From Hemiscyllium ocellatum (lineage: Eukaryota): a stretch of DNA of 64,000 nucleotides. The notes beneath the pieces were generated by a model, which saw only the letters and a list, made by a program, of their open reading frames with translations, searched no databases and had not been told where the DNA came from. The DNA lies in contig NC_083412.1 in assembly GCF_020745735.1 (NCBI RefSeq), forward strand, positions 14,192,235 to 14,256,234, read 5' to 3'. This document shows positions 1 to 64,000 of this stretch, piece after piece. How positions within the stretch are numbered: the first letter of the stretch is position 1; every line of letters begins with the position of its first letter. The position numbers and the translations under genes were made by a program.

Positions 1-457
1 TCAGAGGAGGTTTACCAGGATGCTGCCTGGACTGGAGGGCTTGTCTTATGAAGAGAGTTTGACTGAGCTCGGGCTTTTTTCATTGGAGAAAAGGAGGAGG
101 AGAGGGGACCGAATTGAGGGAAACAAGATAATAAGAAGCACAGGAAGATTCGATAGCCAGAGACAATTTACCAGGGCAGAAAAGACAAACACGAGGGGCT
201 ATAGTTTTTAGCTGGTTGGAGGAAAGTATAGAGGTGATGTCAGAAGCAGGTTCTTCACACAGCGTTGTGAGAGCATGGGATGCGTTGCCAGCAACAGTTG
301 TGGAAGCAAGGTCATTGGGGACATTTAAGGGACTACTGGACATGCATATGGTCACAGAAATTTGAGGGTGCATACATGTGGATCAGTGGTCGGCACAATA
401 TCGTGGGCTGAATGGCATTTTCTGTGCTGTACAATTCTATGTTCTATGGTCTATGCT
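1..457 (+). mobile_element. CR1-clade LINE 3' end
   Basis: ORF2 C-terminus ([24 protein letters not shown]), 3'UTR and (TTCTATG)n tail. Confidence 0.9.
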
Positions 458-1344
458 CCGAATTTACACCCCTAATTACTTCACCTGAAACAAGTTTCCG
501 GCTCACCTTTCACCACCACCTCAAAACCCAGAGAGGTGCCGAGATTTGCAGTGAAAGGAGTATAATCTTACAATATCTTTAAGCAGAAGTAAAATATTTC
601 TGTTTGATTCAGACACAATATACTTTATTTGTACTTTCTCTAAGATAGCCCACGTTTTTTAAAAAACAATTGCTACGCAACTCGCTCTAGAAATTCGAAA
701 TAGCTCATTGTAAATTTGTCCAAATTCAATATTGCGTAGTCTCCATCAAATTTACTTCCTTGTTGGAGTGCACTGTAAACATTGAGACTGTGTGCATGAA
801 CTTTATCCTCTTCCAAGAATCCCTTTAAATTATCAGGTACCTATTACACTGAAGTGATTCAGAATATAGTCTCGCGTGAATCTAAGCATACCTTTTAGAA
901 TTAAGGCTCATTGGTTTCGAAATTTCTGACGTTCGGGCTCATTAGTTTCGAAAATCCTGGCACTCTCGAAAATTAATAATTTCACACTACTTCACCAGCA
1001 CTGAGATGCATTATTAATAAATGGCTTGATGTGTTGATGGTTGTTCATCCATCATTATGTTGCGACGTTGAATGGGACAAATGGGTTCCACTCTTCAGTG
1101 TCTCCATTTCCTGAAAACATAAACAAGTTCCATCCAGTCCACGTCAAACAGAATGGGTTTATTTGTATTAAGCTTATACTGATGCAGAAAAAAACAAATA
1201 GTTGGGATGAAAACGCCGGCATGTAATTACTTCATCCGTCTCTCTTCCTTCTTGAAGGAAGAGAATGCTCATCCCTTTGTTAAATAGGGATTTCCTAACC
1301 TTTTTGCACACCGACAATTGCATTTCCATAATTCCAATGTTCCT

Positions 1345-4300
1345 ACCATAGAACACAGAACATAGAAAAACACAGCACAGAACCGGCACTTCGGCCCTTG
1401 ATGTGAACTTATTAAAACCCATCACCCAACACTGTCCCACCATCATCCATGTGCTTATTCAATGATTGTTCAAATCTCCCTAATGTAGCTGAGTCAACTA
1501 ATTGACAGGCACGTCATTCCACGCCCTCACCACTCTCTGACATCTGTCGTAAATCTATCATCCCTCAATTTGTAGTTATGCCCTTCGGACACGCTGATGT
1601 CATAATCCTGGGACATAGATATTCATTGGTTATCCAATCTAATCCTCTGATCATCTTGTACATCGCTGTCAAGTCCGATGTTCGCCTTCTTCTTTCTAAA
1701 GAAAACAGACAGAAGCTTTTCAGCCTTTCCTATTAAGACCTTCTCTCCAGATCAGGAAACATCGTGTTAGATATCCTCTCTACAATTTCCAATGCTCCCA
1801 CATCCTTCCTGTATTGGGGAGACCAGAACTCTACACAAGTGTAGCCGCACTAGCATTTTGCATAGTTGCAGCATTACATTACAGCTCCAGAACGTAATCC
1901 ATCTACCAATAAAACGTATCACACTGTATACCTTCTTAAAAGCATTATAGACCTTGGGTTGCAACTTTCCGGGATGTATGTACATGGAATCCAAGATCCC
2001 TCTCACATTCACACCCCCAAGAATCTTTCCATTGACCCAGTGTTCTGCATTCCTGTAATTCTTCCCAAAGTGAATCACATCACATTTATGTGCATTGAAC
2101 TTCATTTGCCACCTGCCAGCCCAATTATGCAGTTGATTCAAGTCTCCCTGCAACCTGCAGCATTCTTCCACAAAGTCCATTACTCAACCGATTTTAGAAT
2201 CATCTGCAATCTCACTAACCCATCCACCCATGCCCCCGTCTAAGTCATGTATAAATTCACAAATAGCAGTGGTCCCAAAATAGATCTTTGTGGCACATCA
2301 CTTGTAACAAAACTCCAGGATGAACACATTCTATCAACCCCTCTCACTGCCTTTTTACAAAAAGCCAATTCCGAATCCAAATTGCTACATCACACGCCAT
2401 CTCATGCCTCGCATTTTCTGCAACAGCTTACCACGTTGAGCCTTATCGTAGGCTTTACTGAAGTCCTTATGCACTCCACATCAACTTTCCTACCCTCACG
2501 AACATGTTTGGTCACCTTCTCAAAAACCTCAATTTGTGAGAAATGACCTGCCCTTGACGAAACCATGTTGACTACATAAATCAAATTGTGGCTTGCGAGA
2601 TGCTTATAAGTCATATCTGTAATTACCATTTCCAAACCCTTTCCTACAACAGACGTAAGGCTTACTGGTCTGTCATTACCCGGGTCAGCTCGACTGCCGT
2701 TCTTGAACAAGCGCACAACATTTGCAAACCTCCTGACTTCTGGTACAGAACCTGTAGGTTAGATGACACAAAGATCAAAGCCAAAGACTCTGTCATCTCC
2801 TCGCGAGTTTCGCAGAGAATCATCAGATAAATCCCTTCGAGAACAGGGGACTTATCTACATTCAGTCCTTCCAGAATGGATACATCACTTCCTTACTAAG
2901 ATATATTTGTTTCGCACCTCTCCGACCTCCACAGGGTCCATACACAGCTTCCCAATTGTGCTTTGACCGGCCCTATTCCTACCCTGGTCATCCTTTGGTC
3001 CCTCACAGGCCTAGAGAAAGATGTAGAGTTCTCCTTTATTCTACCTGCTAAAGACCGCTTATGTCATCTCTTTCCTCTTCTCAATTCTCTCTTTCAGTCC
3101 TTCTTAGTTAATCTGTAATTCTCCAATGCCACAAATGAACGATCTCGTTTCATCACCACAAAAGCGTCCATATTCCGCTGAACACGAGATGCAATTTGTG
3201 CAGTAAAACACGGTTGCTTTACCTTATCTCTTCATTCCTGCCTGACAGAGACATACATATCATGGACACCCACCGTCATTTCCTTAAAGCAGCTTTACAT
3301 TTCGATTGTCCCCATCCCCTACATTTTGCTTCCCCTTTTCTATGCATCCTAGGTCTTGTCAAACCATCCAAACCATCTGCTCTAAGAAAGTTCCAGTCGA
3401 TATTTGGAAAATTGAAATCACCCATAACAACTACCCTGCTACATCTGCATTTTTCCACAATCTGATTTACAATACTATATCCTCTTTTTCCATCTTCCCT
3501 GTTCTTTCTCAACGTTCTAAACCCTGGAACAACAAGCACACATTCGTGTCCCTGTGAAAGCTACGTCTGCGTTATTGCCATAACACCATAGCCCCAGGTA
3601 CTGATCCATGCTCTCAGTTCGTCACTGTTATTTCTGACACTCCTTGCGTTAAAACAGACACACTTTAACTGAGCCCTTTGTTTCATCGCGTGGGAAAAAG
3701 AAGTCCCAAAACATTCATTACATCCTGTCCATGCTCCATCGCAACTGTTGCCTCTCAGATATGTAGCTCTGATTCCCACCCCCCGCCAAACTAGTTGAAA
3801 TGCTCCCGAACCAAATTACCAAATCTCCCTCCCAGGACATTCGTGTCCCTCCAGTTTAGGTGGAAACCTTAATTCATGAACAGATTTCATTTTAGCCCGA
3901 GGGTATCCCGATGATATAAGTATCAGAAGTCCTCTCTCCTGCACCAGCCTCGCAGCCACGTTTAAAACTGCATTCCCTGGCTGTTTGTCACCTCTCCATG
4001 CAGTGGCTAAAATAGCAAACCCGTGATCACGATTGTACTCGACCTGCATTTCAACTTTCAGTCTAGGTCTCTGTAGTCACATTTCAGATCTTCAATCCCG
4101 TTCCTAGCTATGGCATTGTAGACAATACGTTCCCTGATTTCTGGCTGCTCACTCTCCCACTTCAGAATCTTATCAACCCGATAGGCGACATCTCAGACCC
4201 TGGAACCAAAAGGAAAATTACCTTCCAGGAGTCCCGCTCCTGACCAAAATAACTACTGTCAATCAGTCGAAATGTTGGGTCTGCTACCACTACCGCTTTT

Positions 4301-4485
4301 CTATTCTTCCCCCTTCCCATCTGAGCCACACTGCCAGGCTCAGTTCCAGAGACCTGACAACTATGGCTTTCTGCTGATAGGCCGTACCGACCAGCAGTAA
4401 CCAAAGGGGAAGAGTTTTTGCTGAGAGGAACGGCCACAGGGGATCCCTGCTCTAACAATCCCTTCCATTTCTTCCCTTCCGGCAT
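1345..4485 (-). mobile_element. Decayed CR1 LINE (partial ORF1 esterase, APE endonuclease, RT, tail) with internal deletions
   Basis: Motifs RKAVVV, CFNARSVRN, VMGDFNFPNIDW, RPVSLTSVVGK, LQGDL..L..WA..WQMKFN..KC; (CATAGAA)-type tail near 1347-1370. Confidence 0.92.
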
Positions 4486-4489
4486 TTGT

Positions 4490-7400
4490 TCGATAGTCCC
4501 GATGTGGGATAAGGATTGTTGGACTAGAAGGCAGCGAGTTGTAAATGTTCGTGTCTTTTCTTTCTCGTGGTAAATTTGGTTGTTCCAAACAGTTCTTGTT
4601 GTAGTAATGCCTCTTTTGTTTATCAGAGCTTTCGGGGTGTGGAAGAAGTGCTTTCCGGTGTTTTATAAAAGGAAAACGAAGCAAAATTGTTGGAATTGCT
4701 CGTTAAGATGGTTTTAAAGTTACCTTCTTACCATCACCATAAGAAAGGGAGAGATAATTACAACAATAGCTCAACATTTATATTTGCTAGAAATGACATC
4801 GGAGTATTTGGAGATGGCTAAAATTCAATTGAAAGTGACACAGCTTGAGTTAAAGACAAAAGAAAAATTAAGAGGAAAATAAATGAAATGGGCTTGAATT
4901 ATGATTAGAAACACAGGTAAGAAAAAGATGAAAACCTAGTAGACAAAAACTGAAAGGTAGAATTACTTTAGCAGTACTAAAAGAAAATGAGAGATAAGAA
5001 AGAGACAAGGAGACAGAGCAGAGGTAGCAATTGGCGGATTGGTGTTTGAACATCACAAATTATCACTTGGCCATGAAAGCCAGCTTGAAAGGATTGAGAT
5101 GAATGCTGAATGTAAGCTTAGTGTGGAAGAGAGTCAAGGTGAGGAAACCCATGGTAGCCAAAGTCCTGGTGAGCATCTGTTCAAATATATTCGAGCATTG
5201 TCTAAGCTTTGCGAGAAGGATGTGGAAGCCTTTGTTGTCTTAGTTGAGAAGGTGGTTGAAGGGATGAATTGGCCAGTGACCATGTGGATTTTGTTGATTC
5301 AAACATAACTGATAAATAGAGGTAGAGAAGTATTTGCATCACTATCAGGCGAGGTATCCTGCATTGATGAGAAAGCGAATAAAGTCAATTTAATTGCATG
5401 TGAACTTGGACTAGAAGTCTACAGACAACGTTCCAGAAGTCTCCCGAGCGTCCCTGGTCACACCTGAACTCCGTTTGAAAAGACCAACCGAACTAATTTT
5501 GATTGATGGATAACGGCGTTAAAATGCAATATATCTATGATGTGTTAAGAAAGATGATTTTTTTTAAGAGTTCAAAAATTCACTTCCGAAGGCAGTGAGC
5601 AATCTCATGGAAGAGCAGAGCATTAAAACGTTAAGATTAGCGGCTAAAATGGTTGGTGTTTATGAGTTGGTTCAAAAATCGAAGTTTGGCTTCCAACATC
5701 AACTTCAGTGAATGAGGCACAGTAATGGGAGTAAAGCGAAATCCTCATGTGGTAAAGAATAAATTGAAGATCACTAGGATAATTTACCACAGGGCAAAAA
5801 GGAAACCCTTGATGCAGAAAGAGAAATTATAAAGCTCCAATATCTTCACTGCAATAAAGCAGGCCACGAGAAATCGCAGCGTCTGCTGTTTCGAAAAAAA
5901 AAACACGAGGACGACAGACGTAGAAAAACAGGATAAGTCAGTGAATTTTGGTGGAATGCAAACAGAAAGTACAATGGAGGCGAAAAATGTGCACCAGAAT
6001 GTACAATCTGGTCGTAGGTTGGTTCAGGCGGAAGTGGCAGATCTTCTTAAAACATATACCTGCGAAACTAAAGTTCACTTGCAGAGGCCAGGCGGAGCAG
6101 GTAAGGAGGTTACAATATAAACAAGCACAAGATCTTATCAAACTACGATTCTGAAAGTTGAGGACAGATGGACCTCTGAAGGCCCATTACGAGATAGAGT
6201 GCTCTTAACAGGATTTCCCGGTGAGACAAGAAGTATTCAAACATGTAGAGTGAGGTTTGGGAGTCCCATGAAAAAAGTGGAGTATTTATGGCAGGAGCGC
6301 TGGATTTTTGCTGAACTCCAGGAGTGTAATTTGTCCTTGCTATTGATGTATCTGGTGCACAGGTAGGAGTTCTACATACTGTGGTTGAAAGGTGAGGGCA
6401 AATAAGAAAATTCAAGGGGAATCCTCAGAGACTCTGTTTAACATGAGCATATTGATGACAAAGTAAACATTTTTATCTCACAGCAACTAACTGAGTTGCA
6501 GCAGGAAAATCATTCAACAAAACAATTCATCATAAATCATACACAGGGAGATATTGCGAATCTATTTTAGTGTGATTATGTTAAATATATGCCTTTTGAG
6601 GAAATGTAGACCATCATATATTCTGGCAGATGAGAAATGGGCAGAAGTTCATCAAATCGCATTGCCAGTGACTTTCCGAGGAGATATTGGGGTAGTACAT
6701 GAACTGCCAGGAGGCGTACATTTCGAGTTAAGAAACTCAAACTAAAATGCAAAATCATTTTTTTTTTTGTCTGGACTGCACAAGGATGTAATTGAAAATT
6801 GCTAGATAAGACATACATGTTAGCTCATTCGAAAAATAGAGACAGTGATAAAACCCGCATTTTTAATAACTATTCCTGCTTTTGAGAAAGCTTTTCCAAG
6901 TGCCTCAATTTATTGCAGATGACCCGTACTTAAACAAAAAGTGCAATTCCATATTTGATAACAATAATGAATGCCCACGAGATTTCCATATTCCATTCCA
7001 TACGCAATGTCATAGCTAAAAGGATTGTGGAGGATTTACTCAAACGTTTCACGAGCTCTGGGATACCAAGTGAGATTTAGTCAGATTAATTGTCAAACTT
7101 TGCATCAGAATTAGTCAAAGACGTTATGGAAAGGTTAGAACGGAGTAATGCAAATCTGTTACATGCCAACCAGAATTGCAGAGAACTCTCGAATGTTGGC
7201 ATCAAACATGAATGAACACGCTGAAGGCATACTGTCAAGTCAGTCCAGATAATTGTGAAAAAGAAATACTGTTTGTACGTTTCTCCATCAGAGATGCACC
7301 AAATGAATCATCCATTTGCATTATTGTTCGGCCATAAAGTGACAGGAACGCGAAAATTCATCAAGGAGAAAGTTTTAAGTCTTAATTCGTAGACCATATA

Positions 7401-9813
7401 TTTGGATTAAGTGTCGATATTTCTGGAACGACAAAGAAGATCAGAGGAGTTGGCTAGAAAGAATTAAAATGTGTCACAGCATGCAATGAACCAGGAAGCA
7501 GACAATAAATAAAAAAAAACTCGCCGTTTTACTCTTGGAGATAAGGTATTAATTTTACTTCCAGTGACAGGTACACCATGAAAAGCAGTTTTTAGTGGAC
7601 CTTATCAAGTCAAAAGGAGAAGGGAGAACCAAGATCAGAGGATTCTGAAATAGACATTTCACAGATTAAATTGGACAACGTGGATATTGTTAAAAATTGG
7701 TATAAACCTTTCAGAGTAAAATCAAAATTACCTGAAAGAGTGTTTTGCTATCAAATAGGGAGATAAATGGAAATAAGCTGGAAAATACTAACTAATTATA
7801 CATGATTTAGAAATAGGAAATACTGTTCTGATAATGCAACATCTGTATCAGCGTAAACCTCCAATCGGCACAATTTAAAAAGGACATTGAATGCATGCTC
7901 CAAGTGAACATAAGAGAATTGAGTTAGACACTGGAGCTCATCCATCGTCATGATTCCAAAACCAGATGGAACCTTATGGTTATTTGTTGTCTATCACAAA
8001 TTTAATGGACTTGGAAAGTCTTATCCGTATCCAATTCCCCTTGTGGAAGGCTGTGTTTAACGAGGGGCAAGCAACCTATGTTTATAAGTTGGACATGCTC
8101 AGAGGGCACTGGGAGATAACATTGTCGGAAGGATTGAAGCCCATTTTGGTTCTCGTTACGCCGAATGAATTACACCAATTTTAATTCATGCCATTTGTCA
8201 CTGAAAATGCGCCAGTCACATTTCAAACACAAACCAACAAGATCATTGCCGGATTAACCAGCTGTGAAATTTGTTTCGATGACCTGGTGACTTTTATTAA
8301 CACATGAAGGAACATTTGTAACATTTATCAGAATTATTCAATCGACAATGGGAGACAGACATGCTGATAAATCTGGCTAAAGGTGCATTTTCCAAAGCCA
8401 AAGTCACATCCTGTGCCATGCTACTAAACATTGACAAAATACTTCCTGGGCTGCAAAAAAAAATGTATTTTCGTAGTTTCCCATATCATCGACGAAACGA
8501 AGAGTACCACAGTTCCTGGGATTGAATGGATTTATTCAGAAGGTCGTTCCAATTTTTAGTTGCATGTCTCCTGTACTCAGTGGGTTGCTGAAGCAAGGCA
8601 CTAAGATTCAGTGGACAGCGGACTGCCAGAACACAATTGAGATCCTGAAAGCTCTGACACCGCTGCCTCAGCATTAGCCACACCTAAATACGCAAAGCCT
8701 TTCCAGATGTCTATCTATCCAATTGATTTGGATGTCGATGCTGTGTTCATTATGGAAGGTAGGAGCACGTAATACATTTATTGGGTATTTCGTCGGGATA
8801 TTGAACATTCAACAGCAGAAGATTTCGACAATGGAAAGGCGACTTTGAGTTGACGGTTGGCATTACAGCATTTCAACGTTCACGTTACCACTAATGGATC
8901 TGAGACAATCATATACACTGATCCTAACACATTTAACGATTGTAGAGAGAATTAAGAGCTTGGTTTTGCAGTCACTCCATTTGAAAATCGTGCACGTGGC
9001 AGGATGAGAAAAGATGAGAACTAACATATTGTGAAGTCTTGGTCGACAAATGGAAGTGGCTGCTAGTAGCAGTAAGGAGCTTGAAGTAGAATGTAATATC
9101 GCGTGTTTACATGGTTACAGTCAATGTAACGTGTCTGTATTGTCGTGAACCAACAATCGAAAATTAAATGGTTTTATAATGAAGGCATCTTTGGATATTG
9201 ATGTTTACGTTCTGTTTTCAGTGGTGAAACGTTAAGTTGTTGCTCATTTAATACGATTAAGCTAATTTTGGTTACTTTTCAAGAAGGGTCATAAAGTCAG
9301 ATGTGCTGTAATGTCTGAACTGCCATTTAATAATGTTGAGTCGAAGCTTCCTAAGTCAAACATGCAAAAAAGGCATTCAGTCTTTTTAAGACACGTGTGC
9401 AATGAAAGGGGAGTGGTTAAATCTCCAAGTTCAGGCTGTTTTCTTGTTTTGGGTTAACTTTACCTGGTCCCAAAAGAAACATCTCAATGCTGATCCTCTC
9501 TGTTTCTGACTTGTCGCTTCTGTGGAATCCTGCGTTTGAATTTACCATTTTCACAAGGGGTGTGGTTGGGTGATGTTGCAGGAAATAGGAACAGTTCTTC
9601 GTTATGTTACGTTTTAGTATCAATTGTGTTCTAAAATAGTTCTGTTCTTTTTTCGTCTGTGAGTAAATAAATTCCGTTTTGATTAAACCCGAGTGGCTTG
9701 ACCAGCTGCTTCGCTCCTGGAATATTCACCTGACATCTGTTGAAAACAACTGGAAAGTTAGGTTCAGGGCTCCCTTCCTGCAATACTTTGTGTGGTCTGG
9801 CCAGGACAATTAC
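4490..9813 (+). mobile_element. Decayed Gypsy LTR retrotransposon, Gmr1-like (gag-PR-INT-RT-RH order); 5' LTR absent
   Basis: Gag-like KDVEAF..EKV...WP..W (~5220), CCHC knuckle remnant (~5845), integrase HELPGGVH (~6700) and core (~7050), then RT LDMLRGHW / MPF..NAP.TFQ (~8090-8230), then RNase H remnant (~8700-8950). Many stops and frameshifts. Confidence 0.88.
9222..9813 (+). repeat. Probable 3' LTR of the Gypsy element
   Basis: Follows RNase H. Begins TG, contains aaataaa (~9665) and ends ...ggccaggacaattaCA. No second copy in the window to confirm the limits. Confidence 0.55.
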
Positions 9814-10704
9814 ACTGTGTTAATAGTTAATAAGGCATTAGATCACCATCTCCCCAATCTTTAGCATTGACCAAAATCCAGAGTCAGTCCCAGATGCCAA
9901 TCAGTTTGTACAATGTTTACTTCTCCTAAAACAGGCAGGAAAATAATTTTGCTCATCTCTATGGATAATGCTGGATAAACAATGGAGTATGTTTGAACCA
10001 AACTGCGCTCTAAATATGAGATACTGATCTCTGTTTACAAGGAGAGTTCCCAGAAGACGAGCACAGGTGCAGACACTTTAATGACGCAGGACGCTTTGCT
10101 GAAGACAAGATAGAGTGTCTATTTTGCAAACCAGAACATTGCAATGGCAATTGTATGGACTCAGGTTTTATTTGAGTGGAAGTTTTGGTGTACCGAATTG
10201 GACGGGTCGCTAGAGTCCATGCCAAATAGCCAAATTCATCTGATTGTGTTGGATATCCAACGTTTGATGTAGTGATTGGATTTTCAGCATACCACATGGT
10301 GGTATGTTGAAAATCACCATTGTTCAGATTGTCGGGATTTTAAAATGCCCTGTCACTTTTTTGTTCATATCATGGAAGCCATCTATTGCAGGACAGTGTA
10401 GAGTGCTTCGGTGAGCTGTACTGTACATTATCTACTGTGGATGCACAATTCTAGACGTAATCTCAACTATGAAGGCTCCAAAAGCAGTGCAAGAATTTTG
10501 CAAACCATGTTCAAATTAAGTTCCTTCTATTCATGTTTTCAATGATTGCGGGTGTCTTATTGTGCATGTTATGATTTTATGGGAATATCCAGCTAATCAG
10601 ACTAATCAATAAAGCAGAAGAAATCAAATACCACCTCCGCCAATAAATCATAGAATACACGACCATATCGTTCTCTATGCCTTTTCTAAGTGACAAGGAA
10701 TCAT

Positions 10705-11310
10705 TCCAGAATGTAAATTTGTTCGCTGAGTTGATAGCTTTGTTCTCAGACGTTTCGTCGCAGCATGCCAGTTAATATCAAAAGTGAGCCTCTGTTGAAG
10801 CACTGGTGCTCTATCCCGTTTACTATTTACGTTTCTTGGTCTGTTGCGGTGGGTGATATCAATTCCAGTTCATTGTCAGAGTGTTTGGGAAATGGGGCCC
10901 AATCGATTTGTTTCTTAATGGAGTTATTGTTTGAATGCCACTCCTCTAGGAATTGCCGTGAATGTCGAGGTTAGCCTGAACCAGAATGTATACACTGTCT
11001 CTGTCGAAATGGTGACCCTTTTCGTCTCTGTATCAGAATACCATAAGAATTTTGGTATCTAGTTGATCCTCGTGATTCCATGTGGTTAGTCAACTGCCAC
11101 TAGGTTCAATGTAGTATTTGTTGCAGTCCCTGCAGTGCATTTCATACATAAGCAAAAAGCGGAACAAAACACTGGTACTTCATCAGAGGCTCACTGCCGC
11201 TGTTACTAAGCACATTGATAAAACCTCTGCGAAAATATTGCCCAACTCAATGAGGAAACGTAGAAAGTGCACCACAAGTTGACCTACAAATCTCCAGAGA
11301 AATCACAATT
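10705..11310 (-). mobile_element. Penelope-like element remnant (GIY-YIG fragment flanked by oppositely oriented terminal sequence)
   Basis: Minus strand YEMHCRDCNKYYI (GIY-YIG-associated). cagaggctcact..gacgaaacgtctga terminus on - (~10745-10800) and a degenerate copy on + (~11180-11235). Mirror copy at ~47830-48425. Confidence 0.75.
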
Positions 11311-11463
11311 ATTTCAGGAGTACCGACTCATTGAAATTCACGTGATGTGGAACAACAATTACCTTGTGCAAAAATCTCTTTCAGACTGAGCTCAGGCGCG
11401 GACAAATATTTATCAGTAACTTGAACTTCCGTTGTTTTTTCCCCCTTTCTCTCTCTTTTACAG

Positions 11464-12350
11464 TTAGTCTGCTGGTGATTGCATTGCTGGCTTGGGGCAA
11501 CTGTGGTCTTTCTAAATGCACCACTCGCTATCTGGTGGCCATGGGAACGTCTGATCTTCTCTTCATTGTTTGTGATTTCGTAATTTTCCGATTTCGTTTC
11601 TTTTATTATCCAAAGTGTTTCCTGGACATCACCCCTGTTTGTAGTTTCGTCCATGTCCTGAGACGTTTGACCATTGACTGTTCTGTCTGGTTCACTGCTG
11701 CTTTTACTTTTGATCGATTGGTCGCCATTTGTTTTCATCAGATGAAAATTAAGTATTGCACAGAGAAAACTGCAATGAGGCTTCTAGCAACGATCTGCAT
11801 TTTCTTTTCTTTAAAGAACATTCCTTTCTACTTTCGATTTAAACCTGGAATTATCAGTAACAATATTTCATGGTACTGTTATACCAAGTCCAGTTATTTT
11901 AAAGACCGTCGGTGGGCAAGCTTTAAACATTTTGCACAATTTCTGACACCATTACTCCCATTCACTTTCGTTCTTTTTCTCAACGTTCTGACAGTGAGAC
12001 GTATCTTTGAGGCTGTTGAGGTTCGTAAGGGACTGCGGGGGCAGACCAAGACAAAGAGTGACTCGGAGATCGAGAGCCGACGGAATTCCATGGCTTTACT
12101 CTTTGCCATATCCACCAGCTTCATACTTCTCTGGTTGGTGTATATTCTATATACATTTCAAGCCGGTTATTCCTTACATTCTGCTGCTTTTTATCTCTTT
12201 GAACAAGTCGCATATATGCTGCGGAACCTCAGTTGCTGCACAAATGCACTTATTTATGTGGTGACACAGAAAAAGTTCAGAGCTCAGTTAAAGTATGTCG
12301 TGAAATATCCTGGCAGCAAACTAATTGAATGGATGAATAAATCCAACTGA
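11464..12350 (+). CDS. Terminal coding exon (~295 aa, mid-TM1 to stop) of a GPR139/GPR142-like class A orphan GPCR; first exon not securely located
   Basis: Pyrimidine tract + ttacag acceptor at 11463. Open frame with hydrophobic TM segments, CGLSKCTTRYLVAM..SDLL, FLDITPVC, FTFDRLVAIC (DRY-like), KYCTEKTA, TPLLPF, FILLW, LSCCTNALIY, TGA at 12348-12350. The track's GTG start at 11364 is probably intronic. Confidence 0.9.
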
Positions 12351-13739
12351 GAGCCAACATTGCGAACAATAGACAATAGAATGAGAAGGTCACGTACAGA
12401 ATGCACCAAAATGAAAATGAGGAGTATCAACGTGATAACATTCCTTTTCTAACTGGCGACGAATGATTCCATTTGAGTAGCAAAACGAAAGAGATTGACG
12501 GAACAAAGTCTGTGCAAAATATTGTGAGCAGTGAGCAACACTTTGTAGATTACTGAACAACAAATGCATAACTACAAGAGGTACTAGGTGTGCCAAACTA
12601 TCAATTTTTCCCAAGCAATCCGTTCTCAGTGAGTAAATCAGATCCAAAAATAAATGACCTCGAGGAAAGTAACATTGAACACAGCACGCCAGACTGGGAA
12701 ACTCAATGACAGTCTCCTGTCTACTCTTCCGCACTGAACTCACTGATCCACACATCTAGACAGAAATTTGAAAAACAAGACATTGACTAAATAAATTAAA
12801 AACATGTTTTAACAAACAGTCTGTCTTTTGATTTGAAATCCTTTTTGTGCAATACTTTGATCAGTTTGTTCCTATTTAGTTCCCCCGGCCTAACGGTACC
12901 ACTCGTTTTATATATACGATTCTTTTCACAAAACAGCTGCTGTGTTGATGAGGGAATCCGAGGTCTAATCAAAGAGCTCACTAACGGACGGTCCCCGAAG
13001 GCTGGCATGGAGTTGGATGTGACAGATGAGCCAAAATCCTCAGTTTTTCCACAAAAAATATTTTGTGTCTCTCACTAACTCCATCAAGCACAGCAGGAAC
13101 TGACTCTGAATGAATCCTGTTTGCTTGTAACTTAATATTTCAACTTGAGATCAATTCAAACATATACTACATTATTACCAACAATTACTGTTTCTATCTG
13201 CAACACAGCTCCTAAACGCATCCATGCCTGAGCTTATAATTGGTGAGATAGTCATTCATTCCACTGTTACTTCTGGAGCCGGGTATTCAAGTGCCACATC
13301 GGCCTGACGCCAGATGAAAAACTCTATATATTTACATTGGTTAAGTTCCTTCCACCCTCCTGATTTGTTTTCCCAGCAAATTCAATTTCTTGATCATCCA
13401 ATAACCGTCATGACATTCGACATATAAATCTCCAAATTTTCGTTTTTAATTTGTTACTCACGGATTTAAATATTTCATGTTGTACACTGATGTCATTCCT
13501 TTTTCGGCTGACATAAATCTTGTTTTATAAATGCTCTGCGATAGTGTTTCATCTTGTATTATGCTATAAATGTTATTAGCTGCTGGAGATGTTAGCTGCT
13601 GTGACGGTTAAAAAATAACATATTGCATTGAAATACATCAAATGAAATGGCAGATAATATTGCCAGAATAAAAGGCAAGACTAAGAATCGGGAACAATTC
13701 AGGAACCAGTAAAGGAAGACCCAAAACCTGCTTAGGGGA

Positions 13740-14720
13740 AGAGCAGAATATGAATGCAGCCTTCTCTCCAAGCCAAGATCCTTCTAACACTCACAGCCCA
13801 ATTCGCATCTCATTTGTTAACTCCCCAACAGCAGTCCAAATCTTGCATGAGACAATGTTCATTCCAGCCATGTCAAGATGTATATTGCCCATCGTGTTGA
13901 GGTCCAACCTGCTCCAGAGCTGCTCTCATTGCCCCTTAACAATGCTGCCTGACTCCCAAGTCCGAATTCTAGCCACATTTCGATTATTCAATGCTTGTTT
14001 CGATCATCACGAGTCACTCAGTGTGAGATCACGGTGCTACAGTTTCTGCCTTTCAACCTTGCTGCGAGCTGTCTCAAACTTCCACTTATTATAACATCCC
14101 CACCATCCTATCGTATTCATTGCAACCAACATGGAGCAATACCTCTGCTGTTTGATCCTGCTCCAGCAGAATTTCTTGCACCTGTTCTGTGATATCCTTG
14201 ACCCTTGCAGCAGAGCGGTTATCAGAGCACGCTGAAGGCATGTTTATAAATGTAGATCTGAAGCATGTTCCTCTGACGAAAGAACACAATCCCAATACTG
14301 CATGCCCACTCTTCTCCCTCTATTTCTGTTCAGATAAGGCGTTTCCTGCTGTCACTGATATGCCTGTGTCTGCATTCCCCCGATGAATCCTCTCCATCAC
14401 AAGTGCCTAAAGTGGTGTGGGATTTGGATACTCTCAGTAGACTTTTGGATTTTCAAGCATTCCCAATTTGCACGCACACCCCGAAACTATGGTGGGACCA
14501 CCTACACAGATGTGTTATTTCCCTAATCCTCCTATCCTGCATGGGGCACCGCCACTCTTGTTCCAGGAAGTAGAGAAAAGTTTATGCAAAGTATGACATT
14601 TCCTGGAGATATGTTGCTCTCTTGGACATCGAGCGTCCCAGAATCCCACATTTCGCTGGGTGACCACTTCTTATCAGTGGAAATGTCTGAGCATAATCAG
14701 AAGTTTCTGACCAGTTATAA
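13740..14720 (-). mobile_element. CR1 ORF1 fragment (zinc-finger and esterase region)
   Basis: Esterase-like ARVKDITEQVQEILLEQ...VLLHVGCNE and N-terminal MWD..C motif. Mirror copy at ~44420-45400 (+). Confidence 0.7.
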
Positions 14721-15079
14721 CGTGTTGAACTCGTTACCATTTCGTCTCAAAAAAATTTCCTTCCGCTGCATCATGTTAGTAACCACGTATTGAGTATTCC
14801 CCACCCAATGAAAAAAAATTGAAAAGTATCCCTCTTTCAACCAATCTCCCATTCATCAAATGTATTCTCTGCAAGGTCACCACTTTAAGATCTGTCAATT
14901 TCTTCTTCTTCCAGTACTACAGTTGCTTTGATAACACAGCACAGAGCTCATTTTGTATCATAAAGATACACTCCTTGCCATTTGGAAAGTTCAGAGTAAG
15001 CGCCAACCTTGGGAATAATTGGTACTTCAAACAGGAAGAGTCTCACACTTTATCCAATCATGTGTTGTAACCTTTCTGG

Positions 15080-15283
15080 AATAAAAAGTGAGGTCTGCAG
15101 ATGCTGGAGATCAGAGCTGAAAATGTGTTGCTGGTTAAAGCACAGCAGGTTAGGCAGCATCCAAGGAACAGGAAATTCGACGTTTCATCAGGAATGATGC
15201 AGGGCTCTGGCCCGAAACGTCGAATTTCCTGTTCCTTGGATGCTGCCCAATCTGCTGTGCTTTAACCAGTAACACATTTTCAG
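15080..15283. mobile_element. Short non-autonomous hairpin element made of two inverted Penelope-type termini, 11-bp TSD
   Basis: 70-bp inverted arms 15117-15186 / 15214-15283; direct repeat aacctttctgg at 15069-15079 and 15284-15294; absent from the paralogous site at ~44040-44060. Confidence 0.88.
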
Positions 15284-15989
15284 AACCTTTCTGGGAATGC
15301 CTGAGACCAATGGTGCAGGTAGAGTTTGACTCTGTAACCTAACATCACATTGCTGTACTGCTGAATGTTTCGAGATCTTGCTTTGTACCTGATGGCTATT
15401 TTACTTGGACGGAGCATGTAAAAAAAAGAGCCTTCAGGAACAGTGAATTTTATCCTACACGAAAGATTGCGTGAAAATATACCAATGATGTATTCTTTCT
15501 CTACAATACTGAACATTAATTGCAATGTTCCAGACAATTGCTGGCGTGTAGCATGTATTTTTGTTCACATTTTCCGTCTCTCTGTGATACAGTTATCTGG
15601 TCGTCACATGAGACTGTTTCAGGTGCACAGCATAATTTCCTATTCAAGCCTGTTAGAAAGAATAGGGAAGGAAACTCTGACATTTTATTGTCATAACCAT
15701 CAAACTGTTTTCTGCATACTCCGTTCATATCAGTTGTTCACGTGATATATGTCCACATTACTTGGGTGATTATGAAACATCAAATTAAAATAAAAACTTT
15801 TCAATTCTCTGTTCGTGAGAAAACTTCAGACATTTCAATATGACACGATCTGGTAAAAAGAGTGATTTATAACTGTGTACGTTCTTTGCGAATCTGCAGG
15901 ATCTCCATCTTTTGAACTGAACGCTTACAATTAAATGTACAGTTAAAGCTGCTACGTAGCAAGCAGTACAAAGAATTTGTGGCACCGTC

Positions 15990-17180
15990 ATGGAATCACA
16001 GAATGATAGAGCATGGAACCTGACCATTTGATCCAACAGGTCCGTGCTGAACAGAACCCCAAAGTAAAGTAGTACGACCTGCCTGCTCCAGTCTCGTGTT
16101 CCTTTATATATTACCTATTCATGTATGTATCGTGATGTGTTTTAAATGTTGTAACTGTACCCGCATCCACCACTTCCTCACGACTTTTATTCTACACACA
16201 AACGATGCTCTGTGCAAAACGTTTACTTGTCATGCTTTCTTTAAATACATGTCTTCTCACCTTCAAACTGTACCTGCTAGTCTTGAAACTTCCCATCCTT
16301 CAGTCCAATTTGCATATACCAACCAGATAACTCAAACTATTCGAGTTCCTTTTGCCATCAATCTGCCAGAATTCCTCTGAACCGTTCCTATTCATGGAGC
16401 TCTCCAGATGACTTTGAAATGTTGTTATTGCAGCAGTCTCCATCACTTCTTCTGGAAACTCATCCCATACATGCACCAAAATCTGCATGAAAACTTTGCA
16501 CCTTACATCCCTTTAAAATCCTTCCCTCTAATCCTACACTTCTGCCCTCCAGTTTTGGACTCCACCATCCCAGGAAAAAGACCTTGCCTATTTGCTGTAT
16601 CCAAGCCCCTCATGATTTTTAAAACTTTTTCTGTTCAACCCTTAACTTCTGACGCTCTAGGTGTAAACAGCCCCAGTCTTTTCAGCCTCTCCCCACAGAT
16701 CAAAACTTCCAGCTCTGGCAACATTCTTGGAAATATTTTCTCAAACCTATCAAGTTTAATAATATCCTTCCTGTATGAGGCAGACCAGAAATATGCACAA
16801 TATTCCAAAAATAGAGTGGCCAAATCAATGTCATTTTCAACTGCAACATGAGCTCCTAACCCCTTTCCTCAATGTACTGAACAATAAAGGAAAGCATACC
16901 AAATGCCTTATTCATTATTCTATCTACCTTCGACTCTGCTTTCAAGAAAATATCAACCTGCTTTCCAACGTCCCTTTGCTCAGCGATAATCCACTTACCA
17001 TGAAGTGCATAAGTCCTGCCTCACATTTACCTGAATTAAATATCATCTGCCACTCTTCAGTCCATTGGCCCACTTGTTGAAGGTGCCATTGCACTGCGAG
17101 TTAATCTTATTCGCTGTCCACTGCACCTTCAATATTGGTGGTATCTGCAAACTTACGAACTGCGCCACCTATGTTTGCAT
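15990..17180 (-). mobile_element. Two adjacent/nested CR1 3' fragments
   Basis: LEYCAYFWS..YRKDIIKLDR..K.F.RMLPELE..ERLKRLGLF and two 3'UTR-type segments. Mirror copy at ~42110-43350 (+). Confidence 0.8.
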
Positions 17181-18879
17181 TTTTCGCACTCTCCCATCTC
17201 AGTCTTGAAACACTTTTTATCTCTGCAGCATGTTCCAAAAACCACATCAACACCTTATTTCTTTGCGAGTTTCAAGAAGATTTGTAGCTCAGATTGAGGT
17301 TCTAAACGTAAGTTTGCTGGGGGAGCTGGAAGGCTCTTTTTGAGACATTTCGACAACCGAGCATGAGTAAGTCTCAATTGAAGTTTCACTGGAGATGCGC
17401 TGATTATGTCAACTATTATGGTGGGAAACTTTTGGAAACCAAGCTTCCAGCTCAGCGTGCAAACTTACATCCTGAACCCCTTCATTCTGAAACTAGCTCC
17501 TGCACGAACAAACCTATTTCTTGAAAATCCTCCAACCCCAATACACCTCCTCATCTCTGTAACCCCTTCCTGTCTCTGTAGTCTCCCGATCTCTGGATTA
17601 TACTCCAGCGCCTACATCCCTCCCTATCTCTGTCAACTCTTCTAATAACACAACCTGCTCAACTTCTGTATCATCCTTCAGCGATGCTGGGATTGGCTCA
17701 GACAGATGAGGCAAGTAACACTTCGGATTGAAGGTGCTGAACCATGTTAAAATCAATTCTTCATATTTTATCAGTTTAAGTAAGAGTTCATCTTCCTGAG
17801 AATAAATCATTGAGCACCAGCTCCTCATTTTCCCACAATTCCTCAGTCACTGCAAGGTGAGGAACTTTAGGCTAGTCTTTTAAACCTCGCCAACTTATGC
17901 CTGAGCATCTTGATGACAGTCTCTTATTACCGTCGTGTTGTATGTGTGAAGTGAGACTGTTTTGATCTTCTTTGTGATGACATTCACTGCTGGAGAGATC
18001 AGCCACAGACCCAGTTGATACAGTGACTTTGTCTTCCCTGTATTTACTCGTGCAGCCTCGTGCCTCAAGCCAAAGCCAGTCGACAAACCGATTGTGCTGT
18101 CTCATCTCTCTCTGTGATGTACGCCGTGAGGTCACAGTTTGATCCATTTTGGTCAAGGGATGTCACCGCGTTCAACAGTGAGGTAATCAAACCCTCACTT
18201 TTCTCAGATTACAGCATGTGTATATTGCAGAATGCACACAGCATTTCCAGACATAGACAGTGGAGTGGTTGAATATTGATGAATGATGGGGCTGTGACAG
18301 TTCTTTGTGCCTTCATTTAGTAATAGCTAGTGACCATTTGTTACTCTTTACAACTCACTAGTGGTCACCCAGGACTGGGAGATTGATCAGTGATGCGGCT
18401 GAGAATTCGGATAATTCATCTCCCTTCCTTATTTCTGCGTGTTTCTCCAGCCACATTGAAGCCAAGCTATGTCTGCAACATCCAGTTGCCTTGTGGGAGA
18501 TTCATTCTGAGGTTAAAGGTTGTTCATTAGCGATACATAAAATGAAGGTTTTATTTGTTTCAGAGGATCTGGGACACGGCATTTCCATTAGAGGACACAC
18601 CCACAGCTGGCGGACATTATCGTTTGTCTTCGCAATGAAACAGTTCTGGAATTTTCAATATCTGTTTGGCCACTGGGCAAGTGCCAGATGAATGCAGGAT
18701 GAAAAAGGCGGTTTCACTATTTTAAGAATGGCCTCAGAGATGAACCAGGGAATCATGTATCTAGCAGTGAAACTATTTAAATAAACATTCAGAAGAGGAG
18801 AATGAATTCCCATTGGAATGGTATTGGTTAATTAGGGCTTAACAGCATGGATTTTTCAGATAGTGGTCATACCTAACAA

Positions 18880-19140
18880 ATACTTAGAACTTCTTTTGAA
18901 AACATGGAGATGTGTATGGATGTAGGAAGTTCGTTTGATGCAGTTTCTATCCATCAAATATATCTATTGAGCAAGGCTTTTGACAAGGTCTTGCATGGGA
19001 GACTGATTAAGAAAGTGAAAACACATGGGTATTAGTTAATATTGTCAAGGTGGATCAGAAACTGGCTGTGTAACAGGACATAAAGAGTTGTGACAGAAGG
19101 CTGTTTGACTGGGAACCCGTGCTCAGTTGTGTTTGTCCAG
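18880..19140 (+). mobile_element. Old CR1 RT fragment
   Basis: SKAFDKVLHGRLIKKVKTHG...WIRNWL.NR reading at ~18970-19080. Confidence 0.75.
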
Positions 19141-20138
19141 ATAATCAGAGTACCCAGCTAAACACACCAGAGCAAATAAACGATTCAAGATTCATCTTCC
19201 CTAAAATGTACTCATCTAGAACTCAAAACAAAAGGTAGAGAATGGAGTTAGCAATAGATTAAAGCTCTCTCCACACTGTCTGCATCAAACATTTCCGGGA
19301 TACGAATAGCACAGGAAACTCGATCGGTCATGTTTCAGACAAATATTTAAAGGATAGGCACAATCCGTATAGAGATGAAAATGTTAAACTCAGTCTAAAC
19401 TGTCTCTAACACACATTCCAAACACAGAAGCACACGCATGCTCAGTGATTTATCAAGATAAACAGGGTCAATAAGAGGGATGTCAGTGATGTCTCTGGAT
19501 GGGCAGTAACACTAAGAGATAGATCAATGATGTTTCCATTATTGGAAGCCCATTTTGTTCACTGAGTCCCCTTCCCTCAGGAAAGGCAGCATGTTCTCCT
19601 TATTTAGTCCTTCATGTGTCACCATATCCTGGGAAATGGTGGATGGAGAATACGTTCTGACCCCGAGAGCAATGTTCACATTCAGCATGTGAGAACATTT
19701 GAGTGAAATGCTCTTTGTTAAAAAGGTCAGATCCAAACCTAAAGAACAGAAGGACATCTCTGAGACACATTTTCACACTTGGAATAAAATGGCTTGACGG
19801 AGAATCAGTTGCAATAATTTGCGATCTCGGGATGGGACTCGTGGTGTTTGAATGGTCAGCATAATTGCTGGCAGATTCCAAATACGGTTTTCACTGTTTG
19901 ATGACAATGTACTGAGACGCCATGCTGAATAACTGGACTTCCACTCATTACATTAATGAGTTAGATCAATTTAAAAAAAACTAAAAGAAAGCAATAACAC
20001 TGATCAACTCTGCAAACTCTATCTCCCCAAGGAGCTTCCATAAAGGACAAGGCAGCGTCTCTGGAAATGCATCAGTTCAGAATTTCAAACAAGGAGCTTG
20101 TCAGCTACCTGAAGAGACAGATTACTTCACACAGAAAA

Positions 20139-20201
20139 ATGAATCAACCAATTGATCTCGTGGATTGTTCTAAACAGTCTTTGCTTTTATTGGCATCACT
20201 G
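20139..20201 (+). pseudogene. Putative disabled first coding exon of the GPCR pseudogene at 21577
   Basis: ATG AAT CAA CCA ATT GAT CTC GTG, then a frameshift to F*TVFAFIGIT-G|gtgtgg. This resembles the first half of TM1 and ends in the phase-1 donor needed by the downstream exon. cataaag TATA-like at ~20040. Confidence 0.55.
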
Positions 20202-20476
20202 GTGTGGTATTATGATGATTGAACTCGTTCTAATCTGCTGCTGACCTGTTCTCTGGCTTCAGCTTTTGACAAATGATGTCCCCAGCTCACTGAGTGGTCA
20301 GCATTATCCAGAGATCGGAACAGTTACAGTAATACACTGAGCAGCATTCTCGTTACAATTCATCACTGACAGAGGCTTCCAACTTCACTACTTTTGCAGC
20401 ATTTTCTGATCTCAGTATTCTCTCATTTTTCTCGGTTTTATATGATTTTAAGCTCTGAGGAGAGATCATGCAAGTT

Positions 20477-20517
20477 AGATCTGATGAAGGGTCATTTGAC
20501 CCGAAATTTTAAATCTG
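20477..20517 (+). ncRNA. Minimal hammerhead ribozyme-like motif in a PLE-derived terminus
   Basis: CTGATGA-A-GGGTCA-TT-TGACCC-GAAA; stem III/I region degenerate. Confidence 0.55.
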
Positions 20518-21576
20518 GTTTCTCTCCCACCGATTTTGTCAGTTGTACAGTGAAAGCGTTGAAATTATTTTGCAAATTAAGCATATTTCCTGTCGAATGT
20601 TTAAGATTAAGCGTTGATATGATTGAATTCCGACAAGATATTAGCAGGAAAAGACAGGAAATATTGAATATTTCTATTGGTTGGTGTTTCTAGGACGAGG
20701 GAGCAGAGTTTAAGAATGCGTGCTGGAGTTTTCAGGAGAGATGTTGTGAATCGTTTCTGCACAGAAAGGGTGGGATAGATTTTGGACTCTTCCAGAAGCA
20801 GCAGGAGATGTTGTATTAATTCTAACATTTAAATCTGCATCAATTTTCCTTTTGCTAAGAAAATGATTTGGGTGATATCCATCCCGTTTTGAATTTTAAA
20901 CCTTCATCTAACTACCAATCATCTGGAATTCTGTCTCTTCTCAACGTCTCCCGTCAGGAGATTCACATCACGACAGATTTACTGCCTGATTCCTGCACGT
21001 TGAGACCTTTATCATGTTCAGACATGTCATCTACGGGGCAAATGTCACAGCAGTCCTAACATTCTGACAATGTCACGCAGTTTAGGTGCTGCACTTGTGG
21101 AAGACGTTTGAGTAGTCTTGTGTGAAACCTTACAGTTTGAGATTACCGGGCTTCTGATTGACTTGCGCCTCTGATCAGGATTTGATCCAATTCTAATTGC
21201 ATGGGATGGACTAACCCAAGTGGAAGGGAAGAATTCTGCGCATGTCAGAGTTGTAGCCGAGACCTGTGGGAATCTATTACAGTCACTCAAACTGTTATTT
21301 TGCAAACAAACAAATCACAGGCTTCCTTTTGCTCTCCGGGGAGGGTCTATGACCTAATACTCTCTCCAATCCCATGATCCCTATCGTCATTGGGCTGGAG
21401 GACAACCCGAGATGGTGGAAAATGTTAACATTCAAACTCATTCAACCACAGCCACTTCTACTCACACATTGCCCTCTGTTTTGTTGGCAAAACTAAATTT
21501 ACTGTGGTCTCTGGAACAGGCAGAGTAAGAATCTGATCAGTAATCTATTGCATCGTTTCCCATTTGTCATCCACAG

Positions 21577-22470
21577 TTATTCTGCTGCCAATTGCAGTCA
21601 TTCCCCAAGGAAAATGTGGAACTTCCCTTTGCACGATATGTTACTCGTTGGTTTTTGAAGGTTCCAATCTGATGATAGTTATAACTGGGTTTAGATTGTG
21701 GATATTCCCTTATTATTACGTGCAGTCTTTCCTGGACATCACTCCTGTGTGCATTATTACTGGGGTTCTGTGTCCTGCAGCCAGAGATTGATCTATTTGT
21801 TTCACTGTCACATTCTCCTTTCACCGATTTGTGACCATTTGTTATCAGAAGCTGAGTACAAAATATTGCACCGAGAAAAATCCAACTGTGTTTCTTGTAT
21901 CAGCCTGCTCCCTGCTGTGTTTGATTAACATCCCCTTCAATTCTCAATATGCAGCTTGTGTAATAATTAACAATATGACATTCTAGTGTCAAATACTTTC
22001 AGGCTACTTTACTGAGACTTGGTGCGTGGCTTTAGATTGGCTGGATATGGTTTTGAAACACTTATCTGGCATTCACTTTAATTTTGTTGCTCACCCCTCT
22101 GACAGTGAGGCACATTTCAGTTACCAGCGAGTTCAGAAGAGGCTGGAGGGTGAAAACAAAGGAGAGATTTTTTTTTAAAAAATCGTATGTGAACAGCAGA
22201 AGGAAGTCTCTACTTTTGCACTTCACCATATCTTGGAGCATTTTACTCCTGTGACTAATCAAGTCGTAGAAATGTTCTTACCATTATGTCATTCAAGTGT
22301 TCAATATTGATCATTCCCTCCTTTTTCTACATCATTCCAGTGCAGTTTGTTTCATGCTGTGAAACCCAAGTTGTTGCCCAAATGCATTTAGTTATGCTGC
22401 AACATTGTCAAGGTTCAGAGCTAAGACCAACAACGCGGTAAAATACCTGGTTACACGAATTTCTGGCATA
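21577..22470 (+). pseudogene. GPR139/142-like GPCR pseudogene, terminal exon
   Basis: ccacag acceptor; GKCG.S.CT, SFLDITPVC, D*SICFTVTFSFHRFVTICYQKLSTKYCTEK, LTVRHI, SRRKS, SCCPNAFSY, VKYL. At least four stops (first TGA 21789-21791) and frameshifts. Confidence 0.92.
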
Positions 22471-22534
22471 ACGGAAAAAACAAAACTCCTGCATGAAATC
22501 CACAGGAGGCGTCCATGATTTCCAGACCATGGAA

Positions 22535-23040
22535 TGAATTCTTTTTATTCACTCTAGAGATGTGGGCATCACTGGCTGTGTCAGTGTTTATTAGCTGCAC
22601 CAGTTCACCCCGAGAAGATGGCAATGAAATACGTTCTTGAACTGTTGCCGTCCAAATGCTTGAGGTAGGCCAGCAAAGTAGTTAGTGTGGACATTCCATG
22701 ATCTTCAATGACTATAAACGTCAAAGACATGATGGCGAATGACTTGCAGGGAAGCTGATAGCAGTTGGTATTCTCATATATCTGTTGCCTTTGACCTTCA
22801 AGTCGAAGTGGTCGGATGTTTGGAAGGTGCTTTCTGAGGAAATTTGCGGAATTTCTGTCGTGAATCTTTTAGATGCTACACACTAGTCCAGCTGAGCATC
22901 AATGCTGGAAGATGTGGATATTTGTGGAGGTGGTGCCAATGGAGCGCCCTGTTTTGTACTGAATGGTGTTAGGTTTCTTGAGTGTTTTTTGGAGCTGCAC
23001 CAATCCAGGCAAATTGGACATGCTCCATCACACTCCCGAC
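22535..23040 (-). mobile_element. Old LINE 3' fragment (L2/CR1-group, common shark repeat)
   Basis: ttttattcactc..gatgtgggcatcactggc..tttatt signature recognised as a common chondrichthyan LINE end; highly diverged. Confidence 0.55.
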
Positions 23041-23499
23041 AGACAATTCTTATACCAGTAGAGGGAAGGATTCGTGCTGAAAATAGCTGGATTCACCAAT
23101 GCAACGTATTCAAAGAAATTGCCTGGGGCAATAGAATTTCGTAGCTGGTAAATCTCATCAGTTTGAAATCCTTTCGAACTCTCAATCAAAATGAAGTCCT
23201 TCTGAGGGTTCTGATGAAATTAAATTAAATGGTTATCCAAGAAAGATATTTGGCATTTAAATGCACAGACTCTATCCTTATTAACAATTCAACGGACCCA
23301 TACTACTGCCACAAAAAGACCACACCATGACGTTTTGACGTGCAAAATTGTGGCAATTGATGGCATAATGTTATCAGAACCGACCTACCAAAATTTAATT
23401 GTACAGGAAAATTTCCTAAGTTCAGAATGATGTTCAGTAAAACAGTAATTACGTAGAATGATGCATCAATTTGTTTGACTGAGACAGGTAAGAAGGGGT

Positions 23500-25372
23500 A
23501 AGATTAAGGAACCTTGGTTAACGGGGATAGAGGAACTTCTCGTCAAAGGGAAGAAGGCAGTTTACATAACGTAGAGGATGCAAAGATCTTCACAGAATCA
23601 GAGGATAACAGGCTTGCTGGAAAGGAGCTCAGAGGTGGACGGACGAGAGCCAGGAGGGGAAGGAATAAGGCTTGGCATGAAGGATAAGGGAGAACCCAAA
23701 GGCCTTGTACTCATAGGTGAGGCACAAAAGAACGTTCAGAGATAAGGTTGGGCCGATCAGGGATAGCGGAGGGAAATTGTACGTGGAGTCTGAGCAGACA
23801 GGGAAGCCGTAAATGAATTCTTTTGCTTCTGTTTTCACCACGTAAATGAAAACTTATTGGAGCTGGGATACAGTCTTAACCAGATCAAGATTGATTAAAT
23901 AGACGAGCTAGAAATCTTTGAAAACATTAAAATTGATAAGTGACCAAGGCCAGAATCGTTTTATCGTCGGCTGCTCCGGTAAGTGATGAAGGAGTTTGTT
24001 AAGCCCCTGGCGAAGATATTTGCCTCCTCCCACTCGACAGGGGTCATACCGGACGATTGGAAGGAGGCGACTGTTGTTGCTGTGTTTAAGAGTGGTAATA
24101 GGGAAATCCCAGGAATTACAGACCAGTCAGTATTACGTTTGTGGTCATCAAAGTTTTGGACAGAATTCTGAGAGATTAGATTTATGACATTTTGATAAAG
24201 CGGAGCAGAAATAACAGCACATAACGGCTTTGTGAGGGGCAGGACGCGCCTCAAAAATCTTGTTGAGTTCTTTGAGGAGGTGTCAAGACAGGTCGACGAC
24301 GGTTGAGCAATGAATGAGGTGTATCTGGAGTGCAGTAACGCATTTGATAAGGTTCCCCATAGTATGCTCATTCATAAAGTCAGTCAGTATGGCATACAGG
24401 GAGATTGGGATATCGGAATTCAGAATTGACTGGCTGACAGAGGGCAGAGAGTGTTTGTAGATGGAAAATATTCTGCCTGGAGGTCAGTGTTGAGTGGCGT
24501 CCCGCAGGTCTCTGTTTTTGGGTCTCTGCTTTTTGTAGTTTTTATAAATGGCTTGGATGAAGAGGTTGGGGATGGATTAGTAAATTTGCTCATGACACAA
24601 AGGTTGGAGGTGTTGTGGATAGAACAAAGCGATACTGCAGGCTGCAGCGCGATATAGACAGGATTCAGAGCTGGGCTGAGAAATGGCAGATGGAGTTCAA
24701 CCTGGATAAATGCGAAATGATGCATTTTATAAGGTCGAACTCGAATGTTGAATATAGGTTTAAAGACATAATTCTTGGCAGTGTGGAGCAACAGAGTGAT
24801 CTGGGTGTGGAAATGTATAGATCCCTAAAATTTGCCACCCAAGTGGATTGGTTTGATAAGAAAGCAATTGGGGTTTTGGCTTTCATTAACAGGGGGATTG
24901 AGTTTAAGTGCCTCAAGGTTTTGCTACAACTCTACAAGTGCCTGGTGAGACGACAGTTGGAATATTTTGTCAAATTCTTGTCGTCCTACTATAGGAAAGA
25001 AACAGATGCTTTGATTGAGGTGAACAAAATAACGAGTGGAAGAGATAGATTCAATAACCAGAGAAATGTCCCCGGGCAGCATTGACTGGTACGAGTAGTC
25101 ATAGTTTAAAGGTATTAGGAGAAAGGTATAAACGAGACGTCAGAGGAAGGTTCTTTATGCAGACAGTTGTGAATGCATAGTATGCATTGCCCGCTGTGGT
25201 GGTGGAACCCCAGAGTCATTGGGAACATTTAAGCGACTGCGAGACATGCACATTGATAGCAGTGAGTTGAGGGGTGCATAGATTAAATTACTATATTTTA
25301 CATTAGGATTAAATCTCGGCAAATCTTCTTGGGCCAAAGGGCATATGTTGGACTTTTCTATCTTCTATGTTC
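23500..25372 (+). mobile_element. CR1 LINE, 5'-truncated (RT and tail)
   Basis: IPDDWKEATVV.VFK.G, AFDKVPH, SGVPQ.SVFG.LLF..FIN.LD, LQRDIDRIQSWAEKWQMEFN.DKC; tail ttctatcttctatgttcta. Confidence 0.92.
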
Positions 25373-25935
25373 TAGAAACAAAACATCCTGGTGTGAAAAG
25401 TAATACTGTTCTGCACTCTGCTTGCGTCCTCACAGCACTGCCTCTGTTGTGTTGGATGGCGGGTTATTTCAAGGATTCAGTCAGAGAGCAAGAGAGGGAG
25501 GGCAGCAGCTCACAGCATAATCCAAACTAACAGCAACATCAACACAGACACGCACACACAAGGCTGATGTGGAGAACGTTGCAATTAGCATAATATCCCT
25601 TAGTGTGAAACACACTCGTTGTGTTTCCTCTATAAAGTGGAAATGATTTCTCTTTGAGCAGTATTTCTAACATGCAGGAATTTCATTGCACGTGTATCCC
25701 AGTGAAACATTGCAGGACGACAGAGGGTCCTTTCTGCAGAGTACACTGTTTTCTGATATGATGTTAAAAATTATAAGTGATCAATAATTCAAAGATGGAG
25801 TAAATTGACCAGCACTAGACGTGTTCATTCACTTCTCCTCAATTCACATGGACAACATCATAAGGGATGGTACAAACTATTTTTCATCACCAAAGAATGC
25901 TTTGAAAAATGAAAAAGTGCAATTTTACATATCCA
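24995..25935 (+). repeat. Left arm of inner inverted repeat (partner ~31848-33095)
   Basis: CR1 3' end plus ~550 bp of flanking non-TE DNA match in reverse complement; 6 mismatches in a 120-bp spot-check (25441-25560). Confidence 0.93.
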
Positions 25936-26074
25936 CGGACTTTAATGGATCTCCCAAATACTGATCTGCTCGTGTCGTGCAACAGAGAGTCCAGCTGAGG
26001 GAGGCATTTAACAAGTTTAAACATAAGAGAGACCCTGTGACCTGTTGTTAGACTGGGGGTTGGGTGACAAAGTT

Positions 26075-28140
26075 AAAAAAACATCTCGTAGAAAGTGAGG
26101 ACTGCATATGCTGGACAGCAGAGTTTAGTTTGTGGTGCTAGAAACGTACAACGGGTCAGGCAGCATCGGCAGAGCAAGAGAATCGACGTTTTGGGCAAGA
26201 GCCCTTCATCAGGAATCAGGTTCGTGAGCCGAGGATTGAATAGTTTATTGGGAGGGAGTGGGTCTCGGGGAAGGTGGATTAGAAGGCGATAATTGGGTAA
26301 TAGTGGGGGTGATGATGCTATGTTAGAGAGGAGTTTGAAGCAGATAGGTGGGAAGGAAGATGAACAGGTAGAACGGGTCTTGAGGGCGGTGCAAAGATCG
26401 AGGGTTGGATTTGGAATAAGTTGGGGAAGGGGATTTGAGGAAACTGGTGAAGTCCACATTGATACTGTGTCGGTAATGGGTACACAGGCAGAAGATGAAG
26501 CAATCTTCATCCAGTTGTCGGGTTGTTAGTGTGTGGCAAAGGTGGAAGCCCAAGATTTGCATATTCTTGGCAGAATGGGATGGGGAGTTGAAGTGTTCGG
26601 CACGTGGGTTGATTGGTGCGGGTGTCATGCAAATGTCCTCTCAACTCATAGAGTCATAGAGTCACAGAGATGTACTGCATGGAAAAAGATCCTTCGGTAC
26701 AACCCGTCCATGCCGACCATATATCCCCACCCAATCTAGTCCCACCTGCCAGCACCCGGCCCATTTCCCTCCAAACTCTTCCTATTCATATACCCTTCCA
26801 AATGCCTCTGAAATGTTGCAATTGTATCAGTCTCCACCACTGCCTCTGGCAGGTCATTCCATACACGTACCACCCTTTGTGTGAAAACGTTGCCCCGTAC
26901 GTCTCTTTTACATGTTTCACCTCACACCCTCAATTTATGCCTTCTAGTTCTGGACTCCATGACCCCAGGGGAAATACTTTGTTTATTTACCCTATCCATG
27001 CATCTCATAATTTTGTAAACTTCTATAAGATCACAACTCAGTCTCCGGCGCTCCAGGGAAAACAGCTCCAGTCTGTTCCGCCACTCTGTATAGCTCAAAT
27101 TCTCCATGCCTGGCAACATTCGTGTAAATCTTTTCTGAACCTTTTCAGTTTTCACAATATCTTTCCAATGGTAAGGAGACCAGAATTGCAGGAAATAGTC
27201 TATCAGCGGCCCAACCAATGTCTTGTACAGCCGCATCATGACCTCCCAACTCCTGAGCAAAAAAGCATAGCATACCAAACGCCTTCTTCACTCTCCTACC
27301 AACCTGCCACTCCACTTTCAAGTGCTTTGCAAGTAAGCCTCCCAACTCCACAAATGTAGAGGAGACAGCATCGGGTGCAAACGACAAAGTACATTCCATG
27401 TGTGGAAGTGGAGGTAATCTGGGATGGATGTGGAAGGCTACTTTGGGACCTTAGACGGAGGTGGTGGGGGTGATGTGGGCGCAGCTTGTGCAAATCCTGC
27501 AGTAGGAGGAGAAGGTGCTGGGAGCGGAGGGGAGATGTATTGCAGGCATCGACCTGACAATAGAATGGGGAGTAATGGTCTTTCCAGAAAGTAGATAAGG
27601 GTGGGGATGCAAATGCATATCTCGGAATGGAGTCTACGTGTGGTTGACAGAACTTTAAGAAGGCTGCTGCAATGTATACGGAGATTGGAAGGGGTGTAAG
27701 GCAACTAACAAGGATGTTCTGCCTTTGTTGCAGTTGGAGGTGAGGGGTTCGAGGTCGGAGGTGCAGGAAGTGATATAATGCGCTGGAGGGCATCATAGAA
27801 CATGTGAGAGGGGTAATTTTGGTCTTTGAAGAAAGGGGCCATCTGGTGTTTTCTGTGTTGGAACAGGACCTCCTAAAAGTAGATGCAGCGGAGGAGAAAG
27901 AATTTCGAACAAGGGATAGCGTTCTTACCGAACCTAGGCCAGGTAGTTGTGGGATTTGGTGGGTTTGTAGATGATGTCCATGTTGAGTCGGTCACCATCG
28001 ATGCAGATGGAGCGATTTGGGAAGGGGAGGGTGATGTCTGAGATGATTCAGGTGAATTTAAGTTCGGGGTGCACTGTGTTGGTGAAGTCGATGAACTGTT
28101 CAACCTCCTTGTGGAACAACGGGATGGCTTGGATACAGTT
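26075..28140 (-). mobile_element. Penelope-like element (RT C-terminus, GIY-YIG, 3' terminus) interrupted by a CR1
   Basis: Minus strand KNAIPCSKF.LRCI, VCTRCCLLYI; terminus attcctgatgaagggctcttgcccaaaacgtcga (rc 26183-26217). Confidence 0.85.
26645..27330 (-). mobile_element. CR1 3' fragment nested in the Penelope element
   Basis: RLYKTLVGP..Y..QFWSP...KD....[13 protein letters not shown]; (catagagt)n tail at 26647-26666. Confidence 0.9.
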
Positions 28141-28279
28141 AAAAATCACACAACAACAATTTGTAATTCAACAGGTTTATTTGAAAGCACTAGCTTTCGA
28201 GGCGCCGTTCCTTCATAGGGGATTGTTGAAGTGATGATCATGCTCGCAGAATGTCCTGCCAATGGAATTTAGTGTCATG

Positions 28280-30650
28280 GAGATGTGATATAGTAAACTA
28301 CGCACTGTTACCCGAGAGAGTGGAAATTTGTGAGAAGTATGTACTGATATTGAGCATTCCCCTATGTATGATCAGGTTGGAGTGCCAAATCAAAATTGGG
28401 GCAGTAACAGTCGGCGTGATAAACACAGTGCCAGTTCCAGAAATACAGTTTGTTCTTGCGAGCAATTATCAGGATCCTAGGTGGGAGTGACACGAATGGT
28501 GTGGAGAAGCCAAAGGAACACCAGAGAACTAAGGGCTTAAAAATATCATCAAATCCAAAATGTGTAGTCACAAGATCCCAATATCATAAGTCACAACACA
28601 AAGCAATAACTAAAGGGAAAGACGGAGGAGTTGAGATTGTGTTCGTGCACAACCTACTTGACGTAATGGTGCAGGAAAAACCTTAACTGTCAGAGCGTCA
28701 GACAGAAGTGTTCAGTTCACAAAATCTAATTGATCTACAAACGAAAAATGAGGCAATAGTAGAATTAGATACTGATACACACTCAGAAAAGGAGTCAGAA
28801 TGTATTCCTGACAATTCTAATCTGAAAGACAGAATCCAACAACGAAAATGGCGACCACGGCAGGGTAGTGCAGAGGACAAATGGGCAGAAGTGCACCAGA
28901 CTGCGTTGACAGAAGCACCTTTCACGTCTGTCTTACTTAGTTGTGCAGGACCTCTTCCTAAAACTACAATTGCAAACAGAATTTGTTCACCATTGTGAAT
29001 GTGGCTGAACGTTTCCGGAGAAACTTCCATTGCAAAGTCTTCTGGGGAAAAAAAGATGTGGTAGAGCACTTTGCAGCTTTCTTCACGTGGTGTGGGTTAT
29101 CCAGAGAGATTCACCCAGACGAAAGGTCTAATTGGACTACTGGATGGCTCAAGGAAGTAACGGATAGCACTGGAATACTGTGCTTTAAATCAAGTGTGTG
29201 CCACCCTGAATCCAGTAGACCTCAACAAAGGTGTCATCAGAGCCTGAAGGCAATGTTATCAGGGTACTGTCATGATTACATGAATTATTGAGATAAATAT
29301 ATCTCATTTTTATTGTTTTCCATTAGTAATGCCCCAAACGAATCTACACAATTCACTTGATTTGAGTTACTATTCGTAAATGAAGTGAGAGTGCCTTTGA
29401 AATTAAATAAGGAGATCTTTTCTCCACCGTGGTTAGACATTTCATACTTGGAGTATGTACCTGAGTTGACGGAGAAATTAAGTCGAATGGGTGAGTTAGC
29501 TAAACAGCACCTGAAACAGTTGCAGCATACAACTTAATACGTGGAAGATAAAAATCTAAAATTGGGACATTTCCCCATGGAGATGACGTATTAGTGTCAT
29601 TACAGAGAGGCGATCCCAGAAAGGAAATTTTTAGTGGTTCCCAGCAAATTAAAAATACGTTAGGTTAGGTGAACTATCTGGTTACAAAAAAAATGCCAGA
29701 CAGAAAAAAAACAGGATCGATTATATCATTATTGGAATATGTTTAAACCTTATCATAACAGAGAAGAGGAATTGGAGAAACAAGTGTTAGTTACCGCACA
29801 GCAGAGTGAGGAATCAAATGCAGATTTTAGAGTTAGATGTAGCTCAATACACGATAACCAATGAGAAATTATTTGTAGAGTGGGATATGTTAGATTGCAG
29901 CCTGTCTCCGGAAAGTAGAATCCATTTGTCAGTTTTGTTACAGCAATATGAGTACCAATACAGGAATAAGACGGGGAGGACTAAACCTATTGTACATTTG
30001 GTACATGAAAGGAATTGTGTTCTGGTAAAACAGCCCCTCTCCAGGCTTAATCCTTTCAAAGGCACACAGGCCCAGAAGGACGTGGATGCAATGCCCAACG
30101 ATGATATCACAGAACCGAGTCAGAGCCAGTGGAAGTCGACAATTGTTTCCAAACCAGACGGGACTCAACGATTTTTGGACGCTTAACGGAAGGTCAACGC
30201 CACATAAAAACGTTGGCCTCATGTTCAACAGCAGGATTGGAGAACTGCGTGGAGAAATTTGGACAAACCAGTTACATGACAATGTTGGACCGATCACATT
30301 GTTATGAGCAGGTACCTTTATCAGTGAAAGTAAATAAGTTTCTGCGTTTTTAACTTAAAATGAGCGATGTGAATTCAAAGTTACTCCCTTTGGAACGAAG
30401 AAAGGGCCAGGCACATTCCAAAGTCTCATGAACAGAGTTTTGCCTGGGTTAAAAAAAAGTGCTGTTTATCTGCTTAATGTCGTGATCTTTCGTAAGTCAT
30501 GGAAAGATCACATGTTACAGATTGCAGAACTCTTTGAAAGATTAAGAGAAGCAATTCTGGTAATAAACTTAAAGAAAACAGAATTCGTGAAGGTAGATGT
30601 GGCATATTTGGAGATAACATCACTCATGTAAGGTGGATCCCAAAGAACGA
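28280..30650 (+). mobile_element. Gmr1-like Gypsy internal fragment (PR end, INT, RT)
   Basis: CVVTRSQ, integrase FFTWCGLSREIHPDERSNW..HPES, then RT KPDGTQRF, PFG.KK.PGTFQ.LMNRV. Integrase lies upstream of RT. Confidence 0.85.
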
Positions 30651-30744
30651 AAGGACCGCCTGATAATCGAGCAGGGATGGAATCAGGAGGGGTAAAATGA
30701 TGATAATGTTATGCAGCATTGAAACAGGCCTTTCAGCCCAAAAA

Positions 30745-30970
30745 CCTAAAACAGAATTTGCTGTAAAGGCTCAGCATATCTGGCACCATCTGTGATGAAA
30801 AAATCAGTTAACGATTCGGGTAGAGTGACCCTTTCTCAGAACGAGTATCGGCTCGTCTCATCAATATTCTTCTGAGGTAGGATCACTTTGGCGGAAATGT
30901 TAACTCTTATTTCTCTTCAGAGACAGTCGCACACCTGCTCAGCATTTCCAGCAATTATTATTTTTTGTCT
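30745..30970. mobile_element. Older hairpin element of inverted PLE-type termini
   Basis: aaaacagaatttgctgtaaaggctcagc...gttaac mirrored by gttaac...ctgctcagcatttccagcaatt; two divergent degenerate ctga.ga...gaa motifs in the centre. Confidence 0.65.
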
Positions 30971-31847
30971 TGTCCAGACTGACCGGTTTTCCTAACCTAC
31001 CAGTTCATATTGGCCAAAACCAGAAGATTGACAGACGCTGTGACCAATCAGAGTTGTATAGTGAGCTAAAACACTCCGTACGTACTCTCATGAAGACTCA
31101 AGGTACAGCTGGTGAAGAGACTTTGTGCGAGATCACCGGATGCTGGTGGAGGAGGGGCCGTGCCAGCTTGGAGCTGCGATGCGTGATATTCAAACCTGGA
31201 AATGCACGAACAAGCAATTTCTCTTTTTCTGCATGCTTTTGGCTGCATTGGAGTGACAGTGTTTTTTTTTTATCCTTCCAATGAGGCTGATAAACAACTT
31301 CAAAATTAATCATCAATTGTTAATGTGCAGTTAAAGTGAGGAGAGCGTCACATCAGACAATGGGTGTGTGACCTGAGCAAGTGACCTAGACAGTGAGATC
31401 AAACTGTAAAGGAAATACGTTTCGTTTGTCATGCAGCAGGGAAATAATCCCAACTCATCCGTCCTAACGGGAGTTCGCAAACTGAACTGATTACATTTTT
31501 CTGCATTTGGTCCACATCTCTCTAAACATTTCTGATCCATGTCCATGCCCAAAACGAAGCACTTGAATTTAGCAGGACAGAAGAAATGCATCTAATGAGT
31601 TTGAGTGAAGTGAGATGAGGCTTTGTGGTGACACTGGCCAAAACATTACAGTCTTCCATGGAGTTGGAGGAATTGCCAGGAGACTCGAGAAGAGACAACG
31701 CAATGGTCTTCTTGCCAAAAGAGTTGTCAAGTCAATCTTGGTATTCACAGCGTTGTCAATTTATCTCTTAGGAAGCTTCTGTGAAACTGAATTGTAATTA
31801 AGGTAGTAGGCATGTGGAGAAAAAGTGATTTCTTTGCGAAAATCAAG

Positions 31848-33095
31848 GGTAAAATTGTGCTTGATCAACATAGTTTTGCACCATCCCTTCTGATGTTGTC
31901 CATGTGAATTTGGGAGAAGTGAATGAACACATCCACTGCTGGTCCATTTACTCCATCTTTGAATTATTTATCACTTATAATTTGTAACATCATATCAGAA
32001 AACAATGTAATCTTCAGAAATGACCCTCTGTCGTCCTGCAATGATTCACTCGGATGCACGTGCAGTGAAATTCCTGAATGTTAGAAATACTGCTCAAAGA
32101 GAAATCATTTCTACTTTATAGGGGAAACACAACATTCTCCACGAGTGTGTTTCACACTAAGGGATATTATTCTAATTGCAACGTTCTCCACACCAGCCTT
32201 ATGTGTGCGTATCTGTGTTGATGTTGCTGTTAGTTTGGATTATGCTATGAGCTGCTGCCCTCCCTCTCTTGCTCTCTGTCTGAATCCTTGAAATATCCCT
32301 CCATCCAACACAACAGAGGCAGTGCTGTGAGAACTCAAGCAGAGTGCAGAACAGTGCACAGTGGTTAGCACTGCTGCCTCACAGCGCCTGAAGACCCGGG
32401 TTCAATTCCCGACTCAGGCGACTGACTGTGTGGAGTTTGCACGTTCTCCCCGTGTCTGCGTGGGTTTCCTCCGGGTGCTCCGGTTTCCTCCCACAGTCCA
32501 AAGATGTGCGGGTCAGGTGAATTGGCCATGCTAAAATTGCCCGTAGTGTTAGGTAAGGGGTAATGTAGGGGTATGGGTGGGTTTCGCTTCGGCGGGTCGG
32601 TGTGGACTTGTTGGGCCGAAGGGCCTGTTTCCACACTGTAAGTCTAATCTAATCTAAAAAAAAACAGGATGTTTTGTTTCTAGAACATAGAACACAGAAA
32701 AGTCCAGCATATGCCCTTTGGCCCTCGAAGATGTGCCGAGGTTTAATCCTAATGTAAAATATAGTAATTTAATCTGTGCAACCCCCAACTCAGTGCTATC
32801 GTTGTGCATGTCTCGCAGTCGCTTAAATGTTCCCAATGACTCTGGTTCCACTACCACAGCGGGCAACGCATTCACAACTCTCTGTGTAAAGAATCTACCT
32901 GTGACATCTCCTTTATACCTTTCTCCTAATACATTTAAACTATGACTACTTGTACCAGTCAATGCTGCCCGGTGACATTTCTCTGGTTATTGGATCTATC
33001 TCTTCCAGTAATTATTTTGTACACCTCAATCAGATCTCCCTTCTGCCTCCTTCTCTCCACAGAGAAACGTCTGAGCTTATAAAGCATCTGATTCC
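31848..33095 (-). repeat. Right arm of inner inverted repeat (contains SINE insertion)
   Basis: Reverse complement of 24995-25935; paired ORFs 25155..25337(-) and 32718..32945(+). Confidence 0.93.
32356..32664 (+). mobile_element. HE1-family tRNA-derived SINE, young, slightly 5'-truncated
   Basis: gcacagtggttagcactgctgcctcacagcgcc head, B-box ggttcaattcc (32399), central gtgtggagtttgcacgttctccccgtgtctgcgtgggtttcc, LINE-like 3' part and (aatct)n-polyA tail; CpG-rich. Confidence 0.93.
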
Positions 33096-33129
33096 TGACG
33101 AATGTTGTGTTAAAACATCGACTGCACCT

Positions 33130-33630
33130 TGACCCTATAAACTTACTGTCCTTCCTTGACGACCCTGTGCACGCTCGATCAGTCTCTTCACCAGCTATTC
33201 CATTTTATAATCCCTAGCTCCCGTTCCCATTCCCCGTCAACCTAGTTAAAACCCTCCCAAAGAGCTGTAGGACAATTCCACACAGGCAATAGATAAACTT
33301 CCAATTCATGTGCAACTCATCCTCCTTGTAGAGGCCCCACCAGCGCCACCAAGTGTCCCATTGATCCACAAATCTGAGGCCCTCCTATACCAGATTTGCA
33401 GCAATGCCTCAACTCCAATCGCTCTCTGTTCCTCACCTCACTAGCCCGTGGTGCCAGTAGAATCCTAAAGTTGCTATTCTGCCATCCGTGGACAAGGACA
33501 CCTGGGTCCCTCTGCACATCAACATGCTGTATTTATTCCCCATTTAAACAATAGTCCATTTTGCTGTTATTCTCAGCAAAACGGATGAACCTCCATTTCT
33601 CGACATTGTACTCCATCTGTCATATCCTTG
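33130..33630 (-). mobile_element. Old CR1 fragments
   Basis: QRDPGVLVH and ORF1/ORF2-junction-like ctagttaaaaccctccc sequence. Confidence 0.5.
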
Positions 33631-33639
33631 CTCACTCAG

Positions 33640-33950
33640 TGCTTGGGACCTCGGTTTCATTTTTTGACGGACTGCCAGTGTAGAGTTTGCACATTCTCCT
33701 GTCTGTGTGAGTTTCTCCGCGTGCTCTGGTTTCCTCCCACGGTCCAAAGGTGTGCTCTTTAGATGGACTGGACATGACAAATTGCCCATAGTGTCCATAG
33801 ATGTGCTGATTGGGTTGATTGGCTATTGAAAGTGGAGAGATGTAGTAGGACAGGATAGATGGCGTGGGTCTGTATGAGACTCTCTTCAGAGGATCGTTGT
33901 GAATATGATGGACTGAATCGTCTACTTCAACGCTGAAGGGATTCTGTGAT
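33640..33950 (+). mobile_element. Old HE1-like SINE
   Basis: gtgtagagtttgcacattctcc..tctggtttcctcccacggtccaaaggtgtgc..aaattgccc resembles 32428-32545 but is heavily diverged. Confidence 0.75.
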
Positions 33951-34402
33951 ACATGCTTCCAATCCTATGACGTCATTTATCAGATGCATGGTGACAGGAT
34001 TGATAAATGTACACACAGTCTTTCGCACAAACAGCCGGCTACTCTGACAGTAAACAGAACGAACTTTCACAATTGGGTTTGTCATTCAGTTGCACAAGCT
34101 TCTTTCAGTTCAAAAGGGACGAAATGCTTCCTGCTCCAATGTCCAACTTAGCGAAAACTCAAAGGATTTGGTGTACATTGGCCAAGGAATACTTTTAAGA
34201 CCCAAACGTCGCCCACCAGACACAGTGTGAATACAAAAATCAGGTGCGAATGCTGTCAGAGCCGGGTAGCTCAGCCTGTGACTGTGTGGTTGTGGGTATG
34301 TGCGTGCAGTTGTGTGTTGTTTAGAATTTGCGGGTGAAAGATATCTTTTATGAGAGTTAAAAGCTAACAATGTCAGCACCAAGTGTTCTCAATAAGACAA
34401 AA

Positions 34403-37400
34403 TGTAACATGTGCTCCAGGTACTGGAGATATTGGTTCCCTGGAAATGACGAAAAAACATTCTAATTAATCCAATCAGTTAAATTACATCCCGAAAAATA
34501 CCAAATTTTAATCCAGTGCTTATTGAGTGTATTGACAATCATGCAAGCCAAGGACACAATCCGATGACGCAGTAACCTCTGAAGCAGAATTTCGAAGGAG
34601 AAGAAAAGAAGGCACAGGAAGATCCAAATCTTAGAAGCAAAAGCTACCTGGTTTTGAGATAAGTCCTCAAATAAGGACTTGTGAATAGTTGTTAGTTAAT
34701 TATTCTCTGTTATACTTTAAGAAATAAAGATGTTAATTTTTATTTTAAATACTTCTGGGACACTCGAAGTTTTGCAGAATACGGCACGGGAGAAATCTTT
34801 TCTCTGTTGCTGGTTTTAAATTAAGCAAGAGGGTTACACAATGTCGTAAGAGCTTTGGGAGCTGGCGTCCGTGATTTAAAAAGGAATAGTCAGATTTCAA
34901 GAGATTTGGTGTTACGAAAAGTTCCAGCAAATTTAAATACTTGCAGCTTAGTGTCCTTGATCTTGAAATAAATGTAGGTGAGACGTTTTGTAAAATCTTG
35001 GTGACTTGTGGTTGATTAAATTAAAAGTGAGAAATGGCTCTTAAAATCGGGAAAGAGGTTGTGTGATTTGAAGATGATTCCCAAACCTGCCAATGAAATT
35101 TACAAGGAAAGAAATAAGGGCATACTTTAAGAAATGGCAAATAAGTTAAGTTCGGGTGTAAATGCGGACAAAAGTAAAGTTGAAATTGCAAAGGGGTTAT
35201 TCAAACACTTGGGTGTGTCAGAGAACCAGACAAGTGCATTAGAGGTAGAAACTCTTAAGTTACAATAGAGCCAAATGGTGTTTGAAGATAAACAATGTGT
35301 GTGTGAGAGAGAGGTAAAAAAAAGAGAGAGAAGGTTCTTGCCTGAGCAAAGAAAGAGAGAAGAAAGGGATAGAGAAAGAGAGAGAGGAAAGGGAGAGAGA
35401 AAGAGAGAGGGGGAAATAAAGGTAGAGAAAATAGTTTGCTGAGCATAAAGATATAGAATTTGAACTTGAGAAGTTGCGACTTAGTCTACAATGTCAAGTT
35501 ATGTGAAAGGAGATATTAAAGATAAGATAGTGACATCAACAAATATATCAAAACTCTGCCACAATTGGATGACAACAATGTTAGCTTCTTCTTTATTTCA
35601 TTTGAAAGTTTGGTCAGGTAGATGGAGTGTTCCGAGGATTTATGGATGACCATAGTTCAGGCTAAAGTGGAATGCAGAGCTAGTGAGGTGTTTGCCACAT
35701 TGTCACATGAGGTGTCAAGAGATTATGAAGAGGTTAAACGGGCTACTTTAAGTGTTTATAAATTGGCGCCAGAAATATACAGACAGAGGTTCTAAAAACA
35801 TCAAAAAGGAACAAGGTCCGACTTATGTTGAGTTCAAAAGAAGTAAACATAGTTATTTTCATCGATGGCTGTGAGCTTTGAAAGCAGATAAGACTTCAGA
35901 CAATAAGAAAGAGAATATTCTGCTGGGGAATTTAAAAACTCACTTTCAGAGAGGGAAAGTATTCAGGTGGAAAACAGAAAGTTCGGAAATTGAGAAGGGC
36001 AGCAGAATTAGCAGGTGGGTACATGGTGGTGCATAAGACAAGAATTTCGTCCTATAAGGAACGGAATTGAGAAATGCGGAAGTCCTATACTATTAAACGA
36101 AGAGTCGAGTGTCATGGTTTAATTATACCACAGAATGAAGAAGCTCAAGTTGGTGAACAGACGGTGAAAGGCCTCATGTGTTTTAAAGTAATGGCGGAGG
36201 GAAGAAAATTACAGTGCTGGTAGTTGCAGAAGGTCACTGGGGAAAGGTCTTTTCTCTGCCAGGAGGTGGGACACGTAAACGAGAAGTGCTAGTAGTTAAA
36301 GAATGTTGCCTTCAGAAAAGATGTGCTCAAGGAAGCTAAGCCAGTGACATTACAGAAGTTGAAAAGAGACCCCACAGAGAGTCAAGGAGCTGCAGGAGAG
36401 TGCAGTAGTTGATTTGAAGTTAGTGCTTGATCTCTGCAAAAAATTGCCTCTGTTGGTAAAGTTTATCCAGAAAGAACAGAGGGAGAATTGCAAGAAGTCA
36501 TAATTTTGTGGGGTACATGATCTAAGCGTTTGCTAATAGTAACGGATGAGCAAATATGAACTCTTTCTGATCTGTTATCAGAGAATGTGCAATTTGTGGG
36601 ATAGATAGAAAGAAATTGAACGTTCCCCGTTTAAGATCAGAAAGCAGTGCCAACTAAAGACTGGGGAAGTTACAGTAGGAGTGATTGACAGCGTGTCAGA
36701 TCCAGGAACTTAGTTTGTTCTTGGGAATGATTTGTCATCATCCAAGGTGGGAGTAACGCCCCTTGTTGTGCACAAGCCAGGGAAGACCAACAAATGAGGA
36801 GTTAAAACATAAATATCGTGGTATTTTCCTAGACTGTGTTGTAACCACATCGCAATATCATAAGTCACAGCCCGACACAACAAGTAATGATAAAGATAAA
36901 GGAGTTAACGTTCATTTAGCAGACACCCTGTCTGTCGCAATGGTGAAGGAAAACACTGAACAGGCAGAGGGTCAGACAGACGTGGTTAGTCCTGAAAGGC
37001 GAAGGGTCTTGAAACAGCAAGATGAGATGATAAAACATGTTAATGTGGATGCGTACTCTGAAAAAGAGGCAGAGTATAGCTTGGAGGATTATTATCTGAA
37101 AAGTGGAATGCTGAGAAGGGAATGGAGACCACAGCTGGTTAACACAGAGGAGAAATAGGTCGAAGTGAAGCAGATTGTGTTGCTTCAGGCATACAGACAG
37201 GACATGTTCCGAGTAGTAAATGAGTTACCTGTGGAAGGTCATCTAGGGACATGAAAGACACAGGCTATGATACAAAAACATTTTTATTGGAATGGACTGC
37301 AGAAAGATGTGGTTAATTTTTTTTTGCCATGAGGATAATACCTGCCAATTTTTGGTAAGCCACAGGCGGGAATAAAACCAGCACCGTAATTGCCAATTTC

Positions 37401-38580
37401 TGATTTTGAAGAACCTTTGGCACTTTTTAGTATTCATTGCGTAGATCCCTATGGTGAACTGCAAGTGGGAAGCACTACTCGTCAACCGTAACAGGTGTGT
37501 TTACCAGATTTCCTGAGGGAATTCCATGACGGAGTATCAAAGCAACAAAGGTGGTGGCGCAGTAAGTAGCTTTTTTTCCCGAGGTATGGGCTACAAAAGA
37601 GATTCAGTGGGACCAATGATCAAGATTTATTGCTGGACTGTTCAAGATTATTATGGACAGCATAGGTATCCAACACATTAATCCAGTGCGTATTATTCTG
37701 AATCCCAGGGAGCTTTAGAAGGGTACCATCGAAACTTGAAGATCATGTTCAGAGCTTCCTTTCAGGATTACTCAAATGATTGGGTGGCAGGTATCCCATT
37801 TATATTGGTTGTCAGTGTAGATGGACCAAACGAATATATTCCAGTTATTCCCTTTTGAGAGACTATTTGGTCATGAAGAGGGAGGCTCTTTGCAGTTAAT
37901 TGAAGAAAATTGATAGGACCAATTTATCACATTTACACTATATATCGTGGGTGAGGGAGAGATTAAATCGGGTCGGTAAGTTAGTTTAAAAAAAACCACC
38001 TAAAAATGGCGCAGTCCAGAATGAAAAAATGTGGCAGGTAAAACCTCAGAGAGTCGGATGTTTTGCCGATGGGTTAACGTGTTCGTCGTGTAACCAGTAA
38101 TTGGAGATCTCGTCATAGCCAGGTTTGCTGCTCTCTATCAAGCTAAGAAAACATTGAGTCAGTTGAAAGATTAAGCCACGATGCCATATAGAAAAAGAAG
38201 TTAAGGAGTAGGTTACATGAACATGTTGAAACCATTTCATACAAGAAAGGAAGAACAGGAGAAACAGGTGTTAGTTACTGCTCCAAGGAGTGAGTAATCA
38301 AATCCAGATGATATGGACTTTGAGGTGCACCAAAATGGACTAAAAATGAAGATGTCCTTGTGTAATGGGGTAGGTTAGTAAACTATCTGTCTCAGGAGCA
38401 TAGAATGGAGATGAATGATTTGTCATTACGGTGCAAGAACACATGTAAGAATCGGGTGGAATGGACTAATGATATTGCATATGGTGTAGACGTACGAAAT
38501 ACTGCTCAAGTAAAACAACATCCCGATTGGCTTTATCCGTCCAAAACCTGAAAGGTCCAGAAGGAGGTGTTGGCCATATT
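34403..38580 (+). mobile_element. Gmr1-like Gypsy element with 5' LTR (~34403-34851), gag, PR, INT; truncated at start of RT
   Basis: TGTAAC...tcgtaaga LTR-like block followed by PBS-like ttgggagctggcgtccgtgat; GA-rich coiled-coil gag, FFISFE, zinc-knuckle remnants, ELPVEGHLG integrase, ESQGALE.YH. Confidence 0.85.
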
Positions 38581-38599
38581 CTATGAGGAGGTGCCGCTA

Positions 38600-39290
38600 T
38601 TGATGTCAGAGTCATTCTCAGATTGTCCAGCTGTGACCAGAAAGATCATTGCTTAGGACCCCACTATTCACAATGATTTCGATGTGTGCTCCCTTTGTAC
38701 TTTTACCACATTTACAGATGACATGAAACATAGTGGGATTGCAAGCATTATGGAAGCTGAAAAAAGGCTTCAGGTGAAATTTAATTGACTGAGTGAATAG
38801 GCAAGGGCATGAGATTTAGAAATGAATATGAATAAGTATGAGGTTCTCCCCTTTGAGTGGAGGCCTAAAATTCAGAGCATTTGTGAAGCACTCGATGTTA
38901 GAAATTGCTCAGGTCCAGAAGGACTAAGACATTCATGTTAACAAGACATCAAACGTTCGCACGAAGGGGCAGAATGCTTTTCAAGAGGCAACTCTTATAT
39001 GAGGTATTGAGCTTCCTTCATGTCGCTGCGAATGCACCTGCAGTATTATGTGGATTATGGTCCTCTGGCGTAAGGAAGGATATATTTGTCAAAGAGCAAT
39101 TACAGGGGATGTAATTAATCTGATGGCTGCGTTGGTGGGACTGTCTTGTAAATGAGAGATTGAGGAGATTGGGCATGTTTTCTCTGGAGATTAGGAGAAT
39201 GAAAAATGTTCGTAGGAATTTAGGACATTCTTCAAAGGATAGAGGAAGTAGATTTCGAAAGTATTCTCTCCCTAAAAGGCATAAGTCAGG
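38600..39290 (+). mobile_element. Highly decayed CR1 RT/3' fragment
   Basis: TFTDDMK, RLQ....L.E.AR, LQYYV.LWS..RKD, ERLRRLGMFSLE.RR readings. Confidence 0.65.
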
Positions 39291-40044
39291 TATTTAATAA
39301 CATAAAGTCCAACTTGCTTGAATGATCAATTCAAACGCTTTACCTCTGACATTTCAAAATCAACACAACATGTTGCATCCCGTTCTTTACCATCAAAATT
39401 CACTCTGTTTGCAACCAATGCATTTCGCAGCAGTCTGTTCCATTGACAAGAATCAGTACAATAACTCATCAAGGTTCCAGAGACCGCTCGTTCTAAACCT
39501 GCTAACATTTTCATCGGTGAATGACGAGACATCAGAGACATGAAACCACGTGTAAAATTCCCTCCACACCACGAAGACTTGGAACGAGATTTAGTTAAAT
39601 TGCATAAGCTTGCAATTGGTGAGAGTGAGCAGTCCTCATGTGGAATCTGTTTTGTTGCGAGGTACACAAGGAATATATAAGCCACCTGAAGGGCCAGCCT
39701 TTTCCAAACGGTCACTTGATTTCCTCATTCTACTCAGCCCTTAACCTGTTCCCTGTTCTCATGTGAAGTTGTTGCTCGAGTTTAGGAACCATTTCTTCCA
39801 GGACTAAAACGATTTTTCAAAGGATTCGATGAAAATGTCTGTGTCCATTTCCATTGTTTTTGAACGCATTGAATTTTCATCACTTGTTCAAATATTGATA
39901 TTTTGCATCTTCTAAAATGATAATGTTCTGTAATAAAAAAGAATTGAAGGGATGTTCAAAGCGTTACTTTACGTGTTAAAATTCCTTCATGTTAATGCAT
40001 CTACTATTAGCTGTTTTGAAACATTTCCCACATGTTGCAATTAA

Positions 40045-41560
40045 CACGCCACATCTGCTTCTTCCTTTCCCACCGTACCAAACAGTACCCTTCCACTGAC
40101 ACCCTCCTTCGACTGACTGAACTGATCCTCACCCAGAACAACTTCTCTTTCCAATCCTCCCACTTCCTGCAAACCAAAGGAGTAGCCATGGGTACCCGCA
40201 TCGGCCCCAGCTATGCCTACGTCTTCGTAGGACATGTGGTACAGTACATCTTCCGCAGCTACACTGGCACTACCCCCCATCTTTTCCTCCACTACATCGA
40301 TGACTGTATCGGCGCTGCCTCGGGCTCCCACGAGGAAGTTGAACAGTTCATCCACTTGACCAACACCTTCCACCCCGAACTCAAATTCCCCTGGACCGTC
40401 TCAGACTCATCCCTCCAATTCCTAGACCTTTCCATTTCTATCTCGGGAGACCAAATCAACATGGAAATTTACTATAAACCGGGGACTGACACCCACAGCT
40501 ACCTAGACTACACCTTCTCCCACATTGCCCCCTGAAAAAACACCATCCCATATTCCCAATTCCTTAGTCCCTGCCGCATCTGCTCCCAGGAGGACCAGTT
40601 CCAATACCGTACAACCCAGATGTTCTCCTTCTTCAAAGAACGCAATTTCCACCCAGATGTGATCGACGATACCCACCACCACATCTGTTCCACATCCCGC
40701 TCCTCTGCCCTTGAGCCCCGCCCCTCCAAGAGCCACCAGGACAGAACCCCACTGGTTCTCACCTACCACCCCACCAACCTCCATAGTCAGCGTATCATCT
40801 GCCGTCATTTCCGCCACCTCCAAACGGACCCCACCACCAGGGATACATTTCCCTCCACTCCCCTATCATCGTTCCGAAAACACCACTCCCTCAGTGACTC
40901 CCTCATCGGGTCACACACCCCACCAACCCAACTTCCACTTCTGGCACCTTCCCCTGCAACCACAAGAAATGCAAAACTTGCGCCCACACCTCCCCTCTTA
41001 CTTCCATCCGAGGCCCCAAGGGATATTTCCATATCCGTCACAAATTCACCTGCACTTGCACACACATCATTTATTGCATCCGCTGCACCCGATGTGGCCT
41101 CCTGTATATTGGGGAGACAGGCCACCTACTTGCAGAATGTTTCAGAGAACACCTCTGGGACACCCGGACCAACCAACCCTCATCTTGGAAGAGCGCCTCA
41201 TCCTCCGCCTAGTAACCCTCAAACCACAAGGGATAAACTCATATTTCCCCAGTTTCCTCATTTCCCCTCCTCCCACCTTGTGGCAGTCAAATCCCTCGAA
41301 CTCAGCCCCACCTTCCTAACCTGCAACCTTCTTCCTGACCTCTCCGCCCCCACCCCACTCCGGCCTATCACCCTCACCTTGACCTCCTTCCACTATCGCA
41401 TCTCGAACACCCCTCCCCCAAGTCCCTCCTCCCTACCTTTTATCTTAGTCTGCTGGAGACACTTTCCTCATTCCTGAAGAAGGGCTTATGCCCGAAATGT
41501 CATTCTCCTGTTCCATGGATGCTGCCTGACCTGCTGCGCTTTTCCAGCAACACATTTTCA
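40045..41560 (+). mobile_element. Penelope-like element, 5'-truncated (RT, GIY-YIG, pLTR)
   Basis: HFLQTKGVAMGTRIGPSYA, YIDDC, FLDLSISI, HSYLDY, IYCIRCTRCGLLYIGET; terminus with hammerhead motif. Confidence 0.93.
41470..41506 (+). ncRNA. Minimal type-I hammerhead ribozyme motif in Penelope pLTR
   Basis: attc-CTGAAGA-A-GGGC-TTAT-GCCC-GAAA-T-GTC: CUGANGA and GAAA core, 4-bp stem II, GUC triplet; stem I imperfect. Confidence 0.7.
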
Positions 41561-44500
41561 GTTCAGCACATTTAATCCCAAATGTTAATTGTCTCATCTT
41601 TCTGAGCCAATCCCAGAATCGCTGAAGGATGACACAGAAGTTCAGAGAGTTTTAGGCATTAGAAGAGTAAACAGAGTTAGGGAGGGGCTTAGGCGCTGGA
41701 GGATAATCCAGAGATCGGTAGACTACAGAGACAGGAAGGGATTACAGAGATGAGGAGGTGTGTGAGGTTGGAGGAGTTTCGAGAAATAGGTTTGTTCGTG
41801 CTGGAGCTAGTTTCAGAATGAAGGGGTTCAGGATGTAAGTTTACAGCTGAGCTGGAAGCTTGGTTTCTAAGCGTTTCCTCACCATCATAGTTAACATAAT
41901 CAGCGCATCTCCAGTGAAACTTCAATTGAGACTCACTCGTGCTGTGGTGTTAAAACTTCTCAAAAAGAGCCTTCCAGCTCGCCGAGCAAACTTACGTTTA
42001 GAACCTCAATCTGAGCTACAAATCTTCTTGAAACTCACTAAGAAATAAGATGTTGATGTGGTTTTTGGCACATGCTGCAGAGATAAGAAATGTTTCAAGA
42101 CTGAGATGGGAGAGTGCAGAAGATGCAAACATAGGTAGTGCAGTTCGTAAGTTTGCAGAAATCACCAAAATTAGAGGTGCAGTCGACATGGAATACCACG
42201 CAGTGCAATGAAACCTTCAACAGGTGGGCCAATGGACTGAAGAGTGGCAGATGATGTTTAATTAAGGTAACTGTGAGGCAGGACTTATGCACTTAATGGG
42301 AAGGGGAGTGTCGCTGAGCAACGGGAATTTGGAATGCATGTTGATATTTTCTTGAAAGGAGAGTCGAAGGAAGCTAGGATAGTGAATAAGGCATTTGGTA
42401 TACTTTCCTTCATTGTTCAGAGCATTGGGGACAGGAGTTGGGAGCTCATGTTGCAGCTGGACATGACATTGATTTGGCCACTGCTTTTTTGGAATATTAT
42501 ACAGATTACTGGTCTTCCTCATGCTGGAAGGAAATTATTAAATTTGATAGGGTTCAGAAACTATTTCCAAGAATGTTGCCAGAGCTGGAATTTTTGATCT
42601 GTGGGGAGAGGCTGAATAGACTGGGGCTGTTTTCACCTGGAGCGTCAGAAGCTAAGAGTTGACCAGAAAAAGTTTATAAAATCACGAGGAGCTTGGATTC
42701 AGCAAATAGACACGGTCTTTTTCCTGGGATGTTGGAATCCAGAACTGGAGGGCAGAAGTGTAGGATTAGAGGGAAAGAATTTATAGGGATATAAGGTGAA
42801 AAATTTTCACGCAGATTTTGGTGCATGTATGGGATGAGCTTCCAGATGAAGTAATGGAGACTGCTGCAATAACAACATTTCAAAGTCATCAGGAGAGGTC
42901 CGTGAATAGAAGCAGTTCAGAGGAATTCTGGCAGATTGATGGCAAATGGAACTAGAATAGTTTGGTTGTCTGGTTGTTATGGACACATTGGACTGAATGG
43001 CCGTTTTCCGTGCTGTAAGTCTCTCTGATGTTACGAATCTAGGATTGGAAGTTTCAAGACTAGCAGGTACAGTTTTAAGGTGAGAAGACATAGATTTAAA
43101 GATGGCATGACAAGTGAACGTTTTGCGCAGAGCATCGTTTGGCGTGTAGAATAAAAGTCTTGAGGAAGTGGTGGATGCAGGTACAGTTAAAACATTTAAA
43201 AGACATCATGATACATACATGAATAGGTAATATATAAAGGAACACGAGCCAGGAGCAGGCAGGTAGGACTACATTACTTTGGGATTCTGTTCAACACGGA
43301 CCTGTTGGACCAAATGGTCAGGTTCAATGCTCTATGACTCTGTGATTCTATGACCGTGTCACAAATTCTTTGTCCTGCTTGCTACATTGCAGCTATAACT
43401 GTACCTTTAATTGTAAGCATTCAGTTTCAAAGATGGAGATCCTGCATATTCACAAAGATCATCCAAAGTTATAAATGACTCTTTATACCAGATCTTGTCA
43501 TATTGAAATGTCTGAAGTATTGACACGAACAGAGAATTGAAAAGTTTTTTTTTGAATTTGACGTTTAATAATCACCAAAGTAATGTGGACGTGTATTGCG
43601 TGAACAACTAATATGAACGGAGTGTGCAGAAACCAGTTTGCTGTTGATGACAATGAAATGTGAGAGCTTCCTTCCCTATTCTTTCCAATAGGCTTGAACA
43701 GGAAATTATGCCGTGCACTTGAAACAGTATCATGTGATGACCAGATAACTGTATCACAGAGAGGAGGAAAATGTGAACAGAAATACATGCTACACGCCAG
43801 CAATTGTATGGAAAATTGCAATTAATGTTCAGTATTGTGGAGAAATAATACATCATTCGTATATATTCACGCAATCTTTAGTGTAGGATAAAATTTACTG
43901 TTCCTGAAGGCTCATTTTTTACATGCTCTCTCCAAGTAAAATAGCTGACAGATACAAATCAAGATCTTTAACATTCCCGAGTAAAGCCATCCGATGTCAG
44001 GTTACAGAGTCAAACTCTACCTGCACGTTTGGTCTCAGGCATTCTCAGAAAAAGGTACAACACATGTTTGGATAAACTGTGAGACTCTTCCTGTTTAAAA
44101 GTACCAATTATTCCCAAGGTTAGCGCTTACTCTGAACTTTCCAAATGGCAAGGAGTGTATCTTCATGATGCAAAATGAGCTCTGTGCTGTGTTATCAAAG
44201 CAGTGTAGTTCAGGAACAAGAAGAAATTGACAGATGTCAAAGCGGTGACGTTGCAGAGAGTATATTTTATGAATGGGAGTTGGGTGAAAGAGGGAATACA
44301 TTTCAATTTTTTTCATTGAGTGGGCAACATTCAATATTTGGTTACTAACATGATGCAGCGGGAGGACTTTTTTTTTGAGACGAAAAAATAAGGGGTTCAA
44401 CACATTATAACTGGTCAGAAACTTTCGATTATGCTCAGATAGCTCCACCAATAAGAAGTGGTCATCCGGCGAAATGTGGGATTCTGGGACGCTCAATGTC

Positions 44501-46782
44501 CATGAGAGCAACATATCTGCAGGAAATGTCGTAGTCTGTATAAACTTTTCTCTACTTCCTGGAACAAGAGTGACTGTGTCCCATGCAGGAGAAGAGGATG
44601 AGGGAAATAACACATTTGTGTCGGTGGTCACACTATCGTTTAGGGGTGAGCGTGCAAAGTGGGAATGCATGACAATCCAGAAGCCTACAGAAAGTATCCA
44701 AATCCCATACCAGATTCCTACTTTTGACTCTTGCGATGGAAAGGATTTATCGGAGGAATGCAGACACAGACATATCCGTGACAGCAGGAAACACCTTATC
44801 TGAACAGAAATAGAGGGAGAAGAATGGGCATGTAGTATTGGTACTGTGGTTTTTCGTTAGAGGAACATGCTTCAGTTTCCACATTTATAAACATGCCTTC
44901 AGCGTGCTCTGATAACCGCTCTGCTGCAAGGGTCAAGGATATTACAGAACAGCAGCAGGAAATTCTGCTGGAGCAGTATCAAACAGCAGAGTTATTGCTC
45001 CATATTGGTGGCAATGAATATGATAGGATGGTGGGTATGTTATAATAAACGATAATTTGAGACAGCTCGCAGCAAGGTCGAAAGGCAGAAACTGTAACAC
45101 AGTGATCTCACACTGAGTGACAGTCCAACGTGCTCGTGATGATCGAAACAAGCATTGAATAATTGAAATGTTTCTCGAACTCGGACTTGGGAGTCAAGCA
45201 GCATTGTTCAGAGACAATGGTACCAGCTCTGGAGCAGGTTGGACCTCGACACAATGGACAATTTACATCTTGACATAGCTGGAATGAACATTGTCTCATG
45301 TAAGGTTTGGACTGCTGTTGGGGAGTTAACAAATGAGATGCGAATTGGTCTGGGAATGTTAGAAAGATCTTGGCTTCGTGAAAAAGCTGCATTCATATTC
45401 TGTCCTTCCCCTAATCAGTTTTTGGGTCTTCCTTTACTGGTTCCTGAATTGTTCCCATCCTCAGTCTTGCCTTTTCTTCTGGCATTATTATCTGCCATTT
45501 CGTTTGATGGATTGCAATGCAACATGTAATTTTTTAACCATCACATCAGCTGTTAACATCTACAGCAGCTAATAACATTTACAGCATAACACAACATGAA
45601 ACACTATCACAGAGCATTTATAAAACAAGATTTATGTCAGCCCGAAAAAGGAATGAAATCAGTGGATAACATGACATATTTAAATACGTGAGTAACAAAT
45701 TAAAAACGAAAATTTGGAGTTTAATGTGTCGAATGTCATGACGGTCATTGAATGATCAAGAAATTGAATTTGCTGTGAAAACAAATCAGCAGGGTGCAGG
45801 AACTTAATATAAATGTAGAAAAATTCAAATCTGGCGTCAGGCCGATGTGACACTTGAATACACGGCTCCAGAGGTAACAGTGGAATGAATGACTATCTCA
45901 CCAATTATAAGCTCAGGCATGGATGGTTTAGGAGCTGTGTTGCAATGGAAACAATAATTGTTGGTGATAATGCAGTATCTTTTTGAATTCATCTCAAGTC
46001 AAAATATGAAGTTACAAACAAACAGGATTCATTCAGAGTCAATTCCTGCTGAGCTTGATGGAGTTAGTGAGAGACACAAAATACTTTTGTGCAAAAACTG
46101 AGAATTCTGGTTTATCTATCACATCCAACCCATGCCAGCCTTCGGGGACAGTGTCTTAGTGAGCCCTTTGATTGGACCTCGGATTCCCTCATCAACTCAG
46201 CAGCTGTTTCGTGAAAAGAAACGTAAATATAAAACGATTGGTACCATTAGGCCGGGGGAGCTAAATAGGATAAAAACTGATCAAAGTACTGCTAAAAAAA
46301 GATTTTAAGTCAAAAGACAGACATTTATATAAAGCATGCTGTTGAATTTATTTAATCTATTTTTAAATTTCTGTCCAGATGTGTGGATCAGTGAGTTCAG
46401 TGCGGAAGAGTAGACAGGAGACTGTCACTGAGTTTCCCAGTCTGGCGTGCTGTGATCAATGTTACTTGCCTCTAGGTCATTTATTTCTTGATCTGATTCG
46501 CTCACTGACAAAGGATTGCTTGGAACAAATTGATAGTTTGGCATGCTTAGTACCTCTTGTCGTTAGGCTTTTGTTGTTCCGATATCGACTAAGTGTTGCT
46601 CACTGCTCACAATATCTTGCACTGACTTTGCTCCATCAATCTCTTTCGTTTTGCTCCTCAAATGGAATCATTCGTCGCCTGTTAGAAAAGGAATGTTATC
46701 ATGTTGATACTCCTTATTCACACTATGGTGCATTCCGCACGTGGCCTTCTCTTTTATTATCTATTGTATGTCATGTTGGCTC

Positions 46783-47669
46783 TCAGTTGGATTTATTCAT
46801 CCATTGAATTAGTTTGCTGCCGGGATATTTCACTACATACTTTAACTGGGCTGTGAACTTTTTCTGTGTCACCACATAAATAAATGCATTTGTGCAGCTA
46901 CTAAGGTTCCGCAGCATAAATGCGACTTGTTCAAAGAGATCAAAAGCAGTAGAATGTAAGGAATAACCAGCTTGAAATACATATAGAATATACACCAACC
47001 AGACAAGTATGAAACTGGCGGATATGGCAAAGAGTAAAGCCATGGAATTCCATCGGCTCTCTACCTCCGAGTCATTCTCTGTCTTTCTCTGTCCCCATAG
47101 TCCCTTACGAACCTCACCAGCCTCAAGGATACGTCTCACCGTCAGAATGTTGAGAAAAAGAACGAAAATGAATGGGAGAATTGGTGTAAGAAATTGTGCA
47201 AAATATTTAAAGCTTGCCCACCGACGGTCTTTAAAATAACTGGACTTGGTATAACAGTGCCATGGAATATTGTTGCTGATAATTCCAGGTTTAAATCGAA
47301 AGTAGAAAGGAATGTTCTTTCAAGAAAAGAAAATGCAGATCGTTGCTAGAAGCCTCATTGCAGTTTTCTCTGTGCAATACTTAATTTTCATCTGATGAAA
47401 ACAAATGGCGACCATTCGATCAAAAGTAAAAGCAGCAGTGAACCAGACAGAACAGTCAATGGTCAAACGGCTCAGGACATGAACTAAACTACAAACAGGG
47501 GTGATGTCCAGGAAACACCTTGGATAATAATATGTGCGAAATTGGAAAAGTACTATGTCACAAACAATGAAGAGACGATCAGACGTTGCCATGGCCACCA
47601 GATAGCGAGTGGTGCATTTAGAAAGACGACAGTCGCCCCAAGCCAGCAATGCAATCACCAACAGACTAA
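46783..47669 (-). pseudogene. Inverted paralog of the GPR139/142-like exon with one premature stop
   Basis: Same 887-nt length, acceptor and terminal stop as 11464-12350. TTA>TGA at 47322-47320 (in TM4, IFFS*KN); otherwise in frame. Confidence 0.88.
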
Positions 47670-48540
47670 CTGTAAGAGAGAAAGGAAAAGAAAGCAAAGG
47701 AATTTCAAGTTACTGATAAATATTTGTCCGCTTTTGAACTCAGTCTGAAAGAGATTTTTGCACAAGGTAATTGTCATTCCATATCACATAAATTTTAATG
47801 AGTCGGAACGCGTCCAATAATTGTGATTTCTCTGGAGATTTGTAGCTCATGTTGTGGTGCCCGTTCTACGTTTCCTCATTGAGATGGGCAATATTTTCGC
47901 AGATGTTTTTTCACCGTGCTTAGTAACAACATTAATGAGCCTCCGGTGAAGTGCCAGTGCTCTGTCCCGCTTTTTGCTTATGTATGTAATGCACTGCAGG
48001 GACTGCAACAAACACTACATTGAACCGACTGGCAGGTGACTAACCATAAGGAATCACGTGGATAAAGTAGGTACCAAAATTCTTTTGGTATTCTGGTACA
48101 GAGACGATGAGGGTCACCATTTCGACAGGGACAGAGTATACATCCTGTTTCAGGCTAACCTCGACATTCATGGGAATTCCTAGAGGTGTGGCATTCATAC
48201 CAGAACTCCATTAAGAAACAAATCGATTTGGCCCCATTTCCCACACACTCTGACAATGAACTGGAGTTGGTATCACGCATCGCAACAGGCCTAGAAATAA
48301 ATAGTAAACGGGACAGAGCACCAGTGCTTCAACAGAGGCTCACTTTTGATATTAGCTGGCATGGTGCGACGAAACGTCTGAGAACAAACCTATCAGCTCA
48401 GCGAACAAATTTACATTCTGGAATGATTCCTTGCCACTTTGAAAAGGCAAAGAGAAAGATATGGCCGTGTATTCTATGATTTATTGATGGAGGCGATATT
48501 TGATTTCTTCTGCTTTATTGATTAATCTGACTGACTGTAC

Positions 48541-51500
48541 ATCTCAAATGTATTCTGACAGTCTGCTGTCCACTGAGTCTTCATGCCTTGCTTCTGTAAC
48601 TCACTGAGTACACCAGGCATATAACTAAAATTTGGAACGACCTTCTGAATAAATCCATTCAATCCCAGGAACTGTGGTACTCTTCGTTTCGTCGATGGTA
48701 TGGGAAACTACGAAGCTACCTGTTTTGCAGCCCATGAGGTATTTTGTCAATGTTTAGTAGCATGGCACAGGATTTGACTTGGTTTTTGGAAAATGCACTC
48801 TTAGCCAGATTTATCAGCAAGCCTGTCTCCCACAGTCGATTGAAAAATTCTGATAAATGTTGCAAATGTTCCTTCATATGTAACTAAAAGTCACCAGGTC
48901 ATCGATACAAGTTGCATAACTGCAATTAATCCTGCAATGATCTTGTTGGTTTGTGTTTCAAATGTGGCTGGCGCATTTTCTGTGAAAAAAATGGCATGAA
49001 TTTAAACTGGTGTAATTCATTCGGCGTTACGAGAACCAAAATGATCTTCACTCTTTCTGACAATGTTAACTGCCAGTGCCCTTTGAGCATGTCCAACTAA
49101 GAAGTATAAGTTGCTTGCCCCCTCGTTACACACAGCCTTCCACAAGGGGAATTGGTTGCGGATCAATCTTTCCAAGTACATTAAATTTGTGATAGACAAC
49201 CAATAACCATTAGGTGCCATCTGATTATGGAAACATTACGATGGATGAGCTCCAGTCTCTAACTCAATTGTCTTATGTTTGCTTGGAGCATGCATTCAAT
49301 CTCCTTTCTAAATTGTGCCGATTTGAGGTTTACGCTGATACAGATGTTGCATTATCAGAACAGTATTTCCTATTACTAAATCATGCCTAATTAAGCTCGT
49401 ATTTCCCAGCTTATTTCCACATATCTACCCATTTGATAGCAAAAACTCTTTCAGGTCATTTTGATTTTTATCTGAAAGGTGATTCAGTAATTTTTATACC
49501 AATTTTTAACAATATCCACGTTGTCCAATTTAATTTGTGAAATGTCTATTTCAGAATCCTCTGATCTTGGTTCTTCCTTCTCCGTTTGACTTGAGAGGGT
49601 CCTCTAAACACTGTTTTAATGTTGTACCTGTCACTGGAAGTAGAATTAATACCTTATCTCCAATAGCAAAACGGCGAGTTTTTGATTTATTGTATGCTTC
49701 CTGTTTCATTGCATGCTGTGACACATTTTAAAACTTTCTAGCCAACTCCTCTGATCTTTTTACTCGTTCCAGAAAATTTGACACTTACTCCAAATATATG
49801 GTCTCCGAATTAAGACTTGCAAATTTCTCCTTGATCAATTTTCGCGTTCCTATCACTTCATGCCCAAACAATAATGCAAATGGACGATTCATTTGGTGCA
49901 TCTCTGATGGCAAAACGTACAAATAGTATTTCTTTTTCTCAATTATCTGGACCGGTTTGACAGTATGCCTTCAGCGTGTTCATTCATGTTTGATGCCAAC
50001 ATTCGAGAGTTCTCTGCAATTCTGGTTGGCATGTACCAGATTTGAATTACTCCGTTCTAAACTGTTCATAACGCCTATGAATAATTCTGATGAAACGTTT
50101 GACCATTAGTCTGACTATTTCTCACTTGGTATCCCACATCTAGTGAAACGTTTGAGTAACCCCTCCAAAATCCTTTTAGCTATGACATGGCGTATGGAAT
50201 CGATTCTGGAAATCTCGTGGGCATTCACTATTGTTAGCAAAAATGGAATTGCACTATTTGTTTAAGCACGGGTCACCTGCAATCAATTGTGGCACTTGGA
50301 AAAGGTTTCTCAAAAGCGGGAATAGTTATTAACAATGCGGGTTTTATTACTGTCTGTGTTTTTCTTCCAATCAGCTGACATGTATGTCATATTGAACAAA
50401 ATTCAATTACATCCTTTTGCAGTCCATGCAAAAAAAAAGATTTTGCTTTTTAGTTTGAGTTTCTGAACTCGAAATGAACGCCTATTGGCAGTTCATGTGC
50501 AACCCCAATATCTCCTCGGAAAGTCACTGGCAACGCGATTTGATAAACTTCTGCCAATTTCTCATCTTCCTGAATATATTATGTTCTACATTTCCTCAAA
50601 AGGCATATATTTAACATAATTACAGTAAAACAAATTCGCAATATTTCCCTGTGTATGGTTTATGATAAATTGTTTTTTTTTAATTTTCCTGTTGCAGCTC
50701 AGTTAATTGCTGTGAGATAAAAATGTCTATTTTGTTACCAATATGCTCATGTTAAAGAGGGTCTCTGAGAATTCCCCTTCAACTTTCTTATTTGTCCTCA
50801 CGTTTCAACCACAGTATGTAGAACTACTACATGTGAAGCAGATACATCATTAGCAAGGATAAATTACAGTCCTGGAGTTCAGCAAATGGCCAGTGCTCCT
50901 GCCATAAATACTCCACTTTTTTCAGTGGACTCCCAAACCTCACTCGACATGGCTGAATACTTCTTGTCTCACCGTGAATTACTGTTAAGAGCACTTTATA
51001 TCGTAATGTCCCTTCAGAGGTCCATATGTCCTCAACTTTCAAAATCAAAGGTTGATAGGATCTTGTGCTTCTTCATATTGTAACCTCTTTACCTGCTCCT
51101 TCTGGCCTCTGCAAGTGAACTTTGCTGTCGCAGGTATATGTTTTAAGAAGATCTGCCACTTCCGCCTGAACCAACCTACGACCAGATTGTACATTCTGGT
51201 GCAGATTTATCGCCTCCATAGTACTTTCTGTTTGCATTCCAACAAAATTCACTGACTTATCCTGTTTTCTACATCTGTCTTCCTCGTGTTTTTTCTAATC
51301 AACAAACGCTGCGATTTCTCGTGGCCTGCCTTATTGCAGTGAAGACACTGGAGCTTTATAATTTCTCTTTCTGCTTCAAGGGTTTCCTTGTTGGCCTGTG
51401 GTAAGTTAACCTGGCGATCTTCACCGAGATCTGTTTTTAATTTACCACATGAGATTTTCGCTTTACTCCCATTACTGTTCTTCATTCACTGAAGTTGATG

Positions 51501-52725
51501 TTGGAAACCAAACTTCAATTTATGAACGAACTCATAAACACCAGCAATTTTAGCAGCTAATCTTGACGTTTAAATGCTCTGCCTTTCCAGGTGATTTCTC
51601 ACTACTTTAGGAAGTCAATTTTTGTACTTTTCCAAAAATAATCGTCTCTCTTAACACATCATAGATTTATTGCATTTTAACGCCCTTATCCATCTATCAA
51701 AATTATTTTGGTTGACCTTTTCAAACGTAGTGCAGGTGTGACCAGGGACGCTCGTGAGACTTCTGCAACGTTGTCTGTGGGCTTCTTGTCCAAGTTCACA
51801 TGCAATTAAATTGGTTTTATTCACCATTTCTTACATCCCGGACACCTTATGTGATAGTGTTGCAAATATTACACTACCTCTATTTATCAGTTATGTTTGG
51901 ATCAACAAAATCTACATGGTCACTGGCCACTTCATCCCTTCAGCCACCTTCTAAAATAAGACAACAAAGTCTTCCACATCCTTCTCATCAAGTTTAGATA
52001 ATGCTTGAATATGTTTAAACAGACGCGCACCAGGACTTTGCCTATCATGGGTTTCCTCATCTTCATTCTCTTCCACACTAAACTTACCTTCAGCCTTCAT
52101 CTCAATCCTTTTCACCTGGCTTTCATGTCCAAGTGTTAATTTATGATGTTCAAACGCCCACCCGCCCAATTGCTATTTTTGTTCCGTCTCCTTTCCTCTT
52201 TCTTATCTCTCATTTTCTTTTAGCACTGCTAAAGTAATTCTACACTTCAGATTTTGTCTACTAGGTTTTGTTTTTTTTCTTATCTCTGTTTCTAATCATA
52301 ATTGAAGCCGTTTCATTTATTTTCCTCTTCATTTTTCTTTTGTCTTTAACTCAATTTATGTCATTTTCAATTGAATTTTAGCCATCTCCAAATACTCCGA
52401 TGCCATTTCCAGCAAATATAAATGTTGAGCTATTGTTGTAATTATCTCTCCTTTTCTTATGGTAATCGTAAGAAGCTAACGCTAACTCCATCTTAACGAG
52501 AAATTCCAACAGTTTTGCTTCGTTTACCTTTTGTAAAACACCAAAAAGCACTTCTTCCACACTCCGAAAGCTCTGAGTAAATAGAAGAGGCATTACTACA
52601 ACAAGTAATGTTTGGAACAAACAAATTTACCACGAGGGGAAAAAAAAGACACGAACGTCTACAACTGGCTGCCTTCTCGTTCAACAATCCTATTCCCATA
52701 TCGGGACTATCGAACAAATGCCAGA
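48541..52725 (-). mobile_element. Duplicate of the Gmr1-like Gypsy element, lacking RNase H and 3' LTR
   Basis: Reverse complement of ~4490-8643; LQCLHCNKAGHEKSQ knuckle. Confidence 0.88.
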
Positions 52726-55700
52726 AGGGAAGAAATGGAAGGGATGGTCAGAGCAGGGATCCCCTGTGGCCGTTCCCCTCAGCAGTAACTATACCCCTTT
52801 GGTTTCTGCAGGTATGTCCGGCCTACCAGCAGAAATCTCTAGTTGACGTGTCTCTGGAACTGAACCTGGCAGTGTGGCTCAGAAGGGAAGGGGGAAGAAT
52901 AGAAAAGCGCTCGTGGTAGTGGATCCAACAATTCGACGGATGGACAGTAGTTTCTTTGGTCAGGAACAGGACTGACAGAAGGTAATTTTCCTTCGCAGTT
53001 CCAGGATCCGGGATGTCACCAATCGGGTTGACAGGATTCTGAAGGGGGAGAGTGAGTAGCCAGAAATCGGGGAACGTATTGGCTACAATGCCAAAGCCAA
53101 GAACGGGATTGAGGATCCGAAATGTGACTACAGAGACCTAGATTGAAAGTTGAAAAGCAGGACTTGTAGTGTAGTGATCACGGGTTTGCTATTGTAGCGA
53201 CTTGATAGAGAGGTGAGGAACAGTCAGGGAATGCAGCTTAACACGTGGCTGCGAGACTGGTGCAGAAGAGAGGGCTTCTGATACTTAGATCGTCGGGACA
53301 CCTTCGAGGCAAGATGGAATCTGTACATGAATTACAGTTTCCACCTAAACTGGAGGGACACGAATGTCCTGGGATGGTGATTTGTTTGTGTGGTTCAGGA
53401 ACATTTAAACTAGTTTGGCGGGGGGTGGGAATCAGAGCTACATATCTGAGAGGGGACTGTTGCAGATTGGGCTCGGACAGGAAGTAGTGAAAGTATTCGG
53501 ACTTTTTTCCCACGTGATGAAAAAAAGGGCTCAGTTAAAATGTATCAGTATTAACACAAGGAGTGTCTGAAATAACAGTGACAAACTTAGAGCATGGTTC
53601 AATACCTGGGGCGATGATGTTGCAGCCATTACACAGACGTAGGTTTCTCAGGGACACGAGTGGTTGCTTGGTGTTCCAGGGTTTAAAACGTTGTGAAAGA
53701 ACAGGAAGGATGGAAAAAAGAGGATGTAGAATTGCTAATCAGATTGTGGAAAAATGCAGATGTAGCACGATAGTTGTTATGGGTGATTTCAACTTTCCAA
53801 ATATCGACTGGACCTTTCTTCGAGCAGATGGTTTGGATGGTTTGTCAAGACTTAGGATGAATAGAAAAGGGGAAGCAAAATGTAGGGGTTGGGGACAATC
53901 GGGATGTGGAGTTGCTTAAAGGAAATGATATTGGGTGTCCATGATAGGTATGTTTCTGTCAGACAGGGAGGAAGAGATAAGGTAAAGGAACCGTGTTTTA
54001 CTGCATAAATTGCATCTCGTGTTAAGCAGAATACAGACGCTTATGTGGCAATGAAACGAGATGATTCATTTGAGGCAATGGAGAATTATAGATTAACTAC
54101 GATGGACTGAAAGAGAGAATTGAGAAGAGAAAAGAGATGACATAAGCGGTCTTTAGCAGGTAGAATAAAGGAGAACTCTACATCTTTCTCTCGGCCTGTG
54201 AGGGACCAAAGGATGACCAGAGTAGGAATAGGGCCAGTCAAAGTAGAATTGGGAAGCTGTGTGTGGACCCTGTGAGGTCGGAGAGGTACGAAACAAATGT
54301 TTCTCATTGGTTTTCACTATGGAAAAAGAGACAATTGCATAGCAGAGGAATGAGATATGAGATATTAGACGAGAAATGATTGAGCTTAGTAAGGAAGTGA
54401 TATATAAATTCTGGAAGGACTGAAAGCAGACACGTCCCCTGTTCTCGAAGGGATTTATCTGAGAATTCTCTGTGAAGCTAGCGAGGAGATGACGGAGTCT
54501 TTGGCTTTCATCTTTGAATCGTCATTGTCTATAGGTTCAGTAACAGAAGACAGGAGGTTTGCAAATATTGTGCGCTTGTTCAAGAATGAAAGTAGAGCTG
54601 ACCCGGATAATTACAGACCAGTAGGCCTTACATCTGGTGTAGGAAAAGATTTGGAAAGAGTTATTAGAATCATGATTTATAAGCATCTCGCAGGCACAAT
54701 TTGATTTATGTAGTCAACATGGTTTTTTCAAGGGCAGGTCATATTTCACAAACCTCATTGAGCTTTTTGAGAAGGTGATTAAACATGTTCATGAGAATAG
54801 GAAAGTTGATGTGGTGTGCATAACGACTTCAGTAAAGCCTTTGATAAGGCTCAACGTGGTAAGCTGTTGCAGGAAATGCTGAGGCATGAGCTTGCGTGTG
54901 ATGTAACATTTTGGATTTGGAATTGGCTTTCCGTAAAAAACGCAGCGAGTGGGGTATGATGGAATATGTTTATCCTGGAGTCTTGTTACAAGTGATGAGC
55001 CACAAAGATCTGTTTTGGGACCACTGCTATTTGTGAATTCAATCATGACTTACACGGGGGCATAGCTGGATGGGTTAGCAAGATTGCAAATGATACTAAA
55101 ATCGGTTGAGTAGTGGACTTTGTGGAAGAAAGGAAGAAAATTTTGCAGGTTGCAGGGGGACTTGAATAAACTGCATAATTGGGTTGACCGGTGGCAAATA
55201 AAGTTCAATGCATATAAATGTGATGTGATTCATTGTGGGAAGAATAACAGGAATGCAGAATACTGGGTCAATGGAATGATTCTCGGTTGTGTAAATGTGC
55301 AGAGGGATCTTGGATTCCATGGACATACATCCCTGAATGTTGTCACCGAGGTCGATAGTGCTTTTAAGAAGGCATACGGTGTGATACGTTTTATTGTTAG
55401 ATGGATTACGTTGTGGAGCTGTAATGTAATGCTGCAACTATGCAAAATGCTAGTGCGGCCAAACCTGTAATATTGTGTACAGTTCTGGTCGCCCCATTAC
55501 AGGAAGGATGTGGAAGCATTGGAAATTTTGCAGAGGATATCTAACACGATGTTTCCTGATCTGGAGAGAAGGTCTCATGAGGAAAGGCTGAAAAACTTGT
55601 GTTAGTTCTCTTGAGAAAGAAGAAGGCGAACATCAGACTTGACAGCGATGTACAAGATGATCAGAGGATTAGACAGGATAGCCAATGAATATCTATGTCG

Positions 55701-55990
55701 CAAGATAATGACATCAGCGTGTACGAAGTGCATAACTACAAATTGAGGGATGATAGATTTACGACAGATGTCAGTGACAGGTTCTTTAGCAGTGAGTGGC
55801 AAGGGCGTGGAATGACGTGCTTGTCAATTCGTTGACTCAGCCACATTAGGGAGATTTGAAAAATCATTGAATAAGCACATGGATGATGGTGGGACAGTGT
55901 TGGAGGATGGGTTTAGATTAGTTCACAGGTCGGCGCAACATCAAGGGCTGAAGGGCCCGTTCTGTGCTGTATTTTTCTATGTTCTATGTT
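52720..55990 (+). mobile_element. Duplicate of CR1 at 1345-4485
   Basis: VMGDFNFPNIDW, NYRPVGLTS, LQGDLNKL; shares internal deletions with the left copy. Confidence 0.92.
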
Positions 55991-56879
55991 CGATGATAAG
56001 AACATTGGAATGCTGGAAATGCAATTATCGGTGTGCAAAAAGTGAGGAAATCCCAACTTAACAAAGGAATGAGCATTCCCTTCCTTCAAGAAGGAAGAGA
56101 GACGGATGAAGTAGTTACATGCCGGCGTTTTCATCCCATCGCTTTGGTTTTCTGCATCCATATAAGCTTAATGCAAATAAACCCATTCTGCTTGACGTGG
56201 AGTGGATGGAACTTGTTTGTGTTTTCAGGAAATGGAGACACTGAAGAGTGGAACCCATTTGCGGACATTCAATGTCGCAACATAATGATGGATGAACAAC
56301 CATCAACACAACAAGCCATTTATTAATAACGCATCTCAGTGCTGGCGAAGTAGTATGAAATTATTAATTTTCGTGAGTGCCAGGAATTTCGAAATTAGTG
56401 AGCCTGAACGTCAGTAGTTTTGAAACCAATGAGCGTTAGTCATAAAAAAGTATGCTTAGATTGACGTGAGACGTTATTCTGAAACACTTAAGTGTAATTG
56501 GTACCTGATAATTTAAAGTGATTCTTGGAAGACGATAAAGTTCATGCACACAGTCTCAATGTTTGCAGTGCATTCAAAAATAGAAGTAAATTTAATGGAG
56601 ACTACACAATATTGAATTTGGACAAATTTGCAATGAGATATTTTGCATTTCTAGAGCGAGTTGCGTAGCAATTTTCAAAAGAATTTGGGTCAACTTAGAG
56701 AAAGTACAAATAAAGTATATTGTGTCTGAATCAAACAGAAATACTTTACTTCTGCTAAAAGATATTGTAAGATTATGTTCCATCCACTGCAAATCTCGAC
56801 AGTTCTCGGGGTTTTGAGATGGTGGTAAAAGTTTAGCTGCAAAATTATTTCAGATGATGTAATTAGGGGTGTACATTAA

Positions 56880-59800
56880 TAGCATAGAACACAGAACATA
56901 GAACATAGAGCAATACAGCACAGAACAGGCCCTTCAGCCCACGATGTTGTGCCGACCTCTGATCCACATGTATACACCCTCAATTTTCTGTGACCATATG
57001 CAACTCCAGTAGTCCCTTAAATGTCCCCAATGACGTTGCTTCCATAACTGCTGCTGGCAACGCATTCCATACTCTCACACTTCAGTGTAAAGAACCCGCC
57101 TCTGACATCCCCTCTATACTTTCCTCCAACCAGCTAAAAACTATGACCCCTCGTGTTAGTCATTTGTGCCCTTGGAAATAGTCTCTGGCTATCGACTCTT
57201 CCTATGCCTCTCATTATCTTGTAAACCTCAATTAGTTCCCCTCTCCTCCTCCTTTTCTCCAATGAAAAACGTCCGATCTCCGTCAACCTCCCTTCATAAG
57301 ACAAGCCCTCCAGTCCATGCAGCATCCCTGTAAACCTCCTCTGAACCCTCTGCAAAGCATCGTATAATTGGGCGACCAGAACTGGACGCAGTATTCCATG
57401 TCCGGTCTACCCAAAGTTTTATAGAGCTACAGCAAGTTCTCAGGGACTCATAAACTCAATCTCCCTGTTCATGAAAGCCAAAAAACGATATGCTTTCTTA
57501 ACAACCCTGTCCATTTGGGTGTCCATTGTTAGGGATCTATGTACCTGCACATCAAGATCCCTCTGTTCCTCCACACTGCCAAGAATCCTATCCTTAATCC
57601 TATACTCAGCTTTCAAATTCGACCGTCCAAAATGCATCAGCTCGCATTTATCCGGGCTGAACTCCATCTGTCACCTCTCAACCCATCTTTGCATCCTGTA
57701 AATGTCCCGCTCTAGCCTACAACTACTGGATTAGTGGGAATTCATACTCTCAACAAACAGTATTTCAGTTCCATCTCAAACATCAAAAACTGTAAGTAAA
57801 ACAGTTTTATCTACCCACCTCCATAACCAGCGCTCCTCAAATAATCCAGAAGATTCCCCGGCCTTGGAAATGACTCAGACGCCATTATCCATGCAGCTAC
57901 CACCCCCACGCTGATTGGCGATGTCACTTCGCCCTCATCATGGCCCTTCCCACAAGCACTTCCGCCCCTCACAATTTCTCATGCATCACACATGACATCA
58001 CGTCCGCCTGTCACATCATCGCTGATGCCACACATTCAATGACTTCCGTCACCCCTTTGCCGTAGCCACCACCACTTCCACACCCCCAGCGCTACTCACC
58101 TGCATTCTGCTGACACGCACCCCACACACCCCACTTTCACTATCCCCACACCCCAGAACCCCGAGGGGAACACTACCCATGCTCGAACCCCATTCCCCCA
58201 CCATCACACCCACTCCAGTTACTGGCTCCGACACCACTCACAGCTCCACACCAACACCTGATCCCAGCTTCCAGCCCTGCCGAGTTTTCACCATCCCTCT
58301 TGACCTCCCCCTCACTGAGGATGAACGATCGGTCCTCAGCAAGGGACTCACCTTCATTCCCCCTCCGTCCACGCATCAATGAATTTAATTCACGCCATGA
58401 CGTCGAACACTTCTTCCGTCGCCTCCGCCTCTGAGCTTACATTCACAGTCAGGATTCCCGCCCACCTTCCGAGGACCCCTTTGCCAACCTCCAACACACT
58501 GCATCCACCTGGACACCCCGCGCTGGCCTTTACCTGCCCTCGCCCTCTTCATTTCCAACTGCCACTGGGACATTTACCACCTCAACCGGTCTACCTCCCT
58601 CCCCCACTCCAGCCCCTCACCCTCACAACGCGCATCTCTCCAATCCCTCTGCTCCAATTCCAACCTCACCATCAAGCCAGCGGATAAAGGGGGCGCAGTG
58701 GTAGTCTGGCGCACTGATCTCTACACTGCTGAAGCCAAACGCCAACTTGAGGACACATCTTCCTACTGCCCCCTCGACCATGACCTCACCACCGTCATTA
58801 AACCACCATCTCCCAAACCATACAGAACCTCCTCACCTCAGGAGATCTCCCACCCACAGCTTCCAACCTCATAGTCCGGGATCCCCGCGCTGCCCGGTTC
58901 TACCTCCTTCCCAAGATCCACAAGCCTGACCACCCTGGCCGAACCATTGTCTCGGAATGCTCCTGGCCCACTGAACTCCTCTTTACCTACCTTGACACTG
59001 TCCTATCCCTCATCGTCCAGGAACTCCCCACATACATTCGAGACACCACACACGCCCTCCACCTCCTCCAAGTCTTCCGTTTTCCGGCCTCCAACAGTTC
59101 ATCATCACCATGGATATCCAATCCCTCTACACCTCCATCCGCCATGACCAGGGCTTCCAAGCCCTCCGTTTGTTTCCCTCCAGACGTCCCCAGCAGTACC
59201 CTTCCATCTACATTCTCATTCGTTTGGCCTAACTGGTCATCAACCTTAACAATTTCTCATTTGAATGCTCCCACTTCCTCAAGACCAAAGGGGTAGCCAT
59301 GGACACACGTATGGGCCCCAGCTATGCCTGTCTCTTTGTTGGCTACATAGAACAGTTGACCTTCCGTAATTCCCACGCACACTCCCCACCTCTTCCTCCG
59401 CTAGTTTGACGACTGCATTGTCGCCACCTCATGCTTCCGCGAGGAGGTTGAGAAATTCATCAACTTCACCAACCCATTCCACCCTGACCTTAAATTTACC
59501 TGGACCATCTCTGACACCACCCTCCCCTTCCTGTACATCTATATCTCCATTAATGACGACTGACTTGACACTGACAGTTTTTACAAACACACCGACTCAC
59601 ACAGCTACCTGCATTACACCTTTTCCCATCCTACCTATTGCAAAAATGCCATCACGTATTCCCAATTCCCCCGCCTCCGACGTATCTGCTCCCAGGAGGA
59701 CCAGTTCCACCATATAATACACCAGATGGCCTCCTTCTTTAGAGACCGCAATTTACCTTCCCACGTGTTTAAAGATGCCCTCCAACGCATCTCGTGCACA

Positions 59801-62240
59801 TGCCGCACCTACTTCCTCAGACCCCACGCCTCCAACCGTAACAAGGACAGAACGCCGCTGGTGCGCACCTTCCACGCTACAAACCTTAGCATAAACCAAA
59901 TCATCAGCTGGCATTTCTGCCATCTCCAAGAAACCCCACCACCAGGGATATATTTCTCTCCCCACCCCTTTCCACCTTCCGCAAAGACATTTCCCTCCAT
60001 GGCTACCTGATCAGGTCCACGCCTCCCTACAACCTACCCTCCCATCGTGGCACTTACCCCCGCCACCGCAGGAACTGTACAATCTGTGCCCACATCTCCT
60101 CCCTCACGTCTATCCATGGCCCTAAAGGAGCCTTCCACATCCAGCAAAGTTTTACCTGCACATCCACTAATATCATTTATTGCATCTGTTGCTCCCGATG
60201 CGGTCTCCTCTACATTGGGGAGACTAGGCGCCTCCTAGCAGAGCGCTTTAGGGAACATCTCCGGGACACCCGTACCAATCAACCACACCGCCCCGTGGCC
60301 CAACATTTCAACTTCCCCTTCACTCTGCCGAGGACATGGAGGTCCTAGGCCTCCTTCACCGCCACTCCCTCACCACCAGACGCCTGGAGGAAGAACGCCT
60401 CAACTTCCGCCTCAGAACACTTCAACCCCAGGGCATCAATGTGGACTTCAACAGTTTCCTCATTTACCCTTCCCCCACCTCACCCTAGTTCCAAACTTCC
60501 AGCTCAGCACTGGCCCCATGACTTGTGCAGATTTGTCCTACCTGCTTTTCTTCTTTTCCACCTATCCACTCCACCATCTCCTCCCTGAAATCTCACCTTC
60601 ATCCTCTCCCCCCTCACCCATTGTACTCTATGCAACTTTCTCCCCACGCCCACCCTCCTCAAGCTTATCTCCTCACGCTTCAGGCTCACTGCCTTTATTC
60701 CTGATGAAGGACTTTTGCCCAAAAAGTCGATTTCAATGCACTTAACTGCTGTGCTCTTCCAGTACCACTAATCCAGAATCTGGTTTCCAGCATCTGCAGT
60801 CATTGTTTTTATTCATTTAAGCCGTCTATACTGTGAACGACACGTCTAACCTTTGTGTCGTCTGCCAACTTGCTGACCCATCCTTCAATCCCCTCATCCA
60901 AGCCATCAAGAAAAATTACAAGCAGTAGAGGCCCAAGCACAGAGCTCTGTGGAACACCACTCATCACTGACTTCCAGGCAGAATATTTTTCATCTACTAA
61001 CATTCGCTGTCTTCTGTTGGCCAGCCAATTCCGTATCCAGACAGCGAAGTTCTCCTGTACCCATTCTTCCTGACCTTCTGAATGACCCTACCATGGGGAA
61101 CCTTATCAAATGCCTTGCTGAAGTCCATTTACACCACATCCACAGCTCGACCCTCATTAACTTTTCTAGTCTCATCCTCAAAATAACTCGATGAGGTTTG
61201 TGAGGCCTGATCTGCCCCTCACAAAGAAGTGCTGACTGCATTTAATCCAAGCCATGCTTTTCCAGATCGCCATAAATCCTATCCCTCAGAATCATTTCTA
61301 ACAGCTTGCAGACGACAGACATGAGACTTACTGATCTGTAATTGCCAGGGAGTTAACTATTTCCATTCCTGAAGAGAGGAATTACATTTGCCTCTCTCCA
61401 GTGGTCAGGTACGAGTCCAGTGGAGAGCAAGGATGCAAAGATCTTCGCAAGTGGCGAAGCAATTGCATTTCTCGTTTGCCAAAGCAGCCGAGGGCAAATC
61501 TGGTCCGGGACTGGCAACGTATCAATCTTAATGTTTGATAAAATTTTCAGTACCTCATATCTCTATCCATTCAAGCATGCACACGTGCACTTCAGATGTT
61601 TGATTCACTACAAAATTCTTTCCTGAAGGTAGAATCAAAAATTCAGTTAGGGTTTCCCCTCCCTCCTCCGACACCACACACAAATTCCTGATGCTCTCAT
61701 TGATTAACGCGACTCTTTCTTTGACCATTTTCTTATTCCTTACATAAATGCAAAATGCCTTTGTGTTCTGCCTAATCCGTTCTGCCAAGCCTTTGTCATG
61801 CCCCCTCCTTGCTCTCCTCAGACCACTTTTGACCACCTTCGGAATCGTTTAGAGCTGAGCTTGACCCTAGCTTCCTCCACCTTATTTAAGGTACCTTCTT
61901 CCTTTTGACGAGAAGCTCCACAGCTCATGTCATCCAAGGTTCCTTTATCTTGCCCCTTCTTGCCTGTCTCAAAGGTACATATTTATTAATCACTTGCAAC
62001 AACTGTTCCTTAAACAGTCTCCAAATGTCGATAGTGCATTTACCATGGAACAATTGCTCCCAATCCATGCTTCCTAACTCATGTCTAATCGCATCATAGT
62101 TTCCTCTTCCCCAATTAAATATCCTCCATTTTTGCCGAATCCTCTCCTTCTCCATAGCTGTGTAGAATGTGAGGCAGTTGTGGTCACTATCACTCACCAC
62201 AAGATTTGATACCTGCCCCGGTTCATTTCCGAGCACCAAG
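56880..62240 (-). mobile_element. CR1 LINE split by a Penelope insertion (CR1 parts ~56880-57722 and ~60820-62240)
   Basis: RT SGVPQ.SVLGPLL..KLADDTK on the right continues as ..MEFSPDKCE..RVQRRFT on the left; (catagaa)n tail at 56883-56910. Confidence 0.92.
57723..60810 (+). mobile_element. Long decayed Penelope-like element
   Basis: DERSVLSKGLTFIP, IKPADKGGAVVV, FYLLPKIHK, KTKGVAM, CSRCGLLYIGET, QPQGINVDF; terminal hammerhead remnant at ~60698-60732. Confidence 0.94.
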
Positions 62241-62446
62241 TTGGCAGAAGGAAAATAAAAGGATAATGTGCAGAAATGCTAATGAAAGTTAAAATGGATT
62301 TTAGTGAAAAGGAAGTTTAGACGATAGCACCAAACTGATAGGTGTCTTTTGATGACTTTGGCGGAGTAGACTCGATGGGCCGAATTGCCTTGCTTCCACT
62401 CCTCTGTCTTATGGTCTTTTGTTTGTGTCATCGTCTTTCATTTTAG

Positions 62447-62554
62447 GAAATATTCAAATGGTGAACAAGCCACTACCCGAGGCAACAAGATCGCATGTGG
62501 AGAGATTAGTTAAATCTCTCTGTTCGTTTGATGAGACCATTTTTGTGACCGGAT
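62447..62554 (+). other. Candidate 108-nt internal exon of an unidentified transcript
   Basis: tctttcattttag acceptor, perfect gtaagt donor, phase-1/phase-1 open frame NIQMVNKPLPEATRSHVERLVKSLCSFDETIFVTG; no recognised homology. Confidence 0.25.
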
Positions 62555-64000
62555 GTAAGTGTGAAACAATGCATGTGATCTTGGAGGGAACAAGCATCAG
62601 GCAGTGGAAAATAACGAACAGGAGACCAGTTCCCAGGCATAAGCACCGACTTGACAAAAGAAGAAATGTGGCTTGGAAGAGCAGAAAACACAGTTTAAAC
62701 AAGAAGACACTTGTACAAAATCCTTCGAGAAACTGACTTTAAGACTTTGAGAGTATCATTAGTGAAGGGGTGGCAAAAGAAATACAATCAAGATAATAAG
62801 TGTGATTGGCCATTCAGTCGCAATGTTATCAGAACGAACGAAAATATACTTTGGGAGGATTCCTGTTGTAGTGTTTGATGGGGCCCATTGGATGACAGAC
62901 AGATTCCATCCCCATGCCCATCTTGAGATTTTGAATAATTAGATCGGTAGGTGAGGTCGTTATATAGTAAGACTGTTAGCTTCAGTGAAAAGACTATCTG
63001 GGCTAAGACTCAAGGGGTGCAGCAGTCTGTGGTAATGGGCTTCCAGGTAAAATAAAACGCAGGAAGTGCAAGTGGAAGGTAAAACATTCTGAACTTTAGA
63101 GCTATATTGTTTAATAAGTCTTATATTGTAACTCAAAAGCAGTTACTTGCATTTGCAGAAAGTTAACACTCAGTGATACAGCCATTCTTAAAATTGGCAA
63201 GCAGGGAAACATATTGAATTGTCATCCACAAGACGGATACACATAAATAGAGCAGCAGAATCTTTCAGTCTAAGTTTGGTGCTATTTTCCTGCTATTTGT
63301 TCAAGTGATGCGTGGATAGGTTTCAGGAGCATTCAGGAAAAACAGAAGTTAATGAACCAGAATCATTAATTAAAATTAAAGTACCTAGAATGATCCAACC
63401 ACCATATCAAAAATTAATTAATTAACAGCCAGCTACTCTTGCAATTGCCTTTCTTTTCACTCAGCCCCTTGCAGGTTTTAAAGCCCTCGTCAGGAACATG
63501 ATCAACATCTCAGAATGCGAGGTGGGATAGATTGAGGTCGCAATTAACTACATGGTATACTGTTGTTGCACTGCGATTGTAATTATGGGTCATACTGATG
63601 TTAGCGTAAGCATAAAGGTGCTAATCCTTTGTGGGTGCCTCTCAATTTTGATCACATCTCAGGAAGACAGGCACTTGGCACGACTCATTGTTTCCCTCAC
63701 AGCCTTGACTGCAGAGCAGGGTGGCGGAGGGGGGGGGGGGGGGGTGGTGGTGTGGTGGGAGGAGATTCAAGGATTGGTCCAAAAACGGCACTGAGAAGAT
63801 GCACTTTATTGTTGTTGTATTCATATGGATGTTAGTTATTTTACTGTAGTTGTCATATTCCAATTAGTTTCTGTACTTTGTATACAGTCTTGCATGGCAG
63901 TCACTGATTTGTGTCAATGTTTGGTGCTATAACACGCGCTGTCATAAATCATAAATGTGGATTGTATAGGATGGGCCGAAGCGCTGAACTTCAATGATAT

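What the first reader, a model, noticed from the sequence alone, without database searches (positions are those of the whole stretch)
1..57344. Old inverted duplication (arms at least 16-18 kb) holding a convergent pair of GPR139-like receptor genes
Seen: 1-17741 is the reverse complement of 41561-57344, including unique DNA and TE junctions, with about 5-10% mismatch in ~120-bp spot-checks and many independent indels. It is therefore a real, aged duplication rather than an assembly artefact. The left arm runs off the window. Inference: inverted duplication is one mechanism that expanded this orphan GPCR family in this lineage.
Basis: partly seen in the sequence, partly recalled or inferred. 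Interest (0 to 1): 0.72.

Follow-up and report, generated by a model that had tools for sequence, protein, structure and literature searches.

The report
Old mirrored duplication, shark receptor exon
A stretch of at least 17.7 kb of shark DNA, mostly old mobile-element debris plus the main exon of an orphan receptor gene, was copied in mirror image tens of millions of years ago; one of the two receptor copies is now dead, so this is an ordinary case of gene-family birth and death.

Summary
Window 1-17742 is the reverse complement of 41561-57344. Over 15,531 aligned bases the arms are 89.3% identical (K2P 0.115), evenly at 87-92% per kb, with 79 indels. A 23.8-kb spacer separates them, and there are no N gaps. 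A 214-bp element with a target-site duplication sits only in the left arm, so the copies have aged apart.

Each arm carries exon 2 of a shark-expanded class-A orphan GPCR (database label "GPR139-like"), and the two copies converge.
- The left exon 2 (11464-12350, +) is intact and has a splice acceptor.
- The right exon 2 (47669-46783, -) has a TTA>TGA nonsense codon at 47322-47320.
- No exon 1 was found anywhere in the window.

So "pair of genes" is overstated: at most one copy can work. For left versus right, dS is 0.10 and omega 0.62. The two arms changed at equal rates. The duplication dates to about 0.30 of the divergence from the zebra-shark orthologue.

Public contigs show further related copies in the best-holding species. 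Those I could measure are 81-84% like the left arm, farther than its partner. Whether a closer copy exists, and whether the arms are truly adjacent, could not be tested.

This is an ordinary inverted segmental duplication in a birth-and-death receptor cluster. The scan noted another mirrored duplication of this family elsewhere in this genome.

The parts
1..17742 (+). Left arm of the inverted duplication. It runs off the window at position 1.
   Evidence: collinear with the reverse complement of 41561-57344 at 89.3% identity
41561..57344 (-). Right arm of the inverted duplication.
17743..41560 (.). 23.8-kb spacer. The arms have no homology here except the small inner inverted pair.
   Evidence: sensitive blastn of 17000-29700 against 28000-42300 finds only the 25012-25883 / 33032-31867 pair and mobile-element copies
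11464..12350 (+). Left copy of GPCR exon 2: 294 codons plus stop, intact, preceded by a polypyrimidine tract and the acceptor ...ttttacag at 11462-11463. The intron is phase 1.
   Evidence: 7tm_1, E 2.8e-15; 70% identical to a zebra-shark protein; 1322 family hits
46783..47669 (-). Right copy of GPCR exon 2. The acceptor is kept, but TTA>TGA at 47322-47320 (codon 116 of the exon) makes it a pseudogene.
8643..10596 (+). A 1.9-kb segment present only in the left arm, inside LTR-retroelement-like pol remnants. It is most likely a deletion in the right arm.
   Evidence: record 16 (a contig of relative C lies on 10300-10954 without gaps, across the 10596/10597 junction)
15075..15288 (.). A 214-bp hairpin-like, very abundant mobile element inserted in the left arm after the duplication. 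Its target-site duplication is ACCTTTCTG(G).
   Evidence: filled versus empty site; a contig of relative B skips 15045-15291; depth in this bin is in the millions
40020..41560 (+). A 5'-truncated retroelement carrying reverse-transcriptase remnants. I read it as Penelope-like from motifs I recall. Its 3' terminus abuts the inner end of the right arm to within about 5 bp.
   Evidence: copies at 59185-60284 and 26131-28116; the shared terminus 41466-41554 matches 26220-26131; (weak RVT_1)
25012..25883 (+). Left member of the inner inverted pair: about 370 bp of a LINE 3' end plus about 490 bp that I read as non-LINE flank.
   Evidence: 861 aligned bases, 91.5% identity, K2P 0.090
31867..33032 (-). 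Right member of the inner inverted pair, interrupted by a SINE (32356-32664) that the left member lacks.
   Evidence: the SINE matches L001 16035-16313
21537..22485 (+). Third, much older GPCR exon-2 pseudogene in the spacer, with several stops and a frameshift. It is 32-39% identical to family members, on the same strand as the left copy, and has no mirror copy.

Best explanation
This is a genuine DNA-level inverted segmental duplication inside a cluster of a shark-expanded orphan class-A GPCR family. A block of at least 17.7 kb was copied in reverse orientation, 23.8 kb away. The block held old LINE and LTR-element debris plus exon 2 and the 3' flank of one receptor gene. Since then both copies have drifted at equal, essentially neutral rates to 11.5% divergence, without arm-wide gene conversion. 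They have picked up private indels and a private mobile-element insertion. The right receptor copy has been killed by a nonsense mutation. The left copy keeps an open exon 2 and its splice acceptor, but under relaxed constraint and with no first exon in view. Shown: the arms, their divergence, the private insertion, the nonsense codon and the sister relation of the arms relative to the zebra-shark gene. Inferred: the mechanism. I favour break repair or template switching, with one breakpoint at the 3' end of a retroelement, and I take the right arm to be the derived copy because the left copy lies head-to-tail with the neighbouring older pseudogene.
For: Arms: (15,531 bases, 89.3% identity, 79 indels, even identity; no 200-bp window is below 82.5%, and none reaches 95.5% outside exon 2). 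Age and sisterhood: (3' flank K2P is 0.115 left-right, 0.379 left-zebra shark and 0.388 right-zebra shark; 35 left-derived against 41 right-derived sites; 201 sites where left = right but differ from zebra shark). Coding: (exon 2 is 93.2% identical at nucleotide level; dS 0.100, dN 0.062, omega 0.62, against 0.36-0.38 versus zebra shark; 13 against 15 polarised amino-acid changes; TGA at 47322-47320). Private events: target-site duplication around 15075-15288; SINE only in the right inner copy. Independent data: of the 38 best-supported differing letters at positions aligned with the right arm, 29 are exactly the right arm's letter. Some contigs of the best-holding species differ from the left arm by about as many letters as the right arm does over the same interval; for example X5 record 31 has 50 differences against 51. 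The window has no N gap.
Against: Adjacency and orientation of the arms rest on the assembly alone, because the laid contigs were under 2 kb. In the best-holding species up to 10-11 distinct contigs lie on one place at 80% likeness or more, so the block has further copies, and one closer than the partner cannot be excluded. The best holders carry only 0.25-0.33 of the sampled words, so they may be patchy or a close relative. The nonsense codon was not among the sites shown by the reads. The left copy may also be dead, because exon 1 was not found.
Confidence: 0.8

Rival explanations
1. The arms are the outer remains of one much larger palindrome, with arms of at least 26 kb and a spacer of at most 6 kb. 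Its middle sections (17743-25011 and 33033-41560) were later overwritten by deletions and insertions. The 0.87-kb inner inverted pair is then a surviving island of the same event.
For: The inner pair has the same orientation and order as the arms, and its axis is offset by only about 1.3-1.5 kb. Its divergence (K2P 0.090, standard error about 0.01) lies within the range of the arms' 1-kb windows. By my reading it extends about 490 bp past the LINE 3' tail into sequence with no other copy in the window or in three other shark loci. At 25011/25012 the left copy joins two LINE pieces out of register, which looks like a deletion scar.
Against: No homology at all was found between the 7.3-kb and 8.5-kb middle sections. 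Meanwhile the 15.5 kb of aligned arms took only one small insertion and one 1.9-kb deletion, so wholesale replacement needs special pleading. The old GPCR pseudogene at 21537-22485 has no mirror copy. The inner pair is slightly less diverged than the arm mean (z about 2.4).
Confidence: 0.3
2. Left and right are not the direct products of one inverted duplication. They are two members of a multi-copy block family amplified in this lineage, brought into mirror orientation by separate steps such as a tandem or dispersed duplication followed by an inversion. Each may have a closer relative elsewhere.
For:: in the best-holding species 5-11 contigs lie on single places across the whole 6-kb stretch, against 1-4 in most listed rows (up to 12 in the coding exon) in the two relatives. 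A contig in two runs joins 12310 to 15523, which is a variant copy lacking 3.2 kb. Earlier scan notes report 30-32 kb block duplications of this family elsewhere in this genome.
Against: The extra copies that could be measured are 81-84% like the left arm, farther than the right arm (X1 records 2, 3, 5 and 6; X5 record 28). At 15005 and 15766 the left and right arms share a letter that nearly all other contigs lack. Left and right are equidistant from the zebra-shark orthologue and share 201 states against it.
Confidence: 0.2
3. Assembly artefact: a mis-join of two paralogous loci, or of haplotypes, within one contig.
For: The locus is repeat-rich and the family is multi-copy. No spanning read evidence could be obtained.
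Against: Divergence of 10.7% with 79 indels is far beyond haplotype differences. There are no N gaps. Letters of the right-arm type occur in independent runs. Private mobile-element insertions are present.
Confidence: 0.05

Closest known systems
Inverted segmental duplications and palindromes that carry gene-family members in vertebrate genomes, such as the ampliconic palindromes of mammalian sex chromosomes (from my own knowledge)
   Same: Two long mirror-image arms around a spacer, each carrying a copy of the same gene.
   Different: Those palindromes are kept above 99% identical by arm-to-arm gene conversion. Here the arms are 89.3% identical and evenly diverged. One copy is dead and the spacer is long (23.8 kb), so the arms show no sign of arm-wide gene conversion.
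Birth-and-death evolution of clustered chemoreceptor-type GPCR genes such as OR, TAAR and V1R clusters (from my own knowledge)
   Same: Local block duplication of a receptor gene with its mobile-element-rich flanks, relaxed constraint afterwards (omega 0.62) and rapid pseudogenisation of one copy. An older pseudogene sits next door.
   Different: This family has two exons with long introns, and only exon 2 is in view. Its function and expression are unknown. The duplication is inverted rather than tandem.
GPR139 proper (human orphan receptor; PDB 7VUG and others)
   Same: Class-A 7TM fold (Pfam 7tm_1). Databases label most relatives 'probable GPR139'.
   Different: GPR139 is not the best solved match. 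Galanin receptor 2 and GPR21 score better (E 4e-6 against 6.7e-5). The nearest named protein is labelled 'sex peptide receptor-like'. The label is loose.

Membership tests
Inverted segmental duplication | Two long collinear reverse-complement arms, far beyond chance | tested here: met
   15,531 aligned bases at 89.3% identity in four collinear blocks
Inverted segmental duplication | Homology covers non-repeat DNA and shared mobile-element junctions, not just two copies of one element | tested here: met
   exon 2 plus 0.9 kb of flank is also conserved with the zebra-shark locus; several different mobile-element fragments lie in the same order in both arms.
Inverted segmental duplication | The copies have aged independently, with private indels and insertions | tested here: met
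   79 indels; target-site duplication around the 214-bp element present only on the left; 35 against 41 derived sites
Inverted segmental duplication | The arms are each other's closest relatives in the genome | tested here: inconclusive
   further copies exist. Those measured are 81-84% like the left arm, but only the longest contigs are listed.
Inverted segmental duplication | Physical adjacency shown by spanning reads | not testable with these tools
   Only contigs under 2 kb were available and one 6-kb lay was allowed. There is no N in the window.
Conversion-maintained palindrome | Arms nearly identical (above 99%) through ongoing gene conversion | tested here: not met
   89.3% identity. 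The only low-divergence tract is about 190 bp inside exon 2.
Shark-expanded 'GPR139-like' orphan GPCR family | 7tm_1 domain and about 50% or more identity to many cartilaginous-fish members | tested here: met
   7tm_1, E 2.8e-15; 1322 hits; the top 120 are 47-70% identical, all from sharks
Shark-expanded 'GPR139-like' orphan GPCR family | Two-exon gene: a short exon 1 of about 22 codons spliced into TM1 | tested here: inconclusive
   The acceptor is present in both copies. The zebra-shark orthologue has exon 1 about 3.7 kb upstream. No exon 1 was found in the window.
GPR139 orthologue | GPR139 is the closest characterised receptor | tested here: not met
   galanin receptor 2 and GPR21 score better than GPR139, and all matches are weak
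Pair of functional genes | Both copies have an open reading frame | tested here: not met
   TGA at 47322-47320 in the right copy

The most novel reading that the evidence does not exclude
The whole of 1-57344 is the eroded remnant of one large fold-back palindrome, with arms of at least 26 kb, that formed at a retroelement-associated break. Mirror-image block duplication would then be a recurrent route by which this very large shark receptor family was amplified in this lineage. Supporting hints are a second mirrored duplication noted elsewhere in this genome, and several extra copies of this block in the best-holding species against one to a few in two relatives.
Probability: 0.2. Interest if true: 0.4.

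Novelty: new member of a known kind. Interest (0 to 1): 0.2.

Why it matters
This adds one dated, well-delimited example of how a huge, undescribed shark receptor family turns over. A block duplication carried the main coding exon, selection then relaxed, and one copy was lost. It also shows that the window holds at most one candidate gene, not a pair, which matters for anyone counting intact family members. In itself an 11%-diverged inverted segmental duplication in a gene cluster is ordinary.

Tried and rejected
- Exon 1: a motif scan, tblastn with three N-termini, sensitive blastn with the zebra-shark exon-1 region and an HMM of 55 family N-termini gave no credible hit. The look-alike at 10817-10849 / 48280-48312 has no ATG and sits next to stop codons.
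- RNA evidence: no RNA run holds the exon.
- Closer paralogues through short protein fragments: a 147-aa query found only two distant proteins.
- Hammerhead or other RNA families: none in the whole window at gathering score, and none at the arm boundary even at E up to 1. I therefore do not call the boundary element's terminus a ribozyme.
- tRNA scan: none found.
- Naming the boundary retroelement: Pfam gave only a weak RVT_1 hit and the Atlas search gave nothing usable.
- Neighbouring windows cannot be queried.
- Gene conversion across the arms: rejected, because identity is even. A possible tract of about 190 bp in exon 2 is only marginal, since the same stretch is also slow against zebra shark.
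- A map of mobile elements from three other shark loci is too thin to settle the make-up of the spacer.
- No paper in the held library describes this family in sharks.
Full report
**1. The observation**

A minus-strand blastn of the window against itself gives four collinear blocks that pair 1-17742 with 57344-41561 at 87-89% identity. A MAFFT alignment of the two arms has 15,531 aligned positions at 89.3% identity (825 transitions, 833 transversions, K2P 0.115) and 79 indels. Identity is even along the arms:
- Each 1-kb window is 87-92% identical.
- No 200-bp window is below 82.5%.
- The only 200-bp windows at 95.5% or more lie inside the receptor exon.

The left arm starts at the window edge, so 17.7 kb is a minimum.

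**2. What the arms contain**

Most of each arm is old mobile-element debris:
- LINE endonuclease and reverse-transcriptase fragments at about 1-3800. Pfam support is weak, but the sequence matches LINE copies in zebra-shark loci.
- LTR-retroelement-like pol remnants at about 7950-8700. This is my reading of motifs.
- Another repeat at 16295-16946.

The sequence that is clearly not a repeat is 11405-13277. It aligns at 74% to the zebra-shark (Stegostoma tigrinum) locus L001, as does its partner 47724-45867.

That region holds exon 2 of a class-A GPCR. The left copy (11464-12350, +) has 294 open codons, a polypyrimidine tract and an AG acceptor at 11462-11463. It matches Pfam 7tm_1 at E 2.8e-15. 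A database search gave 1322 relatives. The listed ones are all from sharks and mostly labelled "probable GPR139". The best is a 317-aa zebra-shark protein at 70% identity. The label is loose: among solved structures, galanin receptor 2 and GPR21 score better than GPR139, and all matches are weak.

**3. The "pair of genes"**

The right copy (47669-46783, -) keeps the acceptor but has TTA>TGA at 47322-47320, which is codon 116 of the exon.

In the zebra-shark orthologue a 22-codon exon 1 lies about 3.7 kb upstream. In this window I found no exon 1 on either strand. I tried a motif scan, tblastn, sensitive blastn and an HMM built from 55 family N-termini. The left reading frame has no usable ATG before TM1. 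Earlier notes of this scan report introns of up to 30 kb in this family (untested here), so exon 1 may lie outside the window. At most one of the two copies can be functional.

Left-versus-right figures:
- dS 0.100, matching the neutral K2P of the arms, and dN 0.062.
- Omega 0.62, against 0.36-0.38 versus zebra shark.
- Polarised amino-acid changes are balanced, 13 in the left copy and 15 in the right.

Constraint therefore relaxed on both copies.

**4. Age and sisterhood**

In the 3' flank, K2P is 0.115 between left and right, 0.379 between left and zebra shark, and 0.388 between right and zebra shark. There are 35 left-derived and 41 right-derived sites, and 201 sites where left and right agree against zebra shark.

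So the two arms are sisters relative to the zebra-shark gene and evolve at equal rates. The duplication dates to about 0.30 of the time since that orthologue split. Cartilaginous fishes have slow substitution rates (PMC8455134). At an assumed rate of about 1e-9 per site per year, 0.0575 per lineage is roughly 60 Myr. The rate is my own assumption. "Tens of millions of years" is a safe statement.

**5. Private events show independent ageing**

- The 214-bp element at 15075-15288 is flanked by the duplicated target ACCTTTCTG(G) in the left arm. The right arm has the empty site. A contig of relative B also skips 15045-15291.
- The 1.9-kb segment present only on the left (8643-10596) has no target-site duplication. 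A contig of relative C lies across its right junction without a gap (record 16). It is therefore most likely a deletion in the right arm, not an insertion in the left.

**6. Boundaries and spacer**

Homology ends at 17742 / 41561. On the right it ends within about 5 bp of the 3' terminus of a 5'-truncated retroelement carrying reverse-transcriptase remnants (40020-41560). The same terminus is shared with the copy at 26131-28116, and the body of the element also matches 59185-60284. No Rfam hammerhead was found there. Beyond the element, homology does not resume.

The spacer holds a third GPCR exon-2 pseudogene at 21537-22485, which is much older and has several stops and a frameshift. It is on the same strand as the left copy and has no mirror copy. 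This head-to-tail arrangement is my only reason, and a weak one, for taking the right arm as the derived copy.

**7. The inner inverted pair**

25012-25883 pairs with 33032-31867 over 861 aligned bases at 91.5% identity (K2P 0.090). The pair consists of about 370 bp of a LINE 3' end followed by about 490 bp that I read as non-LINE flank. The right member is split by a SINE that the left member lacks.

The orientation, order, near-common axis and similar age are compatible with one larger original palindrome. Against that, the 7.3-kb and 8.5-kb stretches between arms and inner pair share nothing, while the arms themselves took very few large changes. I give the "one giant palindrome" reading about 0.3.

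**8. Independent data**

The best-holding public runs (organism A, two studies) hold only 0.25-0.33 of the sampled words. Two relatives (organisms B and C) hold 0.06-0.07. No RNA run holds the exon.

I laid Logan contigs of four runs on 10300-16299 at 80% likeness:
- Of the 38 best-supported differing letters at positions aligned with the right arm, 29 are exactly the right arm's letter.
- Some organism-A contigs differ from the left arm by about as many letters as the right arm does. X5 record 31, for example, has 50 differences against 51.
- Up to 10-11 distinct organism-A contigs cover single places, against 1-4 in most listed rows (up to 12 in the coding exon) in B and C. Further copies of this block therefore exist.
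- The extra copies I could measure are 81-84% like the left arm, farther than the right arm.
- At 15005 and 15766 the left and right arms share a letter that nearly all other contigs lack.
- The tiling contigs of relatives B and C, of similar depth to one another, are about as far from the left arm as the right arm is. C has 418 differences against 441 over 4.3 kb; B has 238 against 247. The duplication is therefore about as old as, or older than, the split from those relatives.

None of this tests adjacency of the arms, and a closer copy elsewhere cannot be excluded.

**9. Verdict**

This is a real, old inverted segmental duplication in a birth-and-death cluster of a large shark-only receptor family. 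One duplicated exon is dead and the other is of uncertain status. The kind of event is well known. The held literature does not describe this family in sharks, but the scan has already noted the family many times, and a second mirrored duplication, on other DNA of this genome. Interest is low.

Noticed in passing
window 11664-11855: Within exon 2 the two arms differ at only 2 of 192 bases, with no synonymous change. The longest identical run is 93 bases and ends just before the nonsense site. The same stretch is also slow against zebra shark. So this is either strong constraint or a short gene-conversion tract older than the nonsense mutation (P about 0.04).
   Followed up: partly
window 15075-15288: A 214-bp hairpin-like element with the target-site duplication ACCTTTCTG(G). 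The family is extremely abundant in all four runs laid, with summed contig depth in the millions. Its ends resemble the terminus of the retroelement at 41466-41560.
   Followed up: partly
window 25012-25883 and 31867-33032: An inner inverted pair (91.5% identity) made of a LINE 3' end plus about 490 bp of flank. The right copy carries a SINE at 32356-32664. At 25011/25012 the left copy joins two LINE pieces out of register, which looks like a deletion scar.
   Followed up: partly
window 21537-22485: An old exon-2 pseudogene of the same GPCR family, with several stops and one frameshift. It is 32-39% identical to family members and on the same strand as the left copy.
   Followed up: yes
window 12310 and 15523: One contig in each of two runs of the best-holding species joins 12310 to 15523, skipping 3212 bases. 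Another copy of this block with a 3.2-kb deletion probably exists in that genome.
   Followed up: no
window 58026-60742, 40020-41560, 26131-28116: Three decayed copies of one retroelement family with reverse-transcriptase remnants. I read them as Penelope-like from a KIHK...PGR.IVS motif recalled from memory; Pfam gave only a weak RVT_1 hit.
   Followed up: partly
window 7950-10600: LTR-retroelement-like pol remnants lie directly upstream of the left exon 2, inside what would be the gene's intron. The right arm has lost 1.9 kb of them.
   Followed up: partly
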